Of a stretch of 64,000 nt of DNA, positions 1-64,000 are shown piece by piece. The stretch is taken from the NCBI RefSeq assembly GCF_002571385.2, contig NW_019218159.1, positions 151,990-215,989 on the forward strand. The letters are read 5' to 3'. The stretch's first letter is position 1, and every line of letters starts with the position of its first letter. Source of the DNA: Stylophora pistillata (Eukaryota). A model generated the notes under the pieces. It saw only the letters and a list, made by a program, of their open reading frames with translations. It was not told the origin of the DNA and searched no databases. The position numbers and the translations under genes were made by a program.

Positions 1-94
1 TCTAGTTTGAGCACTCTGGCATGGCTTAGACGATACCACAAAGGTTGGATCGTTTGGGGTGACCATATTGGTTCTCCTCCATCCTAGCATTAGC

Positions 95-140
95 ACTGCA
101 CTGATGAGGCCCAGAAGGCCGAAACAGTACTGTCTGCAGT
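95..140 (+). ncRNA. Type I hammerhead ribozyme, copy 1 (predicted cleavage after GUC, C134)
   Basis: Core CUGAUGA 101-107; stem II GGCC/GGCC 108-120 with loop CAGAA; GAAA 121-124; palindromic stem III ACAGUACUGU 124-133; stem I ACUGCA 95-100 pairs with UGCAGU 135-140. Confidence 0.92.
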
Positions 141-338
141 TAGATATAGCTCTTTGGCATACAAAGCTTTGCTTTCATGTCCAAATTGAGCACTCTAACT
201 AGGATGAGTCATTGCTCTGCAATTGCGCATGCTCGCTAGTGTACTCTAGTTTGAGCACTCTGGCATGGCTTAGACGATACCACAAAGGTTGGATCGTTTG
301 GGGTGACCATATTGGTTCTCCTCCATCCTAGCATTAGC

Positions 339-384
339 ACTGCACTGATGAGGCCCAGAAGGCCGAAACAGTACTGTCTGCAGT
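339..384 (+). ncRNA. Type I hammerhead ribozyme, copy 2
   Basis: Same sequence as copy 1, offset by 244. Confidence 0.92.
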
Positions 385-582
385 TAGATATAGCTCTTTG
401 GCATACAAAGCTTTGCTTTCATGTCCAAATTGAGCACTCTAACTAGGATGAGTCATTGCTCTGCAATTGCGCATGCTCGCTAGTGTACTCTAGTTTGAGC
501 ACTCTGGCATGGCTTAGACGATACCACAAAGGTTGGATCGTTTGGGGTGACCATATTGGTTCTCCTCCATCCTAGCATTAGC

Positions 583-628
583 ACTGCACTGATGAGGCCC
601 AGAAGGCCGAAACAGTACTGTCTGCAGT
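583..628 (+). ncRNA. Type I hammerhead ribozyme, copy 3
   Basis: Same sequence as copy 1, offset by 488. Confidence 0.92.
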
Positions 629-826
629 TAGATATAGCTCTTTGGCATACAAAGCTTTGCTTTCATGTCCAAATTGAGCACTCTAACTAGGATGAGTCAT
701 TGCTCTGCAATTGCGCATGCTCGCTAGTGTACTCTAGTTTGAGCACTCTGGCATGGCTTAGACGATACCACAAAGGTTGGATCGTTTGGGGTGACCATAT
801 TGGTTCTCCTCCATCCTAGCATTAGC

Positions 827-872
827 ACTGCACTGATGAGGCCCAGAAGGCCGAAACAGTACTGTCTGCAGT
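827..872 (+). ncRNA. Type I hammerhead ribozyme, copy 4
   Basis: Same sequence as copy 1, offset by 732. Confidence 0.92.
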
Positions 873-1070
873 TAGATATAGCTCTTTGGCATACAAAGCT
901 TTGCTTTCATGTCCAAATTGAGCACTCTAACTAGGATGAGTCATTGCTCTGCAATTGCGCATGCTCGCTAGTGTACTCTAGTTTGAGCACTCTGGCATGG
1001 CTTAGACGATACCACAAAGGTTGGATCGTTTGGGGTGACCATATTGGTTCTCCTCCATCCTAGCATTAGC

Positions 1071-1116
1071 ACTGCACTGATGAGGCCCAGAAGGCCGAAA
1101 CAGTACTGTCTGCAGT
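1071..1116 (+). ncRNA. Type I hammerhead ribozyme, copy 5 (terminal)
   Basis: Same sequence as copy 1, offset by 976; marks the 3' end of the array. Confidence 0.92.
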
Positions 1117-1487
1117 TAGTTATATATATATGTTCAGTCTGTGATAAAGGAAAGATGATTCCAGATACAGACACTACATACACGACTTTTTTAAAGTAGC
1201 CGTGAAACTGAAACCTGGGAATAAAAAAAAGATATACAGACTTGGACGGGATTCGAGTGTGTAAAGTAGTCCAAATGGAAGCTCAGAGATATGTACTACG
1301 CGGTTTTCATTTGTTTCCTTGACATGCCGCACAATAATTACGCGCCGCATAATCTTTGAAAGTGTTGCTCGTTTTTCTTTGATAGCAATCGTTGATTTGA
1401 TGCTAACGATTGGGCAAGAAGTACAGATGCGGGCACATCAAGGCCTCACAATCTGTAATTACAGGAAAAAGACTCAAAGCTACTCAC

Positions 1488-1578
1488 CATGACAGTTGCT
1501 GTCATATTTACAAGCTGAGGTCGCATCATGAAGCATAAAACAGTGTAGAATCCACCAGACTAGAAGTTTGGTTTCCAT
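1488..1578 (-). CDS. First coding exon of a secreted or type I membrane protein (signal peptide plus start of a Cys-rich domain); the gene probably continues left of the window
   Basis: Not in the ORF track. ACAATGG Kozak context; translates METKLLVWWILHCFMLHDATSACKYDSNCH; followed by a consensus donor G|GTGAGT at 1488/1487 (phase 1). Confidence 0.65.
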
Positions 1579-2002
1579 TGTCGTTTAAAACTCGGTAGGT
1601 TGTCAGTCAGTGTATCCTTACGGCCAAATTGAACTGTTTCTCGTCAGTCAGGCTGGTAGTATTCAGTTAACGCGGCAATATTTTTGGCTTAATATCTGTC
1701 TTAATGTCTTAATGTCTTAATGTCTGGCTTAATATCTGGTCGGATCTTAGCTGATGCAAATCTGCAATATTGGTTTTCAGAATTGCTGATATCAATTTCG
1801 GTGGCATTTTGGATTGATTTTCATCCACCGAGCAAAGAAATGTACTTCAGCATTTCAAGTTGAGAATATTTACAGACTGGAATACCTTTGACGCTCAAGC
1901 AAAAACAGAACAGAACCTGGCAATAAGTAGAACTTTCCTTTCCATTCTCATAAGGTATTTAGGTAGGTTCCTTCATATGTATATAAAATAAGGGAGCAAG
2001 GA

Positions 2003-2013
2003 GGGAAAATCCC
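2003..2013. promoter_or_regulatory. Candidate NF-kB/Rel site GGGAAAATCCC
   Basis: Near-palindromic kB-like consensus about 425 bp upstream of the minus-strand ATG at 1578. Motif match only. Confidence 0.25.
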
Positions 2014-2807
2014 GGACGCTGGGTGTAATATATTGATTCCAATTGAGTTATTTCTAGATTAAAAGGGGTATTTTGCAAAGGCCTATTTGAGGGTACAGAA
2101 GACAACTGCCCACTGACCTACGTTTCAGTTTCTAACACGGGTCATACGCTCACAGAAACAGGTCGGAGGGTTTTCTTTTTCCCTAAGCAAAGGCAACGCG
2201 AAAGGGAAAGCCACATGGAAAATCAGTGGAAACAAGATTTCATGACAACTGTTTGCATTAGCGAAATGTGAAGCTTGCATCCTTTAGAGATTCACAGATG
2301 CATGAATATAATCTTAATAAAAGTATCAAAAACTACACTCGGTAAAATATGCTCTCTAATTGTCCCTCTTCAAAGGAAATACTTCCGGTCTTCACAGACA
2401 AAAACTTTTGGCTTCTTGAAATTCAAAAGTTGTTTATAATAATTTAGGATAACCTCCTCTTTTCAAAGAAGTCTCATGGTACACATGTAAACAGTTTCCT
2501 TTGAATAGTGCATTATATACGGAAAATTAAAACCCACTATTTCCGTGACAAATGGATGTAAGACAAATTAAACTACCGCCAAGTTATTTGCTTGCGTTAT
2601 TTACAGTTGCACCAGAGGTACAAAATATCTCAGCAAAACCCCTTACGGCCTCCTTCTCCAGGCCCTCGGTAGGTTAAAACCAGTGACAGAGCGGAGAAAA
2701 CAAGAAACAGCGATTGGGGTTGTCAGGGAAACGGCTGCATGATCACCCGCCCGCTTTTTCGCTTGTTTCCGCTGACCGAGACCCTTCTTTAATTTAAAAT
2801 TTAAAAT

Positions 2808-3194
2808 TTAAATATACGTGGTGACATGGTGATGATGTGACGGTGTTCTTGAATGAAGAGCCTCCTGTGAAGCTCTCATTACTTCTTCATAACTTGGCGG
2901 AGGTGCTACTGTCTCATCTTCGACTTCAATGTACGATTGAGGGGCACTATCTGCGGTGGGATCATAAATTTGATCAAACGCTTCTTCATGTTGCCATGGC
3001 TCGTTCACTGAGTTCATTTCTATCCTATCCACCTGTCCATTTAATTGGATGTCTGTTTCCCTTGGAATCCTATCCGTATTGACAGTTCTTTGTGTTGTGT
3101 TGGCGTTTATGTTATCATTTTCTTCGGCTTCCTCCATTAGTTTTATGCAATGGCAAACAAAAAGTATAAAAGCTAATGCGCCGAAAGCTCCCAT
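2808..3194 (-). CDS. Single-pass membrane PY-motif protein A (128 aa from first ATG; signal anchor, VCHC, PQSY...PPPSYEEV, C-terminal TTYI)
   Basis: The ORF-track start at 3308 is GTG; the first ATG is at 3194 (MGAFGALAFILFVCHCIK). Acidic tail with no Lys after the juxtamembrane K; PY module at the end. Confidence 0.75.
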   Translation of the reverse strand: MGAFGALAFILFVCHCIKLMEEAEENDNINANTTQRTVNTDRIPRETDIQLNGQVDRIEMNSVNEPWQHEEAFDQIYDPTADSAPQSYIEVEDETVAPPPSYEEVMRASQEALHSRTPSHHHHVTTYI

Positions 3195-3247
3195 CGAATA
3201 CAAAAATGATTTGCTCGACCAAATGGAAGAATTGTTCCCGTTGTTTC

Positions 3248-3393
3248 CTGAAAGAATAGAAGGAAGATTAAAGCAGTTGTAGAAAAAGAGCTTGAAAAAG
3301 GAATTCACCTTTGAACGGGACTCGAACCTTGAATTGTTCTGCGAATGAAGCCAAATGGATGCTGGTCAATATTTAATAAACGAGTTTTATATA
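3248..3393 (-). promoter_or_regulatory. Putative TATA box (3385-3393) and 61-nt 5'-UTR intron (3308-3248) of gene A
   Basis: Minus strand shows TATATAAAA, donor AAG|GTGAAT at 3308 and a pyrimidine tract ending TTCTTTCAG| at 3248. Confidence 0.4.
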
Positions 3394-5342
3394 TCTTCAG
3401 TTCCCCTTCACGTAACATTCTGTAGTGCATAAATTTAAGTTCAATTCTCACCGGGATCAAGCGTCTAAAACACAACTGTTTGGGGATAAGCAGCTGAAGC
3501 CTGCTAAAAGATCACTTTACCCGGCAATTGTTTTGGGTCAAAACACGGTACTTCTCCTCGTTCAAAAGTTGAGGTAAAACAGCGAAGTGGCCAGTAATAG
3601 TCTTGTGGCACGACTCCTGCTTTTATGCTGATTTTCACGCTTCTCATACACCATCCACAAAAGCGCGTTTTTGCTCAAAAACTCGCTATTTAACTACTCT
3701 TTGACGCGTTCTTGCATAGACTCAACCATTCAATGCACGTATGTAGTCGAGGCTTCAATTCAGTCACTTTCTTCCCGGCATATCTAGCGTATCGAAAGAG
3801 CATGACTAAATTGCCATTATTTTTTTGTTAACAACGAGCGTTACAACCGGCAAGTAAAGTCCGCATTCGTCTTCAGTAATCAGCAGTTCTATCTATGCTT
3901 ATTCCACCCTGGAATTATGGGGGAAATCAGACAAATCAACCTTAATTAAACTTATTTTTTTCGAGTAGAAGGCCGGTTTATCCGGATGGAATACGAATAC
4001 TAAAGAGTCGTAAGTCCTTGGTGGACTACAATCGTCGATTTCGATACACACGTTGAGGCAAGAATCACGGATATAAGAACATGTAAACCTCTGTTTTGAT
4101 AATCACTGAAACGAAACTCACCAGTACAATGGCTTGGAATACCCGTCTGACACCCTGAAGACGCATACTTGTGCGTGAAGAAGTACAGAATCTGAAAAAA
4201 TAGAATTTTTGATCTCATTATCATGTAACCTTCTGAGTACGTCTATATCAGCATACCTCTAAGGAAAAATAGCACTCTGCATTCATTCCGTTAGCTTCAA
4301 AGTCTTCCCTCAACTGAACGTCAGCAATATTAACTGTTCAGAATACTTTTCAGGAAATTTTCGGTCATTACGCATTTGAATATTGGCTTCAGATCTAGAG
4401 CTACCCTTATCTACATGTTTTCCTTATAGTCCTCGGCGCGTTGACGTTCACCTTGTAATTTACATTTTTTTAACTGGAAGGAATCCCTTTTATGCTTTGT
4501 TGCTTAAAAAAAGAAAAGAGGACAGAATCTGATAAATTGGGGCTTTACTTTCCATTCCCCTTACGTAGAAGGGATGACATAGTAGATAAAAGTACAAAAA
4601 GTCCTATATTTGTACCTCGCGATTTTTCCTTATATCATGGTAATCTAACTGACCCTTGATCTAATTTATGTACAGTAAAAGCGGTTGCTTAATCGATATT
4701 GAATCTTTACGAAAATTTAGAATTGGAACTGCAAATGGAGGTTCAAGTGGCGGAGAATGCCTGTCGGCTGAAAGATGATCGTAATTTGAAGGAAAAGTAC
4801 TTATAACTGACTGACCGAAGACTGAAACGGGGATTTACTGACAGACTAACAAGCTGTCTGATTGATTGACTGATCTACTGACTGATTGATAAATTGAGAG
4901 ATTTATATTTTCCTCCCAAAACCTTGTGTTGATAAAACTTTCATTTCTCCTACAAACAGGTCTCAAGAAGTTTTCTGGCATATTTTTTTCCAAAGCACTC
5001 GTGACTGTTACGTTCCACGGTTACTCCAATTCAAAGCACTCGACGACAGCTAAGACCAGATGTGACAAAAGCAGCGGACAAAGCGTACCGCGCTAGATTG
5101 CGTGACTGAAGTGAGTTGCGTGATGTCTCATTCACATCGCGCACACAGCTTCGGGACTTCAGTCGTAACGAAAATTTTCACTTTGAGGAAAGTTGTCACT
5201 ACCATCATCAGTTGAGTGTGGCGCGGACAAAGTTTGGTGTCGAGGTTTTGACCGTGAAATAAAGGTCTTCTCACGGGCAACCTTCCTCGTTTCCAATGGT
5301 TACCGAATCTAAAATGCCGTGCGTCAACCATCAAACGAGAAA

Positions 5343-5442
5343 TCCATTCACTGTAACGAAGGACTAACGCTCGAAAAGTCAGCTATAAAACACTTTACGA
5401 TGGCCAATTTACACCATGAACTCAGTGGACAGAACCAAAATT
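5343..5442 (+). mobile_element. Penelope-like element terminal fragment with degenerate minimal hammerhead and 16-bp TSD
   Basis: CTGTAACGAAGGACTAACGCTCGAAAAGTCAGC resembles the copy at 52740-52773 and shares its downstream sequence. ACCATCAAACGAGAAA is duplicated at 5327-5342 and 5443-5458. Confidence 0.7.
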
Positions 5443-5881
5443 ACCATCAAACGAGAAAGTCTGCTAAGAGAATGATTCAAACACATTGCCCCTGGAAACA
5501 GAGCTAGATGCCGTGACAACAACACGATTTTAAGTTCAAAACGTCAAACTTCCGTCGCGCCACAATCGGCTGAAATTCGTAGTAAAAACTAATCTTGGCT
5601 TTGTTTTTTCACAACCACATGCATACAATCTATATAAATATTAACATAAAATTGTTATAAAATACTCTCTTCGTTGAATGGTTTTCCCCGTTCAAAGATT
5701 ATATTCCCAAATCTATAAAATACGCAAAAATTGGCATAAATAATCCGCTTCAAGTTTTTCGATAGTGTGAATGCGTAAGTTCTTGACAGGGGTAGAAATG
5801 ACACTGGACTGCTTTAGCTCAATGTTTCCGAAACTGAAAACAAGTAGCCCCTGTTCATTTATGTTTATGCGAGATTTTAAG

Positions 5882-6313
5882 TCATGTCCCGGCCAAATTC
5901 TCATTAGAAAGCCTCAGGGCCTCCTCATAGCTCGGTGGAGGCAATTCATCCGTTGCTAAACATCTGTACGACGGCGGACCGCAATCTGCAATAGCATCAG
6001 GGCTCATCGGGAATACAGGAACACTTTCCTCGACTTGATCTTCAGCTGAATGCGACGTCGGCTCTTCGCGAGCAGCGGCGGCGGCGGCGGTTGAGTTAGA
6101 ATTTCCAGCAGCCCCCTGTAATCCAAATACGTATACGGGACTTGTGCCCCTGGTTTGGTTCGCATGAGTCCCAGCCGCTTGCTGCTGTACGCTAAGATTG
6201 GCAGCACGCTCTTGTTCTCTTCGCTTTAACGAAGCAAAATGGCAACAAAATCCAATGACAATGGCGACCACAAGAACCAAAACAATGACCAAAACTTGGC
6301 CGACATCCGCCAT
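5882..6313 (-). CDS. Single-pass membrane PY-motif protein B (143 aa; TM-GFCCH-KRR, PPSY...PPPSYEEA)
   Basis: First ATG at 6313 (track start is GTG). TM VLVIVLVLVVAIVIGF; clear paralogue of 9771-10169. Confidence 0.85.
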   Translation of the reverse strand: MADVGQVLVIVLVLVVAIVIGFCCHFASLKRREQERAANLSVQQQAAGTHANQTRGTSPVYVFGLQGAAGNSNSTAAAAAAREEPTSHSAEDQVEESVPVFPMSPDAIADCGPPSYRCLATDELPPPSYEEALRLSNENLAGT

Positions 6314-6721
6314 CCCGAATTGAAGTTTAGAGCGAACTCTTCGAGGGCACACTTTGAGAACAAATCCCGAGATGCAGGGTGGACATCTTCAAATATTTTC
6401 AAATCCCTTCGAAAGCGTTTTATCACAAAACAGCTGGTCCACTAACTCTAGTGAATCCTTTGCCTGCCAATCTAGTCTCTTGCATGGACGGTTAGTCACT
6501 CAAAGAATTCAATGTTTTTTTCTAGTTGTTGTTGATACAAACTTAAGCAGCAGTTTAAGAGTCCAGTGCATATATTTTTCAGTTTCTAGGGCCGTCTCAC
6601 AGCCAATCGCAACTGGTTCGAAATTGATCTGTAAGCCGCCATTTTCAATACGAAGGTCTCATTCGTAAATTATGCAAATACTTATGTAAATGATGGTCGT
6701 GCGAATATTAATAATCAGAGT

Positions 6722-7977
6722 GAATGTCAGACAATTCGCCCCTTGGACAATTAGCCCCAGACGATTAGCCCCCAGTCTCAGTAAATGTAAAGGAGAAGTT
6801 ACGTCTATCTTTTGGTCATTGACTTTAATGAGTTTGTGGCTCCTAAAGGAGGTTTTTTTTTTGTGAATGGTTATCTTTACTAAAATTTACTTAATTTTTA
6901 CTTAATTTAATTTACATGGGTTGCACGAGGTGAGCACAGGCCTCCAGAAGTTTTTTTGAGTTCCTTTGGCCGTCTTCATATTGAATCCAGAGGTCGAAGA
7001 GTCTTATCTACATTGTTCGTTAGGTTGACCGCTGATGTCTCTTCTGCTTTTTGTCTGAAACCAGACGGATCTGCATGTTCACCAATGTAGCTTCCCGATG
7101 AAGTACCTGGATCAGGATGTACAGGGGCAGCTGTGATCAGTTGTTGCTGAATAAGCTAATATGAGTATCCACAATTGAAGGATCCCTTTTGTACACATCC
7201 CGAGGATCAAGATTTTTACTTCGAACGAAACACGCCATTTGATTGGAGAAATGTTAATTTAAGAAAACAGTAAGCACTGAATTGGGATGAATGAAATGTC
7301 TCACGTCAAATTTACAGAAGTTCGCACATTGCGCGTGGGTTTGAAATAAACAATGAAATACCAATTAGTAAAAGTTCGCGCATTTTGCGAGGCTTTGAAA
7401 TTAACAACAAGGAATAAAATTACGCACCTTGCGCATGGGTTTGAAATAAGCAAACAAGAATGAGTAAACGTTCGCACATTGCGCATGGGTTTTCAATAAA
7501 CAAATAAATAATAATCAGTAAAAGTTCGCACAATGCGCGTGGCGAGTTTGAAATAAACCCCCATTGACATTAACAAGTAGTCGCCAATAAGTTAAAGTTT
7601 CGAAGTTTTGTTCCTGGTTTCTTTCCTTTCCTATTTAAGTTCTCGAAATAAACAACATGACGAAGAAACATTCGTAAAATATGTAAACAGAAGGAACACA
7701 GTTCACTTTTGTAAAATATACTTTATAATTCGACACGCACGGCAGAGAAACGTTCGTAAGAAGCAAATAACAAGAACATTGTTTATTTCAAAATACATGA
7801 TAGGGAAACGTTCGTAAAGTAAACACCAAGAGCATAGTTTATTTCAAGGATGGTGGTTTGGAGGCTAATAGTCCAGAGACTGGGGGCTAATAGTCCAGAT
7901 ACAGGGGGCTAATCGTCCAAAGACTGGGGGCCAATCGTCTGGGACTAATTGTCCAGGGGGCGAGTTGTCCGGATACC
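6722..7977. mobile_element. Non-autonomous DNA transposon with repetitive TIRs and 8-bp TSD (superfamily uncertain)
   Basis: GACAATTCGCCCCTTGGACAATTAGCCCCAGACGATT is inverted at the right end. TSD ATCAGAGT at 6714-6721 and 7978-7985. Internal repeats of GTTCGCACATTGCGC at about 7320-7560. Confidence 0.8.
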
Positions 7978-9770
7978 ATCAGAGTTAATCATTGTAATAG
8001 AAGTTTCTTGGTTATAAGGCGCACTCAGTTATAAGACGCATCCCAAACTTAGCACCTTAGTCAAGCCAAGTTCCCAAACTGAAGATTACGTGAAAATACT
8101 CGGTTATAAGACGCACCAAAAGATTGAGAGTGTGATGGAACTGGGAAAGTTTCACGGTTGCTCTGGCGGTAAAAGCAAATTGCGAAAAACTCCCACCAGA
8201 AGTTATATTCAAAGGTGTTCGACAGCAGAATATCAACACGCCGCCGTGGATGCAAGTTTCAGCGCGCAAAAAAGGCTGGATGGACGAAGAAGGTAGGTTT
8301 TATCTCCACATTGTTTATTCAGATAAGGAACTAACCTAGCGGGCGACCCAAACACGATTCTAGAAATTTGAAACGAGGCTTGGACAATTGTTTTGTTCCC
8401 ATTAATATCATGTTACGGAGCAGTTTTAAGCACGTATGCAAATTTCCGTTTTGTTTGCTTTTCTATGAAAGTTAATAAGTGTTCTAAAAGCAGTATTCCT
8501 TTTTAATTCATAGGAATAAAGGAGTGGATTCTACACAATCTTCGCTACACCTCAAACCAAAAAGCTCTGCTCGTTGGGATTCGTTTCGTGGTCATTTCAC
8601 CGAGGCCGTATAAGAAACGGTCCTTTCAGAACCACTACAATGGCTCTTTTCAGAGCCACCCCGGTTCATTTCAGAACCAACAGATCTGAAAAAAGTCAAT
8701 GACCGTCAATTAGTGTCCTTTTCTTGTCTTTTTAACTGCAAGTTCTGCTAAAAGTATGATCTCAAGATCTGTTGCGCAAAAATACTTGGCTATAAGACGC
8801 ACCCCAATTTCAGCACTAACTTTCCACCCGAAGACAGAATTTTCTTTAAAAAAAACCATTCGCGGTATAGCCGAGAAACTACGGGTAATGACTTTTCGAA
8901 ACTACGTCATTACAAGCGTTAAAACCAGGTGGCAAGTTCAGTTGCAGTTCTCTTCTTACCAATTTATTATTTAACTAAAATAAATACTCACAGTTACGCA
9001 GAAATGTCAAAATTTTTCCACCTTCTCCGTTGTCACAATAGGTTATAGCAAAAAAACTGAAAATCAAAGCGAAGACGGGACGAGATGTTTTGACAAAATA
9101 CTACTGGGTTTGTCGGACGTTACAGCCAGAACGACTCTCTCGTAGCGAAAAGGTTTTTATTGCGCTACGACAAGAGAGACGAGACCAGCTAGACCCGCGG
9201 GTTTCAAGCTAGCGAGCGATGCGAGCGTGCGAGGCGTGTGAGTTCTGACGCGAATACGTTTCGTGCCAGACTCCTCACAGCTAGACCTCTGGCACGCTCG
9301 CTTCAGTTCTTGTCAGCTCGAATCTTGTGCACTTACGACAAAGCGTTAGCGAGACCTGTTCGAAGACTACTGTACGTTTTTGTCTCTTTCCCACTGGAGA
9401 CACTAAATCAGAAGCACTTCAATTTTTTTCCAACCTTTGACAGCGACTAGAAAGATTAACAACCGCTTTGGATAAATTATATCGGACTGTCTATGGAATT
9501 CATGGTTTAGTACCCACTACAACTTTACAGTCACGAAATCAAATTACTGATTTGGATTCGATTACATTTGTTCGATGTCCGAACAGAACTGAATAAATGA
9601 AATGATCTTATGAAACGTTACGTGTTCGATAACGTTCGATTCCCAAATGCAATCGATTCACTGAATCGCCGACGTTGAATATTTTGTTCTATTACCAATG
9701 CTAGTCGTTATTTGTGAACAATTCTACCCGTACTGTCCTTGTCACATGGCTGAATTCTCTTAAGAAATTC

Positions 9771-10169
9771 TCACGGCTTCCTCATAGCTTCCTCATAGCT
9801 TGGTGGTGGAGGTTCATTTGAAACGGCTATGTACGGTGGGGGGCCACTGTCTGCAATAGCATCAGGGCTTCTTAGACTTTCGTCGTGATCTTGATTAACA
9901 TCTTCTTCAACTCTTGGGCTCCTCCGTTGATGAGCAGTTCCAGTTGAGTCTGAAGTTGAACTAGCTCCTCGAAGTCCAAATATGTAAACGGAACCTGTCT
10001 CGCTTTGGTTTGCATAACCAGAAGGTTGAGCTACAACTTGTTGCGTGGCCCTTCGCCTCGCGACTTCCCCTCTCCGCTTCTGAGCAATTCTGTGACAACA
10101 ACATCCAACTGTGATGGCGAAAAGCAGGATAAACAAAACGATGAAGAGAGTTTGAAAGAGTTCAGACAT
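9771..10169 (-). CDS. Single-pass membrane PY-motif protein C (132 aa; TM-GCCCH-KRR, PPPY...PPPPSYEEA)
   Basis: ATG start and hydrophobic signal anchor. Shares ANQ...VY[VI]FGL.GA and SPDAIAD.GPP.Y blocks with protein B. Confidence 0.88.
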   Translation of the reverse strand: MSELFQTLFIVLFILLFAITVGCCCHRIAQKRRGEVARRRATQQVVAQPSGYANQSETGSVYIFGLRGASSTSDSTGTAHQRRSPRVEEDVNQDHDESLRSPDAIADSGPPPYIAVSNEPPPPSYEEAMRKP

Positions 10170-11079
10170 ACCGGAATAGGGTCAACAGCACAATCAACAA
10201 CAGAATCGAAAGGAACAAAGTCCTTCTCGTAAAAAATTCAACCGGATCCTTGAAGATGTCTGTTCCGATCTTGACTTATCTTTTCACCGGCGAAGTACAT
10301 TAATATCATAAATAGCTATCCGAGCATAACTTATCGTTCCTTGAGATTGAGATTCTTGAAAGAAGTCACTAGCAGGATTTACTCCATCTTTTGGTGGGGT
10401 CCCTAAGTAAGAACAGCCTTGTTTTGCAGAGAGTTCTTTCTGCTGACCGCCATTTTTATTTAGACTCAGCTGGTCACGCAACCTCACCGATCCCGATCTG
10501 CATCTTCCGCGACCAATGGACATTTACATGCTTATTACAACTACACCCAACAGACAGCTGCTAGTTTTTGTCCGCCTGTAGACAGAAGCAAACTCTATTT
10601 TAAGTGTACACCATCCCTATCACCAATATAATTATATCTAATTTCATGAATTTAATTACTTAGTCCGTGTTTAGGTAAGCCCTTTTTCATCCAAACCACC
10701 GAAATTTATCACCTAGTAACTACATTATAACAGATAAAATACGCAGAAATGACGTTGACAATTTTTAAATTGTGTTTCCGTAATTTGGCGATGTTTTTTT
10801 AAAGCCTCCTTTTCTCTTCATTTTCCCCAGAGCGAACGCATCAAAATTGGTGCAATTTGGTTAAGGCAAATTGCATCGCAAGGGAATAGGGAAGAAAGAG
10901 ATGATAAAAGTATTCATTACACGACTCGGGCAGTCAGAGGGCCAATAACTAAAATCAACCAATCAAAATGCTCTATTGCCGGTCAATATTCGCTCAGTAT
11001 TGGACCGGGCACTGTCCCGAATGGTCCCGAATGATACCGCACTTGTGTCCTTTTGAACTTCAGTCGTATAATAAATCTC

Positions 11080-11221
11080 TTATTAACCAAGCTTGCTCGG
11101 GACCGTACTGGAAGAATATCGGCCTTCGGTCTTTTTTGTACGGTCCTCGCTGCGCTCGGTCGGTACTGTCAAGACCTTGGGCCGATATTCTCCCGGTACG
11201 GCCCTCGCGCTTGGTTAATAA
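11080..11221. repeat. Palindromic MITE-like unit within a composite repeat (about 10920-11600)
   Basis: TTATTAACCAAGC...GCTTGGTTAATAA with internal inverted AGAATATCGGCC/GGCCGATATTCT; a related copy follows from about 11272. Confidence 0.6.
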
Positions 11222-11619
11222 GATATATGAATAGTGAGAACAAACTCTGAAACTTGACGAATAGTAACTTCTTACTAAACAAGCGCGAGGGCCTTATGGG
11301 AATTATCAGCCCAAGATCATAGCAGTACGGACCGAGCACAGCGAGGTCCTTACAAAAATGATATTCCATACAAACACAATATTTCCTCCGTTAGGCTCGA
11401 GCAAGTGAGGCAAGTAAGTAGTTTATCATGTGGCATTCGGACTGAACTTGGTTATTTTGAATTTACCGGCTTTCAAGAACAAACATTAACGGCGTATGAA
11501 CGTTTCCATGGAAAAGGTCCGTATGACTAAATCCCGACCATGTAATATAAGAACAAATCAGAACGCGCAGATTTACCTCAAGACTTCCTTACCAAATAAT
11601 AATGTGCGATATCTTGACT

Positions 11620-12260
11620 TTTTGGACAGATCACTCACCACTCCAGCCCAAACCCCTGTTATCGTTGAGCGCTCATTTACGATCAGCAGGTCAAGTCAAG
11701 AGCTTTGTTCGATTAGTGTTTCAGTCACGATCACAATAAGCAGAAGCTCAGTTAAGAGTAACCTAGTTTTTTTAATGTCAACTTTTAATGCAGGAAATCA
11801 ACTAACATGGCGCTGTGAAAGGCTTGTACAGATCGGTATTGCCATGTTTATAAAGTTCGGCTCTACTCCGGCCGAATTGAGTGTCCAAAATGTATTAAAT
11901 GTGCATATTTCAATCATGAAATTCTCTATTCTACAAGAACTTTGTGTAATATGCAAACTGTATCGTGAAAAATTGTGTACATTCACTACTTGTTAATGTA
12001 ATTATGAATTCTTTAAAACTGCTGTCTTAAAATGTGACTGTTTAAGGATCACACTTTTCTCTGGAGACCTTCTTCCAATAAAAATATCCTTCCGGCGTAA
12101 CAGAACAACACAACCACGTGCGTATCCACGTCGCCATGATCTGCATACTTGTTCGACGATTTGTCCACAGGTTACAATCGCTTGATGACAGAAAAATCTG
12201 TGTTGTTCAACCAGCGGCGTTTCACAAACAGTCAGATTTATTTTGCTAGAGTAACAAGCC
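11620..12260 (-). mobile_element. Highly degenerate LINE (CR1/L2-type) AP-endonuclease fragment
   Basis: Broken frames give RRGYARGCVVLL and SS*LDLLIVN...GV...SD, resembling APE-domain motifs. Confidence 0.35.
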
Positions 12261-12660
12261 TGCAAATTACGGCCCTAAGGGCTAAAACAGACACTTGTTT
12301 CTAAATTTGCCCTCTTGTTGTCAAGATGACAGCCTAGAGAATAAGCCAGAGACATTTTTGTGGTTTTCATTGAGCTCTAGGCAGCTTTAAGCGGTCAAGT
12401 ATCAAGGGAAGATGATAATCCGGTTCTTTTCGATATTTCACTAAAATCATGACCACAGCGCTGTTTTCTCTAGACATAAGACTGACAATCTAACGGAACA
12501 GCTAGTTTCATTCCACGCTTGAGGTTCCTTTTAGGCCGTTCGCTTTTGGCGCCCATGTCACACATTCTGTGACCAGTTGTCTAAAGTCAGCCACGCTTTA
12601 GCACATTCCGTTGTCGCGCGCGCGGCCCCTTGACTCCTTAGCAGTTGAGATTCCTTACTA

Positions 12661-13011
12661 TCATGAACTCGACTGCGAAGAAACTTGCGTTAGATCTGCT
12701 AAAGCGCCTTGTCCGGGATGCTCGTGCCTACGAACAACTCTTGACATCCTCGATGGATCCCTTGGCCACAATCTGTGGCAGAGGAACCCGACTAACATGA
12801 GCAGCAACACGAGTAATACCAACACAACACCGAGAACTAACCAGTTATACAGCTTGTGTTTTTCAGTCAGCTCACAAGCTTCACAAGCCGCTTTTTCTGT
12901 GGCATTTTCCGCGCATAAAGCGAAGGAAAGCATCCATGAACTGAACCCCTCAGCCACAAACATCCACACCGTGAGACGCTTCCATCCCGTGACAATAACG
13001 CGTGCGTCCAT
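12661..13011 (-). CDS. Type I membrane protein D (116 aa; putative signal, CxxC ectodomain, TM-GFLCHR, short tail without PY motifs)
   Basis: AAAAATGG start; TM WLVLGVVLVLLVLLLMLVGFL; juxtamembrane G-x-x-C-H as in B and C; ends in consecutive TGA TAG TAA. Confidence 0.65.
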   Translation of the reverse strand: MDARVIVTGWKRLTVWMFVAEGFSSWMLSFALCAENATEKAACEACELTEKHKLYNWLVLGVVLVLLVLLLMLVGFLCHRLWPRDPSRMSRVVRRHEHPGQGALADLTQVSSQSSS

Positions 13012-15331
13012 TTTTTACCTTGAGAATCTACCGTATCATTAGGCCAGAATAAAAGCTCTCTGTGTGAAAACGATTCGCTGTTTACATGAAACTTCACGAA
13101 GATTACAAGAATAATGAACTTAATACCCAGAGATACGAGAGAGGTCTTGAGAAGAGCTTGTATGTCAGCAGATCAGAGCCATACAACAGGTGATTGGCTA
13201 TTTGAAAACATTCACATATCATGGCATTCATTTCTGGCGGATTTTTCAGATGTCTTTCCTCTTTTCAGCGATAATGCACAAACATGGCGCCGGCTAGGAT
13301 TAAGGTTGTCAACGAGATGGTTAGCTTTGAAAGCGGTGTTTGAATAATATGTTTACATTGAGCGAGTCAATGCTCCCTCAAGGCTTACACAAGCCTTGAT
13401 TTGTTGGTTTATAAACAATATAACAACGTCATTACGCGGAAAGTCAAGGACTGGTTACTCGATCTTGGAGCCGTCATCAAAAATCGAATTTACAACTTAG
13501 AGCGCACTTGCAAACCAGTGAAGTATAAAATGCTAAAGACAAGTACGCTTCTAAGACTATCTAAGTTAGATAGTACTTGAGAATATCGGAAATGAACGCT
13601 TGCGTTATAAATGCTGTTTTTGACCTTGGCCAATTTTGGTATTACGCTGAGGTGTACGAATCACATAAGCTAACATCTGACCGAATTGATACCATGGCGC
13701 GTGTCAGCTAAAAAAAGGAGTAAGTTTTCACGCTTAAATACAAGTTCGTCTTAGAGACACCTAAAGCTGCGATGTTAGTCAACTCAGAGGTGATTGAAAT
13801 TTGCTTAAGAAGGTAAATGTACAGGAGGAATTAGCTAGATAACATAGCGGAATAAGGGCCGATTTGGCGCCTGGATTTGTCTAGATCTATAGCCTCAGGC
13901 TTTCCGATGCAATTATTATTATCAACGCCATTAATTTCGAAAAGCAAATTACTAAGACAAATCAGATCAAAGAACAGATGCGAAGCACACAATTTACTGA
14001 ACACAGTAGTATGGGACCAACCGTTTGTTTTAAAAACCGAGAAAAAGAAGATCTGAATTCCGTGCAAAATAAAACAACTCGATCCCATGATCTCAGTACT
14101 CTGACGTGTTAAGTGCCGGAGGAATAGCTGGATCAACCATAAAGGCAAATCTCTTAAATCCTGTGATGATAAGGAGAATGACTTCAGCGAGAATCGGACT
14201 CGGTGACTGAAGGGATAAAAGAAAAGGTGCATATCAAGTAATGAAAACCACTGATAAGAAGACCTTAACAGCTCTGGGAAGAATGGAACGGAAATACAAA
14301 CGAGTATCAGAAAACAACAGACCGAAGGCGGCCGAGATTGCTGCATTCCAAGCTTGGTGATATTAAGCAAGCGTGGGCAAAAACTTGGATCTGATCATCA
14401 GTTTAAAAAAAAAGAAACAAAACAAAAAACAAACACAAGAAGCCGTGTCGTATGTATTCTTAAGCTTTCTTAGAATAAATTCTTTGATGTGATAGAGACA
14501 AAAACGTGCTTTGTAAAAACATGAAGTTTGTTATCCTAGCAAGTCTACACAAGTGGACAAAATGTTTCAGTATTCGCGTTACGAAAAGATAAACAAAGTC
14601 AAAATTCCAGGGGATCTTTTAATGAGTTTTAAAATATCATTTAGTGCGTCATTGCTTACACAATCAGATTATCTTCTGAGGTATCTTACATTTGGACAGC
14701 TGCAAACAAGTAAAGGAATGAAAGAGCCGCTTCCTGTCTCAAATTATTTAACATGTAGTAATACTTGTCATATATCTGGCAAACGATGTGAGCAAACTTG
14801 GCTCAAGCAATATTCAAGAGTGCCTCATCCATCAACTTGTCTAAACGATCACTTATCATCTTTAGATCTATGGTGACTTTTCATGTAGCACACATGAATT
14901 AACATGATACCGCGTGCATGGCGAAGTCTGAAACGATCAATAGTGCTCGTCGAATTAGGAATAGTGAAACATTCATTCACACTGATTTACTAATTCAAAA
15001 CACGTACATAAGTTGCAAAAGAGTAATTACGGTTTTTTTTACATTTCTTGTGGTTCCAGACGATGTATCCATGTATGTACAGGCGTATTCAATATATCAC
15101 CCTCTTGAAAACAACTTGAACTTGTTCCTTTCAAGTGTCCAGATTGGCCTACCCGGCTAGTTGTTGTTTGAAAACATAGACTAGATTCTATCTAATTTAA
15201 AGGTATCAATCACTACCCAAAATTGTTATTTCTTGTTCTGGCATGAAACACTTATCTTTGCTCTCCGATTTACACGTTTCTTCTGTACATGCCTCTATTG
15301 CACATGTTCGAAGTTTTTTTTTTTTCTAAAA

Positions 15332-16165
15332 TCATAATCCAGAGGAACTTTCCCCAGTGTTCGACACTGCTACCTTTAAGACATCTTCGTAGCTTGGCGG
15401 GCTGGGCGAGTTTCCGTACCGCTGATCGCTGTACGGAGGAGGGTCCTCGTTCGTGTTTTGAGTATCGGGAGGAGGTTCGTGGGATTCTTCGAAATCTTCG
15501 CCATCGTCCGATCTGGGCTGAGGTTTGTCGTATGCCGAGTTAAAATCGTAAGGCGGTAAGTGCGCGTGAGGGACATAACAGCCGTTTAAAACTGCATCCA
15601 AGTCTCCATTCAGTGCAAAATTCTCAATTCCCATGTTTGATTCAGCTTGCGACGCATCGTGTCCAGTCAAGTGACGTTCGTTCCAATAATCATCCCCTGT
15701 TTGTGAACCCTGTGTCGTTGCTGAGCGGTTCCGTCGATTTCGCCTTTGTTTTGCACGGGCCAGGCAAAATGAAATCAAGCAAAAGTTTATAAATAGAATT
15801 GAAAATCCCACGAGAGCGATAGCAAATTCTTGGTTTCCTGAGAGCAAACTGTGGCTCGTGGAAGTTAGTTCCGCAGTAGTCTCCACTACTGTTATATATT
15901 TCATGGTCGCGTCCGTCGACGGATTCTGACTTTCTTTACTGTCCGACATTGATTCAACGTAAACACAATTTCCTTGTCGACAAACCTTGCCAGACCCACA
16001 GGAAATGTTTAAACGATCGCAGTCAATAATTTCGACAACTCGACTGTTGTTTTTCCGCGTAGTGTTTTCGCAATTGCTCGATGGAGGCGGACAATCTACA
16101 AAACTTATCGCTAGCTTTGCTTCAAAGGAAATCACCAAAAACAGCACCAAATTCACCGACGTCAT
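15332..16165 (-). CDS. Type I membrane PY-motif protein E (277 aa; signal peptide, 6-Cys ectodomain, S/T stalk, TM, LPPY/PPPY/PPSYEDV)
   Basis: First ATG at 16165 (track start is GTG). Signal MTSVNLVLFLVISFEAKLAIS; CDRLNISCGSGKVCRQGNC; TM FAIALVGFSILFINFCLISFCL followed by a basic cluster. Confidence 0.88.
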   Translation of the reverse strand: MTSVNLVLFLVISFEAKLAISFVDCPPPSSNCENTTRKNNSRVVEIIDCDRLNISCGSGKVCRQGNCVYVESMSDSKESQNPSTDATMKYITVVETTAELTSTSHSLLSGNQEFAIALVGFSILFINFCLISFCLARAKQRRNRRNRSATTQGSQTGDDYWNERHLTGHDASQAESNMGIENFALNGDLDAVLNGCYVPHAHLPPYDFNSAYDKPQPRSDDGEDFEESHEPPPDTQNTNEDPPPYSDQRYGNSPSPPSYEDVLKVAVSNTGESSSGL

Positions 16166-17319
16166 TTCTAAGCTTGAATCCTTAGCAGCAACTAAGTTAT
16201 CAATCCTTCCAACAACATCGCGTTTTTGCTTAGTCACAGCAGTCTGGCATATTTCCTCGCAGATATTCCACACGACTGTTCATGTTTTTGTAATTGACTA
16301 GCGATGCGGTAACATTTTCTCAACTCCCGTTGGCTAAAACTTCACTTACTATAAATTATAATTTACATGTGAAAACATACGCCGCTTAGCTACGTAGCCA
16401 AACAATAACAAGGATTTATTAACATTTAGAGCGCACTCTTCGTATTTAGTTTTATTGTTCAACCGTGTGAAACAGCTATTTGTGTTTTTGCTCGAAAAAC
16501 ACAATCAGCCGCAGGATAAAAAAACTGGTGTAGTATTTTCAAGCTTAAAATGAACCACATTCAAAGCGTGCCGAGTTCGACTAAAAAATTCACACGAGAA
16601 AAAACAACACAAGGAAAACCGTGAGGCCGTGGTAATTTATGGTGATGCTTGTAATGCAACCATTACATGAATATGCAAATTTGTAAAAGCAGCAGCATTT
16701 ACTCAAGTCAGAGTTCTGCTCCATTGCCGACGCACATTCGTGATCGCACGTTTCATTAGTAAAATGTTGCTACACACCCTAGGTGGAAATGTAATTATCC
16801 TAATCTGATGTGATCCACATGAACTACAACACACCTTCATGTTTTTCATTTTTGCAGGTCTTAATTTTGGCGATAACAAAAACAGGGCGAAAATTCTAGT
16901 TCGTGGAAAAAAGGTTACCCAAAAAGGAATTTTGAAAAATAATCTATTCATAACTAATAACCTTAAGTGTCAAAGGGAAATGTCTAATAAAATAGATCCT
17001 TTTCTAAACTGGCGTATGAAAATTGAAATGTTCTTAACTGTTTAGACAGGAAATTTGTACCAGCACCCAAATGGCATCCCTTCTTTGGGCAATTTCACAT
17101 TTAAACATAATGATGATGATGATGATAATAATGAAAGTGATAAATGAGATACAATGAAATATATGAAGTTGATATATTTTGAACAGCGGTATGAGATACA
17201 TATGATGTGCGATCCTCGCAGTACATAGCGCTATTTAAGCAATAGCGAAAATCAGACCTGAAAAAAATCAGGCCAATGAGCAAAATGAGCAAACAACGAA
17301 CTATGCCCGAAGGGTAAAA

Positions 17320-18215
17320 CTGAAAGCCAAACACCAAGCTTTAGAACAACTCAAGAGCAAATGGAAAGAAAAGCCTTTGCATGGTCAATACCCAAAAAGA
17401 ACAAAAGAGAAGGATGTAGACCAAGACCAAACCCACTATTGGTTGAGTTCACCTGGCCTCAAACCAGAAACAGAAGGTTTCATTATTGCTGCCCAAGATC
17501 AATGTATTGAGACCAACTATTACCGAAACAAGATCCTGAAAGATAGCACCAACTCAATGTGCAGAATCTGTGGGCAATTTCAAGAAACAATTGACTACCT
17601 TGTCTCCGGATGCCCGGAACTTGCCAACAAAGAGCGTATACAAAGACAGAATAAAGCTGCAGCGTACCTCCACTGGACAATATGCGAACACTACAACATC
17701 AAAGTGCAAGATAAACACTACTGACGAACATGAACCATCTACTGTGACAGAAAAACAAACAGCGACTATACTCTGGGACATGCCAATCCAAACTGATAAA
17801 GAGATAAAGGCAAACAGACCAGACATAGTGGTAAAAGACAAGGAGGAGAGAACTTGTATGCTCATCAATATGTCTATCCCCACAGAAAGGAACACCTCCT
17901 TGAAAACAGCAGAAAAACTCTTCAAGTACAAAGATCTTGAAATCGAAATCGAGAAAATATGGGGGATGAAAACAACAACCGTCCCAGTGATCATTGGAGT
18001 TGTTGGGCTTGTTAAGAAGGGAATGGAAACCTACGTTGGCAAGATCCCACGCAATATCAAAATAGCAGAGCTACAGAAGACCGTTCTCCTTGGAACTGCC
18101 CGTATACTGAGGAGGACTTTATCCATCAAGTAGTCCAGCAGACTTATGACAGCCCTGGGCTCATCGATTGAACTCGGCACCATAAGAAAAAAGAACAAGA
18201 CTTTAAGGAACTACG

Positions 18216-18246
<31 letters not shown>
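17320..18246 (+). mobile_element. 5'-truncated R4/Dong-clade non-LTR retrotransposon (zinc knuckle plus restriction-like endonuclease), frameshifted
   Basis: CRICGQFQETIDYLVSGC, ILWD..IQTD...ANRPDIVV, K..KY.DL; ends in a (TAA)n tail. Confidence 0.85.
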
Positions 18247-18248
<2 letters not shown>

Positions 18249-18555
18249 TGCAAGAGAGTTGTGACCCTGGAAATGAGCTGCCCGTGGGTTAACAATCGGA
18301 CAAGAAAGGATGAAGAGAAGACACTGAAGTACGGACCCCTTCGCTGGGAACTAAGGCAGCAGTTCCCAGGCTACGAGGTGAAGCAATATAACATCATTAT
18401 GGATGCCCTCGGGGGGTGGTCACGGGAGCTGGATGTCATGATGCGCGAGCTGGTGGGAGGCAGAAGCACAGACGTACTGCGAAAGATGCAGAGGGCAGTG
18501 CTCTCGGGCACGCTGAATANGCGACAATAATAACAATAATAATAATAATAATAAT
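18247..18555 (+). mobile_element. Second RLE non-LTR 3' fragment lying between (TAA)n tracts
   Basis: LEMSCPW...KTLKYGPLRWEL...IIMDALGGW; (TAA)n on both sides. Confidence 0.7.
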
Positions 18556-18667
18556 GACTTTATTGGATTACACAATTACTGGTAGAACCAGTAGTTTTCA
18601 TTGTGGTCCTCTAAAACTTCAAATTCAAATGGCAAAAGTACAAAGAAAAAATACAACTAAAAACTAA

Positions 18668-19180
18668 TCAAAAATTTCTGCTTATAGTAAAATTATTAAT
18701 TCTGGAGTTCCGATCTATATATTTCATGTATAGTTCATTTCTAAATTTACAAAGGGAAGTGAGACCCCTAGAAGTGCTGTCTTGGTTGTTCCGTAATCTA
18801 GTGCCACTCGCAAGAAATGAACGTTTACCGGTCATGGTGCTAAAAGAAGGTGCGGATAAGTCCATATTAGTTGACGTCCGAGTTGTGTATTGATGTCTAT
18901 TTTTAACATAACGAATACAATGATTAAAGTAATCAGGAAATTTCCCAATGATGATGCTATGCATGATACACAATTTCCTTTGCACTATTATGTGACTTAT
19001 GGGAATCTAACCTAATCTCTTAAAAAGGCCAATTGTTCTTTCAGTGCCTACACTTAAAATTACTCTAGCACAACGTTTTTTAATTCTGAGGAGCCTTTGT
19101 AAACTATCAATCCAAAAAATCCGTAATTCAAAAAATCGTAATCCAAAAAAACGTAATTCAAAATCTAACATACATAGATT
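18668..19180 (-). mobile_element. CR1/L2 LINE 3' fragment
   Basis: LQRLLRIKKRCARVIL...LFKRLG, then HQYTTR...GKRSF, typical of CR1/L2 ORF2 C-termini. Confidence 0.65.
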
Positions 19181-19561
19181 GGACCTAGAGAGAAGTGTCA
19201 TCGTTTCGACACGAGCATGGGACAAAGAAAACACCCGAGTACCCGACGAAGAATCGAACCAAAGACCTTCGGATTTCGCCCACACGATACTACTGCGACT
19301 GGGCTAAAGACATTCCCCTGGCTGGCTTACACCTTAAAACAAACTTCCGTAACTATGAAGAACTTCGAACTATTATTTCTCCAGTATGGGGAGATGCACT
19401 GACTTGAGATTTTAAGTGCACATACTTTTTAGTTATATCCATTATAGCTTCTCCTGGAGCACAGGCGGTCATCGATGAACCTCCTTCTCCACCTTTTCCT
19501 TTCCTGGGCCAGCATTTTGAGTGTGGTCTAGTTGTGGCCCAATCAGTCTTCATAGGTGCGT

Positions 19562-19830
19562 AGCATATAGCTCAACTGGTTAGAGCGCCGGATTTTATTG
19601 TGCGGAAGGTCGAGGGTTCGAGCCCTGGCCGGACCAATACTCATGGTCTTAAAATAACTGCGGAGAATTTGCTGCCTTTCTGTAACAAGAAATGGATAGA
19701 TATTCCAGTCTTCTCGGATAAGGACGAGTAAACCGTAGGTCCCGTCTCCTGAGGGTTAGGGGTAGGAGACGTTAATTTCCCACGCACGAGATTACTGTGT
19801 GGTGGACGTCCTCCCCTGGGGTGGGATGGG
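19562..19830 (+). mobile_element. tRNA-derived SINE
   Basis: A box TAGCTCAACTGG and B box GGTTCGAGCCC, followed by a non-tRNA body. Confidence 0.7.
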
Positions 19831-19832
19831 TG

Positions 19833-19863
19833 NNNNNNNNNNNNNNNNNNNNNNNNNNNNNNN
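19833..19863. other. Assembly gap (31 N)
   Basis: Run of N; a single N also occurs at 18520. Confidence 0.99.
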
Positions 19864-20499
19864 CAGCGGATAAGGATTACAAAACGTACTGCACTATCCA
19901 CCGGATAGAGATTTTTCCAGTGGAAAGCATTATCCACCCTACCGTTTGCCATGGAGATTCCATTTTCCATTTCAAGGCTTGCTTGGTAACACCGTCCAGA
20001 TTTTTCCTCAAGGTGTGACTACTTCCTCCGACTGATTTGTTTTAATTGGCTTCTGACCTTATTTTTCCATAGTTCCATGTTTGTTTTCCTGTCTGCCCAT
20101 CATAATTTCAGAATTCTTCTCAAGCACTTATTGATACATGATTGCAACTTGTTACTTTTTAAACCAGGCATATTTTCATCATGACACTTTCCATATCGTA
20201 ATAAATGCAATTTTGGTCACCAGCTTGAAGAGGAATCAGTTCTCCAATTTGACACTGACTTTCCTTATTGTAATCTGAAAAGCAATTTTGGTCGCCAGCT
20301 TGAAGAAGAATCAGTTCTCCTTTTTGAAGGAGAATTTATTTGAATGCCAGAAACAGATTTTATTCTTTGAATACACTTTTCCCGTAAACGTTTTACTGTT
20401 ATTTACATTGCAGAACTTTTACTTCAAAACATTTAATGCGAGTAGCTTAGCAAGTTACTTATAAGTTCTTATTTTTGTGGAGAGATATAAACAAAGAAC

Positions 20500-21158
20500 A
20501 CCAGCGTCTTGCTACTCGATTGATTTGTGGATCAGTCAAATCTTACTCTGAAAGGCTAACTGAACTTAACTGGTCAACATTGGAGCTAAGAAGAAAATAT
20601 CTTTGCTTGGTTCAGCTTTACAAGATAATTCATGGCTATTGTGATGTGGACTATACTAGATATATTTATCTGACTGGCCCGACCAGAAATAGAAGGAACC
20701 ATGATTTTAAAATCAGACCTAGCGCGGCAAGGATAAACTATTTTAAATTCTCATTTTTAACCGTTATGTTAATGACTGGAACTCGTTACCTAATTCTGTT
20801 ACGTCGGCTCTCAGTTTATATGTCTTTAAAAATCGATTATTTAATTATCTTTGTACTTAGTTATTTTGTATCATTTACTATAAATTACTGTATTTAGATT
20901 TTATTGTATCCTTTATTATAATTTATTATATTTAGATTTTATCGTCAAGACATAGTAGTTCCTCCGTTTTCTTTCTTATCTAGATATGTGGTTATGCATT
21001 AGACATTTCTTTTTATTTTGTTATCTTCTAACTTGGAGAGCAGTTTTTACATGGGAATTCAGTTTCCCCCTATTGCTTTCCTTTTACCTTCTGTACCTTT
21101 TTATTGTTTATTATTCTTGTACAGTGGTAAAAAGCATTATTAAACTTAAACTTAAACT
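20500..21158 (+). mobile_element. CR1/L2 LINE 3' fragment with 3' UTR
   Basis: QRLATRLI...SYSERL..LNWSTLELRR...LYKIIHG; short tandem tail (TAAACT)n. Confidence 0.75.
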
Positions 21159-23188
21159 ATAGTACAGTATTTTTAAGCTGCACTCTGTCGCGACAGAGTA
21201 TTCCAGCAAAGTGCCATGGGTCAATCGCTGTAACTGGATTAGGATAAAGGAGTGGTAAAATGAAATCTAAGGTTTAAAACCTGGGTGTTAAATTTGTACT
21301 AATACCGTCTTAAATGTAAGCCGATTAAAACAGTGTGAAGCCAAACATCTCCATCCCTTTAACAAAAGCCATATCAAGTAGCAGTCTTTCGATAATTTTA
21401 CTGCGAAACATATAATTTAGAGTCTAATTTGTCGCTGATAATAATGACTGTATTATGTAAGCAGCTTGCACAGCGGTTGGCAGCGCGTACATTTCACATG
21501 CACCGACTCGTCTGTCGGAAAGTAGCAGAAAATACAATAAAAGGAACAACTAGAGGCAAATGAAAGAATGAAGATTTTTGAAAAAAAAAAATCAAGATTA
21601 CACAGTGACAGAAGAACAATTTAGGGCACACACAAAATAGATTGGACAGTGCCAGGGAGATAAAAGCTACCGCTTCTTCTAGCCGTATAAAACTAATCAT
21701 TCCGAGAGGATATTAAACGGAGTCTTGTCCAATGTAATGAAAGTAACATTGTTTTCTCCCACATTCACCCACTTCCTTCCCTTTTCCCACTGAGCTTATC
21801 TAACTTGGATCATTTCCTCAAACAAACCAAGTCTAAACTCGAAAACGACATTTTTTAAAACTGACCGCATTGATCAATGTTAATTTCAAACAGGAAGCCT
21901 CAATCCCACACCAAGTCTAAACACGAAAACGACATTTTTTAAACCTGATCGCATTGATTAATGTGACTAGAAGCCTCAATCTTACCACTAACGTTAACAA
22001 ATCAAACAAATTAACTGCCGTTGCGGGTGTTGGATAATCTGTCCAGTGCTGTTGCAATGAATTTCGATAATGTCTATCGACATTACTGAACTAGTACTCA
22101 CACAAATTAAATTTGTAAAACTTTTATTTTGAACGATATAAATAAAAATTAAATAAATTATACAACCTTCAACGTATGCATGAACAAAGAATACTTGCTG
22201 TAACTATTTACAAAAGCAATCTCTAGCAATAAACAACATCAAATAAAATTCACTTTTACCAAGCTAATCCTTATAATAACAATGATAGCTGTGCCCGTAA
22301 GGTTAAACCAAATTTAAAAAAAAATAATAATAATAATAATACGAAGATCTTTCATATCTAAGATTTAAAAGGATATTTGCACAAAGAACTAGCGAGTAAA
22401 TTCCTGAAAACCCAAAATTCACTTATGATGAGACTTTTTTAATTAACTCCCGTGGTTTTACAAAGGAATTAAGAAAAAGCTGTTTAATTTGACACTCTTA
22501 GGTCGATTTTCCGGACTCGCCTTTTTCCGGGCCCTACGCCATGCGCCGAAATGACACAATTATGCAAATTCTGTTGAATTTTTGTTTCGATTTGTTTGTC
22601 TTTCCTTCAAGTTTTGCACAGAACCAAGCGCGAGAAAGGCAGATGTTTTTTAAATTATCATTTACAGTGAAATGCTGTAATCCATGAGGAATGCGAAAGG
22701 ACAGAGCCGCCGATATTACTTGAACTGCAAGAATAATTGGATGAAGACTATCTTCTAAACGAAACTGAAAATTAAGAGCAGTTTTCAAGCCACGTTTTAC
22801 AGCATGGTCTAAGAAGTACTTATCAAAATAAAAGTTAAGTTAACAGGCGAAAGGCAGATAGAATAAAGAAAAGCGACCCGTTACTTGCTTTGTGAAAGTG
22901 AGCGGCAACACGATCGCCGCAGTTTGTGAATTCAATTATAGTGATGATTTTTTTTCAGTAATTAACAACAATAAAGATTAAAAATTGCCGTTAGCAGTAT
23001 GATAAAAAATCATTTTAAACTTTCCCAGTTGACACTAACTTTAGCTTCTAATAGACTGACAAAGTGAGCTAACATAACAGTACCGTAAAACCATTGCGTG
23101 CGCTCTTAATCACATCGCGTGATTCAACGAACACGTCTAGTTCTTTACTTAAACTGCTCTGCATTCAAACTTTGAGAACCTTTCTTCG

Positions 23189-23770
23189 TTAACCAGCGGT
23201 AGTGATAACAGTAGTTCCTGTTTCTGAATGCTGTAGTAACTGTGAAATCTTCACCACATGCTCGTAAGGAGGGGGAGAGCTTCCGAACAAGATACCATAC
23301 TCTGGTGGTTGTTCATTAGCAGTTTCGGTCCCTACGTTTTCTTCTATGACCGTGCTTTGCATCTCGCCAATACCGTTTAAACTGAAGCTAAAAAGACTAA
23401 AATAAGGCGGAGGACCAGCAGTCATACTCAGAGACGAAAATCGCCGTCGCATTAAATACTCGGGAATTTCCACAGCCGTGCTTGAATCGCATGTGGTGTT
23501 CTCGTTCGATGGTGCGTCGACATTCTGAGACCAAGGTCCTTGTTTGAGGCACACGTAGACCAAAACGATAACCAGTCCAATAATTAATGCCACAGATATA
23601 CTCATAATGATGACGATGATTTCCACTCCGCTACCTGACATATTTGAGGTTTCACATTTGTCGCTACATAGTCCCTGAGAGCACGATTCCAATTCCCCAT
23701 TACACTGCGATGACACACCGATAACGCATGAAACTAAAAACATCGCCATACAAAAACCGAAAAGTTTCAT
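23189..23770 (-). CDS. Type I membrane PY-motif protein F (193 aa; signal peptide, 4-Cys mini-ectodomain, TM, PPPY/PPEY/PPPYEHV)
   Basis: ATG start; signal MKLFGFCMAMFLVSCVIGVSS; C-x6-C-x4-C-x3-C; TM IIVIIMSISVALIIGLVIVLVYVCL; three PPxY motifs. WBP1/VOPP1/Shisa-like architecture. Confidence 0.9.
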   Translation of the reverse strand: MKLFGFCMAMFLVSCVIGVSSQCNGELESCSQGLCSDKCETSNMSGSGVEIIVIIMSISVALIIGLVIVLVYVCLKQGPWSQNVDAPSNENTTCDSSTAVEIPEYLMRRRFSSLSMTAGPPPYFSLFSFSLNGIGEMQSTVIEENVGTETANEQPPEYGILFGSSPPPYEHVVKISQLLQHSETGTTVITTAG

Positions 23771-23923
23771 GATTTGATTAAGTCCTATCTTTTTACGATT
23801 TTAAATATTCACCTTGAGGTTTCTCACCGCTTACTTAGCTCGCTCGCGTGAGGTTGTTTCTTCCCAGTTGCGACGGTATGAGTGAAGTGCCTTTTTTTAT
23901 CTAAGTTGTTTATGTATTATGAC

Positions 23924-23975
23924 TTTATACATACCTTACACACTGGCTAAAGGACTTCCGGTTTCTATGACGTCA
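23924..23975 (-). promoter_or_regulatory. Putative promoter of gene F: TATAAA (23924-23929) and perfect CRE TGACGTCA (23968-23975)
   Basis: CRE palindrome about 40 bp upstream of a minus-strand TATA and about 200 bp upstream of the ATG. Confidence 0.4.
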
Positions 23976-26900
23976 CAGGCGCGTGTCAGGCCTTCCTTTC
24001 TTGTCAACGGAAAACTCTTGAATGAAAAAGACAAAAACTTGTTTATCGTAATTCGTAGTGTTCGCTTTGGAAACGCCTACCACGACCATATTGTAAATAA
24101 AGGAATGGTGATAATAGACCCTATCTTGGTTAAAAAGGCGTAAGAGATATTGATTAAAGTTGCCAAGAGGATTTTTCATTGCAAGTTGCTAAAAATTGAA
24201 AACAACTTTAGTCAGTACACCCTTGACCTCACACAGAAAAAAGCTTTTAAGAAACCCTCCCGATTTCGCGTTTCGCTAAGCCCCGATTTTAGGGCGCCCA
24301 TAAAACTGTCTCTAAAATGGTATAGAAGTGGAATGACAACAAAGAATCATTCATTCTAATAAAATGACATTTGAGTGAATAAGAATTTGAAAGAAAGGCG
24401 TTAAATTTGTAGTGTGATGCAAACGTGACTAGGCTTGCTAATTGCGGCTAAGAATTCAGTTAAGGAGTGTTTAAAAACGTGTTGCTTATTTATTTTATTT
24501 TGTATATATTTTAACATGTTTTAAGGTCTTTATCTTCAAACAATCGTTCTGGTTTTTAAGATATTGAACTGGAGCTTACGGGGTGGAATTCAGTATATTT
24601 GCCCCACTGACGTGACATCGAAAATGAAACCAACCAGATCGATTTCTATTCCTGCTGATATGACACGTTCAAGGGTTATGAATCGGAAAGCCACTTTATC
24701 GACTGGTTTCAGCTTTCCACCTTCCCTTGCAATTACATGCAGAATGTAACGATACCAAGCGTTTACAAAACAAACCCTTCGCTTGAGCAAAGAAAGTTCT
24801 AGCCCAAGTCCTGCCAACACGTTTAGTCAAAGTAACCATAACAAGATTCAAACACGCGCCCACCAATCCCTCATTAGCAATATTTGCTTCATATATTGAG
24901 CGCCTTTATTTTAGGCAAAATCTTAAATAGAGTGGTTCGTAATTCGTTTTTTTTTCTCTTTCTCAAAGGTTGTAAGAGGCGTGTTTTAGGTTCGTCTAGG
25001 ATGGGAAAATCTCTTTTTTTTTCTTCCGATCTGCGTACGGTTAACAGACGAATTCTAAATGCTCAATTTTCCAGTTGGGCGACCCAGCTGGAAAGCGGAA
25101 ATTTCCTAGAGGTTTAACAGTTGGAACAACGTCAGGAATATGCAGAAGTTTGATAAGTCATGATAGCTGAAGTGAAGTAACAAAAATTATGGAGTACTAC
25201 ACCGTGCAACCATAGGTGACCACAAGAATCAGAATTCTGATATTTCCCATAATACTTTATTTCATTGAATGTATCTTGGATTGCCTGTTTTACTGCAGGC
25301 GGTGATTATAACATTCTGGCTAAGTTCGAGCATAGTTACAAATTGTTGCCGTCGAAGTTTAATTTTTCTGGCTTAACTAAAGCTATCTTGCTTGACGCAT
25401 TCTCTCAAACAAATTTCTCGGAAATGAGTGGAAGCCAAAAGGGAGACCACCAAATTAAACATGTGAGTGAAACGAAAAAATAATAATAATAAATGGCATA
25501 ATCTCTTTTTCTCAACATTACGAACCGGCCTGACGGGAAGTTTTCAACTGACTTCGTTGTTACTAAAACTGGTAATGACGACGATTCCCCAGGAGCTTCA
25601 GTGTCGAATAGGGGAGTACAATATATGTGTAATTGGCTAGAAATTATTCGTAAGTTTAACAACACCGAAACCAATGTGCGCAGTAAAGGTCTACCCCCTG
25701 AAATCCAAAAATGCGGTCAGTGTTTCTTCCACCTGACTGCGTACTGCCAGATAGGCTTCGGTTTTAATCAATAAAACTCGTATAAACTCACTGTCGGGTT
25801 TTACGTTGTCCAAATGCACACAATTTTGGGTCATTGTACGTTGTCATGAGGCTTTCAGTAGAAGGGAGATAAATGTAATAAAGCAATAGATATTCGTATA
25901 CTAAGTTAATGTAAAACTCGTTAAAACATTCGTGCTCATCAAATTCTCGTTGTTGTTGTCGGGTACGTTTCACTTGGATAGGTTGCAAAATTAGCACGTG
26001 AAATACACAACAACTTGTCACTGGGCTGATCAGCAGATTTGGATTTCACGATAAAGTTTAAAAAAAAAAAGCTTGGCTCTGATTTCAAGTAGAAGAGGAC
26101 AGAAAACGGAATTATGGTAAGTTATCCATAAATTCGCCCCGAGGGTTAAAAAGTGGTTCAAGCAGCAGTTATCAAGAGGGAATAGTTTAAATATCAAATC
26201 TAGAATGCTGAGTTTTATAAACCGTAAATTGTAATTCTTTTATGATGTGTACCTTCATCTTATGCTATTTATATAATTTTGATCCATCGCAACAGAGTTT
26301 TGTTCTGGAACTTACAGATTGGAATTCAGTGTATGTAAACTATGATGAAATGACATTGAAATTGTCGGATGACTGTTGACTAATTTTTGCAAATCCTGTA
26401 CATAATGACATTTTTTCAAAGTTGAAGACTCAGAAAAACCTTTTTATCGGCTATTTTCGGTTTTTGACCTTTACCTTCTACATGTATGTAACATGAAACC
26501 AGCCAATGCGACCTACAAAATCATTTTATCATAGAACTAAAACGATCGAATCTAGTATTTTTTTCGATGATGCATTTTACAGTTTATGCAACCCAAAGAA
26601 GGACGAAACACACACACACACACCAGGCAATCTAATGCAATATCTGCTCCATATATTGAGCCTGTGTATTTACGCAAATTCTGGAATGCAGTGGATCCTA
26701 TGTTTTGTCACTCTGTGGTTATCATGTGGGTCTCTCAGGTTTGTTTTGAAGGAAACGACTCTTGGATGATCCACGAATGGTTTGTGTACTTAAAAAAACA
26801 ATTTTCCACTTGAACGACTGCGGGAAATTCAGTCCTAGGAATGCAAAACTGTGACGGAAAGCTGAGATGCACTTGAAGATTAAAGATCGCGGGAACAAAC

Positions 26901-27970
26901 TTAAGAATCTCGAGTACTTCTATTTTTTTAATCTATAAAAACAACAACTGACAATAAAGCACTGACCCACGTTTGGATCGAACCTTATCTGTTGTATAAC
27001 CAAGCACTTGATATTGGTGCGATATTTGCCCAAATACTTCAGATTATTGATTGTTATCAGGTACTTCTTTTTAATTACTTGTCGAACTTGTACTACACGT
27101 TCGAAAATAGCAGCTCTTACGAATATTACAACGCACAGAGTTTGAGAAATACTGCGTCAATGCGATGCTTTCATTCCCTATTTTGGCAAGATTGGAACAC
27201 TTTATTCGCTACATATAGAGCCCATTCGATTTGTCCTCCGCGATACAAGTTCAAGTTCCATTACACTGTATTTCCGTGTCCATGGTTACGTTGTAAACAT
27301 TGAGTGATTTATCCCTGGCACAACAAAAACCATTATCGTTACTTACTGTGGGAGTAAAGTAAAAGAAGTACGAGTGTATGAGTGCAAACAATGGTGGCCA
27401 AATTTAGAATAGAAAGGGGAAAATTTTTTTGCAAACGTTTCATTGAGGCTATCCAAAGACGTCAGAGATTGGAAGGAAAGGGACCGTTCGTCAGTGCGTC
27501 GCACATTATTGTGTCTTCACGCCATTGTCGCTTCCCACAATTACAGAACTTCTGCTGACTGTTCAAAGATTTTTAGTATAAATCTATATATAATAAATAT
27601 ATAATATAATATAATAATAAATAAATAATAATAATAAATATACAATAATAATAAATATATAATATAATATAATAATATAATAAAGAAGAGTATAAATCAA
27701 GATGCCTATGTATTTGCTAGAGAGGTTACAGACAAACCCTCACTTTCAGGATACACCTTGACAAATTTCGTCACCGGAGATAAAAAACAACTCAACTGAG
27801 AGAGTGTTTCGTCGCAAAGCTGAATAGTCACGTGATAATTTCCCACAAAACGAAGGCAGCATCAGCAACAAGAATGTAGCGATACAAAAGATTTAATGAG
27901 CAGAAAAATAGCTCAGCGCGAGCTTTTCACCCTGTTTCGTACATTTCTTGGCCGTTCTATTAAAAAACAA

Positions 27971-28303
27971 TAGGGAACTTAAGAAAAACCACGACGGCAA
28001 AGGCAACAGGAACGCCACTAAACAAATGGTTTAATGGAGAGAACAATGGCTGTGCACGCGGGTCATAAATCTTTGTAAATTTTTTTGGCGTATTCTGCAA
28101 ACATGAAAGCAATAACGTGAAATGACCAACCTTTCCGTTGTCTGGGGAACGTGAACGGCGACGGCTAATTTTTTAAATTTCTATCTAAAATTTAACGCTG
28201 TGTTCCATATTCAGGGTATCGCAAGATTCGTGGACAAAATGGAAGTTCGTGTTTTAACCGACGTTGTCCATGGCGTTACCGTGGTCGTTTCTTAAACTCC
28301 CTA
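27971..28303. mobile_element. MITE with TAGGGA termini
   Basis: Imperfect TIRs TAGGGAACTTAAGAAA / TTTCTTAAACTCCCTA. Confidence 0.6.
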
Positions 28304-31300
28304 ATAACGTGAAATCAAAAAAGTCTGCGAACTCTGATAATAGAAGCCTGAATGAAAATTCTGTCTTTGCTGCATTTCCACGTTAGGCTGATGGAATGGC
28401 CGATACGGTATGCCATATGATATGGCTGATACGGTAACTACCTCGAGCCTCTTGCGAAATTATTGAGGGAAATGGAAGATCTTCGTGACATCTTGCACTG
28501 CCTCTTGTTACGTTCTCTACACGACATAAACTAGTTATTATCATGGTTATTGTTCCTCCAAGTCTCCTTCTGCATAATTTAGCCTATGAAAATGATTAGA
28601 GAGCAATTTCACATCAATGCGAAGAAAATCGTGCTGAATTTCACCTCCGATCGGTAATGACGTGTTGTGTCTTTCTAAACAATGAGATGTAAAACTAAAT
28701 CAAGCACGGATTTTTCACTCTCGTTTTCTGCTCCTTGGGCAGTTTGTTTCTACTTAAGTTTGAGTTCTCGTTAGCTTATAATGATCTTTTCTTTCGTTCT
28801 GTGAGGTCGTTGTGATAACTTCGGTTTTATATAAGGATCAGCCAAGTCATTACGACTATTAAGAATTTTACCTCACACGGTGTTCTAACGTCATTTACCT
28901 CCGTTTCCCAACGAGTCATTAACTGAGGATGTTCACGATGACGAAGCCTGCGACAAAGTCGACTGAAAATAAAATTACTCTCTACCTTGAAATTTCAAGA
29001 ACACTACAATTTGTTTTCAAGAGACTTTTTGCTACAGTTGCCCCGTCATCTTCAGTTTAAATAAACGTAAAGCACATAGTTTAATTTAAAACATTATACA
29101 GAACAGATGCTAATTGGTACAACCACAAAAAGAAAACGCGTGGCAATAAATGGTTACAAAGCGGAAAGTCTTAAATTAGCATGATACAGTTCATACGGAT
29201 TCAATGTAGGTTTGCTACCATTGAATATCTAAAGCTAGATTCTTTGGTAACCGTCTTGAAATTGTTTCTTTCAAGTTGATAGATGATTTCCGAGTGTCCT
29301 ATGTCAATGAAACCAACGTATCATTTACGCCATCGATTCTCGGGAATATGACGAAATTTAATGAGACACGTATTTCATAACTAGCTAATACTTCAGCGCG
29401 TGATTCAGAACATGACTTAAAAATGACATATATTTAAAAAAATCAAGTACCAATTTTAGTCAACTCTGGCGATAGTCACCAGAGCAAACTAGCCAGTTTG
29501 TTTTATTAACTATGCTCTGACGAGGTATTCTATCTTAGGATTTTCTCCATATCACTGGTAATTTACATCAGTATTATCAGAATTACAACCCTTCTAATTT
29601 GCCAAACGCATTGCAAAAAATCAGTCATTTCGTGAAGTATGAAAAAAGTCTCGAAAATTTTTGGTTCTGAGCAATGGACGATACGCGTCATTTTCGGGTC
29701 CTCTGCTATAAAAGACAACTAGGTTCATTACCTGGTGGTCAAAAAAAAAATTGAATACGTTTCACTGATGGAAATTTTGTTTCTCAAATGTCGTCATACC
29801 TTTGATTAAGAAGTGGCAGGCCTTTCTGTGGTCCAAATTTGACTGTCGTCATATATACTCGTGTTTAACATATTGAGTCATCGCTTCACGGTAGTCCCTT
29901 TTTTGTTTACCTCTTGCTATGATTTCAGAACAAATTGGACCCCACTCGGTCCAATTATAGTCGTCCTTTACGATGATATTGCGGAATAGGAGACCCTGGT
30001 TTCCTTCTATCAACTGCCACTACTTATTGAACACCTTGTCGCGTCGACACATCAAATATATATAACTATGAATAAACTTAGCATTTATTACTTGTCATTG
30101 CTACGATCATATCCTAACTGCGTGATGGCGTTGTGCCACTCTAGATATTGCAGTCGTTCCGTGCAGTAAGTCACAAAATTTTGCGTTACTTTGTTCCTCT
30201 CAGTTCCATGGCGTTACAATATCTTGACATTAAGTTTTCGTTGCGTTACAAAATAACGGTGCTTTGCAGTTTTTTGCAACCACAGTGATATTTTCAGAGT
30301 GTATTTCTTAATCATGATGCAAGTTTTTCGTTTGATAATTTTTAGGTCTACTCTTCCAAACAGTGCAGCCAATTTATTGGAAAAGATTGTTGAAAACTGC
30401 ATAATTTAGCAAACACGTGTTTCGTAAAGTTTCAATTCGCTTTTTGAGTTTTGGTACGTCCTGAAGGGATGAAAACAATATTTAAGTCTAAATAAAGGTA
30501 TCCTTTAAAAGTAAAAGTACTTACTCGTCCCTACCCTCTGTTTCAAGCCGAAAACATTTCCACATGCTGAGTTAACTCTCGCACATCGCTGCAGTCTTTT
30601 GCAGCCATCTTGAATTTATGATGTGTGTGAGAAGCCTGGAACTAATGAATGGGAATGGGGGGGAGACATAGCAGGGACGACGCAGGCGGGGTGGAGGGTG
30701 GGGAACGAATCTATCTATTTCTTCCAAATCCAATTAATGTATACAGAGTAAATGATGGAGACGCTGTTGGGCAAATAAAATAAGAACATCAAGAACGTTA
30801 AATCAAGTAATATCAATTTTGAGGTATTTCTATACATTTTATAATGGGCACTCCATAGCATCTCGTTTCATGAAAAACTAGCTGTGAAACGTAACGGAGG
30901 GCGCAAACAGTTTCGATATGAAGCTCTCATAGATGTCTCTTACCCACCCCCTAGATACACACTTTGTTATTTTCATTCAGCTCCAATATTCAACAATCTA
31001 GAAAATCGGAAAAAATGACTAGACTACTAAAAAGGATAAGAGCAATTTTTTTTTTTACAAAAACTGAAACAAGATGTGAGGGTGGCTCCCCATGTATCAG
31101 GTCTACTTCTGAGTAAAGTTCGACGCCAAATCTTGATCGAGATCTAAGGTTTATAGACATTTCTACAAAAGTCTATCGTTTCGTAACATATGCCTTGCCA
31201 TAGTAAAAGTAGATAAATCTAAGATAGTGGTTTCGTAACATGCACACATTTGCTTCTATGATTTAACTTTCCTTTGACCCTTTGACTCCCAGTAGTGATC

Positions 31301-31794
31301 AACATCTAACTTCTCCCTATAATATCTATAGATTATCCCGCAAACAGGTAATGAAAATACTCAAAATTAACGGTTAGAGGTCGCTATGCTGATCCAACAC
31401 GAAAATCTCCTAAGTAATTTACAAGCAAAATCTGTGGCACTTAGAGGATCTTGCAGATCTTGGCAATTTCAGGGTTGAGTTAAAACAGTTTCAAAAGCCC
31501 TTCTTAAAATACTTAGAAACCGGCACTGTTTTTCACAGTCAGTGGACACACCTGTGTTTAAACATTAAATGTTAATTTTTTCTAAAGTAAGTTCTTTCAT
31601 TTTACATTTTTCGATTGGCGACCCTTTCAAATCACGGTCTTGGCTTTTCAGTAAATATTCAATTTAGAGGAAATGAGCGCTTTTAATTGTCCACCAGAAT
31701 CCCCTCGCGACGTTTTGGCTACCCAGATTCAACGAGTTTGTACAAGTACTATCCCTGTCTTATCTCAATGTCAGTCGTAATACATCTGTCACTG

Positions 31795-33165
31795 TTAAGT
31801 ATCGGCGCCTGATTTCATCTTTGTATCTTCCCGCGCCCACCACTCCACCCACCAGACTCGTCCCAGCATAACGTTTCTCTTTCGGCCAGGATGCGCCGCG
31901 CTGGCCGGGGTCGAGCGATAGGACGGTAACGCTTCAAAATTCTTTGGGAAAGGCGTCTCATGACGTACTTCTTTCACATAAAAGCTTGAAAACGGCCACC
32001 GAAGGTCCTGTGCTTTGTTTTCGTCCAAATTTGAGGCCAGGTTATCTTCTCGGTGGCTTTCCGTCGGAGGATTTCTGGTATCTTCCGATTGATTAACGAT
32101 TGGGTCTTGTATGGAACCGATCTTACCTTCATCGGGCATGAAACATTTATAAACGGTACGATATTCGTTTGTGTTGGATGAATCTCCGTTTGGATGAATT
32201 ATAAGCCCACCGTCCATAAGTTCTTGAATCTCAGGGTCCACATCTCGTGCCATCTCAAAGCTGCCAGCCCCACTGGAGCCATCATCGTCATTACTTTCGT
32301 CGCTGGATTCCGAAGAAGAACCGTCGCCATTCGGCGGTCGTTCGTTTCCCGTACCCTTCATGGATCCGTTGTCGGAATCGGCTAGCTCATCTGATCGTTC
32401 TCGCTTTATTTTTCTCATTGCCTTACGAACGGCATTTTTTAATGCTTTTTCCGAATTGTTGCTTCCGTGTCCGTCCGATTCGCTGTCACTTCCGTTGTCG
32501 CGTCTACAGATTTTCCTGATATGCGCCTCAAAATCAAACTCGTCTTCGGTTTCTTCTTCCGATGATTCTTCGTCAGACAAAATGGGGGACTCAGTCTCCA
32601 AGTTTTCACCTATGGAACTCCCAGAGTCGCTACTAGCCTCTTTGTACTGTTGCAAAATGGAAGCCACAACCTTCTTCAAATGAGCGCTTGTTTCAGTGTC
32701 CATCGGATCTACATGACGCTCTTCTTCCTTAGCAGCCTGTTTCCTGCTCTGAGCAAGCTTATCCTCCTTTATTTCTACCTGAATCTGCTGCATGTTCATT
32801 GAGGGATTCCTGAAACTAGCAAGGAGCCGAACGGTTTGTTCTTGTAAGGAGATGGAGTCCCACACTTCACTGTCAACGTCCAGCAACCCTACAGAGCTTG
32901 TCAAACCATTCTCGTGTGCTTCGAACGCAGAACGAGTTCCAACCGAGCTCTGTCTCGACAACTGGTGGCTCCTAGTATCGTCAGATCCTCCAGGGGAGGC
33001 TATACTGCAAGCAGAACCGATGCTCCCCCTGGGATAGGAGTTGTAAGATCCCGCGCGATTTCTTGGACTGTTTTTACCCGCTGATGATTCATTTTCATCC
33101 GAACTCACCATGTAAGCTCCTTCTTTGCCTTTGCTCCAGAAACGTTTGCGTCTAAAAATGGACAT
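31795..33165 (-). CDS. Uncharacterised 456-aa acidic, largely disordered protein with uninterrupted CDS
   Basis: 1371-nt ATG ORF, more GC-rich than its flanks. Upstream acceptor TTGTTCTCTTTCAG| at 33265 suggests a 5'-UTR intron. No TM segment; LPSY and a Trp-rich motif near the C-terminus. Confidence 0.8.
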   Translation of the reverse strand: MSIFRRKRFWSKGKEGAYMVSSDENESSAGKNSPRNRAGSYNSYPRGSIGSACSIASPGGSDDTRSHQLSRQSSVGTRSAFEAHENGLTSSVGLLDVDSEVWDSISLQEQTVRLLASFRNPSMNMQQIQVEIKEDKLAQSRKQAAKEEERHVDPMDTETSAHLKKVVASILQQYKEASSDSGSSIGENLETESPILSDEESSEEETEDEFDFEAHIRKICRRDNGSDSESDGHGSNNSEKALKNAVRKAMRKIKRERSDELADSDNGSMKGTGNERPPNGDGSSSESSDESNDDDGSSGAGSFEMARDVDPEIQELMDGGLIIHPNGDSSNTNEYRTVYKCFMPDEGKIGSIQDPIVNQSEDTRNPPTESHREDNLASNLDENKAQDLRWPFSSFYVKEVRHETPFPKNFEALPSYRSTPASAAHPGRKRNVMLGRVWWVEWWAREDTKMKSGADT

Positions 33166-36100
33166 GATTGTAATCAGAGGTAAATCTTGGCATATTTCTG
33201 GTAAACAAAGTTGAGCTCAAACAGTGCAGATTGCTGCAAACAACCGCGCACGAGTACAATCTTTCTGAAAGAGAACAAACGTTCGCAATTAGTTGAATTC
33301 TCTTCACTCTCTGAGAGAACGAAAAACAATTATGCTGCTTTTAACGCAAGCTGAGCGTCAAAAAAACGTGAGAGGTTTAACTGAGAAACAGGTGTTGATA
33401 AAGCAATTACTTCATCGAATTACCATGATAACAGTACTCAAGTTCGTTTTTTTCCCGGCTTTTCTTTTCTTTTTTTCTCTCTTTAATAAAAGATACGGAT
33501 AAATACGAAAACATCATTTATCACGCTGTTGATTTCAGATTTCTCGGTCTTTTGTCTTATTTCATTATTTGTTACTCTTATTTTTGTTTCTTTGCGACAA
33601 CAATACATTAACCAGCCGAAAAGTTAGACTTCCTGTCGTCACAAAGTGAAACGTTCCCTAAATTGGCAAGTTTTAATTTCCTCTTTCGTTTTTTCGAGTT
33701 AAACGCGCCAAATCTCGTAGAGTCTGCAAAGGAGAGAATGTTTTTTAGGTGTTACTCTTTCAGGTAAGACTGATTACAAGATAAACGTTAGATCCGTAGC
33801 TTTAACCGCATCGACTTAAAGACGGAGAATTTTTGGTTTAGACGTCATGGTTCTATGAAGCATGTACAACTTATAATATTGGATTGATGCGCAGGAGCTA
33901 ACTAAGTGAAAACTTTTGTCTGAGAATCACCCGTTTTCACACCGCTAGCAGAATCTAGAAAAATTTAAGGCCTCTTACCAAAAGAGAGGTCGAAAACTTC
34001 CGCAAAAAGCCTTAAAATCAACTGATGAGAGATGTCGGAGGCAATTAAACAATCTAAAATTACCTACACGTTATTAAAAGGAAACTAACCACAGTCACGA
34101 ATTTTTAAAAGCTAGCGCTTATTATGTACATTTTTAAAAGTCCTTTGTAAAGCTAAAAGAACCGACGAAAAGCTTAACATTTAAAGCAGTATGTAAGGTA
34201 AAAGAGAAGAAATTTTGATTCAAACAAATGCACTCTCCCCCTCGAATTAATTCGACTAGGTAAAAAAAAACTTTAAAAACACGAAGGTGCAATAAAATGC
34301 AATATATATATATATATATATATGAACCATATGTATATATGTTTGTCGTTATTGAGGAGAAACCAGATTTTAATCTGGCTTTCACAAGGGACTTTTAAAC
34401 TCTTTAACTCTCAAGAATGATCAAGACGGGATTTCTCCTTACAATATCAATATAATATTAAACAGACAAATCATGAGAATAGAGAAAAATTTCAACAGGT
34501 TACTTTTTGTTGATCCCAATGCCAATTCTCGGGACTAACATCATAAGAATTGTATGGCAGACAGAGAGGAGAAGTAAAGGAGAGATAGAAATGGCAAATA
34601 AATTTGAATTTGAAGTGAATTCTTGTTATGGGGGGGGGGGCGGGGATATTTTAGTAATCTTCATAGATCTTGCTGATCGCGCTTTGCATTCGAATTAATT
34701 TTCTTCCCTCTGTTATTGATACACTACGCAAACAAGCCATTAGGTTATTGCCGTAGGCATGGTTCAAAGTAATGGGTCATTAAAGTCGGATGGAGTTTTG
34801 CGCGATTGTCAACTGAGTGAGATGCATCAAAATTGCCGGCCATAATTTCATTTTAGCCGTAAGGCAGTAATTCTTCATCAACACCTAAAGGTAGCTAGGA
34901 CAATATTGTGGTAGCAGATACATTAATTGGTGTCTTTGTCATCGTTATGAAAATTATTTTCGGCTTCTAGAAACATCAAAACGTTGATCATCTTTGTACC
35001 GGATAATCCATGTAACATACAACGGCTTCGGAACCGAAAGGAGTTTGACTCCAAAATGAGGACAACAAGAAAAGAACCCCATGGTTAAGTGAACAGAAAG
35101 TGAAGCTCACGTGTCGCTTGAAATCTGTCCTTTGTACGTTGCAGATAGAGTGAATCGGATATATAAAAAGAATGATCCTTGATTTGTGGATGATTGTTGA
35201 CGAATCGAAACTTGTTGTTAAACAGCAATTTAAAATATTTCAGAAAGTAACCCACAGTTAAAGAATTCAGGCTTTGAACTGGCCTGTACCTGCGTCTTTT
35301 AGATACTCGTTCAGAGCTACTGCTAACTGAACCACAAAGCCTCATGTTGGGTTCGAGGCAACATGTAATTGGATTTTTTTGTTACCCGTTTTATCACACG
35401 TTAGATTTATACCATTGATTGCGTTACCAGCGACCGAGCTTTGAAGTTAAATCACAGCCATTAGGATTAGGCAAGTTATAATGCCTGGTCGAATCTTAAG
35501 TTCTTCTTTTACCATGCAGACACACCACACACACATATCGCACACACATCGCGTTCACATCGCACACACTTACACTTTGCATACGGTAAGAGCGGAGCAA
35601 CGCAGAAAGAAAAGTTATCACTAATCAACACGTCTCTTACTCGTCAGACAGAATTTGTTATTTCTGGCGGGCACATAACATTGTACATTATATACAGAGC
35701 CGACAAAAGAAGACAAAAAAACACACAAAAATTATGGTTTTTCAATACAGCAAACAAACTACCAATAAGCCCGTAAACTAAGTTGGAAGCAGTTCAAGAC
35801 AACATTCATTAACTGTGCAAACCACGAAACAAAAAGGATAAATGTACTTTGCACGTTGACGATACTTCATGCTCTCGTTCATTATTGGCGAATTCTTAAC
35901 ATAGGCTATATGTTTATTTGTACCTTTTCATTTGTTCAGATCTTTTCTCTGTGGCAGTGCTGGCCAAACTATTGAAATCAACTCTGATAGAATTTAAATT
36001 ACGAAGGCTTAAATTTTAATTTTTGAAGCGACGAGCCTTAGTTAGAAATATGATCAGAAGCTTGATGCATTACACCTGTCTCAAATAGTTAGCAATTTTA

Positions 36101-38943
36101 CACCCCCTTTCAAGATGACTGGAAGCTTTTCCGAATTTAGTCAGTTCAAACTAAATTTGTTGCATAGCCAGCCCCATTGCATAGAATTATTGATCGAACG
36201 CTCGAAAAGTAGAACTCGACCATAAATGTTCGACTATGTATGAAAATATGATACGAAATTCCATACAAAATAATTTGTAGAAATTTTACTTCGACTTTTG
36301 GTGCCTCTGGCCCTTAAGCTTGAGTTTTTTGTGAAGTTTTTTAGAACGTAATAATTTTGTTTAACTGCAGCAAAATCAGCCATGTTTTCACTAATTTAAA
36401 ACATTGAGGCTTCCTGCATCGATAATACAATATATTGGAAGATGGCTTCGCACCAGAACTGCTGGCCTGTTATCATGTAAAACTTTAAAATTTGTAGAGA
36501 TACTTAAAATTAGTTGTTTAAACAGCTATACTTCGAGACTCTTTTATGCACACTTACATGCAATATTGAGGCTCTGAAACACCGAACACTTCTAGTCTCT
36601 GATTTCCAGGTCAATTCCTTTTCAGCCAGCTCGGTTGCGAAATTAACAGTCGAGCGTATTCTTTTTTGAATAAAATTTGTAATGGATCTCACCTGTCACT
36701 TTATGCAAAGGCGACGTCGTTGCCATGGAAAAGACTCTAGTCCGCAGGTGTATTACTTGGTTTTGGACTCTTTCAATTATGTGAACAAAGCTCTTCTCCT
36801 TCGCTAATACTTTCCTTGACACAATATACATTATCACAAACAGAAGACAAACGTGCTTAAAAACATTTGTTATATTTACTGACTTATACAAATTAAGCTA
36901 TGCAACTACTGGCTCATCTAAAACTTCCCTGCTTCCATATAGATTAAGCCAGCCGAAAAATGAAAGAAATACGAAGGCCAAGAAAATTTTTTTTTATTAT
37001 TATTATTTTTTTCTGGCAAGGACTCTTTTGGCCTTCATAAAGCAAAATGAGATTTTAAAGAACAAAAACAAACCAATAAATCGAAAACAGCGTCATGTCA
37101 TCATCTCCGTTATTTCCTATTTTGGAAAAGGGGAAAAATCACAGATAAATATAGAAATAAATAATTTTAAGTGCAAGCAGTAGCATTAATTTGTTTTAAA
37201 TCAATGATCTACTGACGTATTTACTTTTCAGGACAATTCTAGAAACGACAAACACATTACCGAATGGTCACTAAGAATAGAGACCTGTATGTTTAGAAAT
37301 CACCTATGTGTCCCGTGTTTGAAACACGTATGTTTTGAAGAATACGATTTTTAACCTTTGAAGTTGGTTTAATTCTTCCAATTTATAAATATATGTATAC
37401 ATCTATATATGTATGTATGTATAATTTTTTTTATTGTTTTTTTCTTTCTTCTGGTGCGAGTTTTGTCAATCAGTACCACAATTCAATTTTTTTTTTCAGT
37501 TGGTGTACCTAAAAGACTATGAGGATCTCGTCTGTGAGTACGAATCATAAATTAAGATTGCTTTGACACTTTTGATGTTTATATAAAAAGTTTGCCAATT
37601 TTGGCTGTGATATTTTTTATTTGCTTTACCTCTCGACTCATTATCAATAATCAATCTTCCACGATGCCTCTACAAACTGAATAAAACTTTCACTGCGCAC
37701 TGTGACGTAGTGTTATAATAATAAAAAAAAAAACACCTACTCCCAGTGGTTTGCGTCACGTCAAAAATACCTTTCCCCACCCCCCTGAGCTTTAATAGTC
37801 ATCACCGACAATCAGCCGATCGCAACTGACTGAACGCCTGAACGAAATGAACTCCAGAAGCCTTTCTCTCTTCTGAAAATAAAACCATAGCAACGACCAC
37901 TAGTTTGACAAGGGAATTAAATCAGTATTGGTAAAACCAATTCAGTCATTCATTCAACGAACTATAAATCTTGTTTTTTTTTTAAGAAAACAGCTTTCCT
38001 AAGTCAGGGATGATACAACATAATTTGTCTACTTAACGTAAACAGTCCAAAATTATAAATTATTTTTATTTACAGGTATAGGGCAGTAGTCGTTTGACGA
38101 TGATTCAAAATCTTTATATATAATCTTTTCTTGAAAGAATTGCTTTCTTAAAAAATATGTTTTAAAAAACAAATATCACATCATGGAGGGTTTCACGGAC
38201 ATACTTGCCTCCAGTTCCTTCCTTGGTTTGTTTCATCTTTCCGGTGGATCTGTTATCGAAATTGCTAAGATCACTATAGAAAATGGATGCAACGATATCA
38301 AGAGACCATAGTCTCTTGGACGATATTTGTTTGCATTTGGTCGTAAGGTTTGGCAAAAGCATATTAAAAGCTTTTAACATGGAAAAAAATACGTCGTTTA
38401 CACCACAAGAATTGATTTTTTCCAATCCTTTTTTCCCTTGTTTTAGCTCATAATTTTTTTTTATCCGGCGTTTTCAATGTTGCAAACATGGAACTGATCA
38501 ACACTGATCAACAAACATGGTTCGTCAGTGCCATAGTTTTGGCGCCCCCCCTACAATAATCGCTAATCAGACGCTACTCTCAAGCGCACTTCTTGCCAAA
38601 CAAAGAGAGTTAGCTGTTGCGTGTGCTTCATATTATATTCATTCTGTGAATGATATTCGTCAGTCTGTAGAACTGCAATAGCTGAGGAGTCGCGCTTTTT
38701 TGATGCTCTTGTGTGATTTTGACCTCCTCGATCCCAGCAGTGACTAGATGTGAATATCAAGACATTTTCACACAGAAAAAAGATAAGAAGAAATAGCAAT
38801 ATCAATTGAGAGCTTGAAATCGGAGTTGAAATTAGGGGAAATGTATCGTTGACAAAGCGGAGAATTCATTTTAATTTTTCTTTTTTTGGAGGGGGGGAGG
38901 GAGAGAGGGGGTGTGGTATTCTAATGCAAAAATGCACTAGGAT

Positions 38944-39521
38944 TAGGCCCTTATCGATTGTGCTAGTAAACGTAACATATTATGCTACTAGCAGTGCCCG
39001 ATTTTTTCTAAATTATGCCTAAAATTATGCTCGTTTTTGAACATTGTGCTACTTAATACTTTTTCTTAATGATCATGTATGCTTAAGAATAAAGAACACA
39101 AAACTGGTCCAAAATCAAAATTATATGTATTCATGTCATTTATTGTTAATAAAGCGTCATATTTTCTTAATCTAGAGTTACACACTTGCTCTGATAAGAC
39201 ACAACTAGACACTGCACTTCATTCCAGACTAGAAGCTATGTTAGCGGAACTGGGACCGAAGCAATCTTTACTTCCGGTGTGCTCAGTCCTCTTCACGGCC
39301 AACGACGCAGTATTGCGGTAACCTTACTCCCCTCCCCCAGGCGAATGAAAATGGACTGAAACATGGACAGAACAAATCATGACTCTGGTAATGTTCCCTT
39401 CACTGAAAACTAAAAATATGCCGATTACGCTGGCAGTGCTACTTTTAAAGAAAGAGCACAAATTATGTTCGTTTTTCCAAATTATACCAAAACTTATGCT
39501 AGCACAATCGATAAGGGCATA
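38944..39521. mobile_element. hAT-type MITE
   Basis: TIRs TAGGCCCTTATCGATTGTGCTAG / CTAGCACAATCGATAAGGGCATA; 8-bp TSD ACTAGGAT at 38936-38943 and 39522-39529. Confidence 0.85.
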
Positions 39522-40387
39522 ACTAGGATACATGTGGCTACAATACGCCATGAAAACAAACCGCGGCGACGATTCACTTTGTGTGACGATGAGGATTTTG
39601 TTGAAAATCTTTTGTCTCCGTAGCAGAATTTTGTATACGCAACAGATCGCATAGACTCAGTCTGGCTTGAATATTTACCATGATTTCAGTTATACTTAGT
39701 CGCGGCGACTTGATATACATGTAAAGCTATTTGTCGGAGATAACTAATTGCCTGAGGCCTTGAAGGTTCGTCCTTATAGCGATTTGTAAGTCACGCAATG
39801 ACAGACTGGAGAAACTTTTATTTCATTAAAGAAGCTTGGTACAATGGAACAAAATAAAATTCATACGTTTCCACATAAGCTTCAGAGTGTTTTCCTGTTT
39901 TTGTTTCCTTCTTTCACAATCATTTGCTCCTAATATGACCGCGCTATTTTGAATATTTCAAACTGTCATAAAAATTAGACCATGTTGTCTCCTTTGTGTA
40001 CGAAAATGTCATGGGAACATTTTACCTAAACAATATCAGCCTCTTGCAATCACGCGAAGTAGAAGTGTGTTGTAAAAAATATTTGACTTGTCATCATGAT
40101 ATGTTAATGTCCTGACTTCCTTCACACTTCACTTCTTTCACTCTTCTCTGATCAGATAGAAGCCCTTTGCTCCTCAATTTCGCTTCACCAATGGTTCGTC
40201 GCTTCAATAAAAATTTACAAATAACCTCTTTAAACTGAAGACCAGGCCATACTATTTTCTTGAAATAATTTAAGCATTGATCGATAGACACAAAACTATA
40301 TACATATCTTGCTAGTAAAATGTTTTTGTAGATGAATATAGCTCCTCGTGCTCTCGGTAAAAATTCTCTTGCACCGCTTGTTAATTC

Positions 40388-40840
40388 TCACTGTGCACTC
40401 ACCACGACATCTTCGTATTTAGGCGGTGGACAATAAAACAAAGAACTGTATGAAGGTGGGGGCATTTCCACACTATACGAGTCTTGATCGCTTGTCGTAG
40501 TTTGATTTGTGCTTCCGCGAACCAGTGTTCCATCGTAGGAAGAGGAAATAATTCTTATGGCGCTATTCGAGTTTGGAAGCATCCAGTCCTCAATTCGGCG
40601 ATCTTGTAGTCCATTAGAAAATTCCTCCACAACAGTTGTGGTAGAAATTGCTCCTTGATTACTAGTGTTACTGTCGAACTCGCTGTTTCGTCGGTACGTT
40701 CCAGATTCGACACTGTTTTGTTTACTTTTCAAACAGCTGAAGAGGCGCTTACGAAAAAAGCACGCCATAATCACTAATGCAGCCAACAGCAAGCCAATAG
40801 GTACGGGCCAAATACAGTTAAAAATCGGAGACAGCCGCAT
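40388..40840 (-). CDS. Single-pass membrane PY-motif protein G (150 aa from first ATG; TM-CFFRKR, PPPSYSSLF...PPPKYEDV)
   Basis: First ATG at 40840 (track start is TTG). TM IWPVPIGLLLAALVIMACFF; S/T/N-rich tail; double PY. Confidence 0.8.
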   Translation of the reverse strand: MRLSPIFNCIWPVPIGLLLAALVIMACFFRKRLFSCLKSKQNSVESGTYRRNSEFDSNTSNQGAISTTTVVEEFSNGLQDRRIEDWMLPNSNSAIRIISSSYDGTLVRGSTNQTTTSDQDSYSVEMPPPSYSSLFYCPPPKYEDVVVSAQ

Positions 40841-42645
40841 AAAGCTTCGATCGCACTGTTTGTGGTTTTGTGAGTAACCCAAACCTCCTCTAACGCCGCC
40901 AATAAGCGAAAAAGGAAGAGGAACAACTTAACCAAAGATTCGTGGAAATTCTGACGATTATTTCAAAGATCCAACTGAACTTAATGCGATCTTCCTGTTT
41001 TGGTGATCTGTAAAAGGTACTGTATTGACCCTGTTTAAACAACAACGGATATTTCTTATTTTGGGGCTAATTGCTACATTTATATTTCTTTAATCATAAT
41101 AGATGACGACAACTGGTTCTTAGAATATCTTCGGGTGCGTCCAAATACACCAGCTGTGTCAGCCCACGTGTTTGTCTATTTATAAGCCATTTTTGCAACC
41201 AGCCAAAATTAATGTCACATAAGTTTTATCAAGCTAAAAGTATTGTGTATCTGCCCATTATCCAGGAGCTCCCTAAATTTTCTTTCCTCGCATTAGTTCA
41301 GTATGGATCCAATTTGTTCTGATTCGCACCAGTTAGTTCAGTGATAATAAAAACAAAAAAATTAATTTGACAACTGACTGACAGTGCAATATCACGCGTC
41401 GAGGTGTATTGTAGCGGCACAGCCCCCACTTAAAATCAAAATAGTCAATTTAGCGGCTACCACGAGGGTTTGAAACCCCGAATCAGATGTAAAAAGCATT
41501 TTAAATCAGTCTTGTTTGTAAAGGACACGGGTAATTCTTTTTTGAATGTATAACTTCCTTGTTTTCGTGTTCTTCGCAAATGGTCCATGAATAACTTGAA
41601 CTTACAAGCACCATCTGGTAGCTCTATTCACGGATAAGGAAATAAAAATTTTTAAATAGTCGCACGTAACACAATATTTTTGTTTCGCAAACTTTCAATA
41701 AATTAAGAATTCTGACCTACATCTGCTTTGCTCCGATAAACATTAATGTTCCGAGCGACATAATAAAACCATATGTATATGTGCACGATCCTTCGCAGTA
41801 AAGCACTATTTAAGCAATAGTGAAAAAAAGTCCACAATAAACTAATCATGCAGAAATTGCTATTTGGGTCTACAATCAACACTTCTAATCTCATGACCAT
41901 TTCTCCGATCTCATTGAATTTTTCCTTCGGTAGCTTCTTCATTGGTTTTTTTGTCGCTGTTGTTTTTGAATTTGAAGGAGTTAATAACTATATATGCCAG
42001 GAATAGAAGAATGAATGCCAAATTTTGTCACAGGTATGCAAATATTTCGGCACCCCGTAGCTCGAGGCGCTATTTAATTTTCCGATTTTCGACGGTTTTA
42101 CTATTAGGTGATCTGTGATCTTGGAGTACCCCGGTCTGCTCCCGACGTAACTTAGTAACCCCCCAGATAGTTACTACCTGTGAGGAAGTTTCGAAACCCG
42201 TCGAAGCCTGAATTTCCTCAGGCCTCTTTTTTGTAACCGCTCTTTAAAATTGCAGTTCATTGCTTTACTTGGTCTGCTCTTTGTATTATTCATCACCCAA
42301 CCAAAGTCAAGCATCCGCAATCACTGCGGCGAAGAAAAACACTTGTGCCATAAGAGTACGTCACTACAGTAATTGCGTCACGGAAGGAAACCGGAAAGAG
42401 GCATTCGCTCACCATCAGTCACAACTGACTGGTTTGAGCTGCCCATGCATAAGGAGAATTGTGTTATTAATCAAGGTGCAGTTGTCAAAAGGAGAGATAA
42501 TGCTGTCCAAAGAAAAAAAACGAACTGCATAATCCACGGGATACAAACTTATCAAGTCGACAGCGTTATCCATCCTTCAAACAACCGGAGCCAGAACTTC
42601 TTAACAGTGTATCCACTTTCCTAGGCGGCGGAGTAAAGAGGCCGG

Positions 42646-42746
42646 AGAGGCTGTAGAGGCTGTAGAGGCTGTAGAGGCTGTAGAGGCTGTAGAGGCTGTA
42701 GAGGCTGTAGGGGCTGGAGAGGCTGGAGAGGCTGTAGAGGCTGTAG
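42646..42746. repeat. 9-bp minisatellite (GAGGCTGTA)n
   Basis: About 11 tandem units visible. Confidence 0.95.
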
Positions 42747-45637
42747 TTCATAAGAAACCAACCTAAAAACCGAGTGGGGGAATACCGTTCTTCAAAATGG
42801 ATCTCCCACAATGGCCACCGATGTAATGCGTATCGGAAAAATTTTTATTAGCAAACTTAACAGATAGATTGCGAAGCAACCAATAAGTATAGAGAAAAAT
42901 CCCTACACGGTTTTGAAGACCAACTCCTCAGGGTTGAAATTGTGCAGAAGCTCTATATTTACGGTCAGATTTGATACGTAATTGATTCACTCAAAAAAAC
43001 ATCATCCATTGCGGTTTGTCGCAGCCCATTCAGTTTACGATTAGATCGAGCGAAAACGAAATAATTTTTGCCGAATAGTGTATCTCATAAACTTTCCACT
43101 GATATCTAGTTTATGATGGTTATGCTTCAAATAGCTTATTGAAATTTTTCTTCGCGAAGGACACTCGCGAAAGTCTACCGTATCCGAATGCGTTGTCACA
43201 AATCGATTATGGACTTTTTGGACATTGCGTGTGTCAACGAACTTTGTAGAGGAATTTTAGGAAATTCAAGTAAAGATGTGCGTTTTGCTTGGTGTGAGAT
43301 GAACCCCTCATTTTTTCAAGGCAGTACGCCGCCACTGCACCTTCTACTAATGAATCATTAAAAGAAAAAAAGATAAGCTGGGAAGACTCTCATCTTAAAG
43401 GTCTCTTTGCACATTTTCAAAAGGCTCGTTGACCAGTTCCCAGTATAAGAGCCCTTAGTAAGGACCTAAGACCGGAATCTGCGAGTGAATGTTTTTGGGG
43501 CGAGAAAAATGGAAGATTTCGAAAATACATTTCTTGAGTTTCTGAAGTATGTTTAAGTACTCGACGGGTTGGTACGTCTTATTGACGGTCATATTGGTCG
43601 TGGGAAACACAAAAAACTAAAAGGACATATTGGTAGTATGCGGCACAAGCGTCTTTTAGGGAAACTTTACGCGTGTGGCGTTTAACACAAGCCACTGAGA
43701 AATCGTTTAGCAAGCCGTCATGTTTGATTGTTGGTTTTTAGTTTGCCAAGGGAAGGGGTTTACAGAATGAATCTCTTGGAAATCCTCCGCTACAGTATGT
43801 ATTTAAACTTACATTGCTTTCAATAACAGATTAATGTGTTAAGCCCATCTCAGTAGAAGTTCCTTCTAAGAAGCTGTCCTAGGGTGGCAAATAATATCAG
43901 AATTAGGCAGATGACAGTGAACCATTTCAGCTTGATGCAAATTATCAGGGTCAAATTACTGCAAACGAGCACGGATGTGCTAGCTTCAATGAACAGTTTG
44001 CAGTATGCATAATCCAGTGAGTAATCTGACCAATACCGTGTTTAGTAACTGCAGCAAAAAAAAAAAAAAACTTTTTTTTTTCAAGCGAGTAGAATTAGAA
44101 AAAAAACTATAAAATTTTCGCTCAGCTCCATGCTTTTGACAAGCCAAGCAGTGGTTCCAAAGGCAATCTGTTTTTGTCATTTCTTTTCTTTAACCGACAA
44201 CTGTATGGAGAATGAGGTAGGTGGTTGTCAGGAAATCTTACCAAACAAGGGCCTCTCACCTTAATGTTTCAATTCATCTTGTAGAGTAATATTCAAATAT
44301 TCGCTCATCGGTATGACATGGCGCCTCACCTTTAGGAAGTCAAGTCACGCTAACTGGGCTGTCATGTAGTACTACCCCCTAAGCAGGCTCAAGGGTCAGC
44401 GGAAACAAGCGAAAAAGCTGGCGAGCAGAAAACGGCGGAAGTCGGGCAAAGATGGACCTGAGAAGACGCAACTGTTTCATTGGCAACCACGACTACGATT
44501 TGTCGACCGATTGCTCTTCTACTTGTCCCCTGGAACAACACAGCGGTCAAACGTTTGCGCATGTGCCTATTTTGTGATGGCTAGGGGCTTTGAGGCCGTC
44601 AGAAACAAATTGTCTTACAGGACTTATAAACAATTACACAAGGTCGTGAGTCACAGCGTTTAAAGACTATTCAACTTTTTTGATAAAAGCCGAGGAAAAA
44701 ATGATAAATCAACAGGACAGCCGTAATCTTAATTCAAAATAAGCTTTGTACTCGAAACGTATCGAATTTTCATTTTCCCTACCTTTGTTTCCTTTTACAG
44801 ACTTCTAAGAACGTTTGCGTGACAGCAGTTGAATCTAAGTTTATAGTCTGAAATTTTTCGCGGGAAATAGGTGCATGCCCAACGTTCAATCGCTGTCTTC
44901 CCGACACTTGTTCGGGTCCGAACCCGCAGTGGGAAAGATATCACGCCCCCAAGTGAGACTGGACTTGTGATGGGACCACCCTACTGAGGACATTTTGTTG
45001 CGTTAGTATTATGGGATATAAGAACATGTGCTCTTCGCTTGAAGGTAGTAGTTTTTCGTTGGATTAAAAGGGTGATTGAAACCGTTGTCGAAAGTTGAAG
45101 TTATTAAGTAGTCTGAACAAAACAACATAAAGATATGAATTTCGCTCCAAAGCTTTACGTAATTCTACAACCCACAATTAAGGACACAATTATGAACTCT
45201 AGAGATCTTGTTAAAATTCATGAATCATAATTTATTTGTAAAATTCGTTCTGTACAATTCTATGTTACTTAATTCAAATTGACGTTTCTGATGCAATTTA
45301 TTTACTGTTAATGTCTGACTTTCAATTTTTTTCTCCACTCAATTTATAACGCGTATAAAATTTACCATATATCTGGTGTATCGACATAATATTCACTTAG
45401 ACGGACCATTTGATTGCATTAAAATTCCACTTGGAAAAAGCAATGAACGCATGTTGAACAAAAGTGGAATTTTGAGACATTAACTGGAGACAGTTTTATG
45501 AAATCCTACACCAAAGCTAAATCAGGCCCCTTGCTCAAAATAGAAACGAGCAGGTACTGGGCCAAGCAATGGATGCTTCTTTGATTAATTGATGAATTAT
45601 TTTTTACGATAGAAATTTTCAGGCCGTTTATAAAATT

Positions 45638-45830
45638 ATGAGAACCACGAAGTTCAAATGCTTGTTAACTTGTTGTGTTATTTTAGAAATTGTTCGATGT
45701 TCCATGGGACAAAAACTATCACAAAATATATCCTCGCCGCGAGGAACTCTGGGAATGGGTGACCAAACACCAGTGATATCACTTGATATGTTAAATTTGA
45801 CTGACAACAATGACTTACAAAATGCCTTTG
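45638..45830 (+). CDS. Possible first coding exon of a secreted protein, divergent from the cluster
   Basis: Acceptor TTTTCAG 15 nt before the ATG; signal-like MRTTKFKCLLTCCVILEIVRCSMG; NIS and NLT sequons; weak phase-1 donor G|GTTTGC at 45830. No downstream exon established. Confidence 0.35.
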
Positions 45831-48800
45831 GTTTGCTTTTGAACTCCTTGGTTTGTGCTTAATCAATAAAACCGCCATTCTTTCGTTACGTAGATTAATC
45901 ATAAAATTTCGATAAATTTCGTAACATTGCTGCTATATAATTTACTGTACGAATGATATATTGGGATACGAATGAAAAACTGTTGTGTCTAGGATAAAAA
46001 CATCGTAAATTGAAACAATGAATTTTCCTAGTAAGTTACTACAAGATTAAGTGCCAGGTTAACAAAGGAGGCTTGCAAAATGCGAGCGGTTTCTATCTTG
46101 CATAGGAGAATCCCGGATGGGAAATTGTTTCGATGATTTTGGGGCAAATCCATACATAGTCCTAATACCTGGTTATATAGTAACCTTGAATACATGTAAC
46201 TAATCTTCTTGGAAACTTCTAAGGTTTGACTACAATATCTATTCAGTAAACAGGTAGGAAAATGATACCAAAGTCTTACACTATAACGCTTTAATTATCC
46301 TCTCTAAGAAGCGAGCGAGAATTGTCCTATATAAACCACGCTTTAAAACTTATGTCTGAACGTGAGACGTCACTATTACACGTGTAAAATCATTTGTCTG
46401 TACGAATGGCGTAACGAACACGGTGCCAGCTGGAAAAACCTCCGTGCTTTTAGCCGATCATAGAAAAAGTGACACCAATGTATGGTTATACAATAAAACA
46501 CTAACACATATAAATGCAGATTTGAAACAAATCATGCGAATCGAAAGAGTTTGCTAAAATGCATAGTGCCTCTGACTGAAAGGTCGCGTCAAAAATATAT
46601 ACAACTTCACAGAGGGAGATATATATCCAAGATTTATCACAGTGTCTAACAACAATTGCTGACCACTCATTTAGGTTCAATTGTCTTTCGAATTAAGAAA
46701 AATTATCGAAATTTTAGAGTGTGATATGTAAGAAAATAATCTAGTTTAGCCGACTTATTTGTTTCTTTTGCCGATTATGAAAAACACATCCCGAAGTTCA
46801 AAAACCGGTTGTTTTTTGTACACATTACAGGGGTACCAAACTATACACCTATCTACGAAGACTTTTCAAGAAATTATTCTTAAGCACCAAAAACAGCGGA
46901 GCCTCTAGAACTACCACACAAAGCTTTCATTTGAATGCCCACACAGCAGAGTTTCGGCATACACGGACTCAAAAGTTGTTTTCATTTGTGACTAGCAAGC
47001 TTAAAAAGGTTTAAAGCTAAAAACGGAAAAAAATATTCATTTACTTTGAACAATATACTTTTAAAGGTAAATTTCTACATTCATAGATTCTTTAAAAACC
47101 GTGTTTGAAGTTATATTTTGTTTGAAAAACTGACCCTTCAAGCCCTTTAGGGTTATTTCACGGTTAAAGGGATTGTTTTCATACAGAAATAATGCTGCTA
47201 TTAGAAAGTTGCATCATATCAAGCGACCCAAACCAACAGAAAAACCTAATAATCGTGCTACTGACAAAGTGATAAAGTAACATTAAATAAACAAAAAACA
47301 GTTTATGCAACAACACTGTACCACACCAAGCGACCCCAACCTACAAATAAACTTGATACCCGAACGGTAAAATAATAAAATAGCATGTAGGCATTCAACG
47401 AAAATGGCAGATTTAAGCAACGTAACTGCTTACCATTAACTACTGGTTACATTAACTACTGCACTTGCTTATAAAATGGAAATGGTAGTCCTGAAATGGT
47501 GCACCACTTGGCAGGAGTACTGTGCTACAATTAACATTGGCATTTTGCGTTTTCACCAGACGAAAATGAAACGTACTCTGGCAATAGTAAGCAAAAGGAA
47601 GCTTCCATCTGTGACTCGTTGTCCATGTGTTCTATGGAAGCAAATAACAGTGGACAATGATGTCAAATTATAGGCAGACAGAGGTCGAAATTTTCCTTAA
47701 CTTCCACTGCGGGAAAGGAGATTTGACGAGCATCAAGTTAGACCTTGGGTCGAAGGGTCGGAATTCTAAGGCAAACAATTTACTCTTCGACTGTTTCTTT
47801 CAACAAAAGACAAAAAATGTGTTGAAATATTTGTTTCTCTTGGTTTGGCCCTAGAGTAACGTGGGCTGCACAACAGACGTAGGTTTTTGCGTTTTTCAGT
47901 CGAACGGAGGCAAGTGCGAGGCGAGTACATAACGCGCCCTTCCCTCGCGGGAAACTGACGATTCGCGTTCGATTCGCGTTTGCCTCTATTCGCCTAAAAA
48001 CGCAAAAAAATTACATGTGTTCTACTGGCTTAGCGTAAGATAAAGCCCCTCGAAAAGTCATCCTCAGTATATTCTTTCAAACATGAAAAGAAAACTGGCA
48101 TAACAAGTCCAAATTTAATACTGGAGCAGCACAAACCACCTAACAAATAACTGGTCCCAGGAGTGCACAAGACTCTATAGGAACAGTGAGTAAAACCTTG
48201 CAAAATGCTAGCGGAACCTAAAAAGGAAAATACAACAAATTTTTGTGTGAACTTGTGAATAAGTAGCCATCTTACCTGATTCTTTTCAGTATCAAGTATT
48301 GGGGGATTCGTGCTATCTTTGCAGCCATCTGTTTGATTGCAATCCATGTTACACAACAACACCAACGAAGTTTCAGAGGAGCTGTGAACAACGTAACAGC
48401 AACGAATCAGACTCTGTTACAAAATTGGTAGGTCATTATAGAACCACACGAAAAATATCCCCAGAGGCCCATTTTTTCTCTTATTCCAAAACCAATTTGG
48501 TTTGGTATACCATAGGTTTGTCACTGTGCACCTCAAGCAGATGGAGCTGACTAAGCTTGAAAGACACTACAACTTGAAAGATTTTGTTTGTTACGTTCAG
48601 TACTTACTTGATCTCAAGAGTTATAAGTTGGGGCGGTAAATTGGGGCTGAATGGAATGTAATATGAAGAATTCTGAGAACTAAAAACAAAGAGCTAAGTC
48701 AAATCAGAGGAAAACTTCACAAGCTCTCTTAAAATGTCACGTGGCAAAATCAAGACAAGAGACAAATTCACGTGCTTTGCACGTAAGCACCAACCTGTTC

Positions 48801-50029
48801 TCGTTCTTGATGGCGTAATTTCGCTCTAAAAGTCGAACTTCTGGATCACGCAACTGAACAGTGGACGAACCTACGAGTTTAGGTTAAAACAATGAAACTT
48901 CTAAGAATTACAACATTAATCATTCTTCCTGTTGAAAAAATAAAACGGTGAAAACTCAAACAAGTGTCTCTGCGCACTGCGGTTTTTTAGGCACTGTATG
49001 ACGGCGATTCTTGAAGTATGAGTAACGAACACTACTTAAGAGCGTGTCTCTGTAATTTCCGACCACTCGAAATTCGTTCAAAAATAAATCTTGCCTTAAA
49101 TTTTGTATGTGGACAAGGAAACCATTGTCTATCATCAGAACAATAGTGGTTTCCCTCGGATTCTAAAAGTTTTTTTATTTTTAGTCAATTTTCCGCACAT
49201 AGGTCGAATCGTGAAATTGACATCATTTGTGTACACAAAATGAGCAATCTTTATTAGGATCGCACGCTGTCAAAAATGATTCAATACGAGAGATATTCTG
49301 GAATACAACAGTTTAATACATCAACTTTCCAAGTGTGATCACAAAGGTAGAGTATCTTAATAAATGTAAACACTGTCGTCGCGTCAAATATGCCACTACC
49401 TGACTAAGCCGAAAAGTGGTACTTTTTAAATTGCGATTTCTCCGTACTGGGACAAAACTAGATATCAGGAGTTGCACACACTTAACAACCGTGCATGAGA
49501 GCACCATATTCCGTAGAAATATCCATGGCTATTATCGCAGGAAAAAAATAAAGCGAAAAGGAAATGTGAGATTTTTACATACATGTACAGCACTGCTTTC
49601 GGAAATTTGCATTCGTAATTATCCACGATGAATCACAAAATAATCGCAAATGAACAACTCAGGGAGACTATAGAATGTCTGTAAGTCAGGTTTTATTGTC
49701 CAAAGATCCAAGGATTCCAAGGATTTCTTTCCGGGTGCGAGTCTGTAGGGATTTAGGTCATTCATTCTGAGTGACGATTCAGCGGCACCGGGTATTTGTA
49801 TTCTAGCACTGTAATCCTGTCCATCTTCCAACTTTAAAGCCATGCTGAGAACAATATCCCCTAAAATACACAGCTCCATCCGAATTCAAGTTGTACACTG
49901 TTCCAAATTTGCCGGTCATTTGCAAGAAACCGAGTGACATTCATCGTCACGTTTTTCTCTTGGACTGTTAAACAACCCTGTGGCCTCGATTGCATGAGAA
50001 TTTAGACAGCTGCAGGCCGGGGGAGGCAG

Positions 50030-50558
50030 TCATTGGAGACAACCACATTCTGTGACCAGTTCTTCTATCTTTACAGCAAAGTCTTGTTTTCTGTCCTTCG
50101 ATGTGTAAGGTATCTCATAATGATCAAGAATTTCCTTGAGAATTGTATTATTCAGTTTCAGGAGTTTTAACTCAGTAGCATATTCACAAACATTGAAAGT
50201 GTCATAGGTAATAGGGTGTTTCAAACCAGTGTGCGGATGGATAGAGTTTAGAAGCTCTACTTCATCTTCAAATTGTTTCCATTCAACTCCTGCTGCCTCC
50301 TCTTCTTCTGAGGGTGTTGAATGTTTTGGAGTGGACGCCAGCATGGAGAAGAAGGCTTTCTATCTGGCTTTCTTTTAGCCATTCCTTCCTTGAGAAAAGT
50401 TTCTTCCCTTCCTCGTTTCTTGCACGTAGCATATCTTCTGCAACTTCTTTTGGAGTCAGTTTGTTACCAGTCGCTATCTTGAAGTCAAACTCTGTTGTTA
50501 GATAGGCCTTTACATGCTCTGCTAACGGACATTCCCTCAACTTGTTACCAACGCCCAT
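50030..50558 (-). pseudogene. Frameshifted transposase C-terminal remnant
   Basis: YLTTEFD..ATGNKLTPKEVAEDMLRARNEEGKKLFSRKEWL.ESQI, then ...LKEILDHYEI...ECGCLQ*; the last part is mirrored at about 50659-50915. Confidence 0.6.
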
Positions 50559-51192
50559 CCTTCACACAATTCTGAACAACTGCCAAACAGTCGGTCCTCT
50601 TGCTTTCATGTGTCTTTCTTTGTCTTCAAATTGGTGGTGGTAGAAAACTGCTTAGCTCAGTTGAATGGAAAGAATTTGAAGATGAAGTAGAGCTTCTAAA
50701 CTCTATCCATGCGCACATTGGTTTGAAACACCCCATTATCTATGACACTTTCAATGTTTGTGAATATGCTACTGAGCTAAAACTCCTGAAACTGAATAAT
50801 ACAATTCTCAAGGAAATCCTTGAAGGACAGAATTTGAATTCATCGAAGGACAGAAAACAAGACTTTGTTGCAAAGATAGAAGAACTGGTCACAGAATGTG
50901 GTTGTCTCCAAAGACTGCCTCCCCCCCCCCCGGACTGCAGCTGTCTAGATTCTCATGCAATCGAGGCCACAGGGTTGTTTATCCACGAGAAAATTGTGAC
51001 GATGACTGTCACTCGATTTCTTACAAATGACCTGTAAATTTGGAACAGTGTACAACTTGAATTCGGATGGAGCTGTGTATTTTAGGGGATACTGTTCTCA
51101 GCATGGCTTTAAAGTTGGAAGATGGACAGGATTACTGTGCTAGAATACAAATACCCGGTACCGCTGAATCGTCACTCAGAATGAATGACCTA

Positions 51193-51911
51193 GGGCGCTT
51201 TCTATTCGACCCAAAATTCCAGAAAGTCTGGGTGGGGGAGTGAATGGAACAGACAATTCCCGGAATTTCATTCCGGAATTTTGGGTGTACCTTGCGAGGT
51301 TGGCCTAAAATTCCGGAAAATCGGAATAACCGGAAAACTCCTTTCCATTCAAACATTCCTTATTGGGCCCAGTTTCTCCGAGCCCGGAATCGAACTAAAC
51401 ATGGCGGAAGCTTGCCATGCCCAATATATTAGTGCTCGTCGTGTTTTTATGCGGCAGATGATTTAAATACATTATTGCATCATTGTTCCATCGGAGTGGC
51501 CACAGCAAACTTTCGTAAGTAGTGCGAAAATACGTATAAGCTACGTGTGACGTCTTAAAGGAATGTGATAAGTGACGAGCACACTTTCTAATTGCAAAGC
51601 AAATATTCCCGCCATTACCTGGGTTGAGTAAATGCATGTATTTTGCAGCGGGAAGGTTTACTTTTCGCATTCTTTATCGTCGTCCTCGCCTAATACATCG
51701 CTTGATTCAACTTCAGAGTCGTCAAACAACTCCAAAGCAAGTAAAAGAGACAGAGTCTGCCATATTTTTTTCCCATTTGTTTATTTTGTCCTAACTTGAA
51801 ACATGTTGGCCTGGGACGACTTGGTGCAACCAACCGGAAAATACTGTTCCATTCGTCACATGAAATACCCGGAATTTCAAACCATAATTTTTGGTCGAAT
51901 GGAGAGCCCCC
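51193..51911. mobile_element. PIF/Harbinger-type MITE nested in the right arm of the foldback
   Basis: TIRs GGGCGCTTTCTATTCGACC / GGTCGAATGGAGAGCCCCC; 3-bp TSD CTA; the left arm shows the empty site (GACCTAAAT on the minus strand). Confidence 0.85.
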
Positions 51912-52618
51912 CTAAATTCCTACAGACTCGCACCCGGAAAGAAATCCTTGGACCTTCAGACAATAAAACCTGACTTACAGACATTCTACAGTCTAAGTAA
52001 GTGCACTGAGCTGTTCATTTGCGATTATTTTGTGATTCATCGTGGATAATTACGATTGCAAATTAACGAAAGCAGCGCCATACAGGTATGTAAAAATCTC
52101 ACATTTCCTCTTCGCTTTATTTTCTTCCTGCAATAATAGCCATGAATATTTTTACGGAATGTGGTGATCTCATGCACGGTTGTTGAGTGTGTGTAGCTCC
52201 TGATATCTAGTTTTGTCCCATTACGGAGAAATCGCAATTTAAAAAGTACCACTTTTCGGCTTAGTCAGGTAGTGGCATATTTGACGCGACGACAGTGTTT
52301 ACATTTATTAAGATACTCTACCTTTGTGATCACACTTGGAAAGTTGATGTATTAAACTGTTGTATTCCAGAATATCTCTCGTATTGAATCATTTTTGACA
52401 GCGTGCGATCCTAATAAAGATTGCTCATTTTGTGTACACAAATGATGTCAATTTCACGATTCGACCTATGTGCGGAAAATTGTTCAAAAATAAAAAAACT
52501 TTTGAAATCTGAGGAAAACCACTTTTGTTCCGATGATAGACAATGGTTTCCTTATCCACATGCAAAGTTTAAGGCAAGATTTATTTTGAACCAAGTTCGA
52601 GTGGTCGGAAATGACAGA

Positions 52619-52777
52619 TGAATAAAGGCTGATAGTTTCTAAAGAAACTGTTTGGGGCTGCATCGGTGGGGGTAACGAAATAATTTGGATATATCAACAA
52701 AGTTGAAATGGTAAATTGGCCACCGTAACGATTACAAAAGCTGACGTTTCGAGCGTTAGCCCTTCGTCGGAGCGAAT
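52619..52777 (-). mobile_element. Penelope-like terminal fragment with minimal hammerhead (52740-52773), inserted in the right TIR
   Basis: Minus strand GCT-CCGACGA-AGGGCTAACGCTC-GAAA-CG-TC-AGC; imperfect 11-bp TSD GAAAT[G/T]ACAGA at 52608-52618 and 52778-52788. Confidence 0.75.
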
Positions 52778-53221
52778 GAAATTACAGAAACACGCTCGTA
52801 GTAGTGAAAATATGGCCTGAACGGGATTTGAACCCATGACCTTTGCGCTACCGCAGTGCACATATATGTTTTTCATATATTCAATTCCTTGATTCATCAC
52901 TTCACGAGTTTAATACAAACCAACATAATGACCACCTCCCAGTTGGCTTGTTAGCTCAGTTGGTAGAGCACTGCACCGGTAAAGAAGTTCTTAATATTGT
53001 TAAACGAATTCTCTTTGTCGACACGTTAGGAAATGCATAGAGAACAGTATGGGGAAAATGGAAAACTGGAGCTAGGTTGCAAGGGGGGAAAAAGATCCTC
53101 GAAAACTTCCCTCGATTGCAAAAAAACATTTGAATAATATATTTCGGATCACTCACAGTTTCTGGGAAACCACTCCATTTTCTATCGTCACGATTTATAA
53201 GTCACTCGATAAACGATTTAA

Positions 53222-53357
53222 AGCGAGACTCGTTTGTTTGTGAATAGAAACGAGACTCGTTTAAAGAAACGAGACTCGTTTGTAGAAACGAGACTCGTTT
53301 AACGAAACGAGACTCGTTTTACGAAACGAGGCTCGTTTTACGAAACGAGGCTCGTTT
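53222..53357. repeat. Tandem array of quasi-palindromic AAACGAGACTCGTTT units (MITE subterminal repeat)
   Basis: About 7 units; followed by GGTTAGGGTTAG at about 53425. Confidence 0.8.
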
Positions 53358-53694
53358 GGCAATTTTTGGCTTTTGGCGCATGCGCCGATGTATAGCAGAG
53401 TGTTTTAGGCAGGCCTCGGATTAAGGTTAGGGTTAGCGCTGAGATATTCGGGCAATACGTTATGGTAAGTTCTATTTTCTTTGTCTTGGGATGGTAAAGT
53501 GCAGGGAAGGCCTTGACCAATATTATTATATAGCTGGTAGCAAAAATTTCAGTACATAAAAAAAGTACTGAATATTTGTGTCGAATACAAATCGTCAATC
53601 TCACCAAATAAGCTTACAACGATACACTTAGACTGCTTATAATTCTCTCATTATCCAGGTCCTGAATCCTTGCCACGCCAGTCTCATAAGGGCT

Positions 53695-54715
53695 TCATAC
53701 ACGAGTAAGTCGCTTTAGAACTTCTGCAATAGAACCCCCTGCTATCACATCACACTCTACACACAGTTCTCGCGAGCCAGCATCCTGGAAGCGCTTGCCA
53801 GTGATGGACAACATGGTGCATGCTGTGTGGAATACTTCCATTTTCATAACCATATCTTTAAATTTCGCGCTTTGTTTCCATTGTCCCTCGCTTGCCTTTG
53901 TATACAGTGTTAAGTCAAAGACGAAGACGATGCTCTTTAAGTTGAGCGTGTTCTTTACCTTGAGAGACTGCACTAGAACCTTCTGAACGGTAGCCATGTC
54001 CGTAGCAGGTACATCGATACTCGGGAGATACCTGTTGACAGCCAGGAGACAGTTGAACCTCAGTAAGGACAGAAATGTTAAATCCATTCTAGCCACTGGC
54101 TTTTTGGTTCCCGCGCCAGAAAGGGTCTCCTCCAATCTCTCTATATTATCCCACGGGAGTGTTGCGTTGATATATGGCTTGATAGTTTCAAGCAAAGGAA
54201 CGATTCTCATGCCCCCATCGGTGTGGTATCTGGATAAGTTGAACATTGTTCGGCATACAGTAACAGTATTTGCTTGGGTGGTTTTTGTAATCCTGCCGTA
54301 ACTCCTTAAATAGTGTCCTGGCCAAAAGAGGTAACAAGGCGCCGGACGCAATCTGAATATTCTCCTGAGATGTGTGTGTTGCCAGTTAGGAGAGTATAGA
54401 AACGCATCTAGTTCTTCTGAAAGTTTGACTGCACTATCACACAGCTCGGTAGATTTCGGAGGCCATGACATCTTACTAATATTTGGGTGAAGTGCATCGC
54501 AGAAGTACAGGCCAGCTTAAGCTTGCTGAATTTCCTTGATTTGAGATGTAGAGATGTTGGGGTAGAACGAAAAGCTTTCTATTATCCAAGAGCGGGTAAG
54601 ACGTCAGCTTCTCCCAGGTCAAACAGCTGATAAGCCTTGGATTTTGCAATACATGTGATCGAAGAAACTCAAAGATTTGTGGTGGCAAAATAACTTGTTC
54701 ATATTCGATCACCAG
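53695..54715 (-). pseudogene. Degenerate DNA-transposase fragment, Academ-like
   Basis: YLPSIDVPATDMATVQKVL...VFDLTLYTKA...W....FHTACTML...GKRFQDAG; frameshifted upstream. The family call is tentative. Confidence 0.55.
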
Positions 54716-56619
54716 CTTTCGAATATTTGTAAGTATGTAAGCTAATTAGCAGAAAATAATACTTACTATTTATTTTGTTTTCTTTTTTAATAACTGAAGC
54801 TTTGACTTTTAGAAGCCTAATCGCTCTAGATTTTGGGCAAAGTGCGCCAAAAAACGTGGAGGTTGTACAAGAACTTCAACGCACCTACCAGGCAGCGATG
54901 CCGCCATCTTGGAAATTATTCATGATGCCTTTCGAGATTCACTATGTTTTGATTTAGTTTTCTTTCAAATAAAATCGTAAAAGTGTGGCTTTGAGCCGGA
55001 TATAATTTTGAAATAATATATTATGTTAAAGATACTGATTTAGGTAACACTCTCATTTTCGCCCCCCCTGAGTGGTGATGAGAACCTACTTTGGCCCATG
55101 GACTATTTCTGTTGCTGAACAACACGCGTGCTCTGGTATATTTCCATCGAAGTATTTCACATTGAACATGATTCAGTTTGCTAAATCAAGTTATCCTTTT
55201 TTTTTAAAGATGAAAGAGAATTACGGAAATTTCACATGGTGCAATTTTTTAAGCTGATTTTGTTTAAATATTTTGATTTTGCTTCAATAATAAAATTAAT
55301 TAAAAATGGCATTGCTTTCGTTCTGTAACAACTTTGAGCTCAACTCGTATCCTTTGGAAATTGCCTTTAGTCAGTATAACGATATTCATCTTACAACTAG
55401 AGTTTTCAAAACCTCGGATGATAGTTATGAGTTTCAGTTTTTGGACAAGATTCAGCTCTCAGCATTGGGTATTCATCATTTAACCATGTATCACACACAC
55501 TGGAGGCACTTGGATTCATTTTCTTTTGCAACAGGCACAGTCGCAGTGGCCATGGTATCAAGCAAGTCAGGAGTTATTTTTTTTTTCATTTCTTTAATAA
55601 GCTGCGCCATGTGAAATCTTGAAGGGTTGTCTCTTCAAAATCTTAAAACTATAGACTTTCTGAGTTTGGAGAATGTGGCTATAAGAAAAACATAATCGTG
55701 TTGCTTTCATTCCACACATCCAATCGATCTCTTGTAGCCGTATGGCAAATTTGCGGTTTTGGGTCAATGATAATCTTATTTGTATTATAAAGAACATAAA
55801 AGATATTCTTTAAATTATAAAATAATACATTTACAAGTGCAGAGAACTTCGCACACATGTAATTTAAAGTTCTCTGCCAATTTAAGTAAAGGTATAGGCT
55901 TTTAAAGGGATAATTTAATGTATCGCAAGCTAAGATTCATATATAAATATGAAAGGAAACCCTCTGTATTAACATCTGAAGTTTCTTCTCGGATTACCCT
56001 AGACGTCGGAGCGATGGATTTTCAGAACGGTTTACTTTTAAGTGTAAGCAGATAGTGAAAGTGTAGCCTGAGAAAGGCTTTGAATTGTGACGCACCTCCT
56101 TTCTGTGTTTTCAAACACAAAAGCCTTTTTACGCGATTTTCTTTACATATCAAGAAAAACATCTCGATTTCTCCTTTGATGTTGATTACAGGATTGTAGC
56201 AAGCATGCCCGACAAAAGTTTTCTTTTTTTTTAATTTCTTATTTCATGCTATTCTGATATCTTACTTTTCTACATTTACATATCCGCTCGCTTGCACCGG
56301 CTCTACAATTTCTTATTTTCTACATTTTATTCCAAAAAAGTTAATGAAATGACTTATATCTACTTGTACATCTTTGGCAGGAATAACAGCAATCCATCGT
56401 TTCATGAAAAACATCTTCCCGTCATTGCTACATGCAGCGGCTTTGGTTGGATGTTTTCCACGCATCAAGTGGCAGTTTAGCAGTTTACAATGGAAAACTT
56501 TAATTAAGGCAAAAAAAAAAAAAAAAAACTGTTAAAGCATCGATCGATCTCTTCAGAAAAACACCCTTTCTGTGTTGAGTCCATCATTTTTTTCAATAAA
56601 CCAATAAAAAAAATTGAAT

Positions 56620-57650
56620 TGCCGTATTCTGATTCTTGCTCGCAGAAAGTTAAGAAATCTCCAATTAAATCCATATATAATTAAACTATACCCGAGTTTA
56701 TTGAAAGGTAGAAACCAAAGCATTTGCTACAATAATATTTCTTTTGATTGGAAATCCTTGAATCAAGGTACTACTCAAGGTAGCGTAAGCGGACCCTATC
56801 TATTCCGTATCTTTATAAATGATCTAGAGATCTACTTAGATACCCTGCTTGTGTTATTCTAGTATGCTGATGTTTCAAATATCATTGCCCGTGTTTACAA
56901 AGTTAAAAACATGTCTGAGGCATTGGTCAAACATTTCTTAGAATGCATAGAAAGGAATCGAATGTTATGTAACCGTAGCAAATGTAAGGAGCTTAGAGTC
57001 CTTGAAAGGCAATCATGAATTGTACCCTCCTGTATTCGGGATCCCTAGTTGTACTTATGTGAGCATTCTAGGTGTCACCCTTCAGAGCGACTGTAAGTTC
57101 AATACACATGTTAAATGCCTCTATGTCCTTAGACGTCTACGTAAAGAGGGGTATAAGCAGACTTTCTATTCGATTCCTTAGTACTTCCAATTTCATGTAT
57201 GCCCGTATGGAGCATCAGACTCCGACCTCACCCCAGTACAATGTTTCTTAGATCATTGTTGGAAAAGGAATTTTATTACAAGAAATCACCATTTACGATC
57301 AATTTTACAGAAGCAGTAGTATTTTTAAAAAGTTTTCTAAGGCCGCCAATCACCCCTGTCGCTTTTCATTCCGCTTGTAAAGGGCTGCAGCTATAATTTA
57401 CGGACGAGGTCTGGCACCCGAACAAGCATCAAAAGTAAACGTTTTAAAAATACATTCGTTAGTCGTTTAATTTTTAGACATAACTTAGATGACAATTTTA
57501 ACCGTAATCAGGTGGCAAATTTAATTTTGTGGAATTATTAACCTTTTAACTCAAATTGCTTGTAACATTAGGAATGTATTTTTATGTTTTGAATCAATAA
57601 AGACCATTATTAATATTATTATTATCATTTTTATTATTATTTATCATTAT
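56620..57650 (+). mobile_element. CR1/L2 LINE RT and 3' fragment, degenerate
   Basis: QGTTQGSVSGPYLFRIFINDL...YADV (RT motifs), N.SKCKEL; AATAAA and (TTA)n-like tail. Confidence 0.85.
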
Positions 57651-59210
57651 TAAGCGCGCTTATTTAATTTTTGGGCTTTCAGGGTGGGCGCTTATTCGAG
57701 GATGGGCGCTTATGGTAACCCATTCTCCCCAAAGTGATACCGCTGACAAAAGCCAAGACGCCCCTGGGCTCGAGATTGAACTATCCCACGCCGAAAAAGG
57801 TCCTTGAGGTTAACAGTAAGAGAATAAAGCCTTTGTCTCAAAACGAATCAACCGCAATGTCATTCAAATTTTTACTTTGCCATCAAGGTCGTAATGTTAC
57901 ATCTTCGATTTACCGGCTTCGTGCACGCCTTCAGCCTTATATTTTTCTCCCTTCGATGTTTTTTTAAATTTTTAACAAGCACTCTTTTAGCAGTTGAACA
58001 CCAACATAGCGCTAACTCGCCGAAAACGCTTCAAAATGGCCTGAGACGCTAGGAATCAACAAAGAACACAACAAGGTAAGTCCATCTTATTTCAAAACAA
58101 GACATTTCTTTCTCTCTTTTAAGGCAAACCGAGAACATCCCATACCATTCTTTATAAATATAAAACGTTGCGCAACACGGTAAGAGTCACGTCTGCTTTT
58201 CTAGTAGTAAGCTTGGGCTGCCTGTGCAATGGTAAGCGTGTGTCGAGAATGGCAATCGTTTTAGAAGTTGCATAACGGGAATGTAGTGGAATAGATCGCG
58301 TAAACAATCCATTTCTGTGACATGATGACACATCTATGCTTTTGAAATGATACCGGTGGCTACGTTGTGTACGAGGGAAGAGTCGAGAGCCGGGTAAGTA
58401 CGTGATTAAATTAAGCTGAATTTTATAAGTTCACAGTTCAACTTACGTTACAAGTAAGCTAGTGTCACGTAGTCTTAGTACTATATCATACATGCCAAGC
58501 AAAGGTTTTGATTACCCTCCAATAGCCAAAGGGGTTTTGGGCGGAATTACGCGAAACAATTCCATGTTTGAATAAATTTGGCCCCAACGTTCCATTATTC
58601 AATAACTATTTACAATCAGGCTTGTTTACTGGAGGTTTGAGATGGATCAAAATCGAACGCAGCTCCCACAAGGACTGGGGAAATTTTTCTTTATAAAGTT
58701 CCCTGTGAAATCTGTGTCACTACGTTCCGAAAGTAAAGATGACCCACGATCTGAACTTGAAGTGAGTTCGCTTGTAAACGAGGATACGGTCTTAAAATTA
58801 CTTTGATTTGGAGTCTGGCCCAGTTAAAACGCCCAATTTTTCTAGGACACGGAGAAGCTAATCAACTACTTTACCCAAGTACATCAAAAGATCGATTTTT
58901 AACTCTGTCATGTTGGTTCGTTCCGAAGATTACCTTTATCTTGGATTAAAAATTAAAACTAATGTTAATAAGTAAATGTGTAACGAGCGTGACCAAGCAA
59001 CTATCATTATGCGTTGTTTGCGGTATCATTTGTCTCCAAATTTCTTACTCAATAAACAATTCAAAAAGAAAGCTCCTAACTGGGTCAAGGCCTTTTCTTG
59101 TTATTTCCATAATATTAGGTAAATCTTAGTCAGTAGGGCTTGTTTTGTCCCTGTGAAAAGGTTATTCACTTGAAAAACGATTGTGAGGGTGACACGTAAT
59201 TTTTTTCAAT

Positions 59211-59372
59211 TCTGGTTGGCTCGCTGAGAATAAGTCTGGTTGGCTCGCTGAGAATAAGTCTGGTTGGCTCGCTGAGAATGAGTCTGGTTGGCTCGCTGAG
59301 AATAATTCTGGTTGGCTCGCTGAGAATAAGTCTAGTTGGCTCGCTGAGAACGATTCTGGTTGACTCACTGAG
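59211..59372. repeat. 24-bp minisatellite TCTGGTTGGCTCGCTGAGAATAAG (6-7 units)
   Basis: Direct tandem units. Confidence 0.95.
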
Positions 59373-61228
59373 ATGTTTGGTATTGCTATAATAAAAAATT
59401 ATTTCGGCCAACATTTCTGAAATAGGATTAGTTGTAGTGGGAGTATGTCTTTCTGTCATTAGAAAGACATACTCCCACTTGTTTTTTCTTCTTTTTTCCC
59501 CAGTACAACTGTCTAATGGCAAGTGATGGATCTTTACATTGTGACAATAAAGCTGTGAATGAATAGAGGTGGTAGGTGTGAATGATTTAAATCTTATTGT
59601 AGAATTTTAAAGTAACATACCCCACCTTTCCCCCCCCCCCCAAAAAAAAAAAAAAAAAAAATAATCAGAATACTAAATGCCAAGTTGTCAGCCCTTTCTC
59701 TTACAAGTTAGTTGATTTCTGGCACTTAATTTAATTCATAACTTCCTATTCTTTTTTTTTTTTAATTCTCTTCCTTGCCATGGTCATAATCACTGCCATT
59801 TCTGGGTTTACCTTATTTATCATTTTTGGCCAAGAGTTCCTTCTTGTCTCTTGGAGTCAAATCATCCATCTAGAAGGCTTTTTTTAGTTTAAGAGTGTTT
59901 CATCTTCCTATTACCCATGTCTGTCATCTTACACTGACTTTCACTCAAAATTCGCACCTAACTCTTTGTATTTGTTTCTCTTCCACAGTCGATGACTGGG
60001 ATGGGAATTCACAGAAATACAAACCAATGTTATTTATCGTGTGTTAACTAAATCTTAAATATTAATAAAAGTCATCGAAATATACTGGCTGACTGATCCA
60101 AAATAGTTATGGTAGCATGGGAAAAAGTAGGGAGATAATAAGAACCATCTGAATTAAATTACTGAGACTGACCCGCTCTCGCCTTTGCCAGAAGAAAGTT
60201 ATCGTGTAGACACAAGAGAAAAACATGCTTTCCTGACTGAGGATGATGTGGGTCAACGGCCAGGTATCTCTCGGTGCGCGGTGTGCGCACTCTGATTGCA
60301 TTGCATTGTGGTAGCGTTATTTTCGGTACGCTGGTAAAAGAGGTAGAAAAGGGTAAAGTCTGACCGAATATTCCGAATAAGTTGGGCCTTTTCTTTTTCT
60401 TTTCACTGTGGGTAAATACAATTTGATGTATTCTGAACGTGTAGAAGTACTTTTCGCGGGTATTTGTCACGTATTATATCTTTCTCAAGCACAAACCCAA
60501 GCACTGTATATTAGCCTGTAATTTGAGACCGGTTTTCGAGCATATTCAACTTCATATTCGTTCTACGTCGTAGTTTCAAGCCTATCAAAGATTTGTATGG
60601 CCACTTTGATCCTTATTCAATAGCTCTGAACAAAAGCGCTCCAAAGGTACAAATTTTGTGTGCATTTTAAGCGATAGTGTTTGAGACCTCTTGTGGAGCG
60701 AAAAGGCACATCGTTCTGTTTAGTGTGTTGCGTTACTTAGCGTTACTACTGCAAGGGCATTGATCAATCGCGCTATAAATCCACTTTCTAAGTTAAGGAA
60801 AAGTAAATGATGGCGTGTGTTATATGGTTTATCTTCTATCTTGATCATTGAATGAAGGAAAATTGATTAGAGCAATGAAAAGAGTCACTTGATCCATTAA
60901 AACTCTGCCTTGCGTGAGGCGACACGTCGGAACTGCCAGAAAGCAAAAGGCAGTCTAATGAAAGTTGTTGATAGACCTGTGCGTCTCCTACCATTCGCTA
61001 GCGCTTTTAAAGCTTCTACCCTCAAAGTTCAGCTCTTACTAGGACATCTCTCGATGACTTTCCTTTGCGATGTGATAATAAGGGTCAGTTTTGAGGTTTC
61101 ATAATTCTACATTTGTATATTGAAGTTTGGCAAAGCCGGATAAGATTGTGTTATTAAGATTGTGTTATTTTATTTGCGCCGGCTATTTTTTGGATTTAAG
61201 AGTATACCTCTCTACTGAAGTAATAACT

Positions 61229-61380
61229 CCAGGCTTCGGTTGTTCGAAGGATGGATAACGCTATACACTGGATAAATCTCTATCCGGTGGATAGCGCTGT
61301 ACGTTTTGTTAACACTTATCCGCTGGATAGCGATTTATCCATTGGATAGCGCTATCCGCTCTTTGAACAACCGGGCCCAG
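61229..61380. mobile_element. Short palindromic MITE (GGATAACGCTATCC/GGATAG type)
   Basis: CGGTTGTTCGAAG...TTTGAACAACCG termini; related fragments at about 19865-19940 and 42540-42590. Confidence 0.7.
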
Positions 61381-62596
61381 AAAAACGTTTCTCAAACCCC
61401 TCGTATAGGTTTCCTGTATTCTCGAAGGGTATTTTGAAACTCTTTGTTTTCACTAAACGTGGAACGCGACCAAGTCGTTCTTAGGAGGCCTAGGGCTTCC
61501 GTTTTTACAAATCCAGTGTTTACGCTTAGTGGATGAAGTTGGTTTACTTATTACAAGGCCTCTTTCTCTCTAATATGCGTTTACATGTCAAGGGGAAATT
61601 CAGAGTTGAATAACTTGCTTCAAGGAATATAATTACTGACTTTGAAATTACTCATCCCGCCATCCGTTGCGAGTTTATCAAACGCCATTGGTGTCGAGAT
61701 TTTTAGGCAGATTGCAGTTTCGAATCTTTTTCAATAACGCCAATTGCCTACTAGGAACGAATTCGTCACAGAGGAACGGCAGGAGTCGCGTAGGCCCATC
61801 AAACGTTTTAACTTTCGAAGGAATGGCAACAGACTGTGAATTCCCATTACAATCCACGTAATATTCACGCCGTATCTCGCTGCCACCGAAGATGTTCGCT
61901 TCAACGCGTCCAGATGCAAATGCCTCAAGTTTGGTTCTGCGCAATTAGAGTGCGCACACCGCCTGGTCTACACTAGTGTTAATAAAACCTTTTGGCTAAT
62001 TGATTTTGTTATTTCGTGCACAACATGGATCTCCACTATTTTAGTAGTTTAAAGAGAGAGAATCCTTCAAGGATAATTCGATGGCTTCAAAACCGGGGAT
62101 TATTGGCCAATCCATTGCAGTCCAGCAAGTGCAACCAAGACATGATAATGGTTCAACGAGCCGATGCCCACGTTGACGGATTTCGATGGTAGGGAAGAGT
62201 ATTTGTATCCTAGATTTTGCATGAAAGTAATTATGGATCAAGTTTTGAGGCCTCAGATATTTTAGTCTTCGTTTTGTAGTATTCCGGTTAAAGATTATTT
62301 TGTCGAAGTCGATGGAAACTTTTACACGAAAGAACGTTATCCTATTAAGACTAAGAAGCTCAGCAATATGACCATAATTATGGTAAGTTAAAATCAATCT
62401 CATTTAATATCCAACTTGATCTGTTTGTAGAAGGAAAATAAAAGAGAAAAAAAGTACCAAAAAAAGTACAAAAACCAAAACAGCCTCAACATAAGTACTT
62501 TAGTGAACTTCTGCTCGTAGTTTATTCTTCTTGAACGACAGGGACCAGGTGGGCCACGGCTGACGCCCCATTTGCACTTGATAAAATGGTAATCAA

Positions 62597-63015
62597 TAGG
62601 CCTTTTGCAGCCGGGGTCACGTGATCAATATTAGATATATATTATGGGATACAACTTGAAGAATACTAGAGATGGAAAGAGCATATCGAAAATACCAAAA
62701 CGACCAAGTTTGGGCCCCGGGAATTACAGAGCACTGTTTTTACAGCGGTTTGAACTTTCGGAAAATTTAGAGGATTTGTATGGAAAATGTTGCTGGAGAG
62801 CAAGGCCTTGCTCTCCAGCAACTTTTTCCATATAAACCTTCTTATTTATTACAAAATTCAGAGTGTCATCAAATCTCATTTTTGAATAATGGAGGCCTCA
62901 AACTTGGCTATTTTGTTATTTTCGAAATGCTTTTTCCTTTTCTGAATTCGGCTAAGTTATAGCCCATAATTTCATGAAAAGTAGGTCACGTGACGGCTTA
63001 GCTGCAAAAGGCCTA
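62597..63015. mobile_element. MITE with TAGGCCTTTTGCAGC TIRs
   Basis: TAGGCCTTTTGCAGC...GTCACGTGA / TCACGTGAC...GCTGCAAAAGGCCTA. Confidence 0.8.
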
Positions 63016-63176
63016 TTGTAATTAAAAAGGATGTATGATTCCCTTGTCATCATTTATTCTCTTTTTCATTTCCCCCCCTTTTTTTTTATTGTGACGGATA
63101 TGTGGATATCTAGATATTCACGCATCCCGAAAATTTTTTAAAACGGTAGTCTCACCTAGTCTCAATCTTTTTTCAG

Positions 63177-64000
63177 GAGATGCTTTACTTGCAAGATGAA
63201 ACGAAGCATTAGGACAAATTCTTTCTTTACCAAGTTTCCGAAGCAATCTCTAAGGCAGCTCATTATGCTGATATACTTCTGGTCGGTGGATCTAAGCCGT
63301 AAGAAGACGACGCGGATGCTGGCCCTCTCCAACAACCTGGTTTGCAAAGTATTTCGTGCCTTGGAGGATATTTGTTCCGTGGAATTAACGACAAATCTAT
63401 TCCTCCCGTTTCCAGCCGGAGGAGCGGCCGTTGTGAAATGTGACGAGAGTAAATTTAACCATAAAGCAAAGGTAAATTCAAAACTTGCTAAGTTTTAAGT
63501 AGCAGCATTTAATCAAACAAATTCCACCCGAGCTGACGTATTCGTATTTAAAAAAAACCCATAGAAATTTTACTCAAAGTACACGATTAGCAGCAAGATT
63601 TCAAAAAAACCTAGTATACGGCTTAAAAGTTGATAGTGTAAAATATTTAAGGGTGAGTCACTGTTTCCTGTCAAGTTACTCTACAAATATACTGTGCTGG
63701 AAAATCTTTGTTAAAACATTTCCCGATGTCTGAGGCAGTTACATAGAAAAAGCAATGAACGATATATTCTATGTTAGTACAACAGAGGAAGACGAGCCCC
63801 AGACGTCTGGGTGTTTGGTGTCCTATACACCGCCACAAGTCCAGCCAAAGGCTTCTACCAGGTAATCAGGCGTAGGGATCGGGCCACTCTTTAGCCAATT
63901 TTGGCCAAGTGCCTGCAACCAAGAAGCACTGTGTATAAAGACGACTGGGGAGCATATCGCAATCTACAAAGACACTTGCCAAATCGAGTCGCATATCATC
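63177..64000 (+). pseudogene. Intron-containing Merlin/ISXO2 (IS1595-family) transposase with premature stop; exons 63177-63471 and 63778 to the window end
   Basis: Spliced translation RCFTCKMKRSIRTNSFF...VKCDESKFNHKAK|YNRGRR...WVFG...RRDRATL*PIL...STVYKDDWGAY. GT-AG phase-0 intron 63472-63777; in-frame TAG at 63892-63894. Confidence 0.8.

What the first reader, a model, noticed from the sequence alone, without database searches (positions are those of the whole stretch)
1488..40840. Co-oriented cluster of at least 7 divergent single-pass membrane genes, six ending in a double PY module: candidate expanded NEDD4-adaptor system
Seen: genes A (2808), B (5882), C (9771), D (12661), E (15332), F (23189) and G (40388) are all on the minus strand, each with an uninterrupted CDS and one TM followed by Cys and basic residues. 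Six end in PPxYE[EDH][VA]. Apart from B/C they are not alignable by eye, and their N-termini range from no ectodomain (A, B, C, G) to 2-, 4- and 6-Cys ectodomains (D, F, E). Known: TM plus PPxY defines WBP1/WBP1L, VOPP1, PMEPA1/LDLRAD4, PRRG and Shisa-like proteins, many of which recruit WW-domain HECT E3s (NEDD4/ITCH/WWP/SMURF). As I recall, these are mostly dispersed multi-exon genes. Inference: a lineage-specific tandem array with variable recognition ends and a constant ubiquitin-ligase recruiting tail, possibly sorting membrane proteins to endosomes, lysosomes or the symbiosome, or tuning immune signalling. I cannot confirm that it is undescribed.
Basis: partly seen in the sequence, partly recalled or inferred. 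Interest (0 to 1): 0.85.

Follow-up and report, generated by a model that had tools for sequence, protein, structure and literature searches.

The report
Coral array of PY-tailed membrane proteins
A stony-coral genome segment carries an ancient, same-direction row of small one-pass membrane protein genes whose tails keep invariant PPxY motifs; some are stripped-down WBP1-family members, so they probably dock NEDD4-type ubiquitin ligases at membranes, but no binding or function has been tested.

Summary
Seven minus-strand ORFs (A-G) each encode one transmembrane (TM) helix followed by Cys and basic residues, and six end in PPxYE[EDH][VA]. Two corrections apply: gene A is spliced, with a signal peptide and two Cys on an upstream exon, and its first PY is degenerate (PQSY).

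The window (Stylophora pistillata, contig C375) holds only the upstream half of a ~97-kb array of about 18 co-oriented ORFs. The gene order is kept in Desmophyllum and Porites, so the array is ancient within stony corals and not species-specific.

A, B and C belong to a branch of Pfam WBP-1 (Shisa-like adaptors) found so far only in corals. B and C have no ectodomain and A has almost none. E, F, G and D match no Pfam family. E connects to the WBP-1-like group through a bridging relative, and F and G align along their tails. D has no PY motif.

TM segments and PY motifs are the best-conserved parts. A and B are transcribed. The genome encodes WW-HECT ligases.

The most likely role is membrane adaptors that recruit NEDD4-family ligases. 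This is inferred by analogy with WBP1L. WW binding, clients and any link to symbiosis are untested. I rate it a new variant of a known kind, of moderate interest.

The parts
2808..3247 (-). Gene A, exon 2 (coding). It encodes N-glycosylation sites, the TM helix, juxtamembrane Cys-x-Cys, an acidic linker, a degenerate PQSY and the final PPPSYEEV motif. The stop codon is at 2808-2810. The transcript 3' end lies near 2270.
   Evidence: ORF. RNA contigs cover 2273-3246 and are joined to 4121 and beyond in runs X1, X2 and X14. The acceptor reads ..TTTCAG|G. The tail aligns with B, C and coral WBP-1-family proteins.
3248..4121 (-). Gene A intron (874 nt, GT..AG on the minus strand, phase 1).
   Evidence: The joint 3246/4121 (cut +1) is seen in polyA RNA contigs of three studies. 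Splice-site letters were read.
4122..4224 (-). Gene A, coding part of exon 1. It holds the ATG at 4224, a signal-peptide-like hydrophobic start and a two-Cys stub of an ectodomain. The exon itself runs upstream to at least 5384 and so overlaps B's 3'UTR.
   Evidence: In-phase translation of exon 1 is open from an ATG preceded by a stop. Contig pieces cover 4121-5384. No Pfam match was found for the exon alone.
5882..6313 (-). Gene B coding sequence (143 aa). It has no ectodomain: six residues, then the TM helix, CC, KRRE, a poly-Ala stretch and a double PY tail (PPSY .. PPPSYEEAL). The mRNA runs from about 6855 to 4528, with a polyA tail at 4528.
   Evidence: ORF. A colinear RNA contig covers 4528-6651 and ends in a T-run. 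Stranded raw reads of X24 cover 4500-6700. In-frame 3- and 6-nt indels occur at 6075. The exact 143-aa product stands on many transcript-sized contigs. B is 45% identical to the Desmophyllum orthologue.
9771..10169 (-). Gene C coding sequence (132 aa). It is a paralogue of B with no ectodomain: TM helix, CCC, basic run, then PPPY .. PPPSYEEAM.
   Evidence: ORF with a stop codon just upstream of the ATG. It is 44-48% identical to B. Its weak WBP-1 Pfam hit scores 19.3 bits, below the cut-off. The tree places it in its own clade beside the B clade.
12661..13011 (-). Gene D coding sequence (116 aa). It has a signal peptide, a 2-Cys (CxxC) ectodomain with an N-glycosylation site, a TM helix, Cys-His-Arg and a short Ser-rich tail without any PY motif.
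   Evidence: ORF. There is no PPxY in any frame nearby. Orthologues sit in the same position in Desmophyllum (63% identity, same stop) and Porites (52%). The exact product stands on transcript-sized contigs. It has no family.
15332..16165 (-). Gene E coding sequence (277 aa from the ATG used by its orthologues). It has a signal peptide, a 6-Cys N-glycosylated ectodomain, a very conserved TM and juxtamembrane segment, and three invariant PY motifs (LPPYDF, PPPY, PPSYED).
   Evidence: 17 coral orthologues; conservation by region. The AlphaFold2 model gives a TM helix at pLDDT about 90 and a disordered tail. The gene is single-copy in the genome. It has no Pfam family.
23189..23770 (-). Gene F coding sequence (193 aa). 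It has a signal peptide, a 4-Cys ectodomain, a TM helix, CLKQGPW, an invariant IPEYLxRRRFSSLS block and three invariant PY motifs (PPPYFSLF, PPEYGILF, PPPYEHV).
   Evidence: (19 coral orthologues). The gene is single-copy. It has no Pfam family. Its tail aligns with G.
40388..40840 (-). Gene G coding sequence (150 aa from ATG 40840). It has no signal peptide and no ectodomain, an N-terminal TM helix, Cys and a basic run, then PPPSYSSLF .. PPPKYEDVV at the C-terminus. It is the upstream end of the array.
   Evidence: ORF. The Desmophyllum orthologue (L046:151-615) starts at the matching Met and is 71% identical. The gene is single-copy. No further members occur at 41-64 kb.
31795..33165 (-). 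An interposed conserved gene that is not a TM-PY member. It is a 456-aa acidic, Ser-rich single-ORF protein lying between F and G in both Stylophora and Desmophyllum.
   Evidence: ORF. It is 55% identical over 472 aligned positions to the 469-aa Desmophyllum neighbour of F. No significant Pfam match was found.
19833..19863 (.). Assembly gap (N run) in transposon-like DNA between E and F. It is not inside any gene of the array.
   Evidence: The F-E adjacency is independently supported by synteny.

Best explanation
The window holds the upstream half of a ~97-kb head-to-tail array in Stylophora pistillata (contig C375:96329-192916). The array has about 18 ORFs, all on the minus strand, encoding small single-pass membrane proteins.

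I read them as transmembrane adaptor proteins of the WBP-1 / Shisa-like kind. Each has a conserved TM helix with juxtamembrane cysteines, which are probable palmitoylation sites, and this places it in secretory or endocytic membranes. A disordered cytoplasmic tail displays two or three PPxY motifs. These motifs would dock the WW domains of NEDD4-family HECT ubiquitin ligases, so that the adaptor, and membrane proteins it contacts through its TM segment or ectodomain, are ubiquitinated and sorted.

The array arose by old tandem duplications of a Cys-rich WBP-1-like ancestor, followed by strong divergence. Several copies then reduced the ectodomain (A) or lost it (B, C, G), and at least two lost the PY motifs (D and the copy at C375:133244-133930).

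Shown here: the gene structures, transcription of A and B, conservation and synteny across stony corals, the family link of A, B and C, and the presence of WW-HECT genes.

Inferred: palmitoylation, WW binding, ligase recruitment, the existence and identity of clients, and common ancestry of E, F, G and D with the rest.
For: 1. Architecture and excess over chance.

2. Family link of A, B and C:
- A matches array member m09 at 75 bits and the Desmophyllum 247-aa protein at 60 bits, from the TM to the tail. B and C match the Desmophyllum and Porites C-like proteins, which in turn match the 247-aa protein at 59 bits.
- The 247-aa protein matches its 205-aa neighbour at 136 bits. That neighbour passes Pfam WBP-1 (36.3 bits against a cut-off of 28.1, profile positions 2-101).
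- A profile of this group retrieves 56 proteins. The named ones are all from corals, and about 17 carry a precomputed WBP-1 hit, one of them a 138-aa form like the ectodomain-less B and C.

3. Links for the other genes:
- E's double-PY tail aligns to the WBP-1-like profile at probability 96.8.
- P0119, a distant relative of E, has a Cys-rich ectodomain that aligns to the ectodomain of the WBP-1-like proteins (probability 88, E = 3e-6).
- F and G align over 69 columns (probability 91).

4. Purifying selection:
- All PY motifs are invariant in 17 E and 19 F orthologues.
- TM plus juxtamembrane identity is 0.80 in E and 0.88 in F, against 0.40 and 0.58 for the ectodomains.
- Indel polymorphisms in B are in frame.

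5. Synteny:
- The order G, acidic gene, F, E, D, C, long forms, 236-aa gene, m08 is kept in Desmophyllum. The order F, E, D, C is kept in Porites.
- In at least seven further assemblies, hits for two to four of these families (E, F, C-like, long form) share the same longest-contig length.

6. Expression:
- The A and B mRNAs, spliced (A) and polyadenylated (B), are seen in polyA RNA runs of three studies. Stranded raw reads cover B.
- Transcript-sized contigs carry B, D, E and F.

7. Partners exist: three loci combine WW and HECT matches (C595, C71, C126).

8. Mechanism by analogy: WBP1L is a palmitoylated glycoprotein whose [L/P]PxY motifs bind and activate WWP1, WWP2, ITCH and NEDD4L, and it lowers CXCR4 levels (PMC6991692). 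Comm and PRRG4 use an extended xPSY[DE]EAL-type motif much like the corals' PPSYEEAL (PMC5578492).

9. The tails are predicted disordered, with short helices just after the PY motifs.
Against: - No binding, ubiquitination or localisation data exist for any member.
- A, B and C themselves score below the Pfam WBP-1 cut-off (11.1, 16.1 and 19.3 bits).
- E, F, G and D hit no family. Their links to the rest rest on short proline-rich motifs, one bridging sequence of unknown species, or nothing at all (D). Convergence on WW-binding motifs cannot be excluded.
- PPxY also binds YAP, WWOX, MAGI and other WW proteins.
- The motifs overlap YxxPhi sorting signals and YEE[VA] sites that could be phosphorylated.
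- A complex prediction with a coral WW domain could not be run.
- Expression of C and G was not examined directly.
Confidence: 0.6

Rival explanations
1. The proteins are scaffolds for WW proteins other than HECT ligases, such as YAP/Hippo components, WWOX (as for VOPP1) or MAGI/KIBRA. Two closely spaced PY motifs would bind tandem WW domains and hold signalling proteins at membranes, without ubiquitination.
For: - The two-PY spacing is fixed, with 11-14 residues between the two tyrosines.
- The genome has many WW loci that are not next to HECT matches.
- A review held in the library covers VOPP1 and WBP1 within the WWOX network (PMC6125347, listed, not read in detail).
- PRRG4's PY motifs also bind MAGI proteins (PMC5578492).
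Against: The only family member tested in depth, WBP1L, binds NEDD4-family ligases (PMC6991692). The extended motif with acidic and hydrophobic residues after the Tyr matches the Comm/PRRG4 type, which binds Nedd4 (PMC5578492). Nothing here discriminates between WW classes.
Confidence: 0.13
2. The proteins are cargo or receptors rather than adaptors. The ectodomain or TM segment senses something, and the PY motifs are simply their own degradation and endocytosis signals (PPxY degron plus YxxPhi), as in ENaC subunits.
For: - Several motifs read PPxYxxL or PPxYxxF (F, G), which doubles as a YxxPhi signal.
- Cys-rich, N-glycosylated ectodomains are conserved in E, F and the long forms.
Against: B, C and G have no ectodomain at all, so they cannot be receptors for external ligands. 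The proteins are tiny and lack any signalling domain.
Confidence: 0.12
3. The proteins are palmitoylated, phosphotyrosine-based transmembrane adaptors like LAT or PAG. The YEE[VA] tyrosines would be phosphorylated and bind SH2 domains, and the prolines would be secondary.
For: They have a very short or absent ectodomain, juxtamembrane Cys clusters, and tyrosines followed by acidic then hydrophobic residues. The resemblance to Src-type SH2 sites is from my own knowledge and was not tested.
Against: The two prolines before every Tyr are invariant across orthologues. An SH2 site does not require them.
Confidence: 0.07
4. This is not one system. Unrelated small membrane protein genes lie together by chance or for shared regulation and have acquired PY motifs independently. 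Only A, B and C and the Cys-rich members would form a real family.
For: - Profile comparisons of E or F with the WBP-1-like group align only the PY tail or the TM helix.
- D has no detectable relative among the others.
- An unrelated acidic gene sits inside the array.
Against: - All members share strand and architecture and are almost all single coding exons.
- The tail profile occurs nowhere else in 397.6 Mb.
- A bridging sequence links E to the Cys-rich ectodomain family.
- F and G align well beyond the motifs.
Confidence: 0.08

Closest known systems
WBP1 / WBP1L (OPAL1) / VOPP1 / TMEM92, i.e. Pfam WBP-1 (PF11669), within the Shisa-like 'STMC6' group of single-pass adaptors
   Same: - Small single-pass proteins with juxtamembrane cysteines and a tail with two or three [L/P]PxY motifs.
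- Coral relatives of A, B and C pass the Pfam model.
- WBP1L is palmitoylated, glycosylated, and binds and activates NEDD4-family ligases (PMC6991692).
   Different: - The window's own genes score below the Pfam cut-off.
- The C*C*CC*CC ectodomain is absent from B, C and G, reduced to two Cys in A, and replaced by a 12-Cys module in the long coral forms.
- As I recall (not checked here), the vertebrate genes are dispersed and multi-exon. Here the genes form one co-oriented array of mostly single-coding-exon genes.
- The genome has a separate, better WBP-1 match elsewhere (C417).
Commissureless (insects) and PRRG4 (vertebrates)
   Same: - Short single-pass proteins, some without a signal peptide.
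- They have PY motifs including an extended xPSY[DE][EQ]A[LV] motif that is essential for Comm. The coral tails end in PPSYEEAL, PPSYEEAM or PPSYEDVL.
- Comm binds Nedd4 and diverts a client receptor (Robo), in a way that depends on the Robo1 transmembrane domain (PMC5578492).
   Different: - There is no sequence homology: the Pfam Comm hit for B is 12.4 bits at E = 0.19.
- There is no Gla or propeptide region.
- Clients are unknown.
NDFIP1/2 (Bsd2 in yeast), membrane activators and adaptors of NEDD4-family ligases
   Same: They are membrane proteins whose PPxY/LPSY motifs recruit and activate NEDD4-family ligases for ubiquitination of membrane cargo. This is established knowledge, recalled and not tested here.
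   Different: NDFIPs have three TM helices and N-terminal PY motifs, whereas the coral proteins have one TM helix and C-terminal motifs. No sequence match was seen.
Shisa and CYYR1
   Same: They have a Cys-rich ectodomain, one TM helix and a proline-rich tail with PPxY. CYYR1 acts on WWP1 (PMC11399591, title and abstract only). Shisa retains Frizzled and FGF receptors (PMC5578492).
   Different: There is no Pfam Shisa or CYYR1 hit. The fold search of the long-form model gave no Shisa match. The protein-atlas look-alikes (CYYR1, BEAN1, TMEM52B, VOPP1) all score under 0.9.

Membership tests
Pfam WBP-1 (PF11669) | The protein scores above the curated cut-off of 28.1 bits | tested here: not met
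   A scores 11.1, B 16.1 and C 19.3 bits. D, E, F and G give no hit. Array members outside the window also give no hit. The six-frame search of the whole genome finds only C417:238092-238400.
Pfam WBP-1 (PF11669) | Significant sequence homology to proteins that pass the model (transitive membership) | tested here: met
   This holds for A, B and C only. The chain runs from A to Dp_247 (60 bits), from Dp_247 to Dp_205 (136 bits), and Dp_205 scores 36.3 bits on WBP-1. B and C join Dp_C/Pl_C, which join Dp_247 at 59 bits. About 17 of the 56 profile hits carry PF11669, including a short 138-aa form.
Shisa-like / STMC6 group | N-terminal ectodomain with six Cys in the pattern C*C*CC*CC (as quoted in PMC6991692 and PMC5578492) | tested here: not met
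   B, C and G have no ectodomain. A has 2 Cys, D 2, F 4, and E 6 without CC doublets. Long coral forms have 12 Cys with one CC pair. The fold search gave no Shisa-domain match.
Shisa-like / STMC6 group | A single TM helix followed by a cytoplasmic tail with [L/P]PxY motifs | tested here: met
   Met for A, B, C, E, F and G. Not met by D, which has no PY.
NEDD4-family adaptor (functional class) | Direct binding of the PY motifs to WW domains of a HECT ligase | not testable with these tools
   WW-HECT loci exist in the genome (C595, C71, C126). A real test needs a pull-down.
NEDD4-family adaptor (functional class) | PY motifs kept under selection in orthologues | tested here: met
   All three PY motifs are invariant in 17 E and 19 F orthologues, and both are invariant in 22 long WBP-1-like forms.
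Commissureless (PF15957) / PRRG | Match to the family profile, and for PRRG a Gla domain | tested here: not met
   Only B gives a Comm hit, at 12.4 bits and E = 0.19. There is no Gla match. Only the extended PSY-acidic-hydrophobic motif is shared.
NDFIP | Three TM helices with N-terminal PY motifs | tested here: not met
   Each protein has one hydrophobic segment and C-terminal motifs.

The most novel reading that the evidence does not exclude
Stony corals maintain a dedicated, diversified locus of 'minimal' ubiquitin-ligase adaptors. Each member would use its own strongly conserved TM segment, rather than an ectodomain, to pick a different membrane client for NEDD4-type ubiquitination. The array would thus act as a combinatorial sorting system for the coral's specialised membranes, such as the symbiosome, the calcifying epithelium or immune receptors. 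The orphan families E, F/G and D would be extreme divergents of WBP-1 that sequence profiles no longer recognise.
Probability: 0.25. Interest if true: 0.7.

Novelty: new variant of a known kind. Interest (0 to 1): 0.45.

Why it matters
PY-motif membrane adaptors such as WBP1L, NDFIP, Comm/PRRG4 and Shisa decide which receptors and transporters stay on a membrane. In well-studied animals, as far as I recall, they are few and scattered.

Here a whole set is kept as one ordered locus in stony corals on both main branches of the short-form tree. It ranges from Cys-rich forms to bare TM-plus-tail forms. The locus offers:
- a natural series for asking which part of such adaptors selects the client (ectodomain or TM helix);
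- named candidates, now annotated only as hypothetical proteins, for the control of membrane protein turnover in coral cells, including alga-hosting and calcifying cells;
- a case showing that tandem arrays too diverged for routine duplicate detection exist in coral genomes. The published coral tandem-duplicate screen required E <= 1e-20 and 80% coverage (PMC10236652).

It also corrects a public gene model (PFX19118.1) that fuses F and E.

Tried and rejected
- **Pfam on all window genes and ten further members.** Nothing was significant for the window genes. Weak TMIE, MLANA, TMEM51 and poxvirus A13L hits fall on TM helices and were disregarded.
- **WBP-1 model against the whole genome in six frames.** It does not see the array.
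- **Each of C, E, F and G against the whole genome.** No paralogues were found outside the array.
- **E profile against 1.84 billion representatives.** Only six hits came back, so there is no link to a named family.
- **Protein atlas for E and D.** Only look-alikes under 0.9 appeared. I treat them as leads, not evidence.
- **AlphaFold2 of E.** Confidence was too low outside the TM helix for a fold search.
- **AlphaFold2 of a long WBP-1-like form plus Foldseek against the PDB.** The best matches were Dkk4 N-terminal domain, Draxin, colipase-like and knottin folds at E >= 0.05, so no fold was assigned. A profile search of PDB sequences also gave nothing.
- **Complex prediction of a PY tail with a coral WW domain.** This says nothing for or against binding.
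- **Apparent splice at 6778 upstream of B.** I rejected it. The 'loose' letters are a diverged haplotype of the same sequence.
- **Reads on the opposite strand at 6747-7026.** They carry many mismatches and lack splice sites, so they probably come from a repeat copy elsewhere.
- **Gene A.** It was searched exon by exon, by reference. The joined protein was not built or sent to any tool.
- **Literature searches.** None found a description of this array.
- **The scan's own notes.** They hold nothing on this array.

Full report
**Source and gap.** The window is G000:C375:151990-215989 of a 397.6-Mb assembly. An exact-sequence look-up places gene E on a 321,408-base contig of Stylophora pistillata. 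There one GenBank model (PFX19118.1, 'hypothetical protein') fuses F and E. The flagged gap (19833-19863) and a single N at 18520 lie between E and F in DNA with transposon-like ORFs, one of which gives a weak zf-RVT hit. No coding sequence of the finding touches them. The F-then-E order is the same in two other corals, so the gap does not affect the finding.

**Observation.** ORFs A (2808-3308), B (5882-6352), C (9771-10169), D (12661-13011), E (15332-16273), F (23189-23770) and G (40388-40882) are all on the minus strand.
- Six end in PPxYE[EDH][VA]. Five have a second PPxY 11-14 residues upstream, counted from Tyr to Tyr. A has PQSY at that place.
- The PPxY DNA pattern occurs 17 times against 5.7 +/- 2.5 in shuffles. 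Twelve of these lie in the six tails.
- A 30-position profile of the tails, run over the whole genome in six frames, finds only these six genes, then two neighbouring array members (m10 at E = 4e-4, m09 at 0.12), and nothing else below E = 1.

**Gene models and RNA.** PolyA RNA runs from three studies hold more than half of the sampled words of 2700-12699. Reads and contigs were laid on 1500-7499.
- B is a colinear mRNA running from about 6855 to 4528, with a polyA tail at 4528. Stranded raw reads have the orientation expected for a minus-strand gene. In-frame 3- and 6-nt indels occur in its poly-Ala run. With a stop codon in frame upstream, B starts at ATG 6313 (143 aa) and has no ectodomain.
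- A is spliced. Contigs in three runs join 4122 to 3247 across an 874-nt GT..AG intron. Translated in phase, exon 1 gives an ATG at 4224, a signal-peptide-like start and two Cys.
- A's exon 1 continues upstream to at least 5384 and so overlaps B's 3'UTR. Either A starts inside B's 3'UTR or it is made by read-through from B.
- A was handled exon by exon. The joined protein was not built.
- A 'loose end' at 6778 is a diverged haplotype, not a splice.
- Orthologue alignments set the start of E at 16165 and of G at 40840.
- The exact B and D products, and E and F variants, stand on many transcript-sized public contigs of 1.3-2.5 kb.
- C and G were not examined for RNA.

**The array is larger and old.** A six-frame scan of the whole contig finds TM-plus-PPxY ORFs only between C375:96329 and 192916, all on the minus strand.
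- There are ten below the window (m01-m10, two of them fragments). One further PY-less Cys-rich member lies at 133244-133930.
- A 9.5-kb N run sits just before the window. It was left as it is.
- In Desmophyllum pertusum the order is G, a 177-aa gene, the acidic gene, F, E, D, a C-like gene, two long Cys-rich genes (247 and 205 aa), a 236-aa PY-less gene, and an m08 orthologue. In Porites lutea the order F, E, D, C-like is kept.
- In at least seven further assemblies, hits for two to four of these families (E, F, C-like, long form) report the same longest-contig length.
- A tree of the short forms puts B and C in two sister-like clades of close relatives. Both sit inside the clade that holds the Desmophyllum gene, and Porites falls on the other side. 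The array is therefore ancient in stony corals, and only the B/C duplication is recent.

**What the genes are.** All-against-all comparison and alignments show that A, B, C, m09 and m10 share a tail module with the two long Desmophyllum genes. The module reads roughly ..PDAIA..GPPSY..PPPSYEE.., followed by a short conserved stretch.
- The 205-aa gene passes Pfam WBP-1 (36.3 bits). The 247-aa gene scores 18.7 bits.
- A profile of the group recovers 56 proteins. All named ones are from corals, and about 17 have a precomputed WBP-1 hit, including a short form.
- The long forms carry a 12-Cys ectodomain. One array member matches DUF7107. The predicted fold of the long-form ectodomain resembles no solved structure convincingly.
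- A, B and C are therefore divergent WBP-1-family members, of a branch found so far only in corals, that reduced the ectodomain (A) or lost it (B, C).

E and F each have 17-30 coral orthologues and no Pfam family.
- The E profile finds only six proteins among 1.84 billion representatives.
- One of these, P0119, comes from a transcript contig of unknown species. It combines an E-like TM segment, LPPYDF and PPSYEE motifs with a Cys-rich ectodomain that aligns to the WBP-1-like ectodomain (probability 88, E = 3e-6).
- E's tail aligns to the WBP-1-like tail (probability 96.8 over 29 columns). G's tail does so at probability 80. F and G align over 69 columns (probability 91).
- E against F aligns only at the tail, at probability 22.
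- D has no detectable relative and no PY motif.

One origin by tandem duplication is the simplest reading. For E, F, G and D it is not proven.

**Constraint.** In both E and F the TM plus juxtamembrane segment (0.80 and 0.88 mean pairwise identity) and the PY motifs (0.64-1.00) are the most conserved parts. Ectodomains (0.40 and 0.58) and linkers are less conserved. F also keeps an invariant IPEYLxRRRFSSLS block. The AlphaFold2 models give a confident TM helix, small disulfide hairpins and disordered tails with short helices right after the PY motifs.

**Mechanism.** The genome has several loci that combine WW and HECT matches. WBP1L, the characterised relative, is a palmitoylated glycoprotein whose [L/P]PxY motifs bind and activate WWP1, WWP2, ITCH and NEDD4L and lower CXCR4 levels (PMC6991692). 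Comm and PRRG4 use an extended xPSY-acidic-hydrophobic motif like the corals' PPSYEEAL, and Comm's action on Robo1 needs the Robo1 TM domain (PMC5578492).

I therefore rate 'membrane adaptors that recruit NEDD4-family ligases, with client choice largely in the membrane' at about 0.6. The rivals are other WW partners, self-degrons of cargo proteins, phosphotyrosine adaptors, and an assemblage of unrelated genes. No binding test could be run here.

**Novelty.** Literature searches and the coral tandem-duplication paper found no description of this array. That paper's thresholds would miss such diverged copies, and it mentions neither WW nor NEDD4. The proteins are annotated as hypothetical or uncharacterised. 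The kind of protein is known. What is new is the conserved array, the ectodomain-less forms and the orphan families E, F/G and D. I rate it a new variant of a known kind, of moderate interest.

Noticed in passing
window 1-1400: Tandem copies with a 244-nt period: the same short ORFs recur at 244-nt steps on the minus strand. It is not part of this finding.
   Followed up: partly
window 31795-33165 (-): A conserved 456-aa acidic, Ser-rich single-ORF gene lies inside the array between F and G. It is 55% identical to its Desmophyllum counterpart and has a conserved C-terminal LPSY and a Trp-rich stretch. It matches no Pfam family and its function is unknown.
   Followed up: partly
window 15332-23770; GenBank PFX19118.1: The public 499-aa gene model fuses F's coding sequence to the non-coding upstream part of E's ORF. 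Orthologues and transcript contigs show two separate genes.
   Followed up: yes
window 4121-5384 (-): Gene A's first exon overlaps the 3'UTR of gene B. In runs X1 and X2 the contig depth of A (74) exceeds that of B (38). In the stranded run X24, B is covered and A is not. Either B reads through into A or A has a start site inside B's 3'UTR.
   Followed up: partly
window 6075: In-frame 3-nt and 6-nt deletions are seen in reads and contigs within B's poly-Ala run. This is a length polymorphism between colonies.
   Followed up: no
window 6747-7026: Stranded reads of opposite orientation cover this stretch, with many mismatches and abrupt ends. It lies beside short GACAATTAGCCCC-like repeats. The reads probably come from a repeat copy transcribed elsewhere.
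   Followed up: partly
window 16700-22000: Transposon-like ORFs lie between E and F and hold both N stretches; the ORF at 17377-17724 gives a weak zf-RVT match. The E-F spacing is 6.9 kb here against 5.3 kb in Desmophyllum.
   Followed up: partly
G000:C375:142472-151989 (just before the window): A 9.5-kb run of N separates gene A from array members m10 and m09, so further members could be hidden there. It was left as it is.
   Followed up: no
window 50030-50344 (-) and 50600-51037 (+): Two ORFs on opposite strands encode nearly the same peptide of about 90 aa, forming an inverted duplicate pair of unknown nature.
   Followed up: no
L019:9101-9337 (C375:141100-141336) and L020:2592-2996 (C375:114591-114995): Two tail-only fragments (m10, 51% identical to A's tail, and m06) lack a TM helix in the same ORF. 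They are either pseudogene remnants or second exons of spliced members like A.
   Followed up: no

Follow-up and report, generated by a model that had tools for sequence, protein, structure and literature searches.

The 64,000-nucleotide stretch of Stylophora pistillata contig NW_019218159.1 analysed here (the window) encodes a cluster of predicted single-pass membrane proteins, A to G, most of which carry PPxY (PY) motifs in tails with hardly any lysine. The locus thus raises the question of whether selection has kept lysine out of these tails and, if so, for what reason.

Organization of the gene cluster

The genes are real, as is better shown by homologues and RNA contigs (the latter for genes other than F and G) than by the lysine gap itself, which the original prediction had offered as independent evidence. 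Gene A is not the complete open reading frame that it was taken for, its tail being encoded by exon 2 of a spliced gene of 180 amino acids whose exon 1 had been overlooked; the joint (3246-4121) is present in three of four runs, and the spliced sequence is identical to RefSeq XP_022800887.1 (P0193). No family reached the cut-off in Pfam searches of A to G. PPxY was found in relatives of A (4/4), B (34/34), C (5/6), E (29/29), F (29/30) and G (35/35) and in 0/25 relatives of D. A conserved [LP]PxY in the tail after a single transmembrane segment (TM) is what characterizes a NEDD4-family transmembrane adaptor, and the basic patch following the TM suggests a C-terminus-in topology.

Table 1 Features of the cluster in the window, with lysines per residue of the distal tail.
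Feature	Position	Strand	Description	Distal-tail Lys
Gene A coding exon 1	4122..4224	(-)	signal-peptide-like N-terminus; ATG at 4224; GT..AG intron, in-frame translation	
Gene A coding exon 2	2808..3246	(-)	TM; tail with PPSY at 2889-2900	0/96 (2811-3098)
Gene B, 143 aa	5882..6313	(-)	N-terminal TM ending in CC; PPSY x2 (5966-5977, 5927-5938)	0/102 (5885-6190)
Gene C, 132 aa	9771..10169	(-)	B paralogue, 44% identity; PPPY and PPSY	1/92
Gene D, 116 aa	12661..13011	(-)	single-pass, without PY motif; 38-aa tail Lys-free	0/23
Gene E, 277 aa	15332..16165	(-)	signal peptide, Cys module, TM; tail with LPPY, PPPY, PPSY	2/127 (15335-15715)
E-K214	15524..15526	(-)	8 residues past Tyr of LPPY, first motif of E; Lys in 30/30	
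Gene F, 193 aa	23189..23770	(-)	signal peptide, short Cys ectodomain, TM; PPPY, PPEY, PPPY	1/103
Acidic 456-aa ORF	31795..33165	(-)	TM-less; 26 Lys (5.7%); local control, outside cluster	
Gene G, 150 aa	40388..40840	(-)	N-terminal TM; PPSY and PPKY	1/106

Lysine content of the tails

Distal tails were defined as the residues past a 15-residue juxtamembrane zone, and their lysine counts agreed with those originally given for each protein (Table 1). Pooled, the distal tails of A to G hold 5 lysines and 30 arginines in 649 residues (0.8% Lys), which departs from a 5% lysine content (binomial P 1.6e-9). As predicted, lysine is also scarcer than in comparison tails, those of GPCRs from the same genome (83/1409, 5.9%; Fisher P 2.7e-9), although this control, comprising the 27 of 30 loci at which the NPxxY anchor is present, consists of multi-pass proteins with Arg-rich tails and is not a matched proteome-wide set. 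Lys:Arg ratios were 5:30 in the cluster versus 83:142 in the GPCR tails (P 0.007).

Two premises of the original argument fared less well: the AT-richness of the DNA was overstated, since the tails are 48% GC, and the neighbouring 456-residue ORF, described as Lys-rich, has an ordinary lysine content. Codon or AT bias could nevertheless be ruled out as the cause, as the gap is confined to the coding frame (5 AAR codons there, versus 44 and 34 in the two other frames of the same strand) and Asn AAY codons are kept (33 in frame; AAY:AAR 33:5), Lys:Asn being 83:89 in GPCR tails.

By the definitions of Szulc 2023, none of A to G is Lys-free over 150 or more consecutive residues, the longest run (in B) reaching 113. 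Among the proteins with at least 150 residues, a Lys-free region makes up 50% or more of A (61%), F (97/193, 50%) and G (67%), as the second definition demands. The Lys-free share exceeds 50% in B, C and D too, but these proteins are shorter than 150 residues; E falls short at 27%.

Conservation in other corals

Relatives from other corals have not gained lysine freely. In four families, with variant residues counted per alignment column rather than on a tree and a crude one-step codon model as the neutral expectation, 9 variant lysines were found in tails versus 91.8 expected. Arginine variants occurred at the expected rate (82 versus 79.1), in line with the claim that arginine is used freely, and so did lysine variants in ectodomains (34 versus 31.1). 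The tail and ectodomain values differ with P 2.9e-12, but the sequences are related and P values therefore overstate their independence. In the B/C family, 4089 tail residues include 2 lysines versus 214 arginines. The depletion is thus conserved, Lys-specific and sparing of arginine, as in a functional desert, and these sequence comparisons support selection against lysine in the cluster tails across many coral species.

The cluster is not confined to the window but extends upstream, comprising about 18 diverged single-pass genes; downstream on C375, no PPxY-TM members were found up to 315 kb. The eight upstream PPxY genes have 7/737 lysines in tails and 45/840 in ectodomains, and the 14 PPxY genes of window and upstream region together have 12/1363 in tails (0.9%), the Lys-bearing exceptions upstream being U10 (4/90) and U5 (3/114). 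DUF7107 exceeded the Pfam cut-off in one of nine upstream ORFs.

A neighbouring PY-less paralogue, N, for which there is a Nematostella relative, and 11 relatives carry 81 lysines in 923 tail residues (8.8%), and P0175, the sole PPxY match in the N-family search, has 0/88. N cannot serve as a neutral control, however: all 12 N-family sequences have an LxxIxE-like motif at the C-terminal end, and since PP2A-B56 binding is helped by basic patches (PMC7108865), the lysines of N may be positively selected. The N-family ectodomain profile scored above 100/100 shuffles for seven of eight upstream PPxY members, one by only 0.1 bit; the E, F and D ectodomains were not separated from shuffles, and their kinship to N is thus unsupported.

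Elsewhere in the genome, all four PPxY membrane ORFs detected outside the cluster are also Lys-poor (3 Lys/405), which makes lysine depletion a class trait and rules out an oddity of this cluster alone. Three of eight non-TM PPxY ORFs are likewise Lys-poor around the motif. The genome also encodes the WW-HECT ligase that a NEDD4 adaptor would need: on C595, WW matches are followed by HECT exons above the Pfam cut-off, on one strand and in one gene.

Proposed ligase docking and alternative explanations

We consider it probable that PPxY tails are kept nearly Lys-free across corals because a docked NEDD4-family ligase would ubiquitylate nearby lysines and thereby route the protein to the lysosome. 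The motifs are predicted to bind WW domains and tether such a ligase; tail lysines close to it would be ubiquitylated and act as a lysosomal sorting signal, making ubiquitin the likely selective agent. Lysine content may then set where each paralogue stays, as in the yeast Rsp5 adaptors Rcr1 and Rcr2, which are also paralogous single-pass proteins with PY motifs and whose tail lysines are reported to decide between plasma membrane and vacuole: lysines added to Rcr1 send it to the vacuole and K-to-R changes in Rcr2 send it to the plasma membrane (PMC7401822). By this analogy, Lys-free A, B/C and most upstream members would remain membrane-resident and keep the ligase in place, and E would have one licensed acceptor, the invariant K214. 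The yeast system differs in that it consists of two genes, against about 18 in the coral cluster, and is described through experiment rather than conserved depletion, and the sole sequence link to it is a sub-threshold Pfam RCR match of one upstream ORF (E 0.009).

The original attribution of the gap to avoidance of the recruited E3 holds in part. Lys-specific selection is borne out by the relatives and by normal ectodomain lysine, and the Lys-rich PY-less N family and the encoded WW-HECT ligase agree with it, but recruitment of a ligase does not explain everything, since PY-less D is also Lys-poor: D-family tails have 3/995 lysines, compared with 46/623 in the ectodomain and 37/464 in unconserved extensions past the D stop. 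These counts would fit a general avoidance of ubiquitylation by tails with or without a PY motif of their own: the proteins would reside where ligases abound or associate with PY-bearing partners, and any long-lived member, including D, would lose lysine; the adjacency of D and E in Desmophyllum too (locus tags 021043, 021042) points the same way. We regard this as unlikely, given that GPCR and N-family tails keep their lysines and that the D tail, short and fairly conserved, has fewer free positions. The D family, U10 and U5, the Lys-poor non-TM PPxY ORFs and the non-neutrality of N all count against ligase avoidance, as do the wild-type behaviour of Lys-free Comm in one study and the constancy of CYYR1 levels without WWP1/2 (see below).

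Individual lysines bear on a reading that we hold to be less likely again, in which the proteins turn over quickly as dedicated sorting adaptors or substrates: the desert would direct ubiquitin to a licensed lysine or two, and degradation would take the protein together with its cargo or ligase. E-K214, the only invariant lysine among those considered, would fit and is the best candidate acceptor; G-K141 (40418-40420), the sole distal lysine of G, is the x of PPxY and is K in 34 and R in 2 of 36 sequences. Juxtamembrane lysines in most families, the reported ubiquitylation of CYYR1, which has five lysines, on its last residue K154 (PMC11399591) and the described dependence of Comm turnover on its PY motifs are also in its favour. 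Against it, distal lysine is absent from 40/42 B/C and 24/30 F sequences, and the post-motif lysines are unconserved, with C-K131 (9777-9779) being lysine in 2/42 sequences, F-K174 (23249-23251) in 4/30 and E-K264 in 19/30. The earlier proposal of a controlled site at the last PY motif is accordingly mostly unsupported, most motif-adjacent lysines varying among relatives; conservation argues against it for C, F and G, and the case for E-K264 is weak.

Explanations that dispense with ubiquitin (net charge, codon bias, or a chemistry of disordered tails that is specific to Arg or linked to acetylation) are very improbable: the tails are acidic and Pro/Ser-rich, published deserts are described as rich in Ala, Gly and Pro (PMC10665810) and Arg and Lys are reported to differ in phase behaviour (PMC10169902), but lysine variants are tenfold down with arginine at its expected rate, AAY codons are retained, and the N tail is more acidic (19 D/E in 73 residues) yet has 7 lysines, which rules out charge.

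Comparison with known adaptors and lysine deserts

The Shisa-like/STMC6 adaptors WBP1, WBP1L, VOPP1, TMEM92 and CYYR1 are described as short single-pass proteins with cysteine at the TM end and several tail PPxY motifs (PMC11399591, PMC5578492), an arrangement shared by B, C, E, F, G and most upstream genes, and CYYR1 has few lysines, like the coral tails (PMC11399591). WBP-1 is the best Pfam match of B, C and P0105, below threshold (16.7, 19.3 and 22.4 bits versus a cut-off of 28.1), and in the Atlas, WBP1-like, VOPP1 and TMEM92 are among the neighbours of an E relative at 0.78-0.84, which are leads only, nothing but the protein's own cluster appearing above 0.9. Membership of STMC6 was ruled out, as the ectodomain pattern C*C*CC*CC given for that family (PMC5578492) occurs in 0/16 genes tested; upstream coral members carry Cx5Cx5Cx4C modules instead. 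The NEDD4 adaptors Commissureless (Comm) and PRRG4 also cross the membrane once, and their PSY[D/E]EA-type motif is comparable to PPSYEEAL in B; reports disagree on what the lysines of Comm itself do (PMC12101832, PMC5578492), the Lys-free form behaving like wild type in one study and not in the other. The original view that the gap fits adaptors rather than substrates is unsupported, known adaptors being ubiquitylated themselves, as is reported for Comm, Rcr2 and CYYR1; CYYR1 levels are described as unchanged on loss of WWP1/2.

The deserts of San1, Slx5, RAD23A, UBQLN1, BAG6 and CRL receptors resemble the coral tails in being disordered, conserved, Lys-specific, permissive of arginine and close to a ligase (PMC10169902, PMC10665810, PMC13696103). 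As described there, they belong to soluble, proteasome-linked proteins, whereas the coral tails are shorter and membrane-bound. The term 'NEDD4' has 0 occurrences in the main texts of these three papers, and six adaptor gene names had no match in the supplements of two desert surveys, whose gene-level tables may lie outside the files searched.

Implications

The evolutionary origin of lysine deserts is described as incompletely understood in a 2026 review (PMC13696103). Tentatively, and with less confidence than in ligase avoidance itself, the roughly 18 cnidarian single-pass proteins may form a panel of enzyme-docking tails that are sorted according to a code of lysine content: PPxY members docking a NEDD4 ligase would have purged lysine, E would keep one invariant acceptor, and the old paralogue N carries a PP2A-B56-type LxxIxE motif instead and is Lys-rich. 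A natural comparison is provided by the paralogous neighbours, whose tail lysine is about tenfold lower where the ligase-docking motif is present than where it is absent (0.9% versus 8.8%), and this uncharacterised cnidarian gene cluster offers the B tail, E-K214 and D as residues and proteins of interest. Published desert work centres on soluble, proteasome-linked proteins, and with the coral cluster the concept reaches membrane adaptors and sorting to the lysosome. If the sorting code holds, PPxY membrane adaptors would in general bear lysine depletion as a hitherto unrecognised mark, by which they could be found and distinguished from substrates.

Lysine depletion in the predicted cytoplasmic tails of the cluster

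Seven minus-strand ORFs of the window, a stretch of stony-coral DNA (A to G), each encode a protein with a single transmembrane (TM) segment and, after it, a polar tail, with PPxY motifs, the predicted docking sites for WW domains of NEDD4-family ligases, in A, B, C, E, F and G and none in D. Gene A is spliced and the sequence of its product is identical to that of a RefSeq Stylophora pistillata protein. Genes A to E were compared with contigs from four runs (two recorded as polyA RNA, two guessed to be RNA); these contigs, which carry no information on strand or level, covered A, B, C and E in all four runs and D in three, and the intron of A was visible in three. A single contig of run X1 reached from gene B via exon 1 of A into exon 2, representing overlapping transcripts, read-through transcripts or merged contigs.

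In the distal tails of A to G (more than 15 aa past the TM segment), Lys accounted for 5 and Arg for 30 of 649 residues; counting the juxtamembrane zone as well, the figures were 13 and 51 of 754. The original prediction of a lysine shortage was borne out by comparison with GPCR C-tails of the same genome (83 Lys in 1409 aa; Fisher P 2.7e-9), taken from 27 of 30 loci, the other three being without an anchor. Lysine made up 5.7% of the neighboring 456-aa ORF and 6.7% of the six-frame background. At a tail GC of 48%, the reading frame held 5 AAR and 33 AAY codons; the other two frames of that strand held 44 and 34 AAR codons, and the antisense frames 15-24. The depletion sits at the protein level and is lysine-specific. 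Proteins A, F and G are lysine deserts by the 50% definition, and none of A to G is one by the 150-aa definition.

The 456-aa ORF, between F and G, is a single acidic, disordered-looking ORF with one LPSY and no Pfam family at cut-off. Repeat tracts of the window include a 244-bp tandem repeat (4.6 copies, 99% match), high-copy repeats under very deep contig cover and ORF fragments that by eye look transposon-derived.

Coordinates of the features named (the window is G000:C375:151990-215989, contig NW_019218159.1)
Feature	Location	Strand	Remarks
Upstream single-pass genes (n=11)	G000:C375:96326-141700 (L033-L038)	-	most with signal peptide, Cx5Cx5Cx4C modules, PPxY tails
U6 and U11	C375 about 114588-115200 and 141097-141700		in-frame stops
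Gene N	C375:133205-133930 = L037:3205-3930	-	no PY motif; relatives P0164-P0174
X1 contig, B to A	window 2903-3246 and 4121-6601		
End of gene D	window 12661-12663		three consecutive stops
456-aa ORF	window 31795-33165	-	
Repeat or transposon-like tracts	window 1-1124; 10916-11229; 17100-18133; 19600-19920; 53695-54471		listed jointly
Other PPxY membrane proteins, Lys-poor tails	L013 (G000:C290), L007, L010, L011		motif scans
WW-HECT ligase gene, NEDD4 family, multi-exon	L082-L083 (G000:C595:119880-129000)	-	WW and HECT exons score above Pfam cut-offs

Conservation of the depletion

Best BLAST hits assigned 163 related proteins to the seven genes (A 4, B 34, C 6, D 25, E 29, F 30, G 35), and the cluster is conserved, since Desmophyllum locus tags 021038, 021042 and 021043 match G, E and D. 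Distal lysines numbered 2 in 4089 aa for the B/C family (one in C, the other in a copy 98% identical to it), 11 in 3225 aa for F (leaving out P0141, with its aberrant C-terminus), 34 in 3834 aa for G, every one within PPKY, and 59 in 3670 aa for E, 30 of them K214 and 19 K264. With each variant residue scored once per alignment column against a one-step codon model, the 1257 variant tail states included 9 Lys (91.8 expected) and 82 Arg (79.1 expected), so that, as anticipated, relatives rarely vary to lysine; the 491 ectodomain states included 34 Lys (31.1 expected). Because the sequences are related, P values such as that for the tail-ectodomain difference (P 2.9e-12) are optimistic; the result is the tenfold effect. 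The proposal that residual lysines near the last motif could be controlled ubiquitylation sites is left, judged by conservation, with one candidate, the invariant E-K214, which follows the first motif; lysines in or beside the motif may be tolerated as a bound WW domain would cover the residue.

Gene D is the one clear exception to the PPxY link: the motif was absent from 26 of 26 family sequences, whose tails held 3 Lys and 130 Arg in 995 aa. Nine of the 25 D relatives extend more than 10 residues past the end of D, with an unconserved, Lys-rich extension (37 in 464 aa).

PPxY proteins and a PY-less paralogue outside the window

Eleven further minus-strand genes of the same build lie upstream (96-142 kb), giving a cluster of ~18 genes over ~97 kb; DUF7107 exceeded its cut-off in one. 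Excluding two genes with in-frame stops, the eight intact PPxY genes had 7 Lys in 737 distal aa versus 45 in 840 ectodomain aa: none in six, three in U5 and four in U10, the last possibly reflecting relaxed selection after duplication. The tails of U10 and U11 resemble A. U6 and U11, one interrupted in the TM segment and the other in the tail, are pseudogenes or assembly errors.

Motif scans returned 29 matches, of which 6 were cluster genes and 11 were short ORFs. Another 8 were ORFs lacking a TM segment, with 31 Lys, unevenly spread, in 735 aa. The last 4, membrane ORFs at other loci, had 3 Lys in 405 distal aa; for L013 the TM segment was placed by hand, the rule having chosen its signal peptide. 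Three of these four have two hydrophobic segments each, and one has an ectodomain of what we take, by eye, to be CUB and LDLa repeats.

Seven of the 73 tail residues of the PY-less gene N were Lys (P 7.5e-5). With N as query, 12 proteins were retrieved. Eleven, one of them from Nematostella, lack a PY motif, and together with N they had 81 Lys in 923 tail aa; the remaining match had two PPSY motifs and no Lys in 88 aa. Per gene, 14 PPxY tails were lower in lysine than the 12 N-family tails (P 8e-6) and than 19 GPCR tails of at least 30 aa (P 4e-5). An N-family ectodomain profile scored above all 100 shuffles for seven of the eight PPxY members upstream, in one case by 0.1 bit; D, E and F were not above all. 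All 12 N-family sequences, including the Nematostella protein, share a C-terminal LxxIxE-like motif with acidic residues after it. LxxIxE is the PP2A-B56 docking consensus, and adjacent basic patches strengthen docking (PMC7108865); the lysines of N may therefore be positively selected, a point against N as a comparison. From its motif, N is a candidate membrane anchor for PP2A-B56.

Interpretation

Ligases of the Rsp5/NEDD4 type dock on PY motifs through their WW domains, and ubiquitin on membrane proteins is a sorting signal; lysines added to Rcr1 send it to the vacuole, and K-to-R Rcr2 stays at the plasma membrane (PMC7401822). By analogy, a comparable pressure probably acts on the coral tails: a PPxY tail would tether the ligase, which would tag any reachable lysine, the tagged protein would be removed and lysines would be purged. 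Such purging does not tell an adaptor from a substrate. Among known proteins, CYYR1 is ubiquitylated at K154 with its level unchanged (PMC11399591), the role of Comm's lysines is disputed (PMC12101832) and activation of ART adaptors requires ubiquitin (PMC9282857). We likened the coral proteins to Shisa-like, Comm/PRRG and Rcr adaptors; they do not match the Cys pattern of STMC6 or reach the WBP-1 Pfam cut-off.

'NEDD4' is absent from the main text of lysine-desert papers PMC10169902, PMC10665810 and PMC13696103; gene-level supplement tables may list human PY adaptors. The literature searched, with few subscription journals, yielded no publication joining PPxY/PY adaptors with lysine-poor tails and no such cnidarian cluster. 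The lysine-desert principle is already known; no publication was found that applies it to PPxY membrane proteins or to this cluster. The depletion is real, conserved and lysine-specific, with good internal controls, and lysine poverty appears, from sequence, to be a class trait of PPxY membrane proteins.
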